DNA of 64,000 nt, taken from the IMG/VR virus record IMGVR_UViG_3300031999_001882, positions 32,001 to 96,000 of that record; one strand, given 5' to 3'. Positions within the stretch are counted from its first letter, which is position 1, and each line of letters begins with the position of its first letter. Of the stretch, positions 1-64,000 are shown one piece after another. The notes below the pieces were generated by a model. That model ran no database searches. It saw nothing but the letters and a program-made list of their open reading frames with translations, and was not told where the DNA came from. This DNA comes from a virus. A program made the translations under genes and the position numbers.

Positions 1-87
1 CGACCCGACCCAGCCACAGTCCGTACAGCGCACGTCCACCGGACCATTGCCGCCGAAGTTGCTGTTACCGCCTGAGTATCCGCTCAT
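1..87 (-). CDS. 5' part of a hypothetical protein with CxxC motif, runs off the left edge
   Basis: ATG at 87 after GGGAGG; reads MSGYSGGNSNFGGNGPVDVRCTDCGWVG. Confidence 0.5.
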   Translation of the reverse strand, partial: MSGYSGGNSNFGGNGPVDVRCTDCGWVGS

Positions 88-91
88 TGGG

Positions 92-259
92 TTACCCTCC
101 CTTTTTGATTCGCCAGCGTGCTTCAAGCAAAAATTTCATGTCAGGGCACTCCGGGTTGTCCACCACCCGCTCCCCGGACGGCAAGACCTTAACCCGGTGC
201 TTTTGATGAATTTTGCAAGCGTACTCCTCGATTATTTCTTTATAATCCACAGTTCCCAT
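92..259 (-). CDS. Small hypothetical protein (55 aa), not in ORF track
   Basis: Hand translation MGTVDYKEIIEEYACKIHQK...WRIKKGG*; fills the gap between flanking minus-strand genes. Confidence 0.5.
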   Translation of the reverse strand: MGTVDYKEIIEEYACKIHQKHRVKVLPSGERVVDNPECPDMKFLLEARWRIKKGG

Positions 260-465
260 AGGTGACCCCATGCGTTCTGGCGCACGCCTGCCTTGACCGC
301 GATCCCGGCCCGGATCACGCTGGCCTTATACTGCCGGGCCAATGCCTCCGACTGGAATGTGTCATAAATTATCCAGTTCTCCTTGGGCTTGTCTGGCTTG
401 ACCTGATCGGTCCCTCGCGGGCCGCGACACAGGCAGGTGGCGGCATGACCCATTTCAAAGCACAT
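232..465 (-). CDS. Hypothetical protein (77 aa)
   Basis: Co-oriented ORF tightly packed in the early cluster. Confidence 0.5.
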   Translation of the reverse strand: MCFEMGHAATCLCRGPRGTDQVKPDKPKENWIIYDTFQSEALARQYKASVIRAGIAVKAGVRQNAWGHLWELWIIKK

Positions 466-466
466 A

Positions 467-634
467 TCAGGAGTGCCGATCCGACTTCATCCATTCGGAC
501 AGGATCGCCCCGGCTTCCTTGGCTTCCAGACCGAACCTGCGTTGCAGGTAGGGCCGCGCCCCGAACATATTGGTTTCGCCGCTCTCCCGCAGGTCATCCA
601 GATACTTGAAGTATTTTTCCTTGTCGTCGGCCAT
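467..634 (-). CDS. Small protein (55 aa), DUF5049-like, not in ORF track
   Basis: Hand translation MADDKEKYFKYLDDLRESGETNMFGARPYL...; AGGAG RBS; LRESG.TNMF motif. Confidence 0.65.
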   Translation of the reverse strand: MADDKEKYFKYLDDLRESGETNMFGARPYLQRRFGLEAKEAGAILSEWMKSDRHS

Positions 635-645
635 AGCACGCTCCT

Positions 646-1140
646 TTATGCAATCTCCTGTAGCAGTCTGATTTCACTCTCTGAGAAAAACTTTTCGACC
701 TTCTTCCATTCCTTCACCACGGCCTTGTAAGTTTGCTCGGCCTTGCGGCTGTCCTCCTCGTATCCGTAATCGCCGCAGAAGTCCTCGAACTTGCCGGGAT
801 CGTTCTTGGTCAGGCACGCCAGAACGTCATAGGCCGTCGGGAGCTTCGCCTTTTGCGCGTCGGCATAGCTGTTCCAGAAGAACATCGAGAGCGTCTTGAC
901 CCGGCCCTTCACAATGCGAGCGAAGGTCGCCCGGTGACGCTGACCGTGGATGTGCTTGCCGCCTTCACAGAACATCGGGCACTCGTCATCGACCTGCCGC
1001 GCCCGGAAGGTCACTTTCATGCCGCCGATGATCGTCAATGCCTGATCCTCGTAGCCCTTTGCGGCCAACAACTCAGGCAATTTCTTTTTGAAGTCGGAAC
1101 TCGCTGGCTCTGGAAACAGGTCAGTCACTTGGTTACTCAT
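646..1140 (-). CDS. Hypothetical phage protein (164 aa)
   Basis: GGAGA RBS, overlaps end of upstream gene. Confidence 0.75.
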   Translation of the reverse strand: MSNQVTDLFPEPASSDFKKKLPELLAAKGYEDQALTIIGGMKVTFRARQVDDECPMFCEGGKHIHGQRHRATFARIVKGRVKTLSMFFWNSYADAQKAKLPTAYDVLACLTKNDPGKFEDFCGDYGYEEDSRKAEQTYKAVVKEWKKVEKFFSESEIRLLQEIA

Positions 1141-2164
1141 GGAAGTCTCCTTTGGGCGGCGCTTCGATTTTGTAATCTTTCACGACGCGCCCGAACTCGA
1201 TGTTGCCACGCTCGAACGCAGACCAAAAATAAGTTCCTTTGTATTTCCCAAACAAACCATTGCCGTCGTCGTAAACTTTCCAATGGGCGCGACACAGGTG
1301 CAATGCTTTGGCTGACAGGTGATCGGAGCCTGTCACAGCTTTGAGAATTTTTTTGAACGGCTCAATCGTCAGAGTCTTATATTGAACGAGCGGAAGCTTC
1401 CCTTGCTTAGTTCGCCCTTTCTGCTCATGCGGCGGCTTAATGCCGCCATCAACCATGATGGCCTTGCGGCAATGAAGCGTCATCATTGCCAACATTGGGA
1501 TAAAAGATTGATACGTCAATATGCTGACGCTCTCGTTATCCAACTCAACGTCTCTCGGAGCATAGGCCAGCATTCCCTTGTCGCTCATTGGGTCGCCGCT
1601 ATACCTGTCATAACCAAACATCCCATTGAGTTTGCTTCCGACAACATATCCTCCTCGCTCGCTCACCCCATAAACGCACGTTCCTGAAAAGTACGTTGTG
1701 TAAATGTTGCGCGGGTCTTTTTGACCAAACAAATGAATCGCAGTCACCCAGCGAACTCCGGTTCCTTTCAAGCGCTCCGCCAAGCTCGGAATAAAGCGTG
1801 AATCGCCAGACACCACCAAAGCTCCAATGCGCGGCATATTTCCGATTGGCATTTCTATCGTCGATCCAATCAACCGCTTGGTTGTTTCCTGTAGCGATAT
1901 CAACTGACTGCCTGAATACTTTTCGGACCTTATATGAGGAGCAAAGCGCCACTCGAACCATGCCACAGGATAGATAGGAGCGATGTTTGGAAAGTCCTGC
2001 GGACACCATTCCTCTTGATCGCTCCCAAAGAAAAAATAATTGGCAATATCTTGAATCTGAAAAACAACCGCAGACTTTAAGTTCTCAGCAATGCCGAAAT
2101 CTACGCTCGACAAAGCCATGCCCGGATTGTTGCGAAGCAACTGTTTCAGATCATCTATGAACAT
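1133..2164 (-). CDS. Hypothetical phage protein (343 aa) with C-terminal HLCRAHW...GLFGK motif
   Basis: Start reassigned to MFIDDL (ATG 2164, AGGAG upstream) so it does not overlap the upstream gene. Confidence 0.7.
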   Translation of the reverse strand: MFIDDLKQLLRNNPGMALSSVDFGIAENLKSAVVFQIQDIANYFFFGSDQEEWCPQDFPNIAPIYPVAWFEWRFAPHIRSEKYSGSQLISLQETTKRLIGSTIEMPIGNMPRIGALVVSGDSRFIPSLAERLKGTGVRWVTAIHLFGQKDPRNIYTTYFSGTCVYGVSERGGYVVGSKLNGMFGYDRYSGDPMSDKGMLAYAPRDVELDNESVSILTYQSFIPMLAMMTLHCRKAIMVDGGIKPPHEQKGRTKQGKLPLVQYKTLTIEPFKKILKAVTGSDHLSAKALHLCRAHWKVYDDGNGLFGKYKGTYFWSAFERGNIEFGRVVKDYKIEAPPKGDFHE

Positions 2165-2181
2165 GAGCGTTGCTCTCTCCT

Positions 2182-2814
2182 TTAGAGGATGATGATTTCC
2201 TGCTCGTCTCTGCCGTCGAGATAAGCGAAGCAATCCTGCTTGGCTATCTGGCGATGCTTCACCTGCCCGGCGCGATCCTTCTTGTGAAATCGGTTGGCGA
2301 ACCACTCCGCCTTTTCCTTCGAGAGCGTGTAGGAAATGCCCTTGGCGTTGCGCCCTTGATGCCCCCGGTAAACGTCCAGAGTCGCCGGGAACGAGTCAAA
2401 GACCCGGCGATCCTCGGCAGACATGAACTGTTCCCGGTGCGCCCGCTTGGAGCGCAGGTAGCCTTTCCACGCCCGGAGGTTCTGCCAGATATTCTCGCTC
2501 TCGATCCAAAGGTCACCGAGAATATCCCAATAGGTTGCATCGTCCATTTCCGACTGCACAGAGGAGAATGCGTCAATGCGATAGGGCTTCTCATGGAACA
2601 CGATGAACCTTGCATAGTCCTTCGCCGCCAGAGCCACGGTCGCCGCATTGGACTTGACCTCAAATTGCTTGTTGTAGAGCGCGTTCATTTCAGGCGCATA
2701 GATGATTTCATGGACGAGCGGATGGCTAATCATCTTGCCAAGCGGCCCATCGAACATCCGAGCTTTCAACTCCGGGTGCAGGTCACAGGGCTTGCAGTTG
2801 AGAATGCCCTTCAT
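2182..2814 (-). CDS. Putative R-S-E type ADP-ribosyltransferase-fold protein (210 aa)
   Basis: Start at MKGILN (ATGA overlap at 2811-2814); motifs VYRG, ISYTL, DEQEII in canonical R, S, ExE order. Confidence 0.6.
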   Translation of the reverse strand: MKGILNCKPCDLHPELKARMFDGPLGKMISHPLVHEIIYAPEMNALYNKQFEVKSNAATVALAAKDYARFIVFHEKPYRIDAFSSVQSEMDDATYWDILGDLWIESENIWQNLRAWKGYLRSKRAHREQFMSAEDRRVFDSFPATLDVYRGHQGRNAKGISYTLSKEKAEWFANRFHKKDRAGQVKHRQIAKQDCFAYLDGRDEQEIIIL

Positions 2815-3080
2815 TGCCGAGTCCGCCCTGCGCCCCAAAACTCCTCGCCCTTGCGAACGCCGACCACCACCGTGCCGACGAGCCACGGGAACTCCTTGTT
2901 GACCGGGAGCTTGTTGAGCAACCCTTCCTCGTTGACGCAGAGCGTGAACTCGCCCCACCGGACCATTTCGATGTAGCCGCCGACCCATGCCTGTAACTTC
3001 TCAAGCCCGGCAGGGCCTTTCGTCGATTCGATCCGCTTCTTCCCGTCGGCGGAGTGGATGATGTATTGGTGGATGGTCAT
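2811..3080 (-). CDS. DUF3846-like protein
   Basis: LQAWVGGYIE and VNEEG..LP.N motifs. Confidence 0.75.
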   Translation of the reverse strand: MTIHQYIIHSADGKKRIESTKGPAGLEKLQAWVGGYIEMVRWGEFTLCVNEEGLLNKLPVNKEFPWLVGTVVVGVRKGEEFWGAGRTRQ

Positions 3081-3093
3081 TGCGCGGCCCCCT

Positions 3094-3618
3094 TTATCGA
3101 ACGTGCTTCCATGATTTGCCGTGATGAATGTTTAGAACTGTCACCTCGCTGACTCCGTATTCAAGACCGATATTTTTTGCTGAAATGCCTTCCGATGGAT
3201 AGCGTTTTCGTATTTCCTTCACTTGCTCGTCAGAAAGCTTTGCCAATGGTCGATGCTCACCTCTTGAAATCCGTTCCGGGTGCAAAACTAATCCATGCCG
3301 TTTACCCGTTGCCGCACGACCGTGCACAGACATATCGCGCTGATTTTGTTTGTGAGTGTCAGCATACAAGTGACTTGGCCGCACGCAAGGCGGGTTGTCG
3401 CACCGATGACAAATCTCTTTCCCGGTAGGAAGCCGACCACCGTGAGTCAGCATATAGGAAACACGATGAGCGTCCATAACTGCGGGTTGATGCTTTCGCC
3501 CCATGCCAAATCGTCCGTAGCCGCGACGATCACGGCAAGCCATCCAAAGCCAACAGCCATTGGATTTCTTGACCTTCTCCCAAAAACGCTCTGACAATTT
3601 TCTTGGTTTTAGTCCCAT
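3094..3618 (-). CDS. HNH endonuclease with C-terminal HTH
   Basis: CWLW, AHRVSY, CHRCDNPPCVRPSHL, AKL...V..IR helix-turn-helix. Confidence 0.9.
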   Translation of the reverse strand: MGLKPRKLSERFWEKVKKSNGCWLWMACRDRRGYGRFGMGRKHQPAVMDAHRVSYMLTHGGRLPTGKEICHRCDNPPCVRPSHLYADTHKQNQRDMSVHGRAATGKRHGLVLHPERISRGEHRPLAKLSDEQVKEIRKRYPSEGISAKNIGLEYGVSEVTVLNIHHGKSWKHVR

Positions 3619-3633
3619 TTTAAGCTCCCATCC

Positions 3634-3654
3634 CTGCCCGTCAAAGACGGGCAG
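3634..3654. other. Perfect 9-bp stem hairpin CTGCCCGTC-AAA-GACGGGCAG
   Basis: Intergenic between DUF932 gene and HNH gene; no U-tract. Confidence 0.55.
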
Positions 3655-3667
3655 AGGGGAAGCTCGA

Positions 3668-4831
3668 CTAGAACGCTATCGTCAATACTTTGGAAGCCGC
3701 TCGGTCAATCGCCGTGCGTTCATCCGTAAACGTGCTCTGCTGACTAACTCTCGTCATCCCTTGGACAAGGCCCCATGCTGTGTTTGGAGCGCCATCAACA
3801 TCAACATTCTTCTCGGCCTCGTCATAGGACTGCTCAAGCAACTTGCGCGACGCGACTCTCATGCCGAACAATTTATCTAAGACCTCATCTTTCGTCGCGG
3901 CGATTTGATACCGCCGCGCCGAAGCGATTTGAGCTTCCAAATCACTCGCGGACGAATCAGCGTACCGCTTAACCTCAACAGCTAATTGCATCCATGCTTT
4001 TTCGCTGGCCGATCCGATGTGACGGATACGAATTTCATTCACATTTTTGGCTCCCCATAAAATGTGATTTCCGCACACCGACCGATACAGGAATGACGTG
4101 ATTGCTAGAGAACAATCGCCAACTTCTGAGTTTTCGACAAAGAACCCGCGAGACAGTCCTTCATCGGTTCCGTCATTGATTCGAGCGCTCTCGTTTATGA
4201 GAAACGCGAAACAATCTTTGTCGCTCGCGTACAGCCCGGCAGGAGCGATCAGATCGCCAACCTTGATTGACAGCGACGGATGCCCGGAAGCGTTCAGCAC
4301 GTCCGCCTCAGTCGCCGGGCGAGTGCCGGGCTGATTCGGGAATGCGGGCCGCGCCGGGGGTGTCCGCCACCCTTTCGGCTCCAAGTCCATCAGACGGCGC
4401 ACGATTTCGTGATTCCAAATGCGCTGATACTTCGGAGAGGTAATCGCCCGGAGTAGCAGGTCACCGTTTTGATGGAACATCAGCGAGGCAACGTCGCTCG
4501 CGTTTTCCTTATTGCTTCGTTCCTTGAGGCCGTAGTTGAGGTTCTGGACGGCGAGTGTGGCGGGTAGCTGACGAAGATAATCGGCAGGAGCGCCGATCAA
4601 CCGGGACATTTGCCCGAACGCCCAATGGGTGAGCCGGGCGAACTTCCCGGCCTTCCCTGTGAGCTGAACTTCCTGATCCACCGTTTCCACGCGAAGCTCG
4701 GAATACGGCACTTTTGAGGTCACCGCCGAGTCCGCATATTTCTTGCAGACCTGATACATTTCCTGCAACGACGAAAAGCGCTCGTCTGCTGGGCGAGTGC
4801 TCCATTGAGCTGAGGCTTTGAACAGTTCCAT
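3668..4831 (-). CDS. DUF932/DUF945-family protein
   Basis: LRAITS..Y.RI.N, F...NSEVG..S, R.VC.N, I.HIG, TAWGLVQG.T motifs; AAGGAG RBS. Confidence 0.75.
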   Translation of the reverse strand: MELFKASAQWSTRPADERFSSLQEMYQVCKKYADSAVTSKVPYSELRVETVDQEVQLTGKAGKFARLTHWAFGQMSRLIGAPADYLRQLPATLAVQNLNYGLKERSNKENASDVASLMFHQNGDLLLRAITSPKYQRIWNHEIVRRLMDLEPKGWRTPPARPAFPNQPGTRPATEADVLNASGHPSLSIKVGDLIAPAGLYASDKDCFAFLINESARINDGTDEGLSRGFFVENSEVGDCSLAITSFLYRSVCGNHILWGAKNVNEIRIRHIGSASEKAWMQLAVEVKRYADSSASDLEAQIASARRYQIAATKDEVLDKLFGMRVASRKLLEQSYDEAEKNVDVDGAPNTAWGLVQGMTRVSQQSTFTDERTAIDRAASKVLTIAF

Positions 4832-4894
4832 GATTTGCTCCTTTTAAGGTCCAACTGTGGGAAGTGCCCCGACCGTGGACCGATTTTGTCCTAC

Positions 4895-4933
4895 ATCTAA
4901 GGATACGTTTTGGTAGCCAAAGTGCGAACAACA
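4895..4933 (-). promoter_or_regulatory. Putative phage early promoter, copy 1 (TTCGCA-N17-TATCCT)
   Basis: 37/39 identical to 6907-6945; intergenic, upstream of DUF932 gene. Confidence 0.75.
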
Positions 4934-4966
4934 AAAACGAACCTATTTATAGAGGTGTTTTTAATG

Positions 4967-5572
4967 TCAGAAAAGACGCTTGGTGCTGTCAGCTACGCCA
5001 AGGGCAAAATTGACGATGGCTTCCGACTCGCCGCGCCGGGCAAGGAGCGCGAGCCGTTGATAGGTGGCAACGAGCGCCGCCCGCATGATGGTGTTGTCTG
5101 GCAAGGATGGGCGCTTAGCAAAGAGCGGATCGAGCCATGTCTGCAACCCCTTGTTGACGTGGATCGGCTCACCAACCTTGCGTTGGCCGTTCTTCTGAAT
5201 TATCTCGTAGGTGACCGCCCTGCGGCCTTCCGCGCCCCACGCGCAGATCAAAGCGCACTCTTGACGGTTCGGTTGACTGGCGGCGTGAGTTGCCATGCCA
5301 GACTCAAAATCGGTGGTTGAAACGTCAGCCGTCCAGATTTCGGTGACCGTATCCACCCCGGTGATTTCGTCCATCGCCAGACCTGCAAGAATCATGTCGT
5401 GCGAGAACATTCTGAGCGCCATGTTTACCCGGTCATTGGCCCCTTGAAGCGGCAGGGCGATGCAATAGTTATCCCCATAGATGAACACCGCCGGGATCAT
5501 GTCATGCCCGGCGTGAATGATTCGTTTAGCGTGTTGAAGCCCTTGATGGAAAATTTCTTTGGTTGGTTTCAC
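4967..5572 (-). CDS. Hypothetical protein (201 aa)
   Basis: GTG start with GGAGAAG RBS, co-oriented in the cluster. Confidence 0.7.
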   Translation of the reverse strand: MKPTKEIFHQGLQHAKRIIHAGHDMIPAVFIYGDNYCIALPLQGANDRVNMALRMFSHDMILAGLAMDEITGVDTVTEIWTADVSTTDFESGMATHAASQPNRQECALICAWGAEGRRAVTYEIIQKNGQRKVGEPIHVNKGLQTWLDPLFAKRPSLPDNTIMRAALVATYQRLALLARRGESEAIVNFALGVADSTKRLF

Positions 5573-5581
5573 AGCTTCTCC

Positions 5582-6259
5582 CTACTCTATATGATTGCTG
5601 TTTATAACCTCGGATGGCAATTCCGCCCGCGCCACCCGGACTGCCATCGCTCGCTCGCGTGCTCCTAGCGACCGCCGGGCACTCTTGAGTAGCGTCTGGA
5701 ACCGCTTGATCCGGCTTTCGAGCCGCTTAATCCTGAGCCGGGCCTGTTCGATCTTGTGCTCCGGGGATTGCCGCCGGGCCTTGGCCTGTTCCTGTCGCTC
5801 GAACTTCTTGCGGCCTCGCTCAAAGTCCTTGTGCATCTTGGCCTTGGTCGCTATAACCTCGGCCTCTGCCTCGGCCATCGCCTTCTCAATGTGCATCTGC
5901 CGGGACTCGACGTAGACCTTGATGACCGCCCGTTTGAAGGTGAACTCATGCCCGTTCTTCCACGGTCGCCCGGCGTTCTTCTCGGCATATTGAAAGATGT
6001 TGAAGTTCACCAAATGCGCGATTTCATGGTAGATGATGCCGAGCGGACAGTTATCGTGTGAGAATGGAAGCTGTATCGAACTGCCGCCCCACGCCCTGCC
6101 GCCGCCGTTACGCCTGTTCTGATAGACGTTCAAGTGTCTGATCCCGAACTTCCGAGCAAGCGCCTTCGCCAGAGGCACGCGAAGCTCCGAGCGAATAAGT
6201 GTTTTCTGCTCCTCTGGAAACTTATCCCATTCCCATTGGTAAACTTTGAGTCGAGCCAT
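5582..6259 (-). CDS. SprT-like HExxH zinc metallopeptidase with basic coiled-coil tail
   Basis: HEIAH followed by NGH...F third-ligand motif. Confidence 0.6.
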   Translation of the reverse strand: MARLKVYQWEWDKFPEEQKTLIRSELRVPLAKALARKFGIRHLNVYQNRRNGGGRAWGGSSIQLPFSHDNCPLGIIYHEIAHLVNFNIFQYAEKNAGRPWKNGHEFTFKRAVIKVYVESRQMHIEKAMAEAEAEVIATKAKMHKDFERGRKKFERQEQAKARRQSPEHKIEQARLRIKRLESRIKRFQTLLKSARRSLGARERAMAVRVARAELPSEVINSNHIE

Positions 6260-6270
6260 GTCGCACCCCC

Positions 6271-6660
6271 TTAGACCTGATCCATTCCAGAGGCTTGAAT
6301 CTCATCTTCCATCGTGACCGTCCATTCCTTGTTGCACTTGCCACAGCGCACCGTCACATCGAGCGTCGCGCCGTAGAACGTCTTGGTTCCGCGCCCCTTG
6401 CCTTCGATCCGCACCGACCGCTCGGACCCGGCTTCCTCGGCCTCAAGCTCCCGGTCCTCTGGTTTGCAGGAACAGGGTATGGTGTCGGCCTCGCCGTCCA
6501 TGCTCAAGGTCGCTTCGGTCAGGTCCGTGCCGCACTCCGCACAGGCATTGACGATCCGAACCTCGGCATTAACATGGCCTTCGTCATCGACTTCGACAGA
6601 CTCTACTTCGGGTTCGTTCTCCTCGTTGCCGACAAACTTATTGCAGTCCGGGCATCGCAT
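6271..6660 (-). CDS. Acidic zinc-ribbon protein (129 aa)
   Basis: CPDC, CAEC, CSC, CGKC; about 30 Asp/Glu; AAGGAG RBS. Confidence 0.7.
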   Translation of the reverse strand: MRCPDCNKFVGNEENEPEVESVEVDDEGHVNAEVRIVNACAECGTDLTEATLSMDGEADTIPCSCKPEDRELEAEEAGSERSVRIEGKGRGTKTFYGATLDVTVRCGKCNKEWTVTMEDEIQASGMDQV

Positions 6661-6675
6661 GGTTATCGCTCCTTA

Positions 6676-6870
6676 TTAAGTTTTTCGCCGTCTCTCGAAA
6701 AACAGACTGGCGATGCAGTTCGTCGCCGTCATAAATTCCCTCTGCGCTTTGATCGCGTCCCTCATTGCCTTTTTCAAGTCGCCCTTCTCGCATTCATCCT
6801 CGGCTTGAGCCAAAATCATCTTGGCAAGCTTCTGAGACGCGAGATAGGTGCTGAAACGATTGATTGCCAT
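6676..6870 (-). CDS. Small helical hypothetical protein (64 aa), first gene of the leftward unit
   Basis: AAGGAG RBS; directly downstream of promoter copy 2. Confidence 0.7.
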   Translation of the reverse strand: MAINRFSTYLASQKLAKMILAQAEDECEKGDLKKAMRDAIKAQREFMTATNCIASLFFERRRKT

Positions 6871-6906
6871 TGGTTCTCCTTTCCGTAATTGGACGCATTA
6901 CTCCTT

Positions 6907-6945
6907 ATCTAAGGATACGTTTTGATCGCCAAAGTGCGAACAACA
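6907..6945 (-). promoter_or_regulatory. Putative phage early promoter, copy 2 (TTCGCA-N17-TATCCT)
   Basis: 37/39 identical to 4895-4933; in the divergent intergenic region. Confidence 0.75.
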
Positions 6946-6992
6946 TTTCATATCTACAAATCATAATGTTTTTAACACGCTATCTTAACAGG

Positions 6993-7021
6993 TTGTCAAA
7001 TCTGAAAAAAGAATATACCAT
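6993..7021 (+). promoter_or_regulatory. Sigma70-like promoter TTGTCA-N17-TACCAT for the helicase unit
   Basis: Near-consensus hexamers, 17-nt spacer, upstream of AAGGAG RBS and TTG start at 7046. Confidence 0.6.
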
Positions 7022-7045
7022 GATTCACCCCCGAAGGAGCCAAGC

Positions 7046-8719
7046 TTGATTGCTGAACTGTCGCCAAACGATGACTGGTCATTTCATATCCGCTTCGCCT
7101 ATAACCCTGCCATTGTTGATGCCATGCGCGGCACGCCCGGCTGTTCATGGTCCAAAGTTTCTCGGAGTTGGATCGGGCGCTACATTTACCACGACATGAC
7201 CGTAGCGATGCTCAAAAAAAAAGAATTGGAGATTGTCGAGAAGCCCGGCGTACAAACCGGACTCCAAGCATTCAAAGAACGCGAGCAAGAGCTGGAAAAC
7301 GCCAAGAAGCTGGACGGTAGCACCTGCATGGCGCTGACCAATGTCCCGCTCGACCCGCATCAAGCCGTCGGCTCCGCTTTTTTGATCGTCGGAGAGCGAG
7401 TGCTTCTAGCCGATGCCGTAGGTCTGCAAAAAACTGCGACCGCGATCAACGCCTGTCTTGTCCTCAAAAAACTCCGAAGCATCCGCAAAGTCCTGTACGT
7501 CACCCTTAAATCCTGCGTCTGGCAGGTACGCGATGAGATTCACCGATTCTCTAACGAGAGCGCAATGGTCATGGATGGCGTGCGCGATGAGCGCGAACAC
7601 ATTTTTGAGCGGTGGATGAGCGGCCCGGATATGTTCTTGGTCGTCAACTACGAGGCAATCTTCCATTATCAAGAGTGTTTCAACCGGGCCATGCCGGATG
7701 TCATCATCGCCGACGAAGTTTCGCGCACGAAGTCGTGGTCATCTCAGACCGCCAAAGGACTCCGCAAGGTAAAGTCCCGATATTTCTGGGCGATGGGAGC
7801 TACGCCGCTTGAAAACAATTTTGACGAGGTGTTCAACATCCTGCGGATCGTCAACCCGGAACTGCTCGGCAATCTCACCAATTTCAAAAACTACTACGCG
7901 AAGATCGGCTATTGGGGAGAGATTCGCGGCTGGCACGCTGAGCGAATCAAAGATTTTATTCAGCGCATTCAACCCTATATCTTCAAAAGGACAAACCAAG
8001 ACATCGGACGAGAAGAACCAAAAACTGAGATCAAGCATCATTGGCTTGAAATGTCAGAGGAACAAAAAAGAGTCTATAACGATCTCAAGACTCAATCAAA
8101 ACAAAAAATATCCGTCGGAGGGTTGTCATATAGCATGGCAATCACCGTGTTGATGAAGCTCCGCGAAACGTGCGACTTCGCTGATCTTGGCGATGATACA
8201 GCTTCCGGGGCCAGCGTCAAGCTTGATGAGCTGGTTAAGATCGTGAGAGAAGCGCCAGAGGACGACCGAGTAATTATTTTTACTCAATGGGAACGCGCCG
8301 CCGAGAGAATCCGCGACCGTCTGAGTCGAGAAAATATCTCTCACGTTGTTGTCTCAGGAAAGATCAAAGGACAAAAGCGCAAAGCCGTCGTCCATGATTT
8401 TCAGACCCTCCCAATTCGCGCACTCGTAGCCACCGATTGTCTGAGCTATGGAATGAATTTACAGGCCGCTAACCGAATGATCCTGTTTGAACCTGTTTAC
8501 ACCGCCTCAAGAACGAACCAGAGAGTTGGCCGGATTCGCCGCCACGGTCAAACTAGACCCATCACGATTCACAATCTTCTTTGCAAAAATACCGTCGAAG
8601 AAAAAATAATTCAGATTCTTGCTCGAAAGCAGGGATATGCCAATTTGCTTTTTGATCCTCTTGGAAAAAACGTCAAGCTCACTATGGACAACTTGAAGTC
8701 CATCATTCTCGGTGCGTAG
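7046..8719 (+). CDS. SNF2-family helicase/translocase with N-terminal HARP-like domain
   Basis: LADAVGLQKT (I), IIADEV (II), ATPLEN (III), IIFTQW, GMNLQAAN (V), QRVGRIRRHGQ (VI); N-terminal FAYN...PG..W...SW. Confidence 0.88.
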   Translation: MIAELSPNDDWSFHIRFAYNPAIVDAMRGTPGCSWSKVSRSWIGRYIYHDMTVAMLKKKELEIVEKPGVQTGLQAFKEREQELENAKKLDGSTCMALTNVPLDPHQAVGSAFLIVGERVLLADAVGLQKTATAINACLVLKKLRSIRKVLYVTLKSCVWQVRDEIHRFSNESAMVMDGVRDEREHIFERWMSGPDMFLVVNYEAIFHYQECFNRAMPDVIIADEVSRTKSWSSQTAKGLRKVKSRYFWAMGATPLENNFDEVFNILRIVNPELLGNLTNFKNYYAKIGYWGEIRGWHAERIKDFIQRIQPYIFKRTNQDIGREEPKTEIKHHWLEMSEEQKRVYNDLKTQSKQKISVGGLSYSMAITVLMKLRETCDFADLGDDTASGASVKLDELVKIVREAPEDDRVIIFTQWERAAERIRDRLSRENISHVVVSGKIKGQKRKAVVHDFQTLPIRALVATDCLSYGMNLQAANRMILFEPVYTASRTNQRVGRIRRHGQTRPITIHNLLCKNTVEEKIIQILARKQGYANLLFDPLGKNVKLTMDNLKSIILGA

Positions 8720-9389
8720 CATCGTCAAGATCGGTGACCGCTATGGTCGCTTAACAGTCTTGTCCTTCTATGGGAAAGACGCTCATGGCAATCGCTCATG
8801 GAGGTGTCTCTGTCAATGCGGAAATCAATGGATCGTAAGTCAGGGAAATATCCGATCAGGAAAAGCGCAGTCCTGCGGATGCTATCGCAGAGAAAAAACT
8901 GCCAAGAAAAATAGGACTCATGGGTGTGCTGGGCGGGGGAAACCAACTCCTGAATATCGCGCATGGCACGGAATGATGCAACGATGCTATTACAAAAAAT
9001 CAGTAAGCTATCGCCGATATGGGGCCAAAGGAATCAAGGTTCATCCATGCTGGCATGATTTCGTCGGATTTCTGTCTTATCTACAAAAATCAATAGGCCG
9101 CCGCCCAAATAACAGCATGACCTTAGATCGAATCAATAATCGCCAAGGATATGAGCCGGGGAACATTCGCTGGGCCAGCCGTCATCTGCAACGGATCAAT
9201 CAGTCAGCTCATCGTCTAAGAAAAATAACCTACAAAGGCAAGGCGTTGATACTCAAGGATTGGGCTTTGAAGCTTGGAATAAATTATAGTAGCCTCTATT
9301 CTCGACTGTCGCGTGGCTGGTCAGTCAAAGATGCCTTTTCTTTTCCGAAGCTCCATCCTCACGAATTTGTCTATTGGAAGGCCAAATGA
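8712..9389 (+). CDS. HNH homing endonuclease
   Basis: RYGRLTV, C.C.CG, SCGC, TLDRINN..GYEPGNIRWA. Confidence 0.88.
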   Translation: MRSIVKIGDRYGRLTVLSFYGKDAHGNRSWRCLCQCGNQWIVSQGNIRSGKAQSCGCYRREKTAKKNRTHGCAGRGKPTPEYRAWHGMMQRCYYKKSVSYRRYGAKGIKVHPCWHDFVGFLSYLQKSIGRRPNNSMTLDRINNRQGYEPGNIRWASRHLQRINQSAHRLRKITYKGKALILKDWALKLGINYSSLYSRLSRGWSVKDAFSFPKLHPHEFVYWKAK

Positions 9390-9616
9390 CCCGCAAATGC
9401 TGTGGCCGGAAGCGGTGTCCCGGCAATCTCAAGTTCGGCAATACCAAGTGCCCTAAGTGCGGTCATTGGTGGCTTCGAGATTCTGTCGTGGGCGGATGCC
9501 CGATGTGCCATAACCAGAGAAGCCAAGTTATGACCGAGATGGGATTCCAACACGTTCACACCCGCGCCGACGGCGCATGGATTTATGCAATCACAACGAC
9601 AACCGAATCCCGATAA
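9386..9616 (+). CDS. Small Cys-rich zinc-finger protein
   Basis: ATGA overlap with HNH stop; CPKC and CPMC. Confidence 0.6.
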   Translation: MTRKCCGRKRCPGNLKFGNTKCPKCGHWWLRDSVVGGCPMCHNQRSQVMTEMGFQHVHTRADGAWIYAITTTTESR

Positions 9617-9626
9617 GGAGAACAAA

Positions 9627-9845
9627 ATGTTTAAGATGACGTATCTCCGCATTGCCTCTCACAAAAATTTCAGGACCAACGCTATCGACACTCAGCGTTT
9701 TGGAGCTGAAATCGACATTGACGTAGAAGGACTGGACAAAGTTGCCAAGCTCACGAAGATGCAGGCCGCCGCTTACGACCTGTCCTGCGCTGGAAGTATG
9801 ATGCTCAAAGAAATGCTCTTGGCCGAGGAAAGCAACCAGCGATGA
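9627..9845 (+). CDS. Hypothetical protein (72 aa)
   Basis: AAGGAG RBS before ATG 9627; ATGA overlap with next gene. Confidence 0.7.
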   Translation: MFKMTYLRIASHKNFRTNAIDTQRFGAEIDIDVEGLDKVAKLTKMQAAAYDLSCAGSMMLKEMLLAEESNQR

Positions 9846-10642
9846 GCGATTACTCCAAAATTCTTTCCGTCGAGAAAACGATCATCATGCGGCAATGCCG
9901 GGAATGCTCCAAGCGCGGCGATCTCATTCGAGACTGCGCCAAAAATTGCTACGAGCATTACGCCTCCTACGTTCATATGGCCTATGCCAACATCCATCGT
10001 GAACTGTGGGATTTGGAGCTGAGCGACTTTAATACCGGGAGCAAGCACGCTGACGAAAGCAAGGCTCGCGGCGAAGTGCTCAAGACTGTTCAGCTCTATG
10101 TGGATCATCTCAACAACGCCTACGAAAGAGGGCTGGGTCTGGTTTTGTACGGCCCGCACGGAACAGGCAAAAGTATGCTCATGGCCTGCATCATCAAAGC
10201 GGCGCTGAAATCGGGCAAGAAAGCCATCATAAGGGATTTCGCAGACATCGTAAACATCATCCGCAAAGGCTATCGCATTGACGAGGAAGCGGTCGATCTG
10301 GACCGGGAGTTCGAGGACACGGACTTCTACTGCGTGGAAAACTTCGGGATCAATCAATTCCTTCAAGCTGTCGATAAAAACGCCGTGCCAACCACATTCC
10401 GAGGCCCGGACTATATCACCCGCGAAATTGCCCGACTGTTCGATAAGCGCCGCCGCATCATGCTTCCCTCGCTCATCACAACCTACTTCAATCTTGATGT
10501 TCTAGCCAAGGCGCAGGATGATGAAGGCCGTCAGCTTTTGAGCACGTTCTACGGCAAGAGCGAGAACCTTTTTGTTCCCGGCGATGACTACCGAAAAAGC
10601 GTTATGAAGCATTCTTGGAAAAAAAACCTCGTCGCTAAATGA
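9842..10642 (+). CDS. DnaC/IstB-like AAA+ ATPase (divergent)
   Basis: GLVLYGPHGTGKS Walker A; DnaC-like layout (R...LP.LITT; C-terminal G.DYR). Confidence 0.75.
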   Translation: MSDYSKILSVEKTIIMRQCRECSKRGDLIRDCAKNCYEHYASYVHMAYANIHRELWDLELSDFNTGSKHADESKARGEVLKTVQLYVDHLNNAYERGLGLVLYGPHGTGKSMLMACIIKAALKSGKKAIIRDFADIVNIIRKGYRIDEEAVDLDREFEDTDFYCVENFGINQFLQAVDKNAVPTTFRGPDYITREIARLFDKRRRIMLPSLITTYFNLDVLAKAQDDEGRQLLSTFYGKSENLFVPGDDYRKSVMKHSWKKNLVAK

Positions 10643-11040
10643 GAACGCCGCTCTGGAAGTCCATCAAGGATTTTCCCGGCTATTCCATCAGCAAATACGG
10701 CGAAGTCAGCAAAATCAAGCGAAGGTTTGGCGGCGGCATGAGCCGCCGTATTCTCAAACCCATTCCAGATCAGGGCTTTGTCCGGTACAGACTCTACCGT
10801 AAGGGGAAAGACCATTTTGTTTTTGCCAATAATCTCGTCGCCGAAGCTTATCTGCCGGAGCCACAGGACGAGCGCCGTTTGTTCAAAGTCGAGCACATTA
10901 ACGGGGATTTCAAAAACAACTTCTATCGCAATCTAAGGTATGTGTACGTCGGAGCAAGAGAGAAAGACGCGCAAGCCGTATGGATAGCCTTACAAAAAAA
11001 GCGCCTTGAGCGCGACTACCGCATCAAAATCGAAACGTGA
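10639..11040 (+). CDS. NUMOD4-HNH protein (possibly degenerate)
   Basis: WKSI..FPGYSIS..G.V, LVAEAYLP, HINGD..NN...NL. Confidence 0.8.
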   Translation: MRTPLWKSIKDFPGYSISKYGEVSKIKRRFGGGMSRRILKPIPDQGFVRYRLYRKGKDHFVFANNLVAEAYLPEPQDERRLFKVEHINGDFKNNFYRNLRYVYVGAREKDAQAVWIALQKKRLERDYRIKIET

Positions 11041-11053
11041 TCCACAATCCGTA

Positions 11054-11108
11054 CTGCCGCTTACCGTTCTCGTCGTATTTCACGACGGAGATCGACGGTA
11101 AGCGGCAG
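11054..11108. terminator. Long hairpin between convergent units (possible bidirectional terminator or processing site)
   Basis: Perfect 14-bp inverted repeat CTGCCGCTTACCGT/ACGGTAAGCGGCAG plus inner stems; no U-tract. Confidence 0.55.
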
Positions 11109-11124
11109 AGACGGCTAAACCAGC

Positions 11125-11568
11125 TTAACTTGGCTTCGCTGGGGTCGGTTCGATGTTCGACAGATCGCGGCTCAAAGTCATGGCCGCCGCCAGAACTGCC
11201 GCCGATACCATCACCCATTTTTCATTTACCCCGCCCTGTTGCAGAGCCAGAACGCCGTTATTGAGTTGTCCCATAATACCCATCCAGACTTCGGTGGATT
11301 GCCATGTCGGACGTGAACTCATGTCATCGGCCTTGTTTAATCCGCGCAGGACGTTGTAGACGGTCACCAGAGCGGTATTGATGAGCAAGGCATACTCTGG
11401 GGGCAGAAACCCCTGCACCGAAGCCGCCAGCGAACCGAGCGACCCGAACAACGTCACCCAGAACGAGACGGTTTTCCATCCACGCGCCACTCCCTTCAAC
11501 TCGCCAACCACTTCGGCGACGGGCTTTTGCACCTTCATTATCAGTTTGATCTTGTCAATTATGCTCAT
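11125..11568 (-). CDS. Putative holin (multi-TM membrane protein)
   Basis: Up to four hydrophobic segments, WKTVSFW motif, downstream of endolysin; AGGAGG RBS. Confidence 0.55.
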   Translation of the reverse strand: MSIIDKIKLIMKVQKPVAEVVGELKGVARGWKTVSFWVTLFGSLGSLAASVQGFLPPEYALLINTALVTVYNVLRGLNKADDMSSRPTWQSTEVWMGIMGQLNNGVLALQQGGVNEKWVMVSAAVLAAAMTLSRDLSNIEPTPAKPS

Positions 11569-11879
11569 GCCATCCTCCTTGGACTGTAGAGTATCCTGAT
11601 CCCTCGTATATAGTCATTTCGGCGAAAACGCAAGGAAATATCTGGACAAAAAAGCTCTCCGATCTTATACGGAGCCATGCCGCATAACTTGGCTCTCTCG
11701 TAAGCATTCAGCCAGACGTTTTTAACTTCGGTGTTGTGAAGCTGATCGGAGGTCTGTATTTCCCAGATCAACGATTCCCAAGCTTCTGGGTCCAACAAGA
11801 TAACTTCTGGCTTAACATTTGGCGGCAAGTTCCGAAGTTCATGCTCTATTAGAGATGCAACCAGCACGCGATTGTTCAT
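11565..11879 (-). CDS. Hypothetical protein (104 aa)
   Basis: Between endolysin and holin-like gene, ATGA overlap. Confidence 0.6.
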   Translation of the reverse strand: MNNRVLVASLIEHELRNLPPNVKPEVILLDPEAWESLIWEIQTSDQLHNTEVKNVWLNAYERAKLCGMAPYKIGELFCPDISLRFRRNDYIRGIRILYSPRRMA

Positions 11880-11888
11880 GGCCTTTTC

Positions 11889-12608
11889 TCATACGAGTGC
11901 GCTGTCCATCTTCTCACGGACCATCGCCAGCGCAGTAACCGTCTTATAGACATTGGTCGTCGCGGTGACATAGCTGGGGTCCGTAGCCCATTGAAACTTG
12001 CCGGACATCAGCCCTTGGAAGTATTTTTCTGGAACATTACGCCAGCTATAGGCCGCCGGATACATCTGCTGAATTTTGCTGGCATAAAAGACCAGCGCTT
12101 CATCAGTTGAATCCCAATCGGCGAACTTCCGGGTAACCGCAATGCGAATAAGGATAGTGTCTTTGGCGTTCTCGGCAATCTCAAACTTGGTTCCGGCAGG
12201 CCATTCCTTCTTGGCGGCTACCAGCGCATCATTGACGTTCATCCCTTTGAAGCGATAGAACTCATGGGTCTGAACATCTTTGACCATCCCGGTCCAGCCT
12301 TTTGGGAGCGTGATGCCAAAATAGTTGTTCAGGCCAACCATGTGCTTAAAGCCTCCCGTTTCATGCCACGCATGAGCCAACACAATATACGGATCAAACC
12401 CGCGCAGGCGAAGCACCGGAAGCGCGGTCACAAAGCGGTCGAGCGGCGTTGGAGCGCTAAGCGGTGGCGGCGGCGAGATCGGAGAGGGTGTCGGTAAAAC
12501 CGTCGGCGCAGGCGTAGGTGCTGGCTGAGGTGTCGGGACAGATGATGGTAAAGATTGGGGTGATCGTCGAAACAGATTTAGGATGGCTTGCAGGATTGCT
12601 TTGACCAT
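11889..12608 (-). CDS. Endolysin, GH73 glucosaminidase family
   Basis: HAWHETG (catalytic Glu), NNYFGI, WATDPSY; start reassigned to MVKAIL (GAGG RBS). Confidence 0.85.
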   Translation of the reverse strand: MVKAILQAILNLFRRSPQSLPSSVPTPQPAPTPAPTVLPTPSPISPPPPLSAPTPLDRFVTALPVLRLRGFDPYIVLAHAWHETGGFKHMVGLNNYFGITLPKGWTGMVKDVQTHEFYRFKGMNVNDALVAAKKEWPAGTKFEIAENAKDTILIRIAVTRKFADWDSTDEALVFYASKIQQMYPAAYSWRNVPEKYFQGLMSGKFQWATDPSYVTATTNVYKTVTALAMVREKMDSALV

Positions 12609-12711
12609 AGTATTTAACCTCTGAATAGCCGCATTCGCACAACAGGTCGTAACCAACCACAAAAGCGGGCCACTCTATTTTTGTCAGCTTGCTCTTGCAC
12701 AAAGGGCACAT
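12457..12711 (-). CDS. Possible small zinc-ribbon protein overlapping the endolysin 5' end
   Basis: CPLC...CECG in first 30 aa; the rest overlaps the Pro-rich endolysin linker in another frame. Confidence 0.3.
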   Translation of the reverse strand: MCPLCKSKLTKIEWPAFVVGYDLLCECGYSEVKYYGQSNPASHPKSVSTITPIFTIICPDTSASTYACADGFTDTLSDLAAATA

Positions 12712-12758
12712 GGTCCGCCCTAATTCTGTGGTCTGCCAGCTAAAGTTTCAACCAATTC

Positions 12759-14063
12759 TTATTCGTCAGCTCCGATCAAACCCAAGGCTCGGCCAAGCCA
12801 ATAGGCAACCAAGAAATCTCCGCCATTGTGGTAGGTATCTGGAATGGTGTTGCCCATCCAGTTATCTGCCGAGTAGAGACTTCGTTGCCAGATAAAATCC
12901 TGCGTGCCTGACATCCATCGAGGAAGCGGCTGGGAAGTCACCCATTGCCCGCCCCATTTCATCAGCCGAACCCCATACTGACTGAGCTGATCCCCCTTGT
13001 CGCTGTTCTTGGTTTCAAGATTCCCGGCCAGCTTTTTTTCGACGGTGAACTCCAACAGCGTTTTCTTGGCCTGACCAATTTCAGTCGCCGTCAAAGGGTT
13101 CTGCCGGGCGCTCAGGAACGCAATCCAAGAGTTGCCCGATTTGTGCTCGATAGCCCATGTCCGCAAAAGTCCCTTCTGATAAGAAGTCTTGAGCGATCCG
13201 TCATCTTCCAGATCAGCCAGAATGGAAAGGCAGATCGCGGCGCGGTGCGAGTCGTACTTTTTCTCAATGGTGACGAGCTTGGCTTTGGCATAAGCCGCCA
13301 GCCCTCCGGCGTTGTAGCTTCGCTCAATTTTCCGGTAGTGCTGTTCGTAAAGCGGCTCCCCGGTGATCTTGGAAGCCACTTTCAGGATGCAAAGACATAG
13401 CGCCAGCCGGAGCGGATCGGTAAGCAGGCCATTGATTAAGGCCCCGAACTCGGTTGGGTTACCGTTTGGCAGGACTAGCGCATAGTTGTGATTGATGAGT
13501 TCGTCGGCCACGCCGCGAGCCAAGATCGCGGCCTTCGCCTTTACGTCTGCATCACCATAAAGCCATGAGAAATAGATGCCGCAGATGTGCCCGGTCACGC
13601 CGTCATTGGACACATCATCGCGGACAAACAGCGTCCCGTCCGGGTTCTTCTTGGTTCCACGGATCACCCGGCGCACAGGCTCGCCGTGAGCCGTCTGGTG
13701 CAGGTCCATGCCTTTCATGGACAAGCGCAACCGCTCCAAGTCTGCCGGGGCATGGGTCACCGAATACTTGAGCGCCCACAGCGTCGTGTAAATGCCGTGC
13801 CAGATACATTGGTCGCCTTCGTCGTTGACCGCCGGATCGGTGGTGATCCGGTACTCCCACATCCCGCCATCAAAGGCCGAGAAACGAGCCACCATATCAT
13901 CCTCAAAGCGCTGAGCTTTGACCGAAAGCTTCTCCGGGTACTTGAGCGCGACTTGCCGGGTAAACTCCTCGAAAGGGTCCAGCTTGTTGGTGATCTGATC
14001 GGCCAGCTTGAGAGCGCCTACCTTGGCGAGATCAGCTAATTTTTGGAGAAACCATAGAGCCAT
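12759..14063 (-). CDS. Uncharacterised helical protein, probable (alpha/alpha)-toroid, glycosidase-like
   Basis: GD..IW.G.Y...YSVT, D.S.D...GH, G.PT.FG and FL.AYW.GR motifs recalled from a bacterial uncharacterised family; GAGGT RBS. Confidence 0.45.
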   Translation of the reverse strand: MALWFLQKLADLAKVGALKLADQITNKLDPFEEFTRQVALKYPEKLSVKAQRFEDDMVARFSAFDGGMWEYRITTDPAVNDEGDQCIWHGIYTTLWALKYSVTHAPADLERLRLSMKGMDLHQTAHGEPVRRVIRGTKKNPDGTLFVRDDVSNDGVTGHICGIYFSWLYGDADVKAKAAILARGVADELINHNYALVLPNGNPTEFGALINGLLTDPLRLALCLCILKVASKITGEPLYEQHYRKIERSYNAGGLAAYAKAKLVTIEKKYDSHRAAICLSILADLEDDGSLKTSYQKGLLRTWAIEHKSGNSWIAFLSARQNPLTATEIGQAKKTLLEFTVEKKLAGNLETKNSDKGDQLSQYGVRLMKWGGQWVTSQPLPRWMSGTQDFIWQRSLYSADNWMGNTIPDTYHNGGDFLVAYWLGRALGLIGADE

Positions 14064-14478
14064 TGTCCACCTCGTTTCGTTCCTGCAACTGCTTTATTGC
14101 TTCCGCGACCTTGGGCTGGTCAATTTTTCCGCTTGTAATCGCCGGGGCCGTGCCCTGAACCAACATCCGGTACGCTGACTTCGCCATCGCGTCCTTGGCG
14201 GCCTCTACCGGAGCTAAGTCAATCAGCGTATTGCGAACTTCTTGAATTGCCACCCCGACGTGCATGAGTCTCTGGGAATTTTCAAGTCCGATGACGGGCG
14301 ACCACGCCATCGAACAGTCAAACAGATCAATCTGCTTCTCGGATTGCGGGTCTTTTCCAACAACGTGCTTCCACCACACACATTTACCACGCTCACCCGT
14401 TATTTCGTCCTGCCCAAAATCCTTACGCCACCCATCAACACACGACATCCCATTCAACGGACAATGCGGTGGTCGCAT
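14032..14478 (-). CDS. Phage hypothetical protein downstream of fibre genes
   Basis: CPL..C.WW..V.GKDPQ...DC..AW.P motif; AGGAGG RBS. Confidence 0.65.
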   Translation of the reverse strand: MRPPHCPLNGMSCVDGWRKDFGQDEITGERGKCVWWKHVVGKDPQSEKQIDLFDCSMAWSPVIGLENSQRLMHVGVAIQEVRNTLIDLAPVEAAKDAMAKSAYRMLVQGTAPAITSGKIDQPKVAEAIKQLQERNEVDNGSMVSPKIS

Positions 14479-14504
14479 AAATACCTCCTATTCGGTTTTC
14501 AATT

Positions 14505-15767
14505 TCAGTTCTTTGAAGCGAAGATGATGTCACAGTATTGGAACACATAAGTTCCTAATGCTGACGACATTCCAGTATCGCTTTGATTGCCAGTGCCCGG
14601 AGAATCCGCACCAGAATTTGCTGTATCTGAGCCAGCCGTTAAGTAATAAGGAATAGGCGCGGCGACGGCGATTCCAGCAACCCCTTGCACCCAATAGTTG
14701 TAGCTACGAGTGACAAATCCGTGAGGCCAACTATTCGCCCCACCGTTGGTTGGAAAAAAAATCTGCGCCCCAGACAAGCCTTGAGCCGTTTCATGTTGAT
14801 GGCTAATCGTATGTGAGTGAGAATTAACCCCGTGTGTGTGATTATTCTCAGTGTGAGTATGAGAATTAACCGTATGGGTATGATTATTCCCAACGTGACC
14901 ATGAGAAAGGCTGATCCCGGCGCTTGGAGAAGATGATCCGCCTGTTCCGCCTCCTGCTCCACTAACAATCCTCAAATGTCTGTCATTAAGAGATACGACC
15001 TGCGTCCATCCAGAAGGAGGCGAAGCCATGTAAAACACCTGCACGGTTCCTGTCTGGTTGAATCCAATGCCGGACCCGGAGAATGAGGACAAGTTAATCC
15101 GGTCTTGCTTGACGGAGCCAGCCGTTAATCGCTGGCCGTTGATGTCGTAATCCACCGTTTTCTGACGGAATGGCACAGGAAATAAACCGACGACCATCAT
15201 GGCACTGTCAGCAAAATATGACCCGATCTGAACTTCGCCCGCAATCATCTTAAAGACGTTGATTTTCAGGTAAGTAGCGCTTGTCGAAACGATCTTGGTG
15301 ACATTTAGCGTCTGATAAACACCGCCGCCCGGATGATAAAGGCTGAACGATTCCGAAACGCCGTCGTCGATAGAAATACGAGTGGCGCTTGAAAGAGAGC
15401 TATAAATACGAGCAGACAAGGACAACGTAATACCCAGAAAGCTTTTATGGTCAAGCGTCTGATTCATCGCAAAAACAGCGTCGGCAGTTCCGGCGTTAGT
15501 CACGACAATCTTCATCGCGTAATTGCCTGTGTCGATCTGTGCGCCAAGATCACCTATGGCGGCGCGATTGATATTGACCTGCGGCAATGTTGAGCCTGTT
15601 TTAGCGACCAGCCATGAGTCCAGCGTCTCCGCGCCATTGGCGGGGTTGGTGTAGGTCGCTCCGCTATTAGCTTGATCGACCTCCATCCCTCCGTTCGAGA
15701 GGAGGTTTTCGTGTATACCGTAGCCTTTTACGCTACCGTTTGTCCCAACTTCCCATAAAAGTCCCAT
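14505..15767 (-). CDS. Tail fibre: CBM-like domain, collar-like segment and HxH-repeat tip
   Basis: NLL.NGGMEV.Q domain; F.MASPPSGW collar motif; repeated HTH/HSH. Confidence 0.75.
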   Translation of the reverse strand: MGLLWEVGTNGSVKGYGIHENLLSNGGMEVDQANSGATYTNPANGAETLDSWLVAKTGSTLPQVNINRAAIGDLGAQIDTGNYAMKIVVTNAGTADAVFAMNQTLDHKSFLGITLSLSARIYSSLSSATRISIDDGVSESFSLYHPGGGVYQTLNVTKIVSTSATYLKINVFKMIAGEVQIGSYFADSAMMVVGLFPVPFRQKTVDYDINGQRLTAGSVKQDRINLSSFSGSGIGFNQTGTVQVFYMASPPSGWTQVVSLNDRHLRIVSGAGGGTGGSSSPSAGISLSHGHVGNNHTHTVNSHTHTENNHTHGVNSHSHTISHQHETAQGLSGAQIFFPTNGGANSWPHGFVTRSYNYWVQGVAGIAVAAPIPYYLTAGSDTANSGADSPGTGNQSDTGMSSALGTYVFQYCDIIFASKN

Positions 15768-15790
15768 AGCTCGTTCTCCTTAATCAGTTT

Positions 15791-16198
15791 TCAGAATCCT
15801 TGCAAATTTAAGAACGGAACGCCCTGAATCGTGCATTCATCGACGAGAATTTCAGTCGCCAAAACCACCTGCGTCCCGGTATCTGTCAGCCCGCCAAAGT
15901 CCGTCAGACCGCGCATGGTCGCCACCGCCGCCACTTCTTCAACAGGCAAGGTCATCATCTTGAGGTAATGGAGATATTGCGACTTGGGGCCGCCCGCCAT
16001 CGGATATCCGGTGATGGTATGGCAGGTCTGGCATTCCACGGCGATCTGGGTATAGCTGGTGATTCCTCCTGCCGTCGCAAACGGAAGCGTTAAAACATCG
16101 ACGGCGGCGCTGATTCCGTCATTGTGCGAAACATCGACGGTATAGCCGCCAACGTCGGTCATATTATTCAAATAAACTGTTTGTGGTGGCATCTTCAT
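15791..16198 (-). CDS. Hypothetical protein (135 aa)
   Basis: AGGAGG RBS; in the fibre cluster. Confidence 0.7.
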   Translation of the reverse strand: MKMPPQTVYLNNMTDVGGYTVDVSHNDGISAAVDVLTLPFATAGGITSYTQIAVECQTCHTITGYPMAGGPKSQYLHYLKMMTLPVEEVAAVATMRGLTDFGGLTDTGTQVVLATEILVDECTIQGVPFLNLQGF

Positions 16199-16231
16199 GT
16201 CCTCCTGAAACGATTTTATCCGTGCCGCAAA

Positions 16232-16393
16232 CTATCCTTGGGAGGTGGCCGCCTTCCATTCTTCCTCTGTAATATATTGAATACTGGTGTCGCCGAGTTC
16301 AGCCAAAAGCGCCGCTACCGTATCTTGATCCATCCCGTCATACGACGAATAGCAATCTGAACCATTGCGTGTTGATTTCACCCAGATTTTCAT
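16232..16393 (-). CDS. Small protein (53 aa), possible fibre chaperone, not in ORF track
   Basis: TAATG overlap; MKIWVKSTRNG...YITEEEWKAATSQG*. Confidence 0.55.
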   Translation of the reverse strand: MKIWVKSTRNGSDCYSSYDGMDQDTVAALLAELGDTSIQYITEEEWKAATSQG

Positions 16394-16797
16394 TATCGTA
16401 TCCTTATCGCGCTGAGTTGTCCGGCTGTGTTAAAAGTTCCAGATACAAACGCCGCCACAAGATAAACCGTTGTTGTGTTGGCAAATTTAAGATTTCTGAA
16501 AACCCTGCCGCCGCCGGGGAACGCAGGGAGAGCTTGCGAGCTTCCGCCATCCGTAACTCCGGTAAAAGAAGCTGAGTTAAGCGAAATCGCCATCTGACTA
16601 CCTGCTACTACAGTTGCGCCGCATGAGAATCCGGCGTGAACAAACCAGTTTCCTGCCGTCAGAGAAATACTCCCAACATTTGATGCAGAAGATGAAACAG
16701 AAGCGCTCTGAAAGTTGCCCTCTATCGTCTCACCGACATCGCCTAGTTTTGCGCTATCGCTAACCGTCGTGCCTTTTGCTGGAATGTTAAAGCTCAT
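16393..16797 (-). CDS. Small beta-sandwich fibre-head protein
   Basis: ATGA overlap at 16794-16797; G.VGE.I, SISLTAG.W, TTVYLV...AIRIR. Confidence 0.65.
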   Translation of the reverse strand: MSFNIPAKGTTVSDSAKLGDVGETIEGNFQSASVSSSASNVGSISLTAGNWFVHAGFSCGATVVAGSQMAISLNSASFTGVTDGGSSQALPAFPGGGRVFRNLKFANTTTVYLVAAFVSGTFNTAGQLSAIRIR

Positions 16798-18653
16798 AAG
16801 AGACTCCATTCTGCGCCGTTATACATCATGCTGACGGAACTGTAGACTGACTGAATAATGAAGTTGGTCAGACCGTCAATAGTTCCTGTCGCTGGCTGAA
16901 TGACAATGAAATTGGTCGCCGCATCGCCTTTGCCATCCTTGATGAACAACTCCTCACCTGTGATGGGCGACGACGGCAAATTGACGAAGGTTGACGATCC
17001 AACTGTTTTATTCACGACTACATAAAGGTCTGTCCCGGCTAAGGTCACCGAGCTACCCGATGTTACGATTCTCACCGAATTGGCAAGGTTGGATCGCAGA
17101 ATCGGATCGGTATTACCAACCGAGTGCGTTGCGGCATGGGCGAAGTTCGGAGCCACGCCCATACTGATAAAGGTGATGTTTTCACCCACCGAGCGTCCGG
17201 TCAGAAAGGTGACCGACGAATTGCTGGTTTCGGTGTAATCTGACCCCAGCACCATGAATACGCCGCCTGAATACACGAACAGGCCGCCAGACCCCACCGC
17301 ATAAGAAATGTTGAGCGGGAACACCGTCTGACTGGCCGTTGCCACAATGGTCTGCTTCTGGATCATGTTGGCCGTTACGCCATTGGACACCCGGTAGAAG
17401 CTCATAACCGTCGCATTGAGCGGCGGCGGAGTCGTCATGGTGAAGCCGGGAAGGGCTTGGCTCTCAAAGAAGTCCACTCCGTTCTTGAGAACCAGTCCGT
17501 TGCGAGTCACAAAGAGCGACCCGGAAACGAACGTCTCCGGCATGGTATAGGTGATGTTCGAGGCATCCACCGCACCCGTGGGGGTGATATTGTCGCGCTG
17601 GAAGGCCCCGGTATTGAACGGCAGGATCGTGGACGGAAATTTGAAGAAAGCCAGCAATGTATCGGTTGACGCTGGCGCAACCGTCATTGTGAATCCCATC
17701 AACCCTGTGGCTTCCGTAAAGTCCACGCCATTTTTGAGGAGAAGGCCGTTGCGTGTGACGCTAAGCGTTCCCGGCACAAACTGGTAAGGAAGCGTAAAGA
17801 CCGTGTTAGAGCTGTTTTGCGTGCCGGACGGCGATACCTGAACCTTGGTCATTTCGCTGGAAGCGATGGTCGCGTTCCATGTCAGGCCGTCATAAAAAGC
17901 AAAGGTCTTGAGGTCTGTCCGGTAAAACGGCTGGCCCGCGAGCGGGACCGGAACAGTCGTGTAGGTCGTGCCTGTGTTGAATGGAATAGTGATCGGATCA
18001 GCGCCGCCGGAGTTGTGCGTCGATCCATGAGCGAAGTTGGGCTGGATGCCCTGAGCCACGAAGGTGATGATCTCACCCAACTGCCGACCGCTTGTGAAAG
18101 TCACGGAGGTTGAATTGGTTTCCAGATAATCGGTGGTGAGCGCTTGGCGCAAACCGCCCGAATAAGCCGCCAGCGCTCCTGTGCCTGTGGCATAAGAAAA
18201 TCCGAGATTGAACACCAACTGCCCAGAGGTTGCTACAAAAGTTTGAATGTTTTGCGTCGGAGACACGACGCTGGCTGTCAGCGCATAGAACGCCAAAAGA
18301 GTTGATCCGGCAAGCGGCGCTGGCGTAACGGTAAAGCCGGGGATTTGGGGTTGCTCAAAGAAATCCGCACCGCTCTTGAGCACCATACCGTCTCGCGTGA
18401 CCCAAAGAGTTCCTGCCGAAAATTGCTCAGCCAGCGTATAAGTGAGGTTCACTCCATCGGTCGCGCCTGTTGGGACAATCTCGCGCCGATCCAGAACGCC
18501 GCCGCCACCCGATCCTGTGACGAGATTCCATTGCGTCCCGTCGTAGGTATAGAACAGGTTATTGGTCGTGTTGTAGAAAAGCTGACCTTCCTTGAGGTCG
18601 GTGACCGGAAGGCTGGCTCCGGCGATGTCGATTTCTGGTCTTAAAATTGCCAT
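16794..18653 (-). CDS. Multi-repeat virion structural protein (fibre adaptor/platform candidate)
   Basis: Five related ~65-aa beta domains, two GQ.FY.T....YDG..W motifs, two H..TH..G..DPI motifs. Confidence 0.7.
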   Translation of the reverse strand: MAILRPEIDIAGASLPVTDLKEGQLFYNTTNNLFYTYDGTQWNLVTGSGGGGVLDRREIVPTGATDGVNLTYTLAEQFSAGTLWVTRDGMVLKSGADFFEQPQIPGFTVTPAPLAGSTLLAFYALTASVVSPTQNIQTFVATSGQLVFNLGFSYATGTGALAAYSGGLRQALTTDYLETNSTSVTFTSGRQLGEIITFVAQGIQPNFAHGSTHNSGGADPITIPFNTGTTYTTVPVPLAGQPFYRTDLKTFAFYDGLTWNATIASSEMTKVQVSPSGTQNSSNTVFTLPYQFVPGTLSVTRNGLLLKNGVDFTEATGLMGFTMTVAPASTDTLLAFFKFPSTILPFNTGAFQRDNITPTGAVDASNITYTMPETFVSGSLFVTRNGLVLKNGVDFFESQALPGFTMTTPPPLNATVMSFYRVSNGVTANMIQKQTIVATASQTVFPLNISYAVGSGGLFVYSGGVFMVLGSDYTETSNSSVTFLTGRSVGENITFISMGVAPNFAHAATHSVGNTDPILRSNLANSVRIVTSGSSVTLAGTDLYVVVNKTVGSSTFVNLPSSPITGEELFIKDGKGDAATNFIVIQPATGTIDGLTNFIIQSVYSSVSMMYNGAEWSLL

Positions 18654-18671
18654 ATCATTCCCTCACAAGCG

Positions 18672-20609
18672 TCAATAATTGCCGACTCGATTTATCGTAA
18701 CCCAATTAAAAATTGCGCTAGTCATCAGAGTTCGCGTTCCTTCGTTCTGATAACAGACAATGTGAATGTAATCCCCCGCCAGAAGGTTGACCAATGTTTC
18801 TCCGTGGATATTCCGATAGAATGTCTGCGTCGCGTCAATAACTCTAATGTCCAATCCGGCATAGTCAGACCCATTTTTCCTTAGCCTCAGTTCGGTATCT
18901 TTCCCGACGGTAAATGAAAGGTTATCCCATGTAACTATTGAAGATACTCGGTACACGCCGGAAATCGGAGCCGTAAACTTCCAGCCTGTGCCAGTCGTAA
19001 CAGCTCCGTGGCTATCGAAGTCTTTTGTCTCAAAATCAACAGTCGTGAATGAGGTCGTCGGAATAGATTGTCCGGCGGCTGTTTTATATCGGCATTGGAC
19101 GCTTTCCGTCGCCGCAATCTGGGAGGGGCCGGAGAGACGTTCGATATTGATGCAAGTAATTCCCGGCGAGTTCCCATCTCCCCGAAGCAACTCAGACACG
19201 CTTAGGTTTTGATTCACGCGAATGTCGATCACGTCTCCGGCGTTGAACAGTCTCAAGAAGTTGTACGCACAGCAGGCCGCCGCCGACGAAGCTCCTCCCT
19301 TACCTTGCGCTTGGCAGGATACCGACACGCCATTAACGTAGAGAAATGCGTTCACGTTTCCGACGTTGGTGGTTGTTCCAAAATAAAGATTCCCGCTTAT
19401 CTTGTAATAACCCGACACAGGAATCGTGTAGTTGTTGTTTGAGGAACTGAATTTTCCGTGCGTGTCTCTGTTGACGGTATCAAATGGAACTTTTACGTCA
19501 GACCCGCTCGCAATTCCCGTGGAATTCGATGAGAATGTCGCCTGAGCCGCCACCACGCGAGTATCCGCGTTATCCGACATGACCGTGGTGGTCCCCCACC
19601 CGACGATGGGAACGATAAACTGTGCAGAGATAATGTCGCCAGATACCCATGCCCCGCCGGGATAGGTGTTATCCCATTGATTCCCGGTTGTTGGACCCAT
19701 AAATTCAACTTCTCTTGCGGTCACGGATTTAAGAACGCATACGCCCACGGGAGTCGTTGGAGCGTTTGTTCTCGAACATTTTACAGTACCGACTTCTTGA
19801 ATCACGTTAGCCGAGGTTGCCTTGGAGAAGTCGATGGTATATCCAGCAGGGATGGCAACATTGATCTGGCCGGAGGCGTTCCCGTTGGCTGTCAGAAGAA
19901 CATTACACTCCATCGAATCACCCACTCTGCGCCAGAATCCAAGCGATGACGTGACGGGAATGTTCGACCACGTTGGCGTGTATGCCTTCCAGTCCGTGAC
20001 GGGGCTTCCCATCACCGCATACGAAGGGCCGACGCTGAAATTATCGACCTTGACCGTGCTGGCGACGGCGCTGGTTGTATTATTGTGAAGGATCAGCCGA
20101 TAGCTGGTGGAATTGGGTGATGATTGAAAGGAGGCCGCAAACTTCTCGATCACCAGCACCTTGGACAGCGTATAGGGCGCGGCTTGGATCAGGACTCCGT
20201 TGGTGACATCGTAAATCCAGATGTTGATAGACCCATCAACGTAATTGGCATCCGGCAAATAATCGAAGCTGATAAAAAGAGGCTTGGCTTGGTCCGCCGG
20301 GTCGATGGAAAATGCGTAGCTCACTCCATTTCCCAGACGATTCGCGGCATCCTTGGTCCAGAGGAATGATCCGGTTCCGCGCAAAGGCGAGCTAGTGGTG
20401 CGGGTCCATGTCAGGACTGGACTGCCGCCCGTTCCATCAACGGGAAGCGCCGCCCCGTCATCGTATGTAGCCCAGCCGGAGGTGTCCGTATCGGCTGACG
20501 GATTGAGGATGTAATTCTTTCCACCACCGCCTGTGCTGACGTTGGGATCGAGCTTGGAGGCGGTGATCGCCTGAGCCGCGATGTCGATTGACTGAATTTG
20601 GGTTGCCAT
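18672..20609 (-). CDS. Receptor-binding protein with CBM-like domain and two C1q-like domains
   Basis: VPFDT...DTHG.F...YTIPVSGYY and VDFET..FDSHG...FTAPISGVY; GD.I motifs. Confidence 0.75.
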   Translation of the reverse strand: MATQIQSIDIAAQAITASKLDPNVSTGGGGKNYILNPSADTDTSGWATYDDGAALPVDGTGGSPVLTWTRTTSSPLRGTGSFLWTKDAANRLGNGVSYAFSIDPADQAKPLFISFDYLPDANYVDGSINIWIYDVTNGVLIQAAPYTLSKVLVIEKFAASFQSSPNSTSYRLILHNNTTSAVASTVKVDNFSVGPSYAVMGSPVTDWKAYTPTWSNIPVTSSLGFWRRVGDSMECNVLLTANGNASGQINVAIPAGYTIDFSKATSANVIQEVGTVKCSRTNAPTTPVGVCVLKSVTAREVEFMGPTTGNQWDNTYPGGAWVSGDIISAQFIVPIVGWGTTTVMSDNADTRVVAAQATFSSNSTGIASGSDVKVPFDTVNRDTHGKFSSSNNNYTIPVSGYYKISGNLYFGTTTNVGNVNAFLYVNGVSVSCQAQGKGGASSAAACCAYNFLRLFNAGDVIDIRVNQNLSVSELLRGDGNSPGITCINIERLSGPSQIAATESVQCRYKTAAGQSIPTTSFTTVDFETKDFDSHGAVTTGTGWKFTAPISGVYRVSSIVTWDNLSFTVGKDTELRLRKNGSDYAGLDIRVIDATQTFYRNIHGETLVNLLAGDYIHIVCYQNEGTRTLMTSAIFNWVTINRVGNY

Positions 20610-20610
20610 C

Positions 20611-21492
20611 TTACGCTACCTCCGCCGTCCAAGAAGCATCTTGAGCATTGCCCCATGAAACTGGCGTTCCGCCAGTTGTTATAAATGTCACATTAAATCC
20701 TTTTGCCGTTATCCCATCTGACGTAGCGCCAGTTGACATATTAGATGGCGTTCCGTTTGTAACGGTAACCGTTGGAGTTGCGCTCTTTGCTGTCATAAAA
20801 GTCAACGGCAAATGCACCGTCATAGATGCGCCGTTAAAAAACTGCCAATGAATCCCCGTTCTTGCCTCGTAATATCTCATGCACCGCGCCAGATCATCCG
20901 CCGGGTGCATCGGGATATAGCTGACGGGCTGGCTTCCAACGACCAGCATGGCAGAATCAAGGTTGTAGTAAAATGCAGAAGTGTTCCCATCGTTAATTGA
21001 CCCCGCATAAATACGCAATATCGTGGCGGCGGCTGAAACGACACAAGTGATTGACAAAGTTTCCCAATTTCCGCCACCTGTGTGATATGCGTCTGCCGTA
21101 TATCCATCCCCTTTATAAATTCTTATCCCGACTTTGTTTCCTCCGAGATTTGATTTCATGCGGATTGACAACGTAATGGTTTTCCCGCGATACGAAATCA
21201 CATTCTCGATATCCGTAATCATGTTGAGAATCGAATCAGACGCAACAACTGTAAAATTTGCCTTCAAAGAATAAAGCCCGTTATCGACAACTGACGCATC
21301 TTGTGTAACGGTATAAGTAGGAAGCGTGCCCGACTTATTTGTTTTCCATCGGTCGGCAGTAGTGGTCTGATCGGCTGGATTTGTAAAGGTGACCCCCCTC
21401 TGCCACACTTCGTACCCCGGATTGACGAGCAAATTCACCTGTGGCGCGAGCGCCGCCGCGAAGTCTTGATCTGGAATGAGTTTGGTTACCAT
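20611..21492 (-). CDS. CBM-like fibre protein (1 module)
   Basis: NLLVNPGYEVWQRG...ADRW...DSAML...DLARCMRYYE. Confidence 0.75.
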   Translation of the reverse strand: MVTKLIPDQDFAAALAPQVNLLVNPGYEVWQRGVTFTNPADQTTTADRWKTNKSGTLPTYTVTQDASVVDNGLYSLKANFTVVASDSILNMITDIENVISYRGKTITLSIRMKSNLGGNKVGIRIYKGDGYTADAYHTGGGNWETLSITCVVSAAATILRIYAGSINDGNTSAFYYNLDSAMLVVGSQPVSYIPMHPADDLARCMRYYEARTGIHWQFFNGASMTVHLPLTFMTAKSATPTVTVTNGTPSNMSTGATSDGITAKGFNVTFITTGGTPVSWGNAQDASWTAEVA

Positions 21493-21501
21493 AATTTCTC
21501 C

Positions 21502-21669
21502 CTAAGCCGGGTCCGGCGCATTCCCTAATGCTATCCAAGCGTCGTATGCTTGCCGATCAATGTTCATCGGGTCAATCGGAATGTACGAAGTCGATCCATC
21601 GTCGTTGTGACGGATAATAGTTTGTGACGGATTACCCGTTATTGGATCATTCATTAGCTGATAAATCAT
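21502..21669 (-). CDS. Small putative fibre assembly chaperone (55 aa)
   Basis: IP.DP.N.D.Q.Y..W...GN.P.PA motif; GAGG RBS before ATG 21669. Confidence 0.65.
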   Translation of the reverse strand: MIYQLMNDPITGNPSQTIIRHNDDGSTSYIPIDPMNIDRQAYDAWIALGNAPDPA

Positions 21670-21679
21670 AGATTCCTCT

Positions 21680-23191
21680 TTATAGTTCCGATTCCAATGT
21701 AAGATAACTTGAAGTTGCCGTTGTATAAATAATAGACCCATTTCCTGCTATTCCACCACTTGCAAAGCCGGGGCTTATTCCCACAATTTGATTACTTGAA
21801 CCAAAACCGGAGCTTAGAGATGTCACCGTCAGTCCGTTTCCTGCTGAGTCGTATGCTCGCCAACCAGAAACTCCGAATACTGTAACGGTGGGCGTAGCGT
21901 ACATTGCGACTGGCAAACGAATAGTAAAATCAGCTCTGGTGGTAGACCACCATTGTCCAGAAGCTACTAATTCAGTCCCGGTGATATTACCGCCAATGCG
22001 TTGGCAGTACCGTTGGCATTGAGCGAGTTCGATCTGCGGGTCTTTTGGGACAAAGGCGACGGGCGCGGAACCGATGACGAGCATCGCAGAATCAAAATAT
22101 GTGGTGCTAACAGATGGAGGTGTATCAAAGAACCCTGCATTTAACGTGACTGATATGGATGCAGAAGAAGTTAAAGTTTTCGTAACAGATAATGTTTCAT
22201 AAGCCCCGCTTCCCGAATGACTGGCAGACCGTGTTGCCCCTGTCACCCCATCATTGATGAAAAGTTGCACCCCTGAATTTGCCCGAACCCTCATAGAGAA
22301 GGTAAGGGTTTTCCCTCTGTAATTCATTGAATTGTCTAGGGTCTGCTGAAAAATTGAATAAGTTGCGCCACCAACTACAGTAATGTCTAATTTAACGGCA
22401 TACGCTCCAACCGAATCAATTATCGTCGCTTCCCTTGAGATTGTTCCGGTCGGTCCACCATCTCTTGCAAACTTCCAGCGGTCTGCGGTATAGATTCCAT
22501 TTGTCATCGGGAAACTTATTCCCCTCTGCCAGAAATCCATTCCTCCGTTGATGAGAATATTTTGAGCGAGATTCTGGTCTGCCGTTCTCAAATCAGTAAT
22601 AGCTGGAAGTTCCGGGGTAAATGCAACCGTTGAGGAACCTACAGTCAGCATCACAGAATCAATGTAAACAATGCCCACATTAACAGTTGTTTGAAGAAAT
22701 CCCGCATAAACAGCACACCCATTCGGCACGGATGCAAATGTGAGAGTTGTCGTCAATGTTTCAAAATTACCGCTCCCGCTATGCGCTGTGGATTCGGTAA
22801 AAGAATATCCATCATAAATGGCAATTTTTACATTCGCCGCAGTTGTTTTTATTCGGGCGGTAGCCGTCAAAGTTTTCCCACCACGGAAGTTAAGAAAATT
22901 TGAAACATTCTGGAATATACGGACTGTTGTCGCCCCACCCACAGAAGTAACATTCAACTTCAAGGAAGATGATCCTTGATCCAAGTTCGCCGCATTTGTT
23001 TCCTGTGAAATTGTAAATACAGGAGAGCCAACACTGAGGTCCGTGATCCATTTATCGGCGGTAACGGCGTTTTGCGGAGGATTGGAAAAATTTATTCCAC
23101 CACTCCAATTTTCAAACCCTCCGTTTATCAAGATGTTCTGATACGGAGAATTGACCGGATCAATCGCTCGACTAGGTACTATGGTTCCCAT
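21680..23191 (-). CDS. CBM-like fibre protein A (2 modules)
   Basis: Two QNILINGG...W modules, ELAQCQRY; GGAGG RBS; paralog of 23281-24816. Confidence 0.8.
   Translation of the reverse strand: MGTIVPSRAIDPVNSPYQNILINGGFENWSGGINFSNPPQNAVTADKWITDLSVGSPVFTISQETNAANLDQGSSSLKLNVTSVGGATTVRIFQNVSNFLNFRGGKTLTATARIKTTAANVKIAIYDGYSFTESTAHSGSGNFETLTTTLTFASVPNGCAVYAGFLQTTVNVGIVYIDSVMLTVGSSTVAFTPELPAITDLRTADQNLAQNILINGGMDFWQRGISFPMTNGIYTADRWKFARDGGPTGTISREATIIDSVGAYAVKLDITVVGGATYSIFQQTLDNSMNYRGKTLTFSMRVRANSGVQLFINDGVTGATRSASHSGSGAYETLSVTKTLTSSASISVTLNAGFFDTPPSVSTTYFDSAMLVIGSAPVAFVPKDPQIELAQCQRYCQRIGGNITGTELVASGQWWSTTRADFTIRLPVAMYATPTVTVFGVSGWRAYDSAGNGLTVTSLSSGFGSSNQIVGISPGFASGGIAGNGSIIYTTATSSYLTLESEL
22008..22084. 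repeat. Box C, 68/77 identical to 23618-23694
   Basis: Manual alignment. Confidence 0.85.
22511..22600. repeat. Box B, 86/90 identical to 24127-24216
   Basis: Manual alignment. Confidence 0.9.
23112..23152. repeat. Box A, 39/41 identical to 24734-24774
   Basis: Manual alignment. Confidence 0.85.
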
Positions 23192-23205
23192 AAATTTTCA
23201 ACCTC

Positions 23206-23271
23206 CTATGGAAGTATGACTTCATCTGTGACCGCCGGATCAATAGCTCTCTTGGTGACGATAGTTCCCAT
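23206..23271 (-). CDS. 21-aa micro-ORF MGTIVTKRAIDPAVTDEVILP, paralogous to the N-terminus of the next gene
   Basis: AAGGAG RBS; fills the intergenic gap; matches MGTIVPSRAIDP. Confidence 0.55.
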   Translation of the reverse strand: MGTIVTKRAIDPAVTDEVILP

Positions 23272-23280
23272 AAATTCTCC

Positions 23281-24816
23281 TTACAGCTCCGCAGATGCAG
23301 TAAAATGTCCGCCGCAGAAATTATCTGTCGTTCCAAGGGCATGATAGGCGATCACTCCCTCCGTCGATATCAGTCCTCCCGATGTCTGCGGATTAGTCAC
23401 TCTGCTTGTGGGGGCCGCTCCAACAACACTCCAATCAAACTTTCCGCTATTTCCAGCCGAATCATAAAAAACAACGGCTGGATTGGTTCTTTTTGATACC
23501 TTAAACGGGAACCAGCAGGAATAACATTGACCAGTTCCTCCCGTCGATGACCCAGAAACAACATTCACCGTCGTAGATGTACCGGGAGCTACCGATGGTA
23601 AATAGCTTTTCTCATAATACCGTTGGCATTGAGCCAACTCGGTCTGCGGGTCTTTGGGAACAAAGGCGACGGGTGAGGAACCGAGGACGAGCATTACGGA
23701 GTCAATGTAAAAAGTTGCAGGAACTTTGTTTCCTGTGTCTATAAACCCGATGTGAACGCTCAGGTCTGTTTCAGGATTCGCAAGCGTTACGCTGACCGCA
23801 AGAGTCTCAAAAGTGTTCCCGCCTGTGTGGAAGGAGGAATATGCGCCGATGCTCGTATTGTTCCCGATGGCAATTCTCACCGCCGAAGCCGTATCGCATT
23901 TTATCCGACAAGTAGCGGTGACGGTTTTGCCAGAGTAACTTAAAAAATCCTCAATATCCTGCTGAATGTTCCATCGGCCCCCGCTCGTCGTATTGACGAC
24001 CTTCATTGAATAATTGCCGCGATCCTTGTTCGCCGTTGCGCTCTCTTGAGTGACGAGAACACCCGTTATAACAGACGCTCTGACTTTCCAACGGTCTGCC
24101 ACATATTGAAGATTGGATGGATTGTTGAAACTTATTCCCCTCTGCCAGAACTCCATTCCCCCGTTGATGAGAATATTTTGAGCGAGATTCTGGTCCGACG
24201 TTCTCAAATCAGTAATGACCGAAAGATCGGGAACAAAAGTAACGGGCGATGATCCGATGACGAGCATTGCGCTATCAAAGTAATAAGTTCCGTTTTTCTT
24301 ATCATTAGTCGCCGCCATCCCGATATAAATATAAAGATCGGGAGTCGTGGCAGAAATTGTTTTCGTTAGCGTCAGCGTTTCCCACCCACCCCCACCCGTG
24401 TGGTAGCTTGAATAGGTGACACCCAAATTATCCTGAATGGCAACCCTCACCGCATTAGCCGTGCTGGTGAAAACCCGCGCCGATAGCGTGATTGTTTTTC
24501 CACGGTAAGCGTTGCTCAAAATATATTGCTGTAAAGTCCAATATTTTGAAGCTCCTGACCCTGTAAGTACAGCTTTTAATGAATATGCACCGCTATCAAC
24601 AATGGACGATTCTCTGGTAACTGTGACCGTAGCTATTTCATTCGTGGCGACTATCCAGTTATCAAGTAGGATTGGGGTAGTTTCAGTAACAGCCGTCGGT
24701 GGATTTGTAAAAGATGTCCCGTAATTCCAGCTCTCAAACCCTCCGTTTATCAGGATATTCTGATACGGAGAATTAGCCGGGTCCAGAAGATAACTTGGAA
24801 CGAATGTTTGAGCCAT
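23281..24816 (-). CDS. CBM-like fibre protein B (2 modules)
   Basis: Same architecture as 21680-23191, ELAQCQRYYEKSY. Confidence 0.8.
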   Translation of the reverse strand: MAQTFVPSYLLDPANSPYQNILINGGFESWNYGTSFTNPPTAVTETTPILLDNWIVATNEIATVTVTRESSIVDSGAYSLKAVLTGSGASKYWTLQQYILSNAYRGKTITLSARVFTSTANAVRVAIQDNLGVTYSSYHTGGGGWETLTLTKTISATTPDLYIYIGMAATNDKKNGTYYFDSAMLVIGSSPVTFVPDLSVITDLRTSDQNLAQNILINGGMEFWQRGISFNNPSNLQYVADRWKVRASVITGVLVTQESATANKDRGNYSMKVVNTTSGGRWNIQQDIEDFLSYSGKTVTATCRIKCDTASAVRIAIGNNTSIGAYSSFHTGGNTFETLAVSVTLANPETDLSVHIGFIDTGNKVPATFYIDSVMLVLGSSPVAFVPKDPQTELAQCQRYYEKSYLPSVAPGTSTTVNVVSGSSTGGTGQCYSCWFPFKVSKRTNPAVVFYDSAGNSGKFDWSVVGAAPTSRVTNPQTSGGLISTEGVIAYHALGTTDNFCGGHFTASAEL

Positions 24817-24828
24817 GTCAATTCACCC

Positions 24829-26307
24829 CTATATCGAAGCAGTCCAGTTAAATGCCACCTTCACCGGGCGCTGACCGCCAATGGTCTTTGACGCTTTCAG
24901 CGAAAACCCTCTGAAAAGATGATCGGTTATGCCTAAGACTAGCGTATAACTTGAGACGACGTTTGTCAGCCCCAATCCATCCTCATAGACCTGCGTGTTC
25001 GACAGAGCAATCACCGGATCGCTGGCCTTAATCGTGCTGAAATCCACTTCTCCGCCGATGTAATAGGTCGTGTCGTCGGACGATCCGTACATCGCTACAG
25101 CGCTGAATCCTTTTTCAAAGAAGCGGAGCGCTCTGTCCCAATCGCTCGCCGGGCTACTCGCGGCATAAGCGATGGGCGACAAGCTCTGCACGAACATTGC
25201 ATTGTCGATGTAGTGCGTGCCTGTGGCCGACATTTCCACGCTGATCGTGAGAGACGTGATCGTGCCCAGCGTGCGCGTAACGGTCAGCGTTTCATAGGAG
25301 CCTGTGCCGACGCTAACCGGAGACGAGCTGGTTCCGTTGCTGTCGGTGATCTTGGCGACCATTGCGCCCGCCACTCCGGGGCGGACCCGAACAGTCAGGG
25401 CCACGGTTGTTCCGCTCAGGTCTGCCGCGCCTTCGATGGCTTGGCCGAGCGACACCACGCCAGAGCTGATTGCAATGACGGCTTTGGCGGCGTACTGGCT
25501 GAAATCCACCAGCGTTCCTTCCCGCGAGATCGTAGCCGTGTTACTGTTCAGGGCCAGCGTCCACTTGTCGGCGGTATAGCCATTGGCGCTGAACGATACG
25601 TCCCGTTGCCAGATGCTAAAGCTCCCGTTAGTCAGGAGATTGGTGGCCGCACCTCCGCCCGTGGATGAGATCAGAATGAGGTTCGACACACCATCAACGC
25701 TCAGCGAAATGTTGGTTCCGCCCAGCAAGCTGACGTTATCAGTCAGCGTCAGTCCGCCATAAGCCGTGATGGTCTTAACCACTTGGCCGGAGGCAATCTT
25801 GTCTGAGGTGACAGCGTTGACGGCAAGCTTTGAGTTGGTGATGGCCGAATCCGAGACATCAGTCTGGACGATGGTTCCGGGGGCGATCTTATCCGAGGTC
25901 ACCGAATCCGGGGCCAGCTTTGCATTGGTCACGGCGAAATTCTCAAGCTGGGTGATACCAACAGCGCCTACGGCCAGCTTGGATTGAGTCACCGCCGTGT
26001 CGGAGATATTAGTCGAGGTGACGGCGTTTACGGCCAGCTTCGGATTTGTGACGGCAGAATTCGACAGTTCCAAGGTATCAATGGCGCTGGGAGCGATGTC
26101 AGTCTCGACCACCGTGCCGGGAGCAATCTTGTCTGAGGTGACGGAGTTCGCGCCTAACTTAGAATTGGTGACAGCCGCATCCCGAATTTTAGTCGCATCC
26201 ACCGATTGATTTTCAAGCTGAGTCAGCCCCACCGCGCCATTGGCAAGCAACGGCTGAGTGACATTCTGATTCGCAATTTCTTGGGTCTGAATAAATGTTC
26301 TGCTCAT
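24829..26307 (-). CDS. Fibre protein with AVT..K(I/L)A repeats and a CBM-like domain
   Basis: Decapeptide repeats then NLLTNGSF.IWQR...ADKW. Confidence 0.8.
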   Translation of the reverse strand: MSRTFIQTQEIANQNVTQPLLANGAVGLTQLENQSVDATKIRDAAVTNSKLGANSVTSDKIAPGTVVETDIAPSAIDTLELSNSAVTNPKLAVNAVTSTNISDTAVTQSKLAVGAVGITQLENFAVTNAKLAPDSVTSDKIAPGTIVQTDVSDSAITNSKLAVNAVTSDKIASGQVVKTITAYGGLTLTDNVSLLGGTNISLSVDGVSNLILISSTGGGAATNLLTNGSFSIWQRDVSFSANGYTADKWTLALNSNTATISREGTLVDFSQYAAKAVIAISSGVVSLGQAIEGAADLSGTTVALTVRVRPGVAGAMVAKITDSNGTSSSPVSVGTGSYETLTVTRTLGTITSLTISVEMSATGTHYIDNAMFVQSLSPIAYAASSPASDWDRALRFFEKGFSAVAMYGSSDDTTYYIGGEVDFSTIKASDPVIALSNTQVYEDGLGLTNVVSSYTLVLGITDHLFRGFSLKASKTIGGQRPVKVAFNWTASI

Positions 26308-26322
26308 CGTTGGCTCCTCAGT

Positions 26323-29300
26323 TTACACCGCAAAAATGCCGCTTGCCATAATTTGACTCGTACTGGCTGGGACAAAGGTAAACTTAATTTTGAGTTGGTT
26401 CGCCAGATACGTCGCTGTGTAATCGTTTAATGCTCCCGATGTCCTCAGAACGCCATTGATGAACACCGATTCTTCTCCGCTTGTCGGCGTGCTCGAAGTG
26501 CTGAATGCAAAAGTGTCCGTGATCCCATCCGGTGCGCTGACCGGAGAGACATTCACGAAATGAGCGTGGCTGGCCGCTCGAACTTCGGTCGCCAACTGCG
26601 TCAGGCCCACCGCTCCAACAGCAATCTTGGGCTGGGTGACGTTCAAATCCCTGATCTTGGCCGTGATAACCGATTGATCCTCAAACTGAGTCAGCCCTAC
26701 CGCTCCGGCGGCGATTTTGGGCATGGTGACGTTCAGATCACGGATTTTTGCCGATGTCACCGATTGGTCCTCGATCTGGGTCAAACCGACCGCGCCATTG
26801 GCGATCTTGGCCTGAATGACCGACAAATCACGCAAAAGGGCGCTGGTAATGGCCTGATTCTGGATTTCGGTCGTACCCACCGCGCCAGAGGCTATCTGAG
26901 CCTCGGTAACGGCCTGATTTGCGATCTTTCCGGTGGTTACGGCCTGATTCTCCAACTGCGTGATTCCGACCGCTCCTACCGCAATTTTGGCGTTTGTGAC
27001 CGCCAAATCAGCGATCTTGGCCGATGTCACCGCTTGATTCTCAAGCTGAGTGATGCCGACGGCTCCGGTCGCAAGCTTGATCTGAGTCACGTCGCCGTCG
27101 CGCAGGGCGGCGGTCGTGACAGACTGGTTCTCAAGCTGGGTCACCCCCACGGCTCCGACGGCAATCTTGGGATTTGTCACGGCAGAATCGGTTATGTTGG
27201 TCGAAGTGACGGCGTTTACGGCCAGTTTCGGGTTTGTCACCGCCGAATTGGACAGTTCCAGCGTGTCCACGGCGCTGGGGGCGATGTCCACGGCAATGAC
27301 CGTTCCATCGGCGATCTTGTCTGAGGTGACCGAGTTCGGAGCGAGCTTTGAATTGGTCACAGCCAGATCACGAATCAGATTCGAGATAATGGCTTGAAGC
27401 TCAATCTGCGTCACGCCAATGGCTTGATTGGCGATCTTGGCCTGAGTCACGGCCAGATTGGTGATGTCCGTGGTTCCGACTACCCCGGTAGAAGCGGTAG
27501 TGACCCTTCCAAGACTGTCCACGGTGATGTCGGACAGGCGATATGAACCGGGAATAACCGAAGTCCCTGCCTCAAGGGTCGTCAGTCCATTAAGCTCAGA
27601 AGCCGTCAGGTGGTAATACTGCTCGAATGTCCCGCCTTGAAGTCCGGCCAAATCATTATGTCGCGTGATGAGCGGCGTATGAAAGTGAGAATAATTCGTC
27701 AGCCCATCATGCGTCATGCTGATTGTGATGCTGGAACCCGATGTTGTCCGGCCATAATATCGGACAGATAATCTATCGGCAGAATTCCATCCGGTATAAG
27801 CGGGCTGGGTGGTCAGGACATTTTCAAGAGTAACGGAAGTATCGTTGATGTCCTGCGTCAAAGTGTTGAACAAATGCCGATGAATGCCGTAAGCCACGCC
27901 GGACTCATTGAGATATCCGCCGGGAGTCGCCACGGTGACGACTGACGGCGACGTGAACCCTGTGATCTGAAATGTCTGCGTGGGAGTTTCGACGTATCCC
28001 GATAACGCCATATCAGCATTGGCATTGCCCGCCACAAACGGCGTAGCGCCAGTTATCGTCGCCGTTCGACTTGTCCCTGACCCAGAAATAGCGACTGTTC
28101 CCACGCCATCAGACTTTCTCAAAACCTGAATGACAATCGTAGATGTTCCGCCTATGCCGCTAACAAACCGATAAACGTCAAACTCCCAGAGTCCGGCATC
28201 AAGCTGAACTCTCCCCAAAGCGGCAGAGAGATACCCTTCAATCAGCGCCGTAGAAGCGCTGACAACAGCGCTATCCGTCTGCTCCGCTCCGGCATTAGGG
28301 ATCGGAGAAATGGTGAAGTTCCCATCCGTAGAAGGCACGTCATTGAGAAAGAACACAATACCGGAACCAGCCGATGTGTTAACCGGATTTCCGTTAATCC
28401 ACGCCGCTCCGTTATAGGAAAGGACTTGGTTGAGGGCAGGATTGGCAAGCGAAACATCGCTCAACTGAGACAGATTCAAGTTGAGGACATCCACCTTGAT
28501 CGCATTGGAGATGCCTTGTTCCGTGATAGAAATGGCTGGACCGCCAACGAAGTTGACGTTATCGGTCAGCGTCAACCCGCCATAAGCGGCTACTGTCTTA
28601 ACGACTTGGCCCGAAGCGATCTTATCCGCCGTCACAGCGCTGGCGACCAACTTGGAATTGGTCACGGCAGAATCCGTGATGTTGGTTGTGGCGACTGCAT
28701 TGACGGCCAGCTTGGGATTTGTAACGGCGGAGTTCGACAACTCTAAGGTATCGACAGCGCTGGGAGCGATGTCTGCCGCGATCACCGTTCCATCAGCGAT
28801 ATTGGCTGAGGTGACCGCCCCAACACCGATCTTGCTGTTGATGATCGAGCCATCCTGAATCAGAGCGGAGGTAATCGACTGGTTCTCAATCTGAGTCGTG
28901 CCAACGGCGGCATTGGCGATCTTGGCTTGGGTCACCGCCAGATCGCGGAGCTTGACCGTGATGATCGACTGATCTTCGATCTGCGTCAGCCCTACAGCGC
29001 CGGACGCGATCTTGGGCATGGTCACGGCGAGATCGCTGAGCTTCGCCGTGATGACAGACTGATCTTCGAGCTGAGTCAAGCCAACTGCGCCACTAGCAAT
29101 TAAAGACTGCGTGATGGCCGAGGTCTGAATGTTTCCGGTAGCCACCGAGTTCAGTTGCAGATTACCGTTGGCGACTGACAGCGCCGCGAGCTTGATGTTA
29201 GTGACGGACCCATCCGCTAGGGCGTTGGTTGTGACAGCCTGATTCTCAATCTGACTGATCCCTACCGATCCGACAGACAGATGGAGCTGAGTGATAGCAT

Positions 29301-30207
29301 TGATCTGAATGGCGAGGCCCGGAATCGAACGCGGTCCAAGGACAGGCGTAATCGTGGTCAGACCATTCACGATGTCATAAATCTGCGACTCAAGTGGACG
29401 GACCAATATCGCGTTGCCGACATTGTTTAGAATCGGATTAGTGTAAATATCCTTGGCGAGCTGATTGATATTCAATACTTCGGTGACATCAACCGTTCCA
29501 GTAAAGAACTTGTCATCGGCGGCAAACGATTCATCAACGGTGTTCATGTTATAGCGTTGGAGATACTGCCAGTCCATCATCGTCAATCCGTCAGGGAGCG
29601 GAGTGATGGTCTGAGTCATTCCAACTGCTTGGGTATAAAAAGTCACGAACCATTGCGTTATGCCCGGATAATCAAACGTGATCCGTCCAAAAACTTCAAG
29701 AGAGTTTGTGACTTCTGGAAGTCCTGAATAAGAATTTCGGATTGCGACTGCGTTCTTTGGCTCATCCGATAGAATGCCCTCATTGGTTCCATAGGAGCTG
29801 ACGGGAGGAGTTGTCAGACCAACAATCGAAGTGACCTCAACAAAGGTCAGGCCCGGAGCCACCGCATAGGCGTTGTTCTGAACGTAGGCGGTGATCTTCT
29901 TATATTGGAGGACGGCTTGCTTGGCTGTAGTGTCAAGCTTAGGCCCGGTCACAGCGCTATCAGCAATCTGGTATTGCCCGACGGAGTTTGTGCCAAGCTT
30001 CGCCATCGTGATCGAGCTGTCCTCAATCTGCGTGGTTCCTACGGCTTCATTAGCGATCTTGAGCTGAGAGACAGACAAGCTACCAAGCTTGGGATTGGTA
30101 ACGGCAGAATCCGTCAACGCATTTGTAGTGACGGAATCCGTCGCCATCTTCGGGGCCGTTACCAGTCCGTCTTTGATGTCATCCGTCTGAATATATGTTC
30201 TTGCCAC
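26323..30207 (-). CDS. Long tail fibre (1294 aa) with decapeptide-repeat shafts
   Basis: Dozens of (A/S)V(T/G)..(K/Q)(I/L) repeats, central HNDL.GLQGG...YYHLT motif, C-terminal socket-like domain. Confidence 0.85.
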   Translation of the reverse strand: MARTYIQTDDIKDGLVTAPKMATDSVTTNALTDSAVTNPKLGSLSVSQLKIANEAVGTTQIEDSSITMAKLGTNSVGQYQIADSAVTGPKLDTTAKQAVLQYKKITAYVQNNAYAVAPGLTFVEVTSIVGLTTPPVSSYGTNEGILSDEPKNAVAIRNSYSGLPEVTNSLEVFGRITFDYPGITQWFVTFYTQAVGMTQTITPLPDGLTMMDWQYLQRYNMNTVDESFAADDKFFTGTVDVTEVLNINQLAKDIYTNPILNNVGNAILVRPLESQIYDIVNGLTTITPVLGPRSIPGLAIQINAITQLHLSVGSVGISQIENQAVTTNALADGSVTNIKLAALSVANGNLQLNSVATGNIQTSAITQSLIASGAVGLTQLEDQSVITAKLSDLAVTMPKIASGAVGLTQIEDQSIITVKLRDLAVTQAKIANAAVGTTQIENQSITSALIQDGSIINSKIGVGAVTSANIADGTVIAADIAPSAVDTLELSNSAVTNPKLAVNAVATTNITDSAVTNSKLVASAVTADKIASGQVVKTVAAYGGLTLTDNVNFVGGPAISITEQGISNAIKVDVLNLNLSQLSDVSLANPALNQVLSYNGAAWINGNPVNTSAGSGIVFFLNDVPSTDGNFTISPIPNAGAEQTDSAVVSASTALIEGYLSAALGRVQLDAGLWEFDVYRFVSGIGGTSTIVIQVLRKSDGVGTVAISGSGTSRTATITGATPFVAGNANADMALSGYVETPTQTFQITGFTSPSVVTVATPGGYLNESGVAYGIHRHLFNTLTQDINDTSVTLENVLTTQPAYTGWNSADRLSVRYYGRTTSGSSITISMTHDGLTNYSHFHTPLITRHNDLAGLQGGTFEQYYHLTASELNGLTTLEAGTSVIPGSYRLSDITVDSLGRVTTASTGVVGTTDITNLAVTQAKIANQAIGVTQIELQAIISNLIRDLAVTNSKLAPNSVTSDKIADGTVIAVDIAPSAVDTLELSNSAVTNPKLAVNAVTSTNITDSAVTNPKIAVGAVGVTQLENQSVTTAALRDGDVTQIKLATGAVGITQLENQAVTSAKIADLAVTNAKIAVGAVGITQLENQAVTTGKIANQAVTEAQIASGAVGTTEIQNQAITSALLRDLSVIQAKIANGAVGLTQIEDQSVTSAKIRDLNVTMPKIAAGAVGLTQFEDQSVITAKIRDLNVTQPKIAVGAVGLTQLATEVRAASHAHFVNVSPVSAPDGITDTFAFSTSSTPTSGEESVFINGVLRTSGALNDYTATYLANQLKIKFTFVPASTSQIMASGIFAV

Positions 30208-30219
30208 GGTAGTCTCCCC

Positions 30220-30987
30220 TTAGATCGGATTGTAATTCAGTAAAATTTTACTCGTTGAAGCCGGAGCAAACGTAAAGCTAATTCCATTCAACCCGAACAA
30301 TGTGTAATCCTCGGCTACGCCTGAATTTCGCATAACTCCGTCAATAAACACTTCTTCTGATCCAAACACAAAATTGTCCGGCGCAGTAAACTGATTATTA
30401 AAGCCATCAATGAAGCCAATGGCGAATTGTCGATATTTCCGATTGATCGACCCGCCCGTGACATCAAAAATGAATTTGTTGTTCGGCGAGTCCTGCGTAA
30501 TGGTGATGTTGCTCCCTGCCGCCAGCACCAAATCGCCCTGCAATCCAATGATCGCTCCGACCACAGCCAGCGTGTTGACACCTGACGAAACCGCTCCGCC
30601 GGGACCACCCAAAAACGAGCGCGTATCCACCACCGAGATGACGTTGGCTGGACCTGTGAAAACACGCGCCAACGGCACAGACAAAGCCGGAAACCCGGAG
30701 ATGTTCGAGGTGACCACGCCGATGTTAGAAACAAGCACAAAGTTCGTTGAATTCGCCACCATCGGAATCGTCGTCTGTCCAAGAAACGGAAAGACGTTTC
30801 CGCCGATCTGCACTTGGCCGGGATTAACGGTGACATTCAGCCCACCAGAAGCCTGAACCTGTAAAGCGACGTTGACCGATGCCAGTTGATCCGCAATGTC
30901 GAAGTTTCGGCGCAAAGGAGCGTCCCAATTTTGATCTCCGTGTGCTGGTTCTTCGTATCCAGCGTTAGGTGTATAAGTGCTCGCCAT
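30220..30987 (-). CDS. Baseplate-proximal fibre/adaptor protein
   Basis: N-terminal TPN.G...P..G..NW...L..NF..D anchor-type motif; C-terminal DG.N..F...VF.DG...DY domain. Confidence 0.7.
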   Translation of the reverse strand: MASTYTPNAGYEEPAHGDQNWDAPLRRNFDIADQLASVNVALQVQASGGLNVTVNPGQVQIGGNVFPFLGQTTIPMVANSTNFVLVSNIGVVTSNISGFPALSVPLARVFTGPANVISVVDTRSFLGGPGGAVSSGVNTLAVVGAIIGLQGDLVLAAGSNITITQDSPNNKFIFDVTGGSINRKYRQFAIGFIDGFNNQFTAPDNFVFGSEEVFIDGVMRNSGVAEDYTLFGLNGISFTFAPASTSKILLNYNPI

Positions 30988-30993
30988 GTTTGG

Positions 30994-31695
30994 TTACCCC
31001 AATATCCTCGAAAGTTTGCTTTCGTCAGCAAGGTCGTGTTGCCAGATGATTTTGCAATCAAAGCCGAACTTCTTGTAATGATTTTTTAGCTTCATTGAAT
31101 CATCGGCTCTGAACACTTTTTTGCAATGCTTTTTGCATCCATGCCAATAGCATCCAAGCAACTCAATTACTTCTTTTTTCCCGTTGATATTTATAAAATC
31201 TGGATTCTTTTTCGCAATCCAAACTTGCCCATCGCCAACATATTTATACGGCAAAGATTTTGACCTCAAAAATACCGCAAGAGCATTCTCTGATCCATTT
31301 GGCTTATTTTCGGAAAATAGCCTCTTAAACCACGCCTTTTTTTCTCTCAGACTTAACGAAGAATGAAATCTTTTTGATGCTTCGCCTATTTTTTCTCTTG
31401 TTGATCGACTAGGGCCATTTTTATTCCGAGCGATCAGCCCTTCTCGCAACCACGGCATTTTTTTGTGCATCTCAAAATTTCGCATCGAAATCGCTCGTCT
31501 TTCTTCCGGCGAAACCGTTGGCCTCCACCATCTGCCATGCTTCTTATAATACGCCTTTGAGCTTTTTGACATTTTTAGCCGCGTGACCTCAGAATGATGA
31601 CTGCCAACACGATGATGCTGTTTCAACGAACCAAGCCATTCTTTTATCGCTTGGCTCATTTTTGCACGATGCTCCGGCGTTCTAATGTAGCTCAT
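30994..31695 (-). CDS. Homing endonuclease: NUMOD3-like repeats plus Vsr/EDxHD-like nuclease
   Basis: HSEVTRLKMS, TREKIG; PDF...IELLGCYWHG; ATGA overlap at 31692-31695; more AT-rich than neighbours. Confidence 0.8.
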   Translation of the reverse strand: MSYIRTPEHRAKMSQAIKEWLGSLKQHHRVGSHHSEVTRLKMSKSSKAYYKKHGRWWRPTVSPEERRAISMRNFEMHKKMPWLREGLIARNKNGPSRSTREKIGEASKRFHSSLSLREKKAWFKRLFSENKPNGSENALAVFLRSKSLPYKYVGDGQVWIAKKNPDFININGKKEVIELLGCYWHGCKKHCKKVFRADDSMKLKNHYKKFGFDCKIIWQHDLADESKLSRILG

Positions 31696-33062
31696 GCCAT
31701 GATTACAATGGTTCCTACGGTATCTTTGACCGTTTTCACTTGTCCATCGGATATATTCAACCATCGCCGACCGGGGAACAGCTCGATTGCCAATGGATCG
31801 CTGTGCCGAACCTCGGTATTATTTTCCCCAGCCAGAGGCCGCAAATCCTTGGCTGACCTTGAAGCTGAATTATCTGGATTGCGAATGTTCCCGCCGCCAC
31901 CTGCCGGGTCAAACGGCAACCAACTGACTGCGAACAAGGGCAGGAAATGATTGCTGTTAATGATGTTCACATAATCGGTGGTAATAGAAACATTGCCGCC
32001 ATTGTCCAAATAACCGTAATACAGGTTAGTTGCCTGTCCTAAAAAAGTGATCGTGACAGGGTTTATCCCAGCCATGACATCCGCAGAACCCTTGCGAATA
32101 CCGTTAACATACGCCGACTCGGTGTTCAGCAAATTATTGATGTTGATGAAATCATTGCCCGGATCAACCACGATAACCTGCGGAAACAACGCCGACAAAA
32201 CGGTGGCAACATCCTGCGTTTCGATTTTATTGTTCTGCGTCTCCTTGGCGTACAGCTCGTTCAAAGGCTCTAAACTCGACACCACGCCTAAGTCTGCCAG
32301 CGTCAGTCCGTGCGGGTTGACGGGCGTAAGTATCAGAGCAGTCCCTCGCGCTTTGATATGGTCATCTACCGTATGAAGCTCAGCCCCACCATATACCGTC
32401 ACGGCATCCGAGCGGTCATCCTTGGGAGTCTTGACTTTAACCGTGTTAAACTTGGTCAGTGCATACTGGCGATTAGTCAGACTGATATTAGATGGAGGAA
32501 TGGGATTTCCCGCGCCCTGCCCCAGCACCGTTCCCAAAAAAACGGCATTGGTAAGTGGATTAGAGACGGGGTGATGTGTCGTATCAACGATAATCCAATA
32601 ACCGTCTGTGTCACGGGTGAAAAACTTTTCAGAGGTGATCGGATGAATGGCGAACTGCGTTATGTCGATGGTTTGAAGATACTGAATCCAGAAATAATTA
32701 GCCGTTCCTGTCGTGTAATTGGCGAGAGAAATAGCGATACTCCCGGTGGATTGTGGTGTGGGCTTCCCAGACGAAATATCGGTCTTGGAGGGATTGGTCG
32801 GGTCATAGAGCACATTGGAAGCAATCAGAATGCGCTCCCCGCTTGAATAGGACACGCCAAAGCCAACGTCAATCTTGGTCTGATCGAGGATGTTCGGAGA
32901 AAGCGGATATTCCAGCGATCCGCCTGTTTCCGAGTGAACGATCCCATCCTGAATAAAGTCCGTGAGGCGTTCTTTGATCGCTTCCTGAGTAAACTCACTC
33001 AGCGATGTGTTGAAATCCTCGACGGCGGGTTCTATCCCAGAGGCAAGTAAAAGTCCCTTCAT
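31692..33062 (-). CDS. Baseplate/fibre-anchoring structural protein
   Basis: Position after wedge gene; NPHG.T..DLG motif. Confidence 0.6.
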   Translation of the reverse strand: MKGLLLASGIEPAVEDFNTSLSEFTQEAIKERLTDFIQDGIVHSETGGSLEYPLSPNILDQTKIDVGFGVSYSSGERILIASNVLYDPTNPSKTDISSGKPTPQSTGSIAISLANYTTGTANYFWIQYLQTIDITQFAIHPITSEKFFTRDTDGYWIIVDTTHHPVSNPLTNAVFLGTVLGQGAGNPIPPSNISLTNRQYALTKFNTVKVKTPKDDRSDAVTVYGGAELHTVDDHIKARGTALILTPVNPHGLTLADLGVVSSLEPLNELYAKETQNNKIETQDVATVLSALFPQVIVVDPGNDFININNLLNTESAYVNGIRKGSADVMAGINPVTITFLGQATNLYYGYLDNGGNVSITTDYVNIINSNHFLPLFAVSWLPFDPAGGGGNIRNPDNSASRSAKDLRPLAGENNTEVRHSDPLAIELFPGRRWLNISDGQVKTVKDTVGTIVIMA

Positions 33063-33108
33063 AATAGCGCTCCCACTTTGAGTCGGTTTTCCATATCAGA
33101 CTCCCAAA

Positions 33109-34227
33109 TCATGTCGTAAATACCATTTCCACCTTCGAGTTCGCCGGGATCAACTGGATCACCAACTGCTTGAGATAATCCTGATCGAGCGTCACGCCGA
33201 AGCTGTTGTAAACCGTCAGAATAAACGCATGAGCTTTCTCTGCCTTGGAATAAATAACGATGACAGGACTCAGGTTCGGATAAGCTGGGTCTTTCAAATA
33301 ATAATGCGGTCGATTGGGTTCAGGATCGGTCTTGATAAAAATGCGCCATCCTGTCAGTGACCCGATCTCGGTGATGTCCGGCTCACGACAAGTAAATACC
33401 TTGACGATCCGTTTGACAGCTCCGAAAGTTCCAGAGAACTCATAGGCATCCTTGAGCTGAATGAGTTGTTCGCGGTACTCTTGGAGGGTCTGACTGCGCT
33501 GGGTGAAGCTATAAAGCGTACCGAAGTTATTGTAGAGGGATTCGTCGCGCACAGACACCAAATAAATATCGCGCCTCGCCCTCAGAGCCTCAAATCGCAA
33601 CTCTTCGATCTGGCGTGCGTATTCGTGCGCTAAGACATAAGCGTATGTGCTGTTGACATCCTTAGAATAGACGTTCTCATCAGGATACGTTTCAAAGATT
33701 CGGGTGGTTATTTCATTTTTCGCGCTTGCGTCCCGTGTCAACGTCTGACTGTCCGTCCAAGGACTTTCCAGAGTTTGACTCAATACACGGACCCTCCAAT
33801 AATACGGAATGGATTGATTTTCAGCTCGAATCGGAAACGCGATCTCATATGCGATAACAAGCTGACCCTCACTAAATCCTACAAAGCCTCTAGACCCCCC
33901 GGCAAATCCTCCGATGCCAAATCCGTCCTCTCCGAAGCCGCCAATGCCAAATCCAGTCACCGCATCGGCCCCATTAAAGCACCGCAGGTTCGGGCTGTCG
34001 AAGTTGGCCGAGGTATCAATGCACAGCTCAAAATCATACGCATTGAACGGCGCAGGAAGCCCGCCGATACAGTCCGTACAACAATCCAGCGTCCAGAAAA
34101 AAACATAAGCATTCTCAGAAGTCCCAAGGTACGACCGAGGATTAAGCGGACTCGGCACAAACAGCTTGGGCGAGAAGTTGGTGTTAAAAAGACTGGTGTT
34201 GAATTGAGCTGTATTAAATAAGGCCAT
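33109..34227 (-). CDS. Baseplate wedge protein (gpI-like C-terminal half)
   Basis: L..NFG, YR..L...GT..AVK, IPANS C-terminus; downstream of baseplate J. Confidence 0.65.
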   Translation of the reverse strand: MALFNTAQFNTSLFNTNFSPKLFVPSPLNPRSYLGTSENAYVFFWTLDCCTDCIGGLPAPFNAYDFELCIDTSANFDSPNLRCFNGADAVTGFGIGGFGEDGFGIGGFAGGSRGFVGFSEGQLVIAYEIAFPIRAENQSIPYYWRVRVLSQTLESPWTDSQTLTRDASAKNEITTRIFETYPDENVYSKDVNSTYAYVLAHEYARQIEELRFEALRARRDIYLVSVRDESLYNNFGTLYSFTQRSQTLQEYREQLIQLKDAYEFSGTFGAVKRIVKVFTCREPDITEIGSLTGWRIFIKTDPEPNRPHYYLKDPAYPNLSPVIVIYSKAEKAHAFILTVYNSFGVTLDQDYLKQLVIQLIPANSKVEMVFTT

Positions 34228-34230
34228 GAC

Positions 34231-35424
34231 TTAGCTGATCGCCTCCCACGAAGCGTCTGCGTTTCCTCCCAGAAGCACCTCGCCGATAATGCTCGGCGTG
34301 ACAACCAGATTAAACCCATTGGCGTTGGCAGAATCCGCGCTAACGCTTGCGACGTTAAGGTTCCCTGTGCCAGCACCAACATTCACAACCGGAGAAGCCA
34401 GCGCCTTACGGCCAGAGAAATGAATCGGCAGATAATAAGGGTTGGTACTGGACGCATAGAAGCGCCACCGCAGATTACTCTGTCGTTCGTAATACCGGAG
34501 ACATCGGTCCACATCGGCAGAGGTCGGAAACGGCTGATAATCCATCGGCTTAGAGCCGTTCACCAATATAGCCGAATCCACAAAAATGTCACTCAAACTC
34601 GGCGAAATGTCCAAAAACCCAACTCCAATAATGAGCTGGGTCGATGCACCCGGAACGGTATAAGTGCAAGTCAGTCGTTGCCATGTTCCGCCGCCCACAT
34701 GGGCCACCGAAAGCGACGTGGCCGGAGTTCCGTTCGAGATGAACGCTTTGATACCCGGTACGCTCGAATTGATCCAGACTGAGAGCGAAACGATCTTTCC
34801 GATGTAATCTTTATAGTTCTCAACGTATTGCCGGATGGAGAACGTCGTCGCTCCGCCCGTGGCTGTGATTTGGTTTTCCAGCGAATAGCTCCCAAGATTC
34901 ACGACTGTAGATCGACTAACAGTAAAAGTCGGCGTATTGGTGTAATTAGCGACCCAGCGATCCGCCAGATATTGCGTATCCGACGGCGGATTGAGGATAA
35001 CTAGCGCGTTTGACCAGCATTCCAAGCCCGGATTGACAAGGAGATTCGGGTAAGCATTCAGCCGAATTCCATTGATGAGATCGTCCTCAGTCGCCTCAAT
35101 CTCGTTCTTGAGGACGTTATGGTGAGCGGCGACGAATTCCAAACTGACCGCCACGCCGCTTACATGAGTCGTAGCCTGCGTATTGTCGTAACCTCGCGTG
35201 TACCCGGTCAAATTATTGCCGATAATTGAGGTATAGCGGATCACCTCGTTCTCAATAGTTACAACGCCAGAAACCGGGAAATTGACCGTTGATATCAGAG
35301 CGATGCCATTGCCCACCGTGTTATCGCCGGATGTATTCAGGTTCCCGTTTAACGTCGTAGCAAGATTGTTAAAAGCCGGGAGGAGAGAGGTGTCATCCGC
35401 GACGGAGTTAGGATAAATTGCCAT
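34231..35424 (-). CDS. Structural protein with CBM-like module
   Basis: FP.SG...I.NE.I.Y...RG...T.A..H..G domain then NLLVNPG...ADRW...DRCLRYYE; AGGAG RBS. Confidence 0.75.
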   Translation of the reverse strand: MAIYPNSVADDTSLLPAFNNLATTLNGNLNTSGDNTVGNGIALISTVNFPVSGVVTIENEVIRYTSIIGNNLTGYTRGYDNTQATTHVSGVAVSLEFVAAHHNVLKNEIEATEDDLINGIRLNAYPNLLVNPGLECWSNALVILNPPSDTQYLADRWVANYTNTPTFTVSRSTVVNLGSYSLENQITATGGATTFSIRQYVENYKDYIGKIVSLSVWINSSVPGIKAFISNGTPATSLSVAHVGGGTWQRLTCTYTVPGASTQLIIGVGFLDISPSLSDIFVDSAILVNGSKPMDYQPFPTSADVDRCLRYYERQSNLRWRFYASSTNPYYLPIHFSGRKALASPVVNVGAGTGNLNVASVSADSANANGFNLVVTPSIIGEVLLGGNADASWEAIS

Positions 35425-35542
35425 ATTGAATCTCCTTTTTTGATTCTCTAAACTTTTTAATCGCGTCCATCAATAGCTCCTCGAAAGAATCTTTTTTCGC
35501 ATCGAGCGCATATCTTGAAATTGTATTTTTCTTAATTTTCAT
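35408..35542 (-). CDS. Small basic ORF (44 aa), not in ORF track
   Basis: ATGA overlap with upstream stop; MKIKKNTISRYALDAKK... Confidence 0.4.
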   Translation of the reverse strand: MKIKKNTISRYALDAKKDSFEELLMDAIKKFRESKKEIQYGNLS

Positions 35543-36300
35543 TGCACGCGCAGTTGCAAATTTGTCGTCACGGGCTGAAATGTTCCAACCAAAACTTCGA
35601 TCACGATATCCACCAGCCGGGGGTCTTGCTCGTTCACGTTGATGTTGATGTTGTTCAGCCCAAGAATGATCTCGTCCGCCGGAAGCGTATCGACCTCCTG
35701 AGCCTGAATTTCAATCAACCCCTGAATTGCGTTGACCACCGTCTGTTGCAACTTAAAAAAAATCGTCGGAGTCAGCTTCTCGCCAATAGCCGAGCTAAGC
35801 GTGCTTCCATAATTCGGATTGAAAACATTATTTCCGATCACCGTCAAAAGAACCTTGGAGACGTTCTGCCGCACTCGATTTATCCCCCGCACGTTGGATA
35901 ATTGCCCCACCTGATTGAACCCAATATCATTCAAGGCTTTTGAACTCAAGCACTTGGGGCAATCGAGAATCGTCGTAATGTAGCTCCCCATATAAATCCG
36001 ATTCGGAACAACGAAGGTGCTTCCCTCTACATAATTTACTCCCGGCGTAAAGTTCATCTGATTAAAATTTAAGCGCTGACCGTTATTAACCAGAGCAAAA
36101 TCCGTGATACCGTCAAGCGTATAAACGTAATTCTGGTTATCTTCCGTCTCATAATGTTCACGAACCTGCACTTCATTCTTGTTTTTATTCGACGGAAACC
36201 GTAAATCGGTATAGTAATAAGGAGTCAACCCCTGCAAAATTAGGGTTTCATCCACGATCCGATGGTCGCACACCCGGCCAAGCGTTAAATCAAATGGCAT
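35539..36300 (-). CDS. Baseplate wedge protein, gp25/GPW-like C-terminal domain
   Basis: LLT..G...F.P.YGS.L motif. Confidence 0.8.
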   Translation of the reverse strand: MPFDLTLGRVCDHRIVDETLILQGLTPYYYTDLRFPSNKNKNEVQVREHYETEDNQNYVYTLDGITDFALVNNGQRLNFNQMNFTPGVNYVEGSTFVVPNRIYMGSYITTILDCPKCLSSKALNDIGFNQVGQLSNVRGINRVRQNVSKVLLTVIGNNVFNPNYGSTLSSAIGEKLTPTIFFKLQQTVVNAIQGLIEIQAQEVDTLPADEIILGLNNININVNEQDPRLVDIVIEVLVGTFQPVTTNLQLRVQ

Positions 36301-37745
36301 CAGATCACCACGATCCCCGTTAAGCTGTTGTTATCCAAGCGGAAATACTCAGTCAGTTGAGCCTGCAAAAACTGATTGCTTCCGCTCGATCCGCGCCGAG
36401 CCAATGTTGTAAACGGCAAGATGATCGAGGATACGCCCTGAACGGTGTTTCTGATTTGGAACACCAAATCGCTCTGCTCAACCCGCGCTCCAAGGCCCCC
36501 GGTATTGATGATCGTGGTCAGCGCCGCGATGATTTGGGTCTGCACCGTCGTCTTGTCGTAGCCACCTGTGGCTGTCGCCGTAAAACCGATGTCGATAAAA
36601 ACCTCAGTGGCTTCTTTCGCCAACACATCCGCCGTCAGTACCTTGTTATCTTCAAGCTCCAAAAGATTTTGAGTATCCGGCACGTTTTTGTCATAGACAT
36701 AAGCGACTGTGAACAATGATCCTGTATCCGGCTTAGCTCCCAAAACAGTCCATGCCAGCTTATCCGAAGCCAACACGGATTTCGCATAAGGCGTGGTGAT
36801 ATCCAACGATAGGCTATAATCCGCGCCCTGAGAGAAGGTAAACGGAACGGCGTTAGACAAACCAATCACACCAATGATCGAAGTCACCGGACGATTGTCG
36901 ATGAGGTATTGGAGTTGCCCGTTATAGAAGGTCGTAACCTGCTGAGCCTGAGCCGGATTCGTCCCAAGAATATAGATGTCCACTTCATTACCGAACTGAT
37001 TTCTCACGGCCTCCGAGTCATTCGGACCGACCACCGAAGCATCCAAAATGCCCGGCTGAGAAATGACGAGACTCCGGTATCCGGCCTTGGTGTCGAGGTT
37101 CCGGGCCTGAGCCTTGGCAATGATTCGCTGGGCCAGCGCCGCATTGGACTCAATATCGGTTCCACCGGATGTCGCCAGTCGGTTAGTAGATGTGTTGATG
37201 CCGGGGATGGGTTGCTGAATCACGACGATGTTGTTCGCGCCCACATTCCCAGAGATTCCGGCGAACAGCGCCACGACCGGAGCCGTCACGTCGAAGGTTC
37301 CATAAGTCGGGTCTTGGACGGATGTGGACCGCAGAAAAACGGTCTGAGTGGTCACAAACTGAACCACCGATCCGTCATCCAGAGTCCGGGTGGTGACGAT
37401 CACGCCGCCGGAGCCGTCTCCTGCGCCGATCTGAATGTCCGAGCTGGGCTGGCTGAACGAGGAGAAGGTCACAAATCCCGTGGAATAGGTCGCGGCCTTG
37501 CGGGTCAAATCAAAATTGGCGGCCAAATCATCCATCTGCTGAACGGTCAGATCATTGGCGTAATTGACGGATTGCGCTTTCTCAAGTGTCGAAATTTCCG
37601 TGTAAGCGTTAGCAATTTCTTGCGACACGGCCTCGATCACGATGTCACGCAGGACCGTACCCTCAAGCGTATCGGCATCAGGCCGTTTCAGCTTGATGTA
37701 GTTAATCATGTCGCTTACGATGTCAGCAAAAGTTAGGATTGCCAT
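36300..37745 (-). CDS. Baseplate J-like protein
   Basis: LTRK.AT...G.VTF, G..GNVGAN.I, GG.D.ES...L..RI. Confidence 0.9.
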   Translation of the reverse strand: MAILTFADIVSDMINYIKLKRPDADTLEGTVLRDIVIEAVSQEIANAYTEISTLEKAQSVNYANDLTVQQMDDLAANFDLTRKAATYSTGFVTFSSFSQPSSDIQIGAGDGSGGVIVTTRTLDDGSVVQFVTTQTVFLRSTSVQDPTYGTFDVTAPVVALFAGISGNVGANNIVVIQQPIPGINTSTNRLATSGGTDIESNAALAQRIIAKAQARNLDTKAGYRSLVISQPGILDASVVGPNDSEAVRNQFGNEVDIYILGTNPAQAQQVTTFYNGQLQYLIDNRPVTSIIGVIGLSNAVPFTFSQGADYSLSLDITTPYAKSVLASDKLAWTVLGAKPDTGSLFTVAYVYDKNVPDTQNLLELEDNKVLTADVLAKEATEVFIDIGFTATATGGYDKTTVQTQIIAALTTIINTGGLGARVEQSDLVFQIRNTVQGVSSIILPFTTLARRGSSGSNQFLQAQLTEYFRLDNNSLTGIVVI

Positions 37746-37754
37746 AAATATCCT

Positions 37755-38108
37755 TTATATCGGTATCGTCGGTATCGTCGGAACTGACGGTATCGGCGGA
37801 GTCGGCACATACGTTAATGGAGCTACTTTTTGCTCAAACACCGTGACCCCGTCTTGTTTCACTTTGAGCGTAATTGTCTGTGCGGCGGCAAACGCACTAA
37901 CCTGATTCATTGCGTTCTGCATCACGCCAAGCACCTTCTGAACCTTCGGCACAAGCCCTACAATCACCTTCTGAATTTTGACGATAGACGCAGGCATCTT
38001 CGGAATTTTGATCGACGGCAATGCCGGAGGAAACCCGCCTTTAGTAGTCGTCGCCGCAGGTTTAACTTTTGGCTTCGGTATCGGTACGACAATATCTAGG
38101 TTCGCCAT
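37755..38108 (-). CDS. Pro-rich hypothetical baseplate-region protein
   Basis: Tightly packed between spike and baseplate J. Confidence 0.6.
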   Translation of the reverse strand: MANLDIVVPIPKPKVKPAATTTKGGFPPALPSIKIPKMPASIVKIQKVIVGLVPKVQKVLGVMQNAMNQVSAFAAAQTITLKVKQDGVTVFEQKVAPLTYVPTPPIPSVPTIPTIPI

Positions 38109-38111
38109 AAA

Positions 38112-39437
38112 TTATTCCGAAATCGCCACCGTCGATGAAATCTGCACGGGTGTCACCGGGATTGCCGGAACCACAGGCGGCGGTGTCGGCGTTGGGCCGC
38201 CCGGCCCCGGACTGTAAATATGCGTATGCGTGTTGAATGCCAGCACCAAGTTATTGAATGCTACCGCCATCAAATCGGAAACTGTAAGCGGGTGCGAGGC
38301 CGCTTGTCCCAGCGCGATATTGCCGCTATTGACCACCACGTTCTGCGCGGTAACGCTCACTTGCATGGTAACGTCATCTACCACTACGCCAGTTCCGCCC
38401 GATGTCGTCAACTGAATATTGTTATCTTCCACATCCACGCTCGTCCCATTTGGTGACGTGAGGCTGATCGCGCCCGCGCCATCCAGCGTTACCGTAGACC
38501 CAAATCCATCGCTCATGGTGATCGAGCCATCTTCGTTCAAAGAAATAGTGACCGTGCCTTTCGCGCCGTTAACGACCATCGTGTAGCCTTTAGTCGCCAT
38601 ATGGACTTCTTCGCCTGCCGCATTAGTGGCTACATCTTTTGGGCAATTAACGGACAAACTGCCTTCGGTGTCCACCTGCGTGTTGAAGCCGGACATATGA
38701 GAAGCGTCAAAATTAACCTCTTTCCCATTGAAGGAAATCTTTTTTACGTCCTTCTTCTCGATTCCTCTCTTACTGTCTACCTCATTCGGAGAAATCAAAA
38801 ACAAGTCATTCTGTCGAGCTGTTCCCAGAGTAATGTCCCAGATTCCTGCGTTCTCTGTCACATCCGCCAGCGTTAGCTTGTTCGGATTGTTGATCTCATT
38901 GTCGTTGCGCGGCAAGCGCACGATAAACCGCATATTGGCGAAACGATCCATATAAAGCTCAGCGCCCTGAAACGACTTGAAGAACAGCTCGCCGCCCGTT
39001 AGATACCGGGTCGGACGGTACAACACTTCTCCGCCACCTGTGGCCTGTGGCGGGTAACGCTTACCCGTGATGGCTTCTCCTTGGGCGATTGGAACGAGCG
39101 ACCCCAGCTCATAATAGGGATTGCCCTGCAAATAGGCGAAAATCACCGGATATCCGCCGGAACGAAAGCCCGCCACCATGATGTCTCCGGCGCGGGGCAT
39201 GGTATAGATGCCCCAGCCTTGGCCTGAAATCGGATAGGCCAACGGCACTTGGTCAAGAATGCCGAGGCGCGTGTCCATCCATTGAATCGTGCCCGTGCCA
39301 TAGGTTTGCCGCCGCCCTGCGCCGCCCTGCTGAGGCGTGTTGTAGTCGATGGAAATGATCGTGCCGACACGGAAAAACTCATAGAAGTTCGAGCTTTCCG
39401 CGCCTTCAAAGGCCGATGTGTCGAGGTCAAGAATCAT
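38112..39437 (-). CDS. Baseplate central spike (gpV/gp5-like)
   Basis: N-terminal OB-like P..GD...GF, beta-repeat region, C-terminal FN.HTH...GPT.PP. Confidence 0.8.
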   Translation of the reverse strand: MILDLDTSAFEGAESSNFYEFFRVGTIISIDYNTPQQGGAGRRQTYGTGTIQWMDTRLGILDQVPLAYPISGQGWGIYTMPRAGDIMVAGFRSGGYPVIFAYLQGNPYYELGSLVPIAQGEAITGKRYPPQATGGGEVLYRPTRYLTGGELFFKSFQGAELYMDRFANMRFIVRLPRNDNEINNPNKLTLADVTENAGIWDITLGTARQNDLFLISPNEVDSKRGIEKKDVKKISFNGKEVNFDASHMSGFNTQVDTEGSLSVNCPKDVATNAAGEEVHMATKGYTMVVNGAKGTVTISLNEDGSITMSDGFGSTVTLDGAGAISLTSPNGTSVDVEDNNIQLTTSGGTGVVVDDVTMQVSVTAQNVVVNSGNIALGQAASHPLTVSDLMAVAFNNLVLAFNTHTHIYSPGPGGPTPTPPPVVPAIPVTPVQISSTVAISE

Positions 39438-41716
39438 GCCGTGGGAACCCTCGTCAACATATCCATCTTGTCGTAATTGGCCGATGGCGGCAAGCTCGGA
39501 ACCAGCGAAGTCTGCGTCTGCTGGCTCTTGGTGTCCGCGCTGGTCTGCGCCGTGGTGAACGCCGTCTCGGTTGCTAATGCCTTGGCAAAGTCTATGTCCA
39601 CGCCGAACTCCCAGATATAGCCGTTGTAATAAAACAGTTGAAGATTGGCCGCAATATCCGTCGGAGACGATGACCCCTTGGGGTTATAAATCCTCTGAAT
39701 CTCGTCCTCGCTATAGCCATCCGTTTTGAGAAATGCCGTGACCCCGGCATAAGCCAGCATAATGTCCGACCCCTGCATAATCGTAATTCGGCCATTCTGC
39801 TTGATATCGTAATTGAGTGACTGCACGGCCACGGCGCGTTGCGCGTCCTGCGTCGGCGCAAACCCGGAAGGAATACGTCTTTGGGAAAGAAGGAGAGCCA
39901 GATCAAAGACAGGCAAGCGCCGATAGGTGAGGTTCAGCCGCATGGTATAGCGCTGGCCCGGAGAGACGCTGTGCTCGATAGAATCCACATAATAGAGCGC
40001 GTTCGTGCCTTGCAGATAAACGTAGCTCCCGACACGAATCTGCGAATTGCCGACGATCTCCACCGATCCGCCCGCATACGCCTTTCGGTTGATTCGGGTC
40101 AAAACCGAGGTTGCCCAGACGTTCAGGCTGGCGTTGGTGGTCAACCCGATCACGGGTTGCAGGTTCAGCATTTTCTCACCGTACTTCTTGATGAGGCGGT
40201 TGTCCTTGATATAGCCGAAGATGCCGATGGCATCCAAACCGCTTCCAAAGCGTTGCTTCCAGTTGCCGACGACCACAGCGATATTGGCGATGTCCGAATT
40301 ATTCTCGTAGGTCGTCTCCCGGTAAACATCGGTGTCCTTGATGACGTTGAGATCGCTGGTCACCAAATGGCTCAGGCCAAGATTGATCGGGCGGAACCGA
40401 ATGATGCCGTCCTCGTTGGAGAAGAATTCAAAATAAATGACGTTGGCAAATTCCTGAATGAGCTTGTTGGTTTCCTTCCACTCCGACATCCAAAGATCAA
40501 ATCCGTTTCGGAAAGCGATCTGATAAGCAGGCTGATCCGTGCCTTCGATGACCATGATCGGCTTCTTATAAAAATTGGCGCTCTGAGCTGTGACCAATGA
40601 CTTGGTGTTCCGGTAAACCGACGCAGACCCGGCGATAATTTTCCACACTGTCTGACTCGGAGGTGTGTCGATATATTGGTTGATGGAATTCGAGCGCTCT
40701 GTCTCGATTGATTTCCGAGCGGCCTGCAATTCCGAGGCGAGTTCATTGCCGCTCGATCCGACAACGCCCGGACCCTTTTGAGTCGGGTTTGGCTCTGTCG
40801 AGAAGAAATTTCGCTTCTTAAACAGCGTCGTATAAGTGTTGATGGTATTGACCAGATTGGGGAGATCGTTGATCGTAGACATGGCAAGCGCCGTCACGTT
40901 CGAGACGACCTTCTGAACCGCCTCGGCTCCGCCGCCTTCGCCCTGCACCCACGGAAAGATGAACGCGCTCAGCGAAGCGAACTGCGCTTCCGGGTCACGG
41001 TCAATCAGCGCCTTGCGGATCGCGGTGCGCGAGAACCGAAGGCGCTTGGTCACATCCTCGCATTCCAGATTGATGATGTTCTGGGCTGGCGCACGCTGAC
41101 GCTCCACGGCATTCACAAAGCCCACAAAGCTGTTGTGCGGCTGATTGTCTTTGTCCGGCAACCGGACCACCACGATGTCGTCAGGCTCAAAGATCGTGCG
41201 CCCGGCCAACAACGAGTTTTTCTTAAAGGTAAATTTGTCGGTGTCGTTCTTAATCGAGATGGATGCTGTGCCGACCCCGGTTGTCGAGATTCGGCACGAT
41301 ACCGACAGCACATCCTCGATTCCGTTCATCTTGGAGGACTGCACGCGCACCGTCCATGCTGGCCGCGCCAGATTGATGATGCCAAGCGCAATCACGTCGA
41401 TGTACCGGGCATTGGCGAATAGAGGTTTGACCGAAGCATCTGTCCCGACTGAGGCGATAGGCACGAACGCATTGCCGGGGCTGTAGGAGATGATCGGTTG
41501 CAGGATGACTGCATTGCGCGTCAGCACATAATCCAGAGCGCCGCGAATGGTGGACAAAAATTCTTGGTACTTGAGCGTGAACTCTTTGTATTCGGTGTCC
41601 ACCTCAAGGCGGCTGGTTTTGAGCTGTTTGATGACAAACACATCCACATCACGGTCGAGAGCGACCATGTTCTGAACGAGAGCGCCGTCACCTCCGGCTG
41701 GAAATGTTAAGCCCAC
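39434..41716 (-). CDS. Baseplate hub protein (gpD/gp27-like)
   Basis: F.GFV..V, CED..K.L, EFF...DG...FRP, G...IR.G...YYV.SI.H. Confidence 0.75.
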   Translation of the reverse strand: MGLTFPAGGDGALVQNMVALDRDVDVFVIKQLKTSRLEVDTEYKEFTLKYQEFLSTIRGALDYVLTRNAVILQPIISYSPGNAFVPIASVGTDASVKPLFANARYIDVIALGIINLARPAWTVRVQSSKMNGIEDVLSVSCRISTTGVGTASISIKNDTDKFTFKKNSLLAGRTIFEPDDIVVVRLPDKDNQPHNSFVGFVNAVERQRAPAQNIINLECEDVTKRLRFSRTAIRKALIDRDPEAQFASLSAFIFPWVQGEGGGAEAVQKVVSNVTALAMSTINDLPNLVNTINTYTTLFKKRNFFSTEPNPTQKGPGVVGSSGNELASELQAARKSIETERSNSINQYIDTPPSQTVWKIIAGSASVYRNTKSLVTAQSANFYKKPIMVIEGTDQPAYQIAFRNGFDLWMSEWKETNKLIQEFANVIYFEFFSNEDGIIRFRPINLGLSHLVTSDLNVIKDTDVYRETTYENNSDIANIAVVVGNWKQRFGSGLDAIGIFGYIKDNRLIKKYGEKMLNLQPVIGLTTNASLNVWATSVLTRINRKAYAGGSVEIVGNSQIRVGSYVYLQGTNALYYVDSIEHSVSPGQRYTMRLNLTYRRLPVFDLALLLSQRRIPSGFAPTQDAQRAVAVQSLNYDIKQNGRITIMQGSDIMLAYAGVTAFLKTDGYSEDEIQRIYNPKGSSSPTDIAANLQLFYYNGYIWEFGVDIDFAKALATETAFTTAQTSADTKSQQTQTSLVPSLPPSANYDKMDMLTRVPTA

Positions 41717-42391
41717 TTACCCTCCCGCCGTCAAGAAGCCCGGCGCACTTGTGATCCCAGAAACCGTCTTACCAAGTCCCAGCTTGAGGTTGTCTGGAAA
41801 ATTCACCAACAACTGCCGCGCAATATAGTCCGTCGAAGAAAAAGTCACCACAAACTCAAAGGCATAGTCGTACACGCGAGGGCGGTCGATCTGCTCCGAG
41901 TACGAGAACGACGTGAAAAATCCAAGGTACAGCGTGTACCGATAGACGATGAACGATTGACTGAGTACCTTGAGGTTCGAGGTCTGCTGACCCGTGATCT
42001 GGTTCTTCATGGCTTTGTCGCCGCTATTGAGGTTCACGACATCAGACCCCTGCGGCATATTCTTGGTGTTGAGCGTTTTCAGAAGGCTCACCATGCGCTC
42101 TTTGTCCAGCTTAAAAATCTGTTGAAGCCGCAAAATCTGGAAGTCCACCTTGGCAAAATCTCCGGCACTCCCGACCTTTCGCGTGGTCCATCCGACACAT
42201 TGAATGGTATCCGGGCGATTGCCCCAATGCTCATAGACCCACGATCCGAGCGTCTGGGCCTCGCTGAACGACTTGCGCGAGTTCACCCGGAAGTTCTGCG
42301 GGTTCGGACTCATCAGCAAGATGAACGGGACGTTGGCATTGCCCACGATCATCTGCGACGTTAAATCTCGAAGGCTTGGAATAATCGGCAT
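41717..42391 (-). CDS. Tube-initiator/baseplate organiser-like protein
   Basis: NPQ.F, T.G.W.Y.HWG, Y.GFF.SF...E...P..Y.Y.F.F; follows tape measure. Confidence 0.7.
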   Translation of the reverse strand: MPIIPSLRDLTSQMIVGNANVPFILLMSPNPQNFRVNSRKSFSEAQTLGSWVYEHWGNRPDTIQCVGWTTRKVGSAGDFAKVDFQILRLQQIFKLDKERMVSLLKTLNTKNMPQGSDVVNLNSGDKAMKNQITGQQTSNLKVLSQSFIVYRYTLYLGFFTSFSYSEQIDRPRVYDYAFEFVVTFSSTDYIARQLLVNFPDNLKLGLGKTVSGITSAPGFLTAGG

Positions 42392-44415
42392 TATTGTCGT
42401 CCCTTGACCTTCTGGCTTTTCAAAGCTTTGCTCAGTTCTTCGGCTGTGCGCCGGACTAACCCATCGGTGTCATCCCCGGTCAGCCCGATTTGGATATTGA
42501 TGGTTCCCGGCGTTCCGCCGCCACCCATTGCTGTTCCGGTGGACTTCCCGCCAGAGAACGAAGAAGGCACTTCGCCGCGAGCCTGCGTCCTCATATTGGT
42601 GGCGGCCATTGCCGACACAGGCGGCGCAAACTCTACGCCTTTGAGCTTGGCTATCGCCTCTTGAGTGACATAATTCTGGGCCTCATCCCGGCGCATTCCT
42701 TGAGCCATCAAACCAACAACTTCCTCTTGCCGATGCTGTTTGCCTATCTTCATCTGAGCATCTGCCTCGGCTCGCTCGCGCCCGCGCAGGCCCACGACAG
42801 GCATTTTCAGGCCCTTGGTCTTTTCCAACATCCGATCCCCTTCTTGGCCGACCGATGCCGGGAGTTCAAACGTCACCTTAAAAGCATCAGCTTGAATCGT
42901 TTTCAAAATTGCGTCGGCAAGCGGCATGATCGAAGTTCCAATACCTCTGGCAACTCCAATCAAGTCCTCCATCTGCTTGGCCGAGTCTGGCGGCGCATTG
43001 GCTCTTATCTCATCCTGAATCACCTTCAAATCTGGAATTCCGCCAAGAACTTTCTCCATCGTATTGTTGGATAGACCCTGCAAGCCTTTGAGCGCCGGGA
43101 ACTCCTGCGATACCAGCCGCATGGCCCCCATCTTCTCGTTCGGGGTGGCTCCCGGCCCGGCGACTTGCTCGGCCAGCGCCTTCATGGTTTTCACTTGAAT
43201 ATCGAGCATCTGGGCTTCCTTATCACGCCCGCCGATCATGCCAATGGCTCCAAGCGGGCTTATTCCTGCCGGAGCGCCTGTTTTGACCCCCATTTGAGTT
43301 GCCAGAGCGATAATTCCAGCCTGTCGGCCAAAGTCTGCCTGCCGCATGGCCGTCGCCATCTGAGCGAATTGCTGGATGGATAGCTGGCCTTCGTTCAGCT
43401 CTTTACCGAACTTTTTGACCACGGCCTGAGCGAAAGTGATGTCTGAACTATATGTCCGGGTCGCCTGCGAAAGCTCCGTCACCCAACTGGTGTAATTCTG
43501 GGTGGACATCCCGGTTGCCCGCGCCGCCCGGTCAAAGCCAATCAGGGTTGCGGCGGCCCGTTCCGCCGACATTCCGAACTTCTGAATGAGGTTGACCGTG
43601 GCGCTCCGGGCTACTTCCTCGGATACCCCGGCGGCCAAAGCAAAAGCGCTGGCGATCTGGGTTGCCTTCATGCTGAGCAAAGCACCCATTCCCATGAAAT
43701 TCGCGCCGAAAACTTGTGTCATATTGCGTATTTCGGCGGCGGCCTGCTCAGAAGTCTTGCCCATGAGCATGAGGCTTCCGATGGCTTTTCCGGCGGCATA
43801 CTGCATCTCAGCGCCCGGCTGGTACTGCCGAACTCCCATCCCTGCCGCGCCGCCCTGCATCCCGCCGCCAATCCCCATCAGGCCGATGGTGGCTTTCCGG
43901 GTCTGAATATCAATCTGTTCAAGACCCTTTGCGAGATCAAGCGCCACGCCAGCCCAGCCGTACTTCATATTGGCGAACTGTCCAGCCACAGCTTTCCCAA
44001 GATCGTTTATTCCGATAATTCCGCCGTGCATCTTCTGTTGAAGATCGCGGAAGCTCAGACCAAGGATATTTAGCTCGCCGCCAACGCTCTTGAGGCTGTC
44101 TTGAAAAACAGCCGTTGCCTTGCGAATCTGCTCACCGCTCAAGCTCGTCTTGCCAAGCTCTTTCTGAAAATCCGCAATAGCTCCCTTAGCATCCGAAGCA
44201 CTTTTGGCTTGCTCGCGGTATTTGAAAATAAGCTCTTTAACTTTTTCGCCAGCTTTTTCGGTTCCATCACCAATGTTATCAAGCGACTTAAAGAACTCAC
44301 CCAGATCACGCGTAGTACGACCTGTTTGACGCGAAATGGCTTCAATGCTTTTCGTCAGCGCGATCAGCGCTGTCGCGGCATCTATTATTTGCTTGTTTGG
44401 ATCAGGCTCAACCAT
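42391..44415 (-). CDS. Tape measure protein (674 aa)
   Basis: Helical Ala/Gly/Gln-rich protein immediately after the chaperone pair. Confidence 0.8.
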   Translation of the reverse strand: MVEPDPNKQIIDAATALIALTKSIEAISRQTGRTTRDLGEFFKSLDNIGDGTEKAGEKVKELIFKYREQAKSASDAKGAIADFQKELGKTSLSGEQIRKATAVFQDSLKSVGGELNILGLSFRDLQQKMHGGIIGINDLGKAVAGQFANMKYGWAGVALDLAKGLEQIDIQTRKATIGLMGIGGGMQGGAAGMGVRQYQPGAEMQYAAGKAIGSLMLMGKTSEQAAAEIRNMTQVFGANFMGMGALLSMKATQIASAFALAAGVSEEVARSATVNLIQKFGMSAERAAATLIGFDRAARATGMSTQNYTSWVTELSQATRTYSSDITFAQAVVKKFGKELNEGQLSIQQFAQMATAMRQADFGRQAGIIALATQMGVKTGAPAGISPLGAIGMIGGRDKEAQMLDIQVKTMKALAEQVAGPGATPNEKMGAMRLVSQEFPALKGLQGLSNNTMEKVLGGIPDLKVIQDEIRANAPPDSAKQMEDLIGVARGIGTSIMPLADAILKTIQADAFKVTFELPASVGQEGDRMLEKTKGLKMPVVGLRGRERAEADAQMKIGKQHRQEEVVGLMAQGMRRDEAQNYVTQEAIAKLKGVEFAPPVSAMAATNMRTQARGEVPSSFSGGKSTGTAMGGGGTPGTINIQIGLTGDDTDGLVRRTAEELSKALKSQKVKGRQ

Positions 44416-44801
44416 TACTCAATGACCTCCATCTGTCCCTCTTGATCGACCACTTCCGACTCGGAATCATCCTCGTCGTCGAACACAATGCTGTCCATAT
44501 TGATCTTGGTGACATCAATGCCTTGCGACCGCAAAAGGTCCAGATACTCCGCTTTCCTGTCAGCCAAATTTCTCGTTTTGGCTTCTTTTGCTTTTTCTAT
44601 CGACGACCACAGCTCATAGTTGACCCACGGCAACAGACTCTTGACCTTCTTTGACAGCTCCTCCTCGTCGGCGATGAGGTTTGCTTGGGACCAGCCCCAA
44701 TGAATGTCCTCGAAGGTAGCGACTAAGCTACCGGGACTTTCGCCGAGCTTGGTGCAGATTTTCCAAAGGATTCTGCCTGCTGGACCCTTGAGGAGTTTTT
44801 T
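44415..44801 (-). CDS. Tail assembly chaperone T-segment, reached by -1 frameshift
   Basis: Slippery heptamer A AAA AAC at 44801-44795; -1 frame open from there into the 44415-44633 ORF. Confidence 0.8.
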   Translation of the reverse strand, partial: KKLLKGPAGRILWKICTKLGESPGSLVATFEDIHWGWSQANLIADEEELSKKVKSLLPWVNYELWSSIEKAKEAKTRNLADRKAEYLDLLRSQGIDVTKINMDSIVFDDEDDSESEVVDQEGQMEVIE

Positions 44802-45178
44802 AGTGAATCAAGCTCCTTAATCCGTTCCGTCACCAGATCGGAGTAGCAGTTGTTAAAAAGATAATCGACGATGCCCCAATCCAGATCGTAGAGAGTTTTC
44901 TCCACGGCCCGGAAAGGGTGCATTGTCGGATCAGCTCTCAACATCTCCCGAACTTCGGGATGGGACTCTAACGGTGACTTATTGACAGACACGATGGACC
45001 TTGCCAGTATTGGCACTTTTGCGGCCTCGGATTGGGCGGCGAGGTCATAGCCAGAGATCGAACGAGCGATCTCAGCCTGTTCTCCTGCGGTTAGCGTTTG
45101 AAGCATCACCGTGCTATCTCCGATCTGATACGCCTTTGTCTTGCGCTGTCCCAACAGCGCGTCTATGAGCTTCTGCAT
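44723..45178 (-). CDS. Tail assembly chaperone (G-like)
   Basis: Between tube and tape measure; GAGGAGG RBS; LKN slippery site. Confidence 0.8.
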   Translation of the reverse strand: MQKLIDALLGQRKTKAYQIGDSTVMLQTLTAGEQAEIARSISGYDLAAQSEAAKVPILARSIVSVNKSPLESHPEVREMLRADPTMHPFRAVEKTLYDLDWGIVDYLFNNCYSDLVTERIKELDSLKNSSRVQQAESFGKSAPSSAKVPVA

Positions 45179-45232
45179 ATGACCTCCTCAGTCAGTTTCA
45201 GTTTTCTGGGCTATCTAAAACAGCCCTTCTAT

Positions 45233-45763
45233 TTAGAATCCCTGCGAGGCAAGCGCCGGGGTTTCAACTTGGCCGTACACCACGGTCGCTGTTTCAGACT
45301 CACGGATGTCAGCCGTCACGTCGCGGGTCGAACCATAGCGGCTGATCCAAGCGTCTTTATAGACCTTCTGGACCGCTTCAACGGCTGGCGCGGAGACGTT
45401 CGGTGTCCCGTCCTGATTGAACTGCGGCGTGGTGACGATTTCGTGAATCTCGAACGGCTTGTCCATTTCAAAGAGCGTCTGAGTGCCTGTGGCGGCTCCC
45501 AACGCTTCCATGAGATTGGACCGATAAAGCCGAAGTCGCTTGACTTCCAAGCTCTTTTCTCGAACCAGACCGGGAACCATCTCGAATGGCTCTCCGATCC
45601 GCTTCCCAAGCGACTGCCCGATTTCAAACGAGGCGGTTACGTCCCTCGTCTCCGACGGATTGATGCTCTGAATAGCGCCCACATCCACCAACTGTCCCGC
45701 TTGGTTGACAATTCGGATGATGTAGGAGGTCGCTAACTGAATGCGTGTCGATGCTGGTTTCAT
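45233..45763 (-). CDS. Tail tube protein
   Basis: Follows sheath; VGAIQS..PSE.R, E.VPG, PF.I.E; AAGGAGG RBS. Confidence 0.8.
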   Translation of the reverse strand: MKPASTRIQLATSYIIRIVNQAGQLVDVGAIQSINPSETRDVTASFEIGQSLGKRIGEPFEMVPGLVREKSLEVKRLRLYRSNLMEALGAATGTQTLFEMDKPFEIHEIVTTPQFNQDGTPNVSAPAVEAVQKVYKDAWISRYGSTRDVTADIRESETATVVYGQVETPALASQGF

Positions 45764-45793
45764 TTGACTTTAATCCTCCTTAGTGCCCGGCGC

Positions 45794-47155
45794 TTAGAGC
45801 GCGGTATTTACGAAAATGCTGAACGATACATTGATGAACCGCAACGGAAACACAGGCGAAACTTCAAACGACACATTCACCTGTCGCGGATCAACGGTGT
45901 CCAACTTGGCCGTGATGTTACGGAACGCTGTGATGATGCTGGAATTCAGGAAGTTGCTCAGAATGGCTTGAGTGCTGGCTTCGATATTTCTCAAGCTTCC
46001 GCCGAGTAACTTGGTCCCGATGTAGCGCGTATCTAGCGTGGAACGAACCTGCTTCCGCAACAAGTCTTTGATTCTCCGAATACTCGGCTCCACCGTCTCA
46101 ATACTGCCTGTGTCGGTGGTGGACGCTTCCTTCACATACACGCCGTTCGTATCCGATTGCAGGATCGTCACGCCGCCACGGAGCATGAACAGCACTTCGC
46201 TCCGAATGTATTTGAAGTTGTTAGCGTCCATACGACTCGGCAAGCGCTTCCGAAGAAGCGGGGTCGCCACGTCATTTGCCGACTCAACTCCGGCCAAGGC
46301 CGCTCCCCCATAAACCGAGGAAAGGACCAACCGTGCGTCGTTGCCTGTACCCACGTCTTTCACCGTGATGCCCATTGAAGGAGGCGCGATTAAATTAACG
46401 CGATCACTCCCGATTTGAGCCGCCAGATTTCCGATGGTGGTCACCGTGTCATTAAGATTCGCCGAAGGAATCCACGCATGACGTTCCTTCTGGTTGAAGT
46501 CGGTGGACATCGACTCGACGTGATTGATGACTTCTTGACGAACCTGCGTATTGGTTGCGCCAACCACGATCAAGGTATCAATGTCCTCGCGTTCAAACTT
46601 CTGGATTGCGTCGATGTAAGAACTCGTTGCTCCATTGATTGCCTGACACGCCATAACAACCGTGCCATCGCCGCCCGCCTCAAATGCCAAGAGAGCCGCC
46701 AACGTAATTTCGCTGACCACTCCATTGCTCAGCTCAGGACCGTAAAGCTGTCGGCAATCGTCGATAGAGAACAGAGTCACCGGATTGAAATAAGCCGGAT
46801 CAACCTTGTTCTTGTTGTAAGAGGCATAATACGTCGCCCCTGTCGTCGGCTGTAAGCCTGATCCAAGCCATTGCACCGTATTATCAACTTGGTTAAAGTC
46901 CGTACCCGCAATGAAGTTGAAATACCCCGGAGCGGCCCCGACTCCAATGATGGACGCAACATCTCCGCTCACCGTATTTGGAAGCGCATCGGCTCCGTTG
47001 GTCAAACCCTTCACCACCTCGACGTTATCTACTTCGATGGTTGAACTCGCCGTCCCAACAATCCCTGTGATGTTAATGACCCCCGGCCCCAAGGCCAAGG
47101 ATGGATTTGCGACTTCTGAAACAACTACACCGGACTCTCTGACGCTGATTGTCAT
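45794..47155 (-). CDS. Tail sheath protein
   Basis: S.V...E N-terminus; R..D...YIG; DP....V.F...PVFPL.FI.V.F C-terminus. Confidence 0.9.
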   Translation of the reverse strand: MTISVRESGVVVSEVANPSLALGPGVINITGIVGTASSTIEVDNVEVVKGLTNGADALPNTVSGDVASIIGVGAAPGYFNFIAGTDFNQVDNTVQWLGSGLQPTTGATYYASYNKNKVDPAYFNPVTLFSIDDCRQLYGPELSNGVVSEITLAALLAFEAGGDGTVVMACQAINGATSSYIDAIQKFEREDIDTLIVVGATNTQVRQEVINHVESMSTDFNQKERHAWIPSANLNDTVTTIGNLAAQIGSDRVNLIAPPSMGITVKDVGTGNDARLVLSSVYGGAALAGVESANDVATPLLRKRLPSRMDANNFKYIRSEVLFMLRGGVTILQSDTNGVYVKEASTTDTGSIETVEPSIRRIKDLLRKQVRSTLDTRYIGTKLLGGSLRNIEASTQAILSNFLNSSIITAFRNITAKLDTVDPRQVNVSFEVSPVFPLRFINVSFSIFVNTAL

Positions 47156-47173
47156 GTTATTTGCCTCCTCCTC

Positions 47174-47851
47174 TTAGAAATTCGGGTCTGTGATTCCATC
47201 AATGTTCGTTATCAGACCATTGATGTCTGGTATTTGTATCTTGTCAATCAATTCAGCTTCGGCAATGGACAATGTTTCTTCAAATTCCGTGTAAATATCG
47301 ACGCTCAACTCATGGGTCGAAACGGGATCGTTCCCGATTGTTTCCGTTCCCTCCGCCCCAAGAGAAATGTCGAGTATTTCAATGCCTGCGACCCGAAATT
47401 TCTCAAAAATCCAGAACCGCAACCCGGAGATCGTGCGATCCACGATCCGCTCCACCTTCTTCGGGTTGTAGTCGTAAAATTTCAGGTTGACAGTCAAGTT
47501 CAGAGGCCCGCCGTAGCGTTCCCCCAACACCCCCGTCTGCGTCACTCCGTTGATGAGCACAGGCCCCATGACCTGTTCTTGGAACTCCCTGTTCAGCGAC
47601 CGAAAAAACCCCCGCCCGGACACGACATCCACAATGACGATAGGGTAAATCCTGAACTGCACAGGGAAGTGCTCGTACACCGTGATTCCCGTTATCTTGT
47701 TGTCGGCATTCCATACAAAATTCACGTCCTGCGGGTTGAGCGGCGGCGCTTGCTCTGGGAACTGCGGGTCTGGCATTCCATAGACCTGATAGAACTGCCG
47801 AAGCAGGTCTACAAAGACCAGTCGCGTATACCGCTTAGCTCGCAGAATCAC
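47174..47851 (-). CDS. Tail completion/terminator-like protein
   Basis: Directly upstream of sheath; YP.I.V motif. Confidence 0.55.
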   Translation of the reverse strand: MILRAKRYTRLVFVDLLRQFYQVYGMPDPQFPEQAPPLNPQDVNFVWNADNKITGITVYEHFPVQFRIYPIVIVDVVSGRGFFRSLNREFQEQVMGPVLINGVTQTGVLGERYGGPLNLTVNLKFYDYNPKKVERIVDRTISGLRFWIFEKFRVAGIEILDISLGAEGTETIGNDPVSTHELSVDIYTEFEETLSIAEAELIDKIQIPDINGLITNIDGITDPNF

Positions 47852-47861
47852 CGTTCACTCC

Positions 47862-48743
47862 TCAACATGGCGCAGGGTACGGCGCAAGAGGCCCCGGCAC
47901 GACCAACTGCGGGTGCACATAGGCTTTGTCCGTCCGCTCCAACTGGTTCATCTCAAAATCTTGGTGCGTAATCAGGTTCCGCCAAAAATACGGCGTGACG
48001 TTGATGATCTCGAAGCGCCGATTCTCTCCGTCAATCACAATATCGTGGTCGTGCAGGCGAGGACTCCACACCGTCCATGACCGGGGAACACGCTTGATCC
48101 GCCAGCCATAGGTCGCCAATTCCTTCATGGCCTGCATATTGTAGTAGCGGATTTTTACCTTCACGGGCATGAAGTACGTCACATCTCCCGGCCCGCGCCC
48201 ATAATCCTCGCTCGTATCGGCGTTGATATCCTTCTGCTTCCTCTTAAAGAGCCAGAATTCGCCGCCATCCTGCTCCAAAAGCCAGATGTTCCTGCGCCTG
48301 ATCTCATCGAAATAATACTGGCTCTGCAAATTTGACGGGTACAAACTGCTCTGCGACTTGAGCGCCGTGATATTGACCGTTGGCGCAGGAGCCGTGAACG
48401 TCATATTGATGTCTCCAAACGGCGATACCCCAAAGGCGCTCGTATTCTCATAGGTCTGCGGCGTTGATGGGGCGCTCTCTCCCATGATGTTCACCGATGT
48501 CACCGAATAATACGGATCGGTGTCTATGATGATCGGCACGCTGGTGTCCACGAAGCCCGTAGACTGAATCAAAGACGTATTGACCCGGACAAAATCGCCG
48601 TAAGGCGTGAAGTTCCGGTACACATTGAATCCGCTCACCCCGTTCAGGTTATCCCAAAGGAGCTGGACCTCGGTTTCGGGGATGTTTACCCCCGTCACCA
48701 GCAGGTTGCGGACCATGATGTTGCCCGGCGGAACACACGCCAT
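47862..48743 (-). CDS. Neck/head-closure-like protein with N-terminal FN3-like domain
   Basis: L.W...GFNVYR...F.D...YY.VT.V...GES; WT...P.L...DI. Confidence 0.6.
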   Translation of the reverse strand: MACVPPGNIMVRNLLVTGVNIPETEVQLLWDNLNGVSGFNVYRNFTPYGDFVRVNTSLIQSTGFVDTSVPIIIDTDPYYSVTSVNIMGESAPSTPQTYENTSAFGVSPFGDINMTFTAPAPTVNITALKSQSSLYPSNLQSQYYFDEIRRRNIWLLEQDGGEFWLFKRKQKDINADTSEDYGRGPGDVTYFMPVKVKIRYYNMQAMKELATYGWRIKRVPRSWTVWSPRLHDHDIVIDGENRRFEIINVTPYFWRNLITHQDFEMNQLERTDKAYVHPQLVVPGPLAPYPAPC

Positions 48744-49223
48744 CTATATACCTACCTTAACCAATTTTTCGCTCGATGCCAATTCATTCGGACTCGCCAG
48801 AGTTTCCGTCGATGGAGACAAGGGAAACCCAGCCTCTTTGAACGCCGCATCCACCCATGTCGAGCACACCTTATACGACTGCGCGATCTTGAGATAGCCC
48901 AAGAGCATATTCAGGAAGCTGTAATGGTCGTTGATGTTCATGTAGCACCAATAAAGCGCCCTGATTTTGAACTTGTCATCGCACGCTGGCCGGAACACTT
49001 GATATGCCCTTGTGTCATCCACCAGCATCCGAAATCGCGGGCGCGGCCAGACCATTTCTACCACCAGATCAGGCTCCGTCGAGATCATGGCGGCGTGCGT
49101 GTAAATCGGCGATTTCACCGATCCCAGCTCGCCGAACAGCTTTTGAAGCACCGCGAAAAAGTGGTGCTTCCATAACCCGTCATCCGGGTAAAGCAGGATG
49201 TCGCCCGGTTTCAGCTCCATCAT
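48744..49223 (-). CDS. Permuted papain-like (YiiX/YaeF-type) enzyme
   Basis: LKPGDILL, YTHAAM (His), VCS (Cys), SP.EL: His before Cys as in permuted NlpC/P60. Confidence 0.75.
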   Translation of the reverse strand: MMELKPGDILLYPDDGLWKHHFFAVLQKLFGELGSVKSPIYTHAAMISTEPDLVVEMVWPRPRFRMLVDDTRAYQVFRPACDDKFKIRALYWCYMNINDHYSFLNMLLGYLKIAQSYKVCSTWVDAAFKEAGFPLSPSTETLASPNELASSEKLVKVGI

Positions 49224-49849
49224 TGAAAGAACTCCACCATGACGTTATGCGTTCGCACAGCCGTCTCGCTGACTCCATCCGGGCAAGAGATCGACAACCT
49301 GAGCTTGTAATAGTTCGGGAATGCCATCGACTCATCGCTCAAAAACGGGATCATCATGCCGGATGAAATCGGAACAGCGTCGATCATCTTTGGCATGAGA
49401 ACAGAATCATTGGTCGCCAACAAAACATCGGCTGACAGCATATCGTCAATGTCGGCATCGTTGGTGTAGAGATGCCCGCCACGGAAATAAACTGTCGTCG
49501 GAAACTGAACATCTACAAACGTAAATGTCGCACCCGGCGGCATGGTCATCTGGTAACCCTTCCACTTGTTGTAGGTATTCAAGGGTTGAGGAGACATGGA
49601 GAAGCGCTCTGGCCTGCTCACTCCGGCCTTCACTTCCAATGGCGCGTTGGCTTTGGCTTTATAGTTCGTCTCAAAATCCGTCTGATCGGAGCCGCTATCC
49701 TTGAGAAGAACCGTATGCCACAAAAAGGTCCGAGCCTCTGGCGCATAAATCTGGTAACGGTCGCCCAGATCGCTATACTGGATCAAGAGCGCTTTGCTTG
49801 TGACAAGGCTCTTGAAATCAGCCCAAGTCGCTATATCCATCATGTTCAT
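49220..49849 (-). CDS. Structural protein, paralogous N-terminus to 49846-50874
   Basis: Shared QY...DRY.IYAPEA.TFLWH..LL.D.G.D.TDFETNYK. Confidence 0.7.
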   Translation of the reverse strand: MNMMDIATWADFKSLVTSKALLIQYSDLGDRYQIYAPEARTFLWHTVLLKDSGSDQTDFETNYKAKANAPLEVKAGVSRPERFSMSPQPLNTYNKWKGYQMTMPPGATFTFVDVQFPTTVYFRGGHLYTNDADIDDMLSADVLLATNDSVLMPKMIDAVPISSGMMIPFLSDESMAFPNYYKLRLSISCPDGVSETAVRTHNVMVEFFQ

Positions 49850-50874
49850 AGCGTCACCTCCCGCCCATTCATTCCGGCTTCAAAATCACCAGCCGACGCT
49901 TGTTTGTTGGTGACGCTTACGACGATACGATGCCCTGCCGGAACAGAAACAGGAACCGGAAATATGTGATTGTATGGCGAGTTTGCGGCGCTGAAAAAAT
50001 GGTCAATTTCAGAACTGTCGCCAAGAGTTAGAGTTCGTAGCGCGTCAAAATGAAATTCTCGGTTAGCCGTTTTAGACACAAAAATGTCAATCTTGGAAAC
50101 CGCCGTTTTGTCGAATGTCGTGATCTCGGAAAGATCAAAATGAAAATCTGTCCAAGCCAACCCCAAAGCTTGTTGAGAAAACGCATAAGTAGTCGCCGCT
50201 TGCGTGACGCGAATCCAAATTTTTGGTCCGTTAGTGAGAGAGCTTGCCTTGGCCCACAAAACAATCTCTGCTTCCGATGCCCAATTCTGCGTCGGGCTGA
50301 CTGTCTTAGTAAGAATGGCTGTTGCTCCACTCCCTCCGGTAGCGTTGATCTTGAGAGAGCCTGTGCCTTCTTTCTTGTCAACCGTGTCAACAGTCAGAGT
50401 TCCCGGCCCGGAGGAAATAGCCCATCCCGTCGCCGAGTCCATTGAATCCCGCATTGTCTCAGTTTGAGTCCCGAAAAGCTCAATCAGCTCGTAATATCCG
50501 CTATTGGTCCCAGACGCATCCCAAGCTGAAATCTCCCATCGCTTTCCGGCTGGAACTTCGAGATCAATCACTCTGGCTGTTTTGTTGGCCGCGATATTCA
50601 CCAAGGCAATCGGAATGTTGTCGCCCAAATCCTTAAAATTCTGGACCCTCGGAATCAGGGCTGAGTTGGCCGTTGGTTTATAGTTCGTCTCAAAATCGGT
50701 TACATCAGGCCCGGCATCTCTGAGCAAAGTAATGTGCCACAAAAACGTCGCCGCTTCTGGGGCATAGATGTCATACCGATCCGGCATCTCTGTATATTGA
50801 ACGGTCAAGACCTTAGAGTTGATGAGATTTGTCAACCCACCCCACGTCGATAATTCCATGTTTTGCATAGTCAA
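49846..50874 (-). CDS. Structural protein with CBM-like insert
   Basis: Shared N-domain; DS..GW...KKEGTGSLK...W..F.FDL...FD.LR. Confidence 0.7.
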   Translation of the reverse strand: MTMQNMELSTWGGLTNLINSKVLTVQYTEMPDRYDIYAPEAATFLWHITLLRDAGPDVTDFETNYKPTANSALIPRVQNFKDLGDNIPIALVNIAANKTARVIDLEVPAGKRWEISAWDASGTNSGYYELIELFGTQTETMRDSMDSATGWAISSGPGTLTVDTVDKKEGTGSLKINATGGSGATAILTKTVSPTQNWASEAEIVLWAKASSLTNGPKIWIRVTQAATTYAFSQQALGLAWTDFHFDLSEITTFDKTAVSKIDIFVSKTANREFHFDALRTLTLGDSSEIDHFFSAANSPYNHIFPVPVSVPAGHRIVVSVTNKQASAGDFEAGMNGREVTL

Positions 50875-50880
50875 TATCCC

Positions 50881-53445
50881 TTACGGAGTAGTCTCAGCAT
50901 ATTCAATGCTCGTCGCCAAGATTCTATTGTTGGCATCGCCGACTCCGGTAATCAACAAATTAGTGTTGGGGGCCAACACGATCCCATAACCTACATCAAC
51001 AAGCATGGAATTAGCGTCTTTTCCGGTTGATAAAGTTTTGATTTTAGTTCCAAACGCAGTAGTCGTCGGAAGCGTGTAAAACTTCATTACGCTGGTTGCT
51101 GGCGATGTTTTGATATACCCAGAGACAGGCGCGACAGACGTTCCGTTGGCGGTGATCGTCGGACTGATATAAAAACGTGGCTCAATGCTCCCGCCCTTAG
51201 TCACACAATCCATATAGATTCTGCGAATCCACATCGTTCCTCCCGATGCGTTTGGATTATTGATGAGCATGAGAGAGGTTTCGGCGGTGGTAGCGGAGTT
51301 CTGCTCCAAGGCCACATGAAAAAATTGTCCTGTAAAAGTGAACTCTGCCTCCGCAGGAATAGACGCGACATACATGGCATTTTCGCCAACCACATTGCTA
51401 TCGACGGAAACATTATGAAATGTCAGGCCATCCAAACCGCCAATTTGCAGGGCGCGGGTTGGTATGGTTATCGTCGAACCATCCTGCCCGGTATAGGAAC
51501 TGAGCTGGGCGATCTCTTGGGCTACGGCGGTATTCAGATTCGATAGCTGAGTGACTTCCTGCGATCCGTAAAGCTCAATGGTTGTGAGCTGGGTGATTTC
51601 AGTCGAAAGTTGGGAGTTTACCGTCGTAAGTTGCGTCACCTCAAGAGCAACGGCGGCGTTTAAGTTCGATAACTGAGTTACCGCCTGCGATCCATAAAGC
51701 TCGATGGTCGTCATCTGCGTCGTCTGAGCAGAGAGCTGAGCATTGACCGTCGTAAGTTGAGTGACTTCCAGAGCCACGGCAGAGTTCAGGTTTGAAAGCT
51801 GAGTAATTTCCTGCGAAAGCTGGGACAAATTATTGTTGATGAGCGTCGTCAGCTCTGCCGCTAATTGCGCCGCCGTCGTGTTCAAATTAGTGAGCTGGGT
51901 TATCTGTTGGCTTTCATAAAGCTCAATCGTGGTCATCTGCGTGGTTTGCGCCGAAAGATTGGCGTTGACCGTCGTAAGCTGTGTTACTTCCAAAGCGACC
52001 GCCGCATTGAGATTCGATAGCTGAGTGACTTCTTGCGCCAATACCGTAATTTGCGCGGTCTGGTTTGCGGCGGTTGATACGGCTGAGTTCAGCGAAGAAA
52101 GCTGGGCCGCTTCCTGCGCCAGAGTCACATTCACGGTGGAGAGTTGAGTCACTTCCAGAGCTACAGCCAGATTCAAATTACTGAGCTGGATAACTTCTTG
52201 AACGGATAAATAGGTATCCGCATCCGTGGAAGTATTGGTAATGATCTGGCTGAGTTGACCGACCTCCTGCGATCCATAAAGTTCCAGCGTCGAGAGTTGA
52301 GTAATTTCCTGAGAATGATATGGACGGTAATCTACTCCGGTGATGGCTGTGTTTGTGATGATGCTCGATAACTGAGCGACCTCTTGAGTTAAAAGAGCGA
52401 CCGTTGATGTCGAAACGGTGCGGACCTCTCCGCCCGTGAACGTAAATTGGCTGAGTTGTGTAATTTCCTGAGCCAAGGACACCAAAACGTCCGTCAACTC
52501 AGTCACTTGCTGGGAAGCCAGCGTAATCTGGGCATTTTGTCCAGCAGATGTCGCTCCGGTCGATGAAGTCACATTCAAATTTCCGCCAGAGAATGTGAAC
52601 TGACTCAGTTGCGTGACTTCTTGCACCTCATAAAGCTGTAGCGTCGAAAGCTGAGTAATTTCCGCGCTCAACTGATTGCTGACGATGGTGAGCTGATTCA
52701 CCGTCTGGTTGATGACCACTCCTGACAAGGTGTTGGTAATGATTTGGCTAAGCTGGGCAACTTCTTGGCCTAAAATTACCGTCTGCGCGTCCTGCTTGAC
52801 CTGCACATTGGTGAGCTGGCTCACTTCTTGCCCCAAAAGCAGAAACACATTGGTGAACCCGGTCGCGGCTGAGATCATTATGTTTGTCATCCCGGTCGCG
52901 TTCGAGGCAAGCAAGTCTCTGGTCAAATCTTCGAGCTGGTCCGTGTTGACGTTCACATCGCCAATGGTGATCGACAGCCCTTGAAGCTCAGCGATGATCG
53001 CCGAGAGCTGACCGACTTCAAAACTGACATTGGGCGACACCAGATCGGTGTTGATGATGACGGTCGAAAGCTGATCCACCATCTGAGTCAATGCCGGGGA
53101 GGTGACCACGGCAGTATTGGTCAGCGAAGCAATGAAATAGGTAATCCGAACATTGTTGGCCGGAGACGACGGGATAGCCTGTGTCGTCGTAATCACATAC
53201 CCAGCGACCGTAAAGGCTGAAAAAGTGGTCCAATTTGTTCCATCTGCCGTAATTTCGACAAAAACATTGGATGAGACAGGCAGATGAGCCAGCGTAAATT
53301 GCTGACCGATAGCGTTGTTACCCGTGAACTTCTCCTGAACGGAAAAGAACGCTCCAATAACTTGAAGCGAATCTTCGCGGACGCGAGCCGCCTGTTTCGT
53401 TAAAGGATCGCGGATGAAAAGGTCTGACGATTGACCGCTAAACAT
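50881..53445 (-). CDS. Long acidic Ser/Thr/Gln-rich coiled-coil fibre protein (854 aa)
   Basis: Many E(V/I)TQL(S/T) repeats at 14-residue spacing; globular ends. Confidence 0.75.
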   Translation of the reverse strand: MFSGQSSDLFIRDPLTKQAARVREDSLQVIGAFFSVQEKFTGNNAIGQQFTLAHLPVSSNVFVEITADGTNWTTFSAFTVAGYVITTTQAIPSSPANNVRITYFIASLTNTAVVTSPALTQMVDQLSTVIINTDLVSPNVSFEVGQLSAIIAELQGLSITIGDVNVNTDQLEDLTRDLLASNATGMTNIMISAATGFTNVFLLLGQEVSQLTNVQVKQDAQTVILGQEVAQLSQIITNTLSGVVINQTVNQLTIVSNQLSAEITQLSTLQLYEVQEVTQLSQFTFSGGNLNVTSSTGATSAGQNAQITLASQQVTELTDVLVSLAQEITQLSQFTFTGGEVRTVSTSTVALLTQEVAQLSSIITNTAITGVDYRPYHSQEITQLSTLELYGSQEVGQLSQIITNTSTDADTYLSVQEVIQLSNLNLAVALEVTQLSTVNVTLAQEAAQLSSLNSAVSTAANQTAQITVLAQEVTQLSNLNAAVALEVTQLTTVNANLSAQTTQMTTIELYESQQITQLTNLNTTAAQLAAELTTLINNNLSQLSQEITQLSNLNSAVALEVTQLTTVNAQLSAQTTQMTTIELYGSQAVTQLSNLNAAVALEVTQLTTVNSQLSTEITQLTTIELYGSQEVTQLSNLNTAVAQEIAQLSSYTGQDGSTITIPTRALQIGGLDGLTFHNVSVDSNVVGENAMYVASIPAEAEFTFTGQFFHVALEQNSATTAETSLMLINNPNASGGTMWIRRIYMDCVTKGGSIEPRFYISPTITANGTSVAPVSGYIKTSPATSVMKFYTLPTTTAFGTKIKTLSTGKDANSMLVDVGYGIVLAPNTNLLITGVGDANNRILATSIEYAETTP

Positions 53446-54887
53446 TAAAATCCCCCATTGGCGTAAATTTGGAGATTGGCCGCAACGCCATTGGTCGAAA
53501 CGTATATCCGATGAGCGTTCTGATTGCTAAACCCAAACGTCCCATTGGTAAGGCTCATCACCGAATTTGCGACAGACTCAAATCTCACGTTTATGTTTGC
53601 ATCGGATGTCAGATAAACGTCCTCCATCCGAAGCCCGCCAAAATCATAGAGCACGTCAGAAAGTCCGGTCGCCTGCGTACCCTCAAAAACATAGTATTGG
53701 CCGTGCGGCGGAGTCTGCGTAATCGACAACCCTTCCACCGCCGTCAGCACGCTGAGTTGGGTGACCTCTTGATTGAGCGTAGCCGAATTGATATTGACGC
53801 ACAACCCTGCAATTTCTTGGAGGATACTGAGCTGGGTCACCTCTTGAGCCAATGAGCCGGAATTGATATTGACGCACAGCCCGGCCAGCTCTTGAAAGAT
53901 GCTGAGCTGGGTTTCTTCTGTCGCCAGCCGCGCCTGCAAATCGGAGAGCTGAGCTACTTCCTGAGCCATCAAAAACTCGGTGTCTGTGAATCCGCCCGCA
54001 ATGGTGGCCGTCTGAATCCGGGTCAATTCCTCAAGCTGATCCGTGTTGACATCCACCTTGCCGATTGAGACGGATAGATTAGACAGCTCGTAAAGAACGC
54101 TGAGCTGGGTCACTTCCTGCGCCAGCGCATTCGAGTTGATGTTGACGCACAGCCCTTGAAGTTCTTGCAGGATGCTGAGCTGAGTAATCTCGGTGGCCGC
54201 CCGGAGTTGCAGGTCGGACAGTTGCGTGATTTGCTGGCTGATTAAGGATTCCAGCGTCGAAAGCTGGACCACTTCTTGAGCCACCAGCGTCACGATATTG
54301 GTCATGCCCTCCAACAGCTCAATCTTGAGATCGGTCAGCCCATCCTGAATGGAGATGGTCGAGGACTGGATCGCGGCAAGCATCAGCGTCATGCCATCGG
54401 CCATCGTCGCCGTGTTCAGGCGCATCAGCAATTCCAGCTCATCGGTGTTCACGTTGATGTCGCCAATCGTGATCGACAGGCCGTTCAGGGCATTGATGAT
54501 GTTGGTCATGCCCTCGCTGTTGGAGATGATGAGATTCTGGATCAGGCCAATCTCGGTGAGCTGGCTGGCTTCGCTCGCCAAGGTCGGGCTGGTGATGCTC
54601 ATGCTCCATGTGCCGTCCGGGTTCGGCGTAGCTTGGATGTCGTGCTTGGCCCCGCCATAATCCACACCCTGCACAACTACCTTCCCAATGGTGATGGGCG
54701 GAACAGAAATTTCAGTATTGGCCGCAAGCGCATACTGGTTCGTTGTTCCATCGACGAGCGACACCGAAATAGGAACAATAACGCCATCATCGCGCTGTCC
54801 GGCAAGTACGGCAACCCATTCTGAATCAGCACTTCGCGGGAAGTGCTTTTTATTCAGATTAGGATTCCATGTGGGAAATATCTCCAT
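53445..54887 (-). CDS. Second EVTQL-repeat coiled-coil protein (480 aa)
   Basis: Same repeat and shared LSITIGD.NVNTD.LE motif; TAATG overlap. Confidence 0.75.
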   Translation of the reverse strand: MEIFPTWNPNLNKKHFPRSADSEWVAVLAGQRDDGVIVPISVSLVDGTTNQYALAANTEISVPPITIGKVVVQGVDYGGAKHDIQATPNPDGTWSMSITSPTLASEASQLTEIGLIQNLIISNSEGMTNIINALNGLSITIGDINVNTDELELLMRLNTATMADGMTLMLAAIQSSTISIQDGLTDLKIELLEGMTNIVTLVAQEVVQLSTLESLISQQITQLSDLQLRAATEITQLSILQELQGLCVNINSNALAQEVTQLSVLYELSNLSVSIGKVDVNTDQLEELTRIQTATIAGGFTDTEFLMAQEVAQLSDLQARLATEETQLSIFQELAGLCVNINSGSLAQEVTQLSILQEIAGLCVNINSATLNQEVTQLSVLTAVEGLSITQTPPHGQYYVFEGTQATGLSDVLYDFGGLRMEDVYLTSDANINVRFESVANSVMSLTNGTFGFSNQNAHRIYVSTNGVAANLQIYANGGF

Positions 54888-57344
54888 TTACGCCAGAACC
54901 CCCACTACCTGTTTATTTTTTTCCGCATCCTTGAGCCTCTGAAACATCGTCTCAATCGCCCGGAGATTGTCGTCGATCTTCTTGACGTGATCCGGGTGAC
55001 TGTTCGGACTGATATTGGCCTTGGCCTTTTCAAAAGCGTCCTTGGCTCCCTGATATTCCTTCTTGTTGAACAGGATCACGCCGATGTCATTCCACGCGCC
55101 CCAGAGCTTCGGGTCCAGCTCAGTCGTCTTGTTGTAAAGCTCCAAAGCCTCCTCATACTTCTTGTTGTGGTAGAGGTGGATCGCCCGGACAAAGAACGGG
55201 CGCGGGTCTTTGGGTGTCAGCTCACATTGTTTCTCAGCCAGCTTGTAATACCAGTCGTGCTTTTCCGCCAGCGCGTGCTTTTCCTTGAGATACCCGAAGT
55301 GGTAGAGCGGCACAGGAGTTCGCACGATATTGACTTTGCGAGTCTTGCCCAGCTCAACCAAACTGTCGTCGATGTCCTCATGGATGAGCCGGGTATAGAA
55401 CACGCGCTCATCGTTGATGAACATTCGCAGGGTTTCCGACAACACCCACTTGGCATCCCAGCCCTTCTCATAGGGGTTTTCCTGATAGTTGCGTATGGGA
55501 AACAAGTACGCATCCACAGCTTCGACCTGCGCCAGCTTCCAGACGTTCATAAGCTGATCGCGGGGAACCATCTCGTCAGCATCCAATCTGAGAATCCACG
55601 GCTTTGTGCAGGCTCGAATGGCCTTATTGCGCGGCTCCGCAAACCCTTGGGTCGGGATGTCCCAAGGAAATTCCACCACCTTGGCTCCCAAGCTCTTGGC
55701 GATTTCCACGGTCTTGTCCGTGCTTCCGGTGTCGCAGACCACGACTTCATCCACGATAGGGAACGCCGATTTGATGGCGCGGGCGATATTGGCTTCCTCG
55801 TTCTTCGCCATGATGCAGAGCGAGACTTGGTTATACCGGGGAAGCTTGGCTCGCCATTCCGAGAACTTTTTGACTTCTTCATCGAACTTCTTGTCAGCTT
55901 CCAGCGCGGCCTTGGTCTTTTGCTCCGGCGTTAAACTCTCCTCTTTCTCCACATGATCCGGGGTAAAAAAGGTATCCGCCCAGAGCTTGTAGCCCGCGCA
56001 GGTCGCCCGCACGCAGAAATCCCGGTCCTCGCCGCGCATATCGCGGGGAAGATTCGGAACCCGTGCATAGCTCACACCCTTTTTGACGATCTCCTTAGAG
56101 ATATAGGTGCACGCGCCAAGTCCGCCCACCGGGTACATACCGGGCCGCCGGAGCATGGTCAGGAACTCCGCGCTGATCTCGTAGCCGCCCCTAATCCAGA
56201 CGTTCGGAAGCGGCTGAGCCGTGGTATGGCCCCAGAGCGCCCAGAACACCTCAGAGACAATCGGACGCTCCAAACCGACCATATGCTTCAAAATGCGGGG
56301 GTGGCGGATGATGATGTCCGAGTCCACCATGAATACGCCTTCGGCATCGAACTGCTGAAACATGGACCCTAGCACCCGATTCCGCATGAAGGCCATATTC
56401 GCAAGCTTCTGGTCCTCCCAATGGTGCTCTTTGTTATCCATATTGCCGAAACTCAGCGTCTCAATTTCGATCCGCTTATAAGCCTTGTCATTGCGGGCCG
56501 ACCATTCCTTGATCTTATCGAGCGTCGCATCGGTTGAATCGTTGACGATAAAATAGAAGGAAAGCTTCTCCTTGGGATAATCCAAGCTGTCCATTCCAGC
56601 CAGCCAGCGATCAATGACCCATGCCCGGTCACGCACCAGAGTCGCCACCACGACGTTCGGCCATTCGATCTGATCCTTAAAATCCTTCAAGGTCGCGGGC
56701 ATGAAAATCGAATGCGCGTGCTCCAAGTTGATGCCCGTCGCCCGTTGGAGGTAAAATTCATATTTGCGCTCTTTGTCGTCCTGCCGCGCCCATCCCCAAT
56801 GATTCAGGAACAGGTCAGACCGCGCCGTGCCGTTATTGTTCTTGCCGACAAAGGCAGGCACACATCCGCAATGGATATTGCCCACATAACCGAAGGATTC
56901 ATTCTTGAACCGAAACAAGCGCGTGATAAGCGGACTCCAATAGCCGTCTACCCGGTACTGAGTCTCGCTCCACATATCCAAAAGCCGCACGCAGTACCAG
57001 TCAAACTTGCCCGCCATGAGCGCCGGAAGCTCCTTGATGAAGGAGTCCGAGAACGTCTCGTCGGCATCCTGCGAAATGATCCAGTCGCCTTCCTTAGCGA
57101 TCTTGCGCGTCATCTCCCATTGGAGGTTGCGAAGCTGGGACTCATCCACCCCGAACATCGGTTTATCGAAAGGCGACTTGTGAAATTCCACCTTGGGATA
57201 CGACCGACAAATCTCCTCGGTTTTATCGTCGCTCAGATCATCCAGCACCATGATCTTGTCGGCGAACTTCGAGGCGTTATCCAGCATCCGGGTCAGGTAG
57301 CGATCCGCTTCGTTTCTAACCATGAGTTGACAAATTACCGACAT
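54888..57344 (-). CDS. Triple GT-A glycosyltransferase with C-terminal TPRs
   Basis: Three domains with DxD: QDADE, VDSD...GED, LDADE (SLCIMAKNEE, DTGSTD, HE, HFGY); TPR tail. Confidence 0.88.
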   Translation of the reverse strand: MSVICQLMVRNEADRYLTRMLDNASKFADKIMVLDDLSDDKTEEICRSYPKVEFHKSPFDKPMFGVDESQLRNLQWEMTRKIAKEGDWIISQDADETFSDSFIKELPALMAGKFDWYCVRLLDMWSETQYRVDGYWSPLITRLFRFKNESFGYVGNIHCGCVPAFVGKNNNGTARSDLFLNHWGWARQDDKERKYEFYLQRATGINLEHAHSIFMPATLKDFKDQIEWPNVVVATLVRDRAWVIDRWLAGMDSLDYPKEKLSFYFIVNDSTDATLDKIKEWSARNDKAYKRIEIETLSFGNMDNKEHHWEDQKLANMAFMRNRVLGSMFQQFDAEGVFMVDSDIIIRHPRILKHMVGLERPIVSEVFWALWGHTTAQPLPNVWIRGGYEISAEFLTMLRRPGMYPVGGLGACTYISKEIVKKGVSYARVPNLPRDMRGEDRDFCVRATCAGYKLWADTFFTPDHVEKEESLTPEQKTKAALEADKKFDEEVKKFSEWRAKLPRYNQVSLCIMAKNEEANIARAIKSAFPIVDEVVVCDTGSTDKTVEIAKSLGAKVVEFPWDIPTQGFAEPRNKAIRACTKPWILRLDADEMVPRDQLMNVWKLAQVEAVDAYLFPIRNYQENPYEKGWDAKWVLSETLRMFINDERVFYTRLIHEDIDDSLVELGKTRKVNIVRTPVPLYHFGYLKEKHALAEKHDWYYKLAEKQCELTPKDPRPFFVRAIHLYHNKKYEEALELYNKTTELDPKLWGAWNDIGVILFNKKEYQGAKDAFEKAKANISPNSHPDHVKKIDDNLRAIETMFQRLKDAEKNKQVVGVLA

Positions 57345-57883
57345 ACAGCCTCCCTTTCAGTTTTCTGATATTCAGCTTCGGTTTTTTGATGGCACGACTT
57401 ACAAAGAGTTTTTAAGTTGTTAAGGTCATTGTTGTGCGAAATCCTCCACGGAACAATATGGTGAACATCTAAAATCGGATGATGGTTGCTGGCGTTTCTT
57501 TGGCACTTATAGCCATCTCTTTCAAGGCACATTGCCTTTTGATCGTCCCAATCTTCTCCACGATAAAAACTTATTCCGCCAAGCCATCGGCCATTGCCGC
57601 TACCACTTATTTTTTTGGAATGCTCTGGTCTAAATTCTCCTCGCGCCGCAGTAGCCATCGGGCGAATGCGATCCAGCCATTGAGACGACCATTTCCTATG
57701 CGCCTTTGTATGGTTGCATGGCTTACCCGTCTTGGCGACGCTGATTTTGTCGCCCCAAGTAACGGGTCTTTGCTTCGCCAAAATACTCACCTTTTTGCGC
57801 CACGAAAGGTCATGTGAATTTATATTGTTGCGATGCCATCTCTTGAATTCCGGCGATGACTTTGGCATACATTGTGGCCTCAT
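57335..57883 (-). CDS. HNH endonuclease
   Basis: N..W.GG, ERDGYKC, VHHIVP...N...NL.TLC..CH. Confidence 0.88.
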   Translation of the reverse strand: MRPQCMPKSSPEFKRWHRNNINSHDLSWRKKVSILAKQRPVTWGDKISVAKTGKPCNHTKAHRKWSSQWLDRIRPMATAARGEFRPEHSKKISGSGNGRWLGGISFYRGEDWDDQKAMCLERDGYKCQRNASNHHPILDVHHIVPWRISHNNDLNNLKTLCKSCHQKTEAEYQKTEREAVCR

Positions 57884-58530
57884 GGCTTGTCCTTTTCAGT
57901 TTCTTTTTCGAGGACCATGCCATAAACCGCAAGCTGGTCCACATGACAATCAATGTCAAATTCACGGCTCCGTAGGATGTCTGGTGGGATGACAGGAGCG
58001 ACCCCCCAATTCCCCGCGAACTTCAAGAACTTCTCCATCGGGAAATCGTAAGGACTCGGCTCAATGCTCACATCCACCGTCAGATAAAATTTCCCTCCCG
58101 GTTTAAGAACCCTCATGCACTCGTTCACGCTTTCCAACGGATCATCGCCGACGTGCTCCAAAACGCTGATACAGTAAACTGCGTCGAAGGAAGCGTCTGG
58201 GAAAGGCATCTTGCGAATGTCGGCCACCACCGCCGTCAAATTCGCAAACTCCTTTTCATGCGATGTCACCGCCGGGTCGATATCCACGTTGAACACTTTT
58301 TTGACCTTCTTGCAGAGATACTTCTGCAAGCAAGAATGACCCGCGCCAGCGTCCAACACAACCATGTCGTCCTTGAGTTCTCCGCTTTGCAAGAGCACCC
58401 ACGGATATTCCCATTGACGACTCCACGCCAGACGACCCTTGTTCAAGGTTTCCAAGTCCCTTTTCAGGTTCTTGAATTCCGGCTTGTCGAGGTCTGTTTT
58501 CAGACCGTATGTGTAGGCCACTAATTTCAT
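57880..58530 (-). CDS. Class I SAM-dependent methyltransferase
   Basis: R.WEYPW, VLDAGAG, FDAVYCISVLEH, RVLKPGG. Confidence 0.9.
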   Translation of the reverse strand: MKLVAYTYGLKTDLDKPEFKNLKRDLETLNKGRLAWSRQWEYPWVLLQSGELKDDMVVLDAGAGHSCLQKYLCKKVKKVFNVDIDPAVTSHEKEFANLTAVVADIRKMPFPDASFDAVYCISVLEHVGDDPLESVNECMRVLKPGGKFYLTVDVSIEPSPYDFPMEKFLKFAGNWGVAPVIPPDILRSREFDIDCHVDQLAVYGMVLEKETEKDKP

Positions 58531-59435
58531 ATGCCTCGTTCAGTCACCGTCAATTCATGCGCCCAATAAGCGCCTTCCTTGCCGTCGTCCCATTTCACGA
58601 TGAATGAGCCGTCCTTGTTTTTCTTGGAAACAACGCCCTTGTGTCCGGCCTTAACGACGTGCGCCCGGCGAGACACGGGTTGATAGGACTCGTCCTTGGG
58701 AATTGTCACCGACGCTTTGCGCTCCATCTTCGGAAGGCTCAGAACCGAGAGCACCGCGCTGGCAATACGAAGCGATGCTTCGCGCCGCTTGTTTTTCTCG
58801 ATGAACTGATCGAGCGTGGTTTTTTCCTCGGTCGCCGCGCCGTATTTACGAAACGTGCAGTAATCCTTCTTCGTCGCCGTCTGATAGAACGGGCAGGACT
58901 CCCCGGTAGTCGTCCCGCGACACGCATGAATCTCGATCCGCTTGTCGTCGATAGGGCATACCGGATGCTCGTCTTTCAGCTCGGCGGCCACTTCAATGCC
59001 AGCCTTCGGATGCTTCATCTGCGCGAGCTGGACAATCGCCACACCGCTTTCCCAATCCAAATCAAGAATGTTGGCCTGCTTCTGACCGTATTTCTTGGTG
59101 ATGTGGGCGAGCACGTCTCGCTTGACCGTCTCCGCATTCCAATCCTGATTGTTTTCATCAATCAAGTCCCATTGAGCCGCGATAAATAAGGAATCATCGT
59201 CGGAAGAATAGTGCGACCATTGCTCCGTCACCTTTCCGGCTGACACGACCGCAGGAACTTCGTTAGGTTCTTGCGCCGCCGGACGAGCCTCCCACGTCAT
59301 TGACCCGTCGGGAAGTTTTGAGAGCTTCCATTTCTTGCCTGCGCCGGGATCGCTGGATGGCTTGGGCGAAATGTTCTGAGCCGCCTTGCTGGTTTGTTGC
59401 TCCTTTAATGTTTGGAGCCGTTCTTTTATGTTCAT
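58527..59435 (-). CDS. Hypothetical multi-segment protein
   Basis: GGAGGAGG RBS; Cys cluster (CP...C...CPFY...C) and C-terminal SH3-like segment. Confidence 0.7.
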   Translation of the reverse strand: MNIKERLQTLKEQQTSKAAQNISPKPSSDPGAGKKWKLSKLPDGSMTWEARPAAQEPNEVPAVVSAGKVTEQWSHYSSDDDSLFIAAQWDLIDENNQDWNAETVKRDVLAHITKKYGQKQANILDLDWESGVAIVQLAQMKHPKAGIEVAAELKDEHPVCPIDDKRIEIHACRGTTTGESCPFYQTATKKDYCTFRKYGAATEEKTTLDQFIEKNKRREASLRIASAVLSVLSLPKMERKASVTIPKDESYQPVSRRAHVVKAGHKGVVSKKNKDGSFIVKWDDGKEGAYWAHELTVTERGI

Positions 59436-59472
59436 GTGTGAGCCTCCTCCTTGAAATCTCGGAAAATCATCG

Positions 59473-61452
59473 TCACTCTGATTGGCAAAGTGATCGTCGC
59501 TTCAAATAATCATCCAACGACAAAATATCCATATCCGTCGCATCCTTGGGATCGAAGTTGACGATCACACGCCACTCGTTCCTTGGAGGACTCCACACCG
59601 AATACGCCTCGTCAAACTGCCTGCACGTTCCTGTCTTTTCATCACCCACAAGCAGGAATCCATTACGATCACGGTTTTCTTCTGACGGTGCGCCGGGCGG
59701 CAAATCAGGTTTTTTCGATTCAGGTTTCGTTTCCTTCTTCGTCGGCTTTCCGGGTTCTTGAGGAGCTTGCTGAATGCGCTTGCCATGCGCCTGCTCCTTC
59801 AACGCCTCATAGCGCGGCTGGACGACCTGCCAAATCTCGCCAGACGCATGGGCGACCTGCTCCTCGACTTCCGGCGGATTCATGTATGCCCCGATATACT
59901 CCCGAAATTCGTTGGTGGCTTCGTCGGCGATCTCTTGCGGGTCCACAAACTGAAACTCGCCGTCATCGGTGTCGTTGTTCAGACCCCACCACATCGTCTC
60001 ATCGGCCCATTGAAGCGTTCCGGCGGCTTCGTACAGGCCCGTGCTTTCGACGAAATTCTCCTTCACGATCACAGGGGAATAATTCTCCGCTTTGCGCGTG
60101 ATGCCATAGTCCAGCCGGGACTTGAGCGCTTTGGACTCGTCGTAATAGCGGTAGTCCACATCCTTCAAAACCTCGGCCTCGGTTTTGTGCCGGACAAATT
60201 CGATCTCGTTCGGGTGAACCTCGAAGATGCTCTGGCCGTTGATGGGCTTTTCCCAGCGCACCACGATGTCGATGTCGGCCTCATGGTGAATTTTGGAGAT
60301 GGCAATGACCTCGCCTTCGGTGGCCGTATTGATATCCTTCACAATGTCGCCCACGGTCAGGGTGAGGGTCTTGCCGACTTCGGTACTGTGCTTGACCAGC
60401 GCATAGTTGCCGAAGCCATCCTGAACCATCGCGCCTTTGCGGATGAGGCCAAAGAGATGATCCATTGGGTAGCGCAGGCCGGACTTCTTGAACAGCTCCA
60501 CCAAATAAGGGGTGGCCCGGCGCATGAACTCGCGTTGCTGGCGCGGCGCGACCTCGCCATTGGCCTGTACCAAGAGCTTCAAAGCGGCCAACTCGGTCCG
60601 GTCCTTGACCACGGGCAGTAAATCTTCCAAGGCAAAGGCCAGACTGTGCCCGGTAACCTTGAACTGGCGGCGAATCCACGGGTTATAAACGGCCCGAACG
60701 AATAGGGGTGAAATATGGGCTTTTGGGGCGAAAAAAGCCACATGGAGGTTGTCGTTGTCCGGTAGTTCTTCCAACATAGAGGCCGGAACGCGCAGGGCCG
60801 CGATTTGGTAGCCCCTGTGTCCCGCCGCCGTACCCAGCGTGTCGGTCAGGGCCTCGCCTTCCCCGATGCCATTGGTCACCGGGTCAGCGAAGCGATCCAC
60901 CGCCGCATAGACCGTCACCAAGGCGGCCCGCGCCGGAACAGGGTCATCATTAAGCGCATGGTGAGGCAAGCCCAAGAATGCCTCCACCAAAGACCAAGCC
61001 TGATCTGCCTTTCCCTCGTCCAAAAGACGCTTGAAGCGCTGGATATGCTCATCGTCAGCCCTCTGGATGAACTTGGCCGTCTCCATGACCCCCATCCATC
61101 CGGGGTAAAAGAGCGACCAGCGCCGAACGCTGGCCCTGATCTCTCCCTGAACGCTGGAAATGCCCTTGATATGCTCCGGCGCGATGACGGCCTTGGCGAA
61201 GGCTCCAAGCGGCTCCACGATAACCACCGCCGACTCCGGCACATCCACCTCTACGACCACGGCATTGCCGCCCAAGACCTCTGGGAAAGCTTGCCGGAAG
61301 GCATTGCTGGCATTCACGCGCAGGCTGGCAAAGAACGCCGCCTCGCCCCGCGAAGCGGTGAGCCAAGCGGGTTGTCGGTACTCCCAATCGTAGAGGCCAT
61401 GCGCCTTGATCTTGTCGATGGCCTGATCTGTGGTTCCGTGATAAAGTTTCAT
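59473..61452 (-). CDS. Multidomain protein with N-terminal His-type ADP-ribosyltransferase-like domain
   Basis: LYHGT....I...GL, WLT.....A..FA, VVEV.V, I.PE.I. Confidence 0.6.
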   Translation of the reverse strand: MKLYHGTTDQAIDKIKAHGLYDWEYRQPAWLTASRGEAAFFASLRVNASNAFRQAFPEVLGGNAVVVEVDVPESAVVIVEPLGAFAKAVIAPEHIKGISSVQGEIRASVRRWSLFYPGWMGVMETAKFIQRADDEHIQRFKRLLDEGKADQAWSLVEAFLGLPHHALNDDPVPARAALVTVYAAVDRFADPVTNGIGEGEALTDTLGTAAGHRGYQIAALRVPASMLEELPDNDNLHVAFFAPKAHISPLFVRAVYNPWIRRQFKVTGHSLAFALEDLLPVVKDRTELAALKLLVQANGEVAPRQQREFMRRATPYLVELFKKSGLRYPMDHLFGLIRKGAMVQDGFGNYALVKHSTEVGKTLTLTVGDIVKDINTATEGEVIAISKIHHEADIDIVVRWEKPINGQSIFEVHPNEIEFVRHKTEAEVLKDVDYRYYDESKALKSRLDYGITRKAENYSPVIVKENFVESTGLYEAAGTLQWADETMWWGLNNDTDDGEFQFVDPQEIADEATNEFREYIGAYMNPPEVEEQVAHASGEIWQVVQPRYEALKEQAHGKRIQQAPQEPGKPTKKETKPESKKPDLPPGAPSEENRDRNGFLLVGDEKTGTCRQFDEAYSVWSPPRNEWRVIVNFDPKDATDMDILSLDDYLKRRSLCQSE

Positions 61453-62159
61453 TGTTTTAGCCCCGAAGTTCCCACTAAGAACTCCTCGCCCGGCGGAACC
61501 TGCTCCACCTGCGGCTGTGTCATTGGCCCGGTCACCCTTCTGAATGCCTCTGGGTCGATCTCCAAGACCATCAATTCCTCATCTGTCAGCGATTTGAGCC
61601 AGCTCAGCGTCTCTTGGTCAGTCTTTTGGACCAGATCAAGGACTGCTTCATCCTCCGGGGTCACATCTTCGGCATCGCCCCCGGCCAGACCCCAGCTATC
61701 CACTCGAACTACCGGAACATCGTCACGGCCATCGCAATAAACCAGCACCGAACACATCTTGTCGCCCGGATGACTGCGCTCAAAGAGCGGCGCGTCATGG
61801 GCCAACCCCTGCAAAAATTGGTTTAAGGTCCAGCGCTGGCCGCCCAGCGCCAAACACACATCATGGGTCGAAACTCCGCTATCCCATTCCACCGTGTCAT
61901 AGCCCCGGTGCAACAGGGTTTGGAGAAGGGGCCGCGATTTGTCCTTGCGGCGGTTCCCCGGCCCCGGACCCTCATAATTCGGCCCCGGAGCATCGCGGTG
62001 ATCCGGCCATGTCGACAGCCCAACAGGGGCCGGAGCCTTCGGCGCAACCGCCGGAGCACCCTGCCATTGCTCCAAACGCTTCCTGAACTGCCCGGCGCTT
62101 TCGCCCGGCTTTTTGCGCGGAATCTTGCTCTTTGGTTGCGCGATCACTACCCAGCCCAT
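61449..62159 (-). CDS. Protein with MuF-like Cys/His motif
   Basis: VEW...VC..L.G...SHP...C; weak resemblance only. Confidence 0.45.
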   Translation of the reverse strand: MGWVVIAQPKSKIPRKKPGESAGQFRKRLEQWQGAPAVAPKAPAPVGLSTWPDHRDAPGPNYEGPGPGNRRKDKSRPLLQTLLHRGYDTVEWDSGVSTHDVCLALGGQRWTLNQFLQGLAHDAPLFERSHPGDKMCSVLVYCDGRDDVPVVRVDSWGLAGGDAEDVTPEDEAVLDLVQKTDQETLSWLKSLTDEELMVLEIDPEAFRRVTGPMTQPQVEQVPPGEEFLVGTSGLKQ

Positions 62160-62186
62160 AAAACCCCTCTAAAAATCAATCCGTTT

Positions 62187-62224
62187 TGTTGTTCACAAAA
62201 ACGGCCATCCCAACGTAATCTTAG
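62187..62224 (+). promoter_or_regulatory. Third, diverged copy of the early promoter motif (TTCACA-N18-TAATCT)
   Basis: TGTTGTTCACA...AACGTAATCTTAG versus TGTTGTTCGCA...AACGTATCCTTAG; followed by AGGAGG RBS. Confidence 0.65.
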
Positions 62225-62239
62225 TCAGGAGGGCCGAAT

Positions 62240-62686
62240 ATGAAACGAGTCTGGTTTCCCCAATTAGAAAAATACGTTGATGTCATTGAGCCAGTCAAAA
62301 TTCAGGCTGAACGCGCCAAAGAGTCTTTCCTCGGCCAAATCAACGTCATTGATCTTCTTTTTCGGGTTATCGTTCTCATTTTCGTTGCCCTGCCACTTTC
62401 AACTTGGGTGCTCTACGTCTTTTTCACAACTTTCACGCTCAAAGGCGGACTGCTGATCCTTGCTATCGCGTGGTTCCTGATTGTCATGTGCGTCCTGTCC
62501 AACTGCAAACCGGGCGAAATCTCCGTCACCTTCGGCACTCTGCTCCAAGCCGCCCTGCTCCTGCCGTTCACTCTGCTCGCCACCGTTCTTCTGGCCGGGA
62601 CTCAGATCGGAACGGCCACCGCCATAGGCGGCGCTTATTCCATCCTCAATGAAGCTGTCCGCAAAGCCACCGACAAAAACATCTAA
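62240..62686 (+). CDS. Integral membrane protein, antisense to the late operon (moron-like)
   Basis: Three to four hydrophobic segments; own promoter and RBS; convergent stop overlap at 62683-62686. Confidence 0.75.
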   Translation: MKRVWFPQLEKYVDVIEPVKIQAERAKESFLGQINVIDLLFRVIVLIFVALPLSTWVLYVFFTTFTLKGGLLILAIAWFLIVMCVLSNCKPGEISVTFGTLLQAALLLPFTLLATVLLAGTQIGTATAIGGAYSILNEAVRKATDKNI

Positions 62687-63129
62687 GCGCTGTCCCTTGG
62701 CGGCTGAGTGTAGCGCTCGCCCTGCTCCGAATGCGGCGGTCCCTGCTGTCCGGGGTCTGTCAAAGGCTCGTTCTTCTTGATCTTAGGCCGTAGCCTGTCA
62801 CGTTCCCTTGTAAACCCGGTGGCCGCATCTTCCTCGCTTGCCGGGTCAGCGCCCATCGCACTTGGAGCCTCGCCCTCGCCATCATCAGTCACGTTGTCGC
62901 CTGTCTGCGTCACGGCATTGGCGGCTAACGCCCATCGCCCGCTTTCAAGGTCCGCTATGCGAATCACCATATGCGAGTCCAAGCCATACATCTTGCTCAT
63001 CAGGCCGATCTTCTCACCCTGAATCCAGCGCACGGTTCCCGACTGGACACCGCCGCGCTTGATGAGAAGATCACCCAGCTTTGGGCTGTTCATTTCGCTG
63101 AGCCTTGAACGCGAGCATTTGACCCACAT
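62683..63129 (-). CDS. Hypothetical protein (start uncertain)
   Basis: Co-oriented with the late region; disordered C-terminus. Confidence 0.55.
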   Translation of the reverse strand: MWVKCSRSRLSEMNSPKLGDLLIKRGGVQSGTVRWIQGEKIGLMSKMYGLDSHMVIRIADLESGRWALAANAVTQTGDNVTDDGEGEAPSAMGADPASEEDAATGFTRERDRLRPKIKKNEPLTDPGQQGPPHSEQGERYTQPPRDSA

Positions 63130-63283
63130 TATCGAACCTCGGACACTTGCCTCTGACCATTGCCTTCGTGCTGATAAAACAATGACACACCGTACAGCGC
63201 AATACCCCGATGTGAACCCCGACGATATCCTCTGTGCTGAGTGAACATTGGCTACAAACCTCCGTCGAAACTACGAACGGCAT
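63071..63283 (-). CDS. Small Cys-rich zinc-binding protein
   Basis: CSQC, RCTVCHCF...K...CP; GGAGG RBS. Confidence 0.55.
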   Translation of the reverse strand: MPFVVSTEVCSQCSLSTEDIVGVHIGVLRCTVCHCFISTKAMVRGKCPRFDNVGQMLAFKAQRNEQPKAG

Positions 63284-63413
63284 TGCTGGCCTCCTGTTTC
63301 TCTTTCTGTTTTCGGCGCTTCTTCATCAAGTGTGATTTGCAAACGACATGACCCTGCGCGGCCTTTTTCTTACAGAGCGGACAAAGGCCAAACCGTTTCA
63401 TCGCCTCGTACAT
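63252..63413 (-). CDS. Small basic zinc-finger protein
   Basis: Start reassigned to MYEAMK; GLCPLC...CKSH then Lys/Arg run. Confidence 0.5.
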   Translation of the reverse strand: MYEAMKRFGLCPLCKKKAAQGHVVCKSHLMKKRRKQKEKQEASNAVRSFDGGL

Positions 63414-63436
63414 GGATTCTGAACGAGGCTTCTTAC

Positions 63437-64000
63437 TTATTTTTTCTGAAAGTCCGATGGCACTAACCCCTTTTCGATATTGCCGATGATTGCGTCGTAG
63501 CAACCAGCGCAGTCGAATCGGTAATTCGCCAGCCGAATCAAGTCCACGTTATCGCCGAGCTTGGCAAGCTTCTGTGCCAGCTCCACGCACACCGCACTCA
63601 CATCCTTGTCGCCTTTGATAGCGGCAAATTTGCCAGCGAATTCCTTGTCCTTCGCCAGCCGAGCCATGAACGACTCCACCAAGACCTTCGCCAAGTTCGC
63701 TTCTTTGTCTGTCGAGACAACTTCCTTGACGGCGGCAGGAACTTTCACCGCGCCCATGATGGATTTCGTGCAGATGGCAAACGCCGATTCCTTCTTGGTG
63801 CGACCCTTCTGAGGCTTGAACGACTGATCGCCCATCTTGGATTCAACGCACCGATCAATCTTCCCGGCTTCCTCTTTGTCTTTTGCCAGCACGGTCAGCG
63901 TTCCTTCGCGCTTGTAATAGCCGCCAATGGCTTCACGCCAGCCAGACAATTCACGGGGTTTGACCCGATCCAGCGTCCGGGCGATGGTAGTGATGATCCT
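63437..64000 (-). CDS. 3' part of a hypothetical protein continuing beyond the window
   Basis: Frame open to the right edge; KIDRCV...SAFAIC motif. Confidence 0.65.
   Translation of the reverse strand, partial: RIITTIARTLDRVKPRELSGWREAIGGYYKREGTLTVLAKDKEEAGKIDRCVESKMGDQSFKPQKGRTKKESAFAICTKSIMGAVKVPAAVKEVVSTDKEANLAKVLVESFMARLAKDKEFAGKFAAIKGDKDVSAVCVELAQKLAKLGDNVDLIRLANYRFDCAGCYDAIIGNIEKGLVPSDFQKK

Follow-up and report, generated by a model that had tools for sequence, protein, structure and literature searches.

In phage anchor-branch systems, secondary receptor-binding proteins (RBPs) are anchor-less and carry only a short N-terminal peptide, conserved and 7-11 residues long in the K1-5/SP6-type, that docks on a domain of the primary RBP or of an adaptor (PMC6872550). 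Experiments have identified this peptide and the branching domain as specific interaction partners that are required to incorporate RBP2 (PMC13352976). In the podophages A1002, GP4 and VP1, 'rope' or hub proteins carry a row of docking sites, each of which uses beta-sheet augmentation to grip a fibre unit encoded by a separate gene (PMC13730344). The T7 fibre is anchored to the tail by PF03906, the 'anchor domain' of Latka et al. (PMC6872550).

Here, we analyzed a tail-fibre locus in a window of 64,000 nucleotides, taken from a 144-kb record (~83% complete) of a phage of ~170 kb. As judged from its sequence, the region 14505-35424 is the tail-fibre cluster of a large contractile-tailed phage: baseplate J (PF04865, 5.5e-25), gp25-like and sheath genes lie directly upstream, and PHROG tail-fibre families match the cluster proteins. 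The cluster holds ~12 tail-fibre genes, whose products are built from four recurring parts, namely: a shaft repeat of 11 residues; a CBM-type head module; a C-terminal beta-sandwich of ~90 aa with a 'CxRYYE' helix at its start; and a ~70-aa beta domain, d65. Listed from the baseplate side, the features are:

34231-35424, minus strand: anchored short fibre, 397 aa (phrog_4492 tail fiber, 3.5e-18; one CBM-like module, module HMM 2.5e-79)
31692-34227, minus strand: two conserved proteins, 372 and 456 aa, between baseplate and fibres (orthologs in the relative G001, 69-70% identical)
30994-31764, minus strand: homing-endonuclease-like gene (NUMOD3, E = 0.0011; weak Vsr-like match; phrog_13076 endonuclease)
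30220-30987, minus strand: Hub 1, 255 aa (d65 HMM 2.3e-28; G001 ortholog 73% identical)
26323-30207, minus strand: long shaft fibre, 1294 aa (phrog_892 tail fiber, 4.4e-97 over 10 stretches; d65 HMM 1.2e-21)
24829-26307, minus strand: candidate client fibre, 492 aa (one module, module HMM; complex model)
23281-24816, minus strand: anchor-less head protein, 511 aa (two modules, module HMM 2.7e-76 and 1e-85; phrog_4492, 2.4e-51; SD motif ahead of the start)
23206-23271, minus strand: 21-codon micro-ORF MGTIVTKRAIDPAVTDEVILP with its own AAGGAG motif
21680-23191, minus strand: anchor-less head protein, 503 aa (two modules, module HMM)
20611-21492, minus strand: minimal anchor-less head protein, 293 aa (one module; AlphaFold2 pLDDT 87.6)
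18672-20609, minus strand: fibre, 645 aa (BclA_C 4.6e-08; C1q 2.1e-05)
16794-18653, minus strand: Hub 3, 619 aa (d65 HMM, E 5.5e-21 to 3.6e-33; phrog_972, 8.8e-07; phrog_25416, 1.1e-15)
18270-18491, 18039-18263, 17628-17849, 17379-17600 and 17148-17372, minus strand: the internal d65 domains of Hub 3
14505-16809, minus strand: distal genes for a 138-aa, a 135-aa and then a 420-aa protein (the last at 14505-15767; one module, module HMM 2.3e-67)

The anchored short fibre leads the fibre genes, right behind the baseplate wedge genes, and has an ortholog in G001; a ~120-aa N-terminal domain is followed by the CBM-like module (residues 122-315) and the 'CxRYYE' C-terminal domain. The two conserved proteins behind it have no sequence match in Pfam, PHROG or PDB; they may belong to the periphery of the baseplate or serve in attachment. 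The endonuclease-like gene is missing at the corresponding position in G001 and L112; it is an insertion into the cluster and no part of the fibre machine. The distal genes have orthologs in G001; their 420-aa product has an N-terminus of 20 aa and combines one CBM module with a His-rich HxH repeat tract.

A search with an HMM trained on the copies of the CBM-like module (~185 aa) recovers 8 copies in 6 genes of the cluster (domain E 1e-65 to 1e-85), and a ninth, diverged copy is found outside the window, at 112787-113893 of the genome. An earlier note on this DNA had counted at least nine copies in seven genes; the repeated module is real, but the presumed seventh gene, 18672-20609, shows no similarity to the profile. 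Its 'NYILNPS...W' stretch, the probable ninth copy of that count, has an hhalign probability of 0.14% against the module profile. The 645-aa fibre, which has no counterpart in G001, is made up of a two-shaft-unit leader MATQIQSIDIAAQAITASKL, a GGGG linker, a ~300-aa region and two C1q/BclA_C-like domains.

The majority of the head-bearing proteins have no anchor domain and start with just a leader of 12-20 residues. The 511-aa and 503-aa proteins share one layout, in which a leader (19 aa, MAQTFVPSYLL..., and 18 aa, MGTIVPSRAID..., respectively) precedes two CBM modules and a C-terminal domain, while in the 492-aa fibre the leader MSRTFIQTQEIA (window 26272-26307) is followed by shaft repeats, a CBM module (218-400) and a C-terminal domain. 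The simplest case is the 293-aa protein, in which a 19-aa leader (MVTKLIPDQDF...) is joined to a CBM module at residues 16-196 and a beta-sandwich at the C-terminus (208-293); leader residues 1-17 are of low confidence and unstructured in its AlphaFold2 monomer. Residues 16-196 of this model align with CBM4-2 (4bj0; Z 15.9, rmsd 2.8, 161 residues aligned) and with CBM-type domains of phage RBPs, namely CBA120 TSP4 (5w6h; Z 14.9) and Tuc2009 BppA (5e7t_B; Z 9.8), and the C-terminal domain aligns with that of LKA1 gp49 (Z 9.9). The predicted fold of the head module is a CBM4/16/22-type jelly roll. At E <= 0.001, the family of the 293-aa protein has 4167 cluster representatives; of the best 150, about half are 280-325 aa long, with the module beginning at residue 13-23.

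Five copies of d65 are found in Hub 3 and one at the C-terminus of each of Hub 1 and the 1294-aa fibre, which matches exactly the distribution that had been noted for a beta domain of ~65 aa; the d65 HMM detects no further copy in the 144-kb record. Hub 1 joins an anchor-type N-terminal region to its d65 (residues 183-255, window 30223-30441). The 1294-aa fibre begins with the leader MARTYIQTDDI, continues with runs of the 11-residue 'xVTxxKIA' shaft repeat and two globular inserts, and ends in the d65 (residues 1216-1294, window 26326-26562) that serves as the socket in the complex model described below. At the positions of the modelled interface, the residues of these two terminal domains are almost equal, and those of the internal copies of Hub 3 are different. 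Hub 3 itself has the leader MAILRPEIDI, d65 blocks parted by two 'PNFAHxxTHxxGxxDPI' motifs, and a C-terminal region of ~95 aa that is similar to the N-terminal region of T4 gp34 (the phrog_972 match). Its orthologs carry 4, 5, 5, 7 or 9 d65 copies, and its remote matches are virion proteins of the Bacillus phages 0305phi8-36 and Mater.

The d65 copies of the window have no direct Pfam match, none reaching a Pfam threshold. In the proteins P0167, P0173 and P0191, a d65 profile that includes window and soil copies covers the same residues that Pfam assigns to PF03906 (34.4 bits, against a cut-off of 25.2) and to DUF4183; by this transitive profile overlap, d65 is a distant relative of DUF4183 and of the N-terminal anchor domain of the T7 fibre. 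The identification of d65 as a T4gp10-like branching domain was rejected (hhalign probability of 0.25% against T4 gp10), and Pfam scans of the cluster reveal no T4gp10-like domain.

A Shine-Dalgarno-like motif lies 5-9 nt ahead of all seven leader starts. Over residues 2-11, these leaders, which are the earlier note's own choice and were picked for looking alike, have a mean pairwise BLOSUM62 score of 8.5, compared to -3.8 ± 1.4 for seven random N-termini of the same genome (0/5000 reach 8.5) and -0.8 ± 1.2 for shuffled peptides (0/3000). The score is 6.7 upon removal of the two obvious paralogue pairs (0/5000 random sets). The fibre N-termini, described earlier as related, are much more alike than random ones, and their alignment beats the shuffled controls. 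The leaders, about one shaft-repeat unit long, match the position of the final unit ahead of the head in long fibres ('..AVTNAKLGxDTARA-NLL' vs 'MxRQQVPNxELxxDTARA-NLL'); because of this positional homology, their likeness is partly inherited and is by itself no proof of a plug. In this genome, a clear alignment to the shaft repeat is seen for two leaders only, those of 24829-26307 and 26323-30207. The leader type is common to a soil-phage client, which starts with MTRTRILTTEIKDASVTGPKLA, and the long fibre of the window, which starts with MARTYIQTDDIKDGLVTAPKMA.

A complex was folded from three copies of residues 1150-1294 of the 1294-aa fibre and three copies of residues 1-100 of the 492-aa fibre. 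For this single pair the score is 0.81 (runs 0.79, 0.81 and 0.82), compared to 0.00 for the best of three controls; the controls are unrelated proteins as opposed to other leaders, and a pass leaves the binding family member unspecified. Among solved complexes 51 of 78 attain this mark, and among mismatched pairs 2 of 108, a calibration that holds only roughly for a 3+3 complex because it is based on single-chain pairs. At least 94% of the contacts are common to the runs, and the partner pLDDT is at least 89. In all three copies, partner residues 1-10 and 12 face d65 residues 1250-1256, 1260-1262 and 1277-1285, which are the conserved d65 motifs (INGVLRT, LND, TF, PA and TSQ); when the four terminal d65 domains of two phages are compared, invariant columns make up 8 of 17 at the interface and 15 of 73 elsewhere. 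Thus, the multimer prediction that the earlier note had proposed places the leader of 24829-26307 on the d65 trimer of 26323-30207, for one pair. As a matter of geometry, a coaxial plug cannot fit an internal d65 ring unless the repeats trimerise off-axis.

For the survey of related phages, 64 non-redundant loci, not phylogenetically independent, were retrieved via the head module, so that the sampling is independent of d65. Both d65 and the short form of head protein are present in 11 loci, the short form only in 3, d65 only in 3 and neither in 47. Two of the three d65-only loci are contigs that stop right behind the hub, and the other has a non-CBM leader gene downstream. The co-occurrence of d65 with anchor-less genes encoding a leader and head is significant (Fisher p = 1.5e-7, Spearman 0.78; 64 loci). 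With non-CBM leader genes recognised by eye, the ratio of d65 copies to downstream leader-bearing genes is 4:4 in one locus, 3:3 in three, 2:2 in two and 1:1 in seven; one further locus has 2 d65 vs. 2-4 candidate clients. In the lineage of the window, the 619-aa hub constantly has 5 d65 domains, and there are 4 candidate clients within the cluster and 1 elsewhere in this genome, 5 + 1 in G001 and 3 + 1 in L112. The expectation that socket count tracks plug-bearing genes is therefore borne out in other lineages, where the numbers are mostly equal (1:1 to 4:4), and holds approximately in that of the window (5 vs. 4-6).

Taken together, we propose, with a probability of roughly 0.6, that the cluster encodes a receptor-binding apparatus in which the fibre proteins are joined non-covalently by leader-d65 docking into a branched assembly. 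Of the earlier idea that the repeated domain is a socket and the N-terminal peptide a plug, the model and the survey favour d65 as the socket; the CBM-like module is a head and no socket. In the assembly that we infer, the three leaders of a trimeric client would enter a ring that three d65 domains form on a second fibre protein. The terminal d65 of the 255-aa protein would hold the 1294-aa shaft, whose own terminal d65 would hold the 492-aa CBM-headed fibre, forming a serial chain like the T4 long fibre. The 619-aa protein, with its five internal d65 domains, may act as a multi-socket hub from which the other leader-bearing heads would branch, and many different glycan-binding heads would be displayed on one virion.

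Paralogue expansion and cassette shuffling could by themselves account for these observations, if the RBPs were independent and attached to the baseplate in another way, the leaders were leftover shaft units and conserved recombination joints, and d65 were an Ig-like spacer or weak adhesin. The leaders do correspond to the last shaft unit of the long fibres. Moreover, 21680-23191 and 23281-24816 are paralogues of 44% protein identity, yet where one domain meets the next they share near-identical stretches of DNA, of 90 nt (95.6%), 88 nt (85%) and 87 nt (78%); the micro-ORF 23206-23271, an orphan duplicate of the following gene's leader, is probably the scar of a duplication or deletion and resembles a recombination scar; and the number of d65 copies ranges from 4 to 9 among orthologs, a variation that is frequent in decorative bead domains. 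However, shuffling alone would leave a large conserved class, the heads with 13-23 preceding residues, with no visible way onto the virion; d65 co-occurs with the anchor-less heads, often in equal numbers; and in the complex model it is the conserved face of d65 that the leader contacts. On balance, we find this explanation unlikely.

Slightly less probable still is a purely serial fibre, in which the d65 domains that terminate the 255-aa and 1294-aa proteins connect the segments of one long fibre end to end, as in T4 gp34-gp35-gp36-gp37, and the five internal copies in the 619-aa protein act as structural beads, with no branching. The modelled d65 is a terminal one and its docking is coaxial, the two terminal domains are nearly alike at the interface as are the leaders of their presumed clients (M[AS]RT[YF]IQT), the internal copies deviate there, and client counts around the 619-aa hub are inexact. 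Serial joints alone, however, do not explain why elsewhere the internal d65 domains of a hub (2, 3 or 4) are matched by as many leader-bearing genes behind it. We give very little credence to the anchor-less heads being non-virion proteins, which would act on the related heads of the long fibres either as chaperones of assembly or as glycan binders of a secreted or decoy kind. The anchor-less gene usually lies right behind a long fibre with the same terminal head, a common spot for tail-fibre assembly genes, but the head modules are complete, strongly diverged and sometimes two or three in tandem, small ~90-aa genes that are more chaperone-like come after some clients, and the leader docks on d65 in the complex model.

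The proposed branched assembly would be a new version, with d65 as the socket, of a known principle, i.e. the display of many receptor-binding heads via anchor-branch docking. As in the Klebsiella phages KP32/K11/KP34, K1-5/K1E/SP6, G7C (gp66-gp63.1) and the Menlow/CBA120-type phages, there are multiple RBP genes per cluster. In those anchor-branch systems, the socket is the T4gp10-like domain, whereas the candidate socket here is of the T7-fibre anchor/DUF4183 type, is found in 1-9 tandem copies and can sit at a fibre C-terminus. Furthermore, the heads are CBM-type jelly rolls as opposed to beta-helical depolymerases, and the virus, unlike the anchor-branch phages, is an uncultured myovirus with no close cultured relative. 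In T7 gp17, PF03906 occurs once, at the N-terminus, and is itself the attached part, while d65 is internal or C-terminal, repeated, and the proposed receiver of other fibres.

The modelled joint between the 1294-aa and 492-aa proteins would link separate proteins end to end, as in the T4 long tail fibre (gp34-gp35-gp36-gp37). Unlike in T4, there is no gp35/36/37 homology, the joint would consist of d65 and a 12-residue leader, and further heads would need lateral attachment. Finally, the proposed arrangement resembles that of A1002, GP4 and VP1 in having one protein with a row of docking sites. In these podophages, one or two proteins form dimeric fibres that wind onto the extended dock domain of the podovirus nozzle protein, whereas here the docks would be discrete d65 repeats, the clients differing trimeric RBPs, and the tail contractile.

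The source record is 144,307 bp long and is estimated to be 83% complete, and all genes of the region are on the minus strand. Transcriptionally upstream of the cluster lie a tail sheath gene (phrog_2839, 1.2e-38) and genes for a Baseplate_J protein (PF04865, 5.5e-25; phrog_6, 8.6e-36) and a gp25/sheath-initiator-like protein. Thus, 14505-35424 is the fibre cluster of a contractile-tailed phage. None of the cultured phages is close: megablast finds no match to the window phage among them, and the protein matches are remote (25-32% identity; for the sheath, 28% to Bacillus phage G and Mycobacterium phage Myrna), with no characterised virion usable as a reference. Sequence searches of the PDB with 31692-33062, 33109-34227, 30220-30987 and 16794-18653 are empty at E <= 1. 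Comparison was made with two metagenomic relatives, namely G001 (146.6-kb record, baseplate J protein 72% identical) and L112 (from a 145.9-kb contig).

We estimate a probability of about 60% that the products of the cluster assemble non-covalently into a multi-headed adsorption apparatus, for which we propose an arrangement of hub, shaft and client proteins. The putative sockets are copies of a ~70-aa beta domain (d65), and the putative plugs are N-terminal peptides (leaders). The genes discussed are as follows.

14505-15767 (-): 420-aa protein with a dense HxH tract (HGHVGNNHTHTVNSHTHTENNHTHGVNSHSHTISHQHE) after its CBM-like module; the tract is presumably akin to the HxH repeats that bind metal in fibre tips of the T4 gp12/gp37 type
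16794-18653 (-): 619-aa hub
18672-20609 (-): fibre with two tandem C1q/BclA_C-like (TNF-like) C-terminal domains, plus a ~300-aa region
20611-21492 (-): 293-aa minimal anchor-less head protein
21680-23191 and 23281-24816 (-): paralogues with heads
23206-23271 (-): 21-codon ORF encoding MGTIVTKRAIDPAVTDEVILP, with its own AAGGAG motif
24829-26307 (-): 492-aa client fibre
26323-30207 (-): 1294-aa long shaft fibre
30220-30987 (-): 255-aa protein
30994-31764 (-): homing-endonuclease-like gene between two fibre-cluster genes, with a NUMOD3 motif and weak Vsr-like and phrog_13076 endonuclease matches
34231-35424 (-): fibre with its own ~120-aa N-terminal domain
80787-81893, beyond the end of the window: ninth, diverged CBM head gene found with the module HMM, leader MVTQLNPALDF... 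(genome 112787-113893; locus L111:2285-3388, minus strand)

The homing-endonuclease-like ORF overlaps the end of 31692-33062. It is missing from the matching position in G001 and L112, and therefore looks like a recent insertion.

The earlier note had placed five copies of d65 in the 619-aa hub and one at the C-terminus of each of 26323-30207 and 30220-30987. This placement is correct, and a d65 HMM finds no further copies elsewhere in the whole record. The seven window copies do not match PF03906 or PF13799 (DUF4183) at E <= 10, whether scanned singly or within whole proteins. However, a profile built from window and soil-phage copies falls on the same residues as these Pfam models in three metagenomic proteins. 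In P0167, it covers 371-429, overlapping PF03906 at 374-434 (34.4 bits, cut-off 25.2), and 293-355, overlapping DUF4183 at 290-348; P0173 and P0191 behave likewise. Through such intermediates, d65 is transitively homologous to PF03906 (Phage_T7_tail, N-terminal domain) and DUF4183. Alignment of the window copies with the soil-phage copies moderately supports their homology (hhalign E = 6.1e-05, probability 65%), and a weak structure-based Atlas lead from d65 to PF03906 agrees (TM only 0.37). In T7-type fibres, PF03906 serves as the anchor domain (PMC6872550). The d65 profile shows no similarity to T4 gp10 (hhalign probability 0.25%), and its search of PDB sequences returns no gp10, CBA120 or G7C chain and only a non-significant match to a distal tail protein (E = 0.56). 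Virion proteins of the Bacillus phages 0305phi8-36 and Mater give remote matches to d65.

The 619-aa hub, for which PF26696 is a precomputed assignment, has five d65 copies in all three genomes (this one, G001 and L112). Orthologues further away have 4, 7 or 9, on contigs that are cut; those with 7 and 9 repeats (L091 and L092) are cut upstream, so their clients are not countable. The C-terminus of the hub includes a ~75-residue match to phrog_972 (proximal subunit, E = 8.8e-07), beyond which no gp34, gp35, gp36 or gp37 homology was found. The d65 blocks of the hub are separated by two copies of 'PNFAHxxTHxxGxxDPI' followed by 'LFY/FYxT...W' (16794-18653, minus strand, residues 205-222 and 502-518), and the count of the former motif increases with the d65 repeat count among orthologues.

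The CBM-like heads of the cluster share a ~185-aa module. At least nine copies in seven genes had been noted; eight copies in six genes of the region (domain E-values 1e-65 to 1e-85) are recovered by BLASTP within the cluster and by an HMM of the copies, and the seventh gene is not supported. The gene meant was probably 18672-20609, which has an 'NYILNPS...W' stretch, yet its hhalign probability against the module is 0.14%. Since it has no ortholog in G001, we regard this gene as a lineage-specific head. The diverged ninth head gene is isolated, with non-structural genes around it and the fibre cluster 45 kb away, and has no ortholog in G001's record. An AlphaFold2 model of 20611-21492 built with 66 homologues has a mean pLDDT of 87.6, with low confidence for the first 17 residues. 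In this model, residues 16-196 are predicted to be a beta-jelly-roll of the CBM4/9/16/22 class: they align with 4bj0 (CBM4-2) over 161 residues (Z 15.9, rmsd 2.8), and also with 2zew (CBM16, Z 14.4) and 1h6x (CBM22, Z 13.4), while Foldseek gives E = 8.9e-07 and a target-normalised TM of 0.76. The same fold occurs in phage receptor-binding proteins (RBPs), namely the C-terminal domain of CBA120 TSP4 (Z 14.9), the Kp7 fibre and Tuc2009 BppA. The stretch from residue 208 to 293 is similar to the C-terminal domain of the tailspike LKA1 gp49 (Z 9.9). No cluster protein matches CBM_4_9 or a related Pfam family at E <= 0.1, and one has a sub-threshold CBM53 match (E = 0.015). Judging from fold and from position at the fibre tips, the heads are putatively glycan-binding. 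The head family comprises 4167 cluster representatives at E <= 0.001, and about half of the best 150 of these are anchor-less, being 280-325 aa long with the module starting at residue 13-23. Such proteins have no visible means of joining the virion alone.

The leaders are 12-20 residues long and directly precede a head or shaft, and a Shine-Dalgarno-like motif precedes all seven starts listed in the earlier note. The seven N-termini resemble one another: their mean pairwise score is 8.5, compared to -3.8 +/- 1.4 for random sets from the same genome (0 of 5000 reach it), and still 6.7 without two paralogue pairs, although the score overstates the case because the seven had been picked for their similar look. 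In long relatives of the head proteins, an 11-residue shaft repeat ends in '...AVTNAKLGxDTARA' immediately ahead of 'NLLTNGGFE', and anchor-less relatives begin with 'MxRQQVPNxELxxDTARA', spaced identically from the module; the leader is thus positionally the last shaft unit. Within this genome, 26323-30207 and 24829-26307 begin directly with the shaft repeat, their N-termini ranking 5th and 1st of 176 genes in alignment to the shaft. This alignment supports only these two, the CBM-led leaders being too diverged, and therefore it does not by itself show a single leader family for all seven. A position-specific score derived from external short-form leaders ranks 20611-21492 first of the 176 genes, 21680-23191 7th, 23281-24816 9th and 24829-26307 12th, with 26323-30207, 18672-20609 and 16794-18653 outside the top 25. 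A soil-phage client starts MTRTRILTTEIKDASVTGPKLA, close to the window's MARTYIQTDDIKDGLVTAPKMA. In G001 (locus L027), an in-frame '(L)(G/D)SRG(D/N)L' is kept just upstream of the likely ATG of three head genes, 41883-42842, 39996-40943 and 37912-40017; it is probably a conserved ribosome-binding block copied along with the leader.

The multimer prediction suggested by the earlier note was carried out for one pair, picked from gene order and domain position: three copies of the last 145 residues of 26323-30207 (shaft end and terminal d65) with three copies of residues 1-100 of 24829-26307. It scores 0.81 (runs 0.79, 0.81 and 0.82) vs. 0.00 for the best of three controls, which are unrelated proteins; a high score is silent on which family member binds. 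In the tool's calibration, 51 of 78 solved complexes scored this high, as did 2 of 108 mismatched pairs; these were single-chain pairs, and the calibration is only roughly applicable here. The runs have at least 94% of contacts in common, with a partner pLDDT of at least 89. The confident interface joins client residues 1-10 and 12, in all three copies, to d65 residues 1250-1256, 1260-1262 and 1277-1285, which are the domain-defining motifs INGVLRT, LND, TF, PA and TSQ. The terminal d65 of 30220-30987 is near-identical at these positions (IDGVMRN, AED, TF, PA, TSK), and the presumed clients of the two terminal domains share M[AS]RT[YF]IQT. When the four terminal d65 of this phage and G001 are aligned, 8 of the 17 columns at the interface do not vary, compared to 15 of 73 elsewhere. 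The model, a prediction rather than a measurement, thus has the leader of 24829-26307 docking on the terminal d65 of 26323-30207.

The expectation that socket count tracks plug count was examined in a survey of 79 loci, which were collected using the head module and the 'CxRYYE' motif (the start of a ~90-aa C-terminal beta-sandwich), independently of d65, and then scanned with an iterated d65 profile. Among 64 non-redundant loci, an anchor-less head gene is present in 11 and absent in 3 of those with d65, and present in 3 and absent in 47 of those without (Fisher p = 1.5e-7, Spearman 0.78). Two of the three d65-only loci are on contigs that stop just past the hub, and the other has a leader-bearing gene of a different head; the three loci with only the anchor-less gene have a different N-terminus of 35-45 aa. 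A second survey used a narrower soil-clade d65 alignment, the diverse one being too variable for the collection scan, and is biased towards one clade. In the gene maps, d65 copies were counted against the leader-bearing genes directly downstream, and clients with non-CBM heads but the same leader were recognised by eye.

Numbers of d65 copies and of leader-bearing genes in the gene maps (d65:leader genes)
4:4 in L067
3:3 in L053, L011 and L107
2:2 in L012 and L071
1:1 in L022, L043, L079, L080, L040, L105 and L108
2 vs. 2-4 in L102

A hub can itself be a client, since an 869-aa client in L067 has four d65 copies; both this protein and the 619-aa protein begin with a leader. The tracking is not exact in the window's own lineage, where candidate clients in the cluster and elsewhere number 4 plus the distant copy in this genome, 5 + 1 in G001 and 3 + 1 in L112. 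Strict equality of sockets and plugs was rejected there (five internal d65 vs. 4-6 candidates). In soil-phage loci, the genes after non-CBM leader-bearing clients are small (~90 aa, MTIPP.../MTMPP...; L067:9706-9987, L053:14668-14946, L054:4161-4442 and L108:3925-4197), and are candidate fibre assembly chaperones.

In the proposed arrangement, the 255-aa protein, with its anchor-type N-terminus and one terminal d65, would hold the 1294-aa shaft, which in turn would carry the 492-aa CBM-headed fibre on its own terminal d65; the five internal d65 of the 619-aa protein would hold further heads, and 34231-35424, which has an N-terminal domain of its own, would attach directly. Branching from the internal d65 is the weakest link, because a coaxial plug fits an internal ring only if each repeat makes an off-axis trimer. 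The domains of T4 gp10 form off-axis trimers of their own. A purely serial fibre, with the internal d65 as decorative beads, remains a rival; the matched gene-map counts of other lineages speak against it. As another remaining rival, the head-only proteins might be assembly factors.

Paralogue expansion with recombination joints but no docking remains as a further rival, and traces of recombination are evident. The paralogues 21680-23191 and 23281-24816 (minus strand), whose proteins are 44% identical, have three blocks of shared DNA where domains meet (95.6% over 90 nt, 85% over 88 nt and 78% over 87 nt), a pattern that fits gene conversion or cassette exchange of head modules. The orphan micro-ORF at 23206-23271 duplicates the next gene's leader (MGTIVPSRAIDP...), with a few codons changed synonymously, and is probably the scar of a lost or recombined paralogue; alternatively it could be an expressed free leader peptide competing for a socket. 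Recombination and docking are not exclusive, as conserved boundaries would permit head swaps behind a constant leader. We retain the docked, multi-headed apparatus as the main reading. A bolder generalization, which we offer tentatively and consider somewhat improbable, is that d65 repeats form a programmable multi-socket strip: each repeat would trimerise on its own axis and select a matching leader, repeat number (1 to 9 seen) would set the count of different receptor-binding trimers, and hubs acting as clients would give hierarchical trees.

To our knowledge, the mounting of multiple RBPs is known in detail only for a few cultured groups, all of which rely on branching domains of the T4gp10-like kind. 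From this cluster and its many metagenomic relatives another docking pair emerges as a candidate, namely a shaft-unit leader and a repeated T7-anchor/DUF4183-type domain. The copy number of this domain is readable from sequence and often the same as that of the anchor-less fibre genes. If confirmed, this would allow the architecture and valency of adsorption machines to be predicted for uncultured phages by a simple rule read from the genome, and would account for a large group of puzzling 'head-only' tail-fibre genes (thousands of protein clusters). The multi-socket strip, if true, would mean that RBP branching has been solved a second time, independently of T4gp10-like domains, in a way that is widespread in uncultured soil and aquatic phages.

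In the anchor-branch systems of Klebsiella, K1-5/SP6, G7C and CBA120-type phages, secondary RBPs carry a short peptide at the N-terminus that docks on a branching domain (PMC6872550), and peptide and domain have each been shown to be required (PMC13352976). Clustered RBP genes with anchor-less secondary RBPs and a short conserved start peptide, by which such systems are recognised, are also found here, and the proposed apparatus would work on the same principle. The serial part of the proposed apparatus is like the T4 long fibre, and the multi-site hub is like the 'rope' proteins of podophages A1002 and GP4 (PMC13730344). No cluster protein has a Pfam match to the T4gp10-like (D2/D3) docking domain in sequence-level tests; as this defining domain was sought by sequence and not found, we place the cluster outside the anchor-branch family. 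Unlike that family, it combines another family of sockets in readable and variable copy number with CBM-type heads, and is widely spread in uncultured phages.
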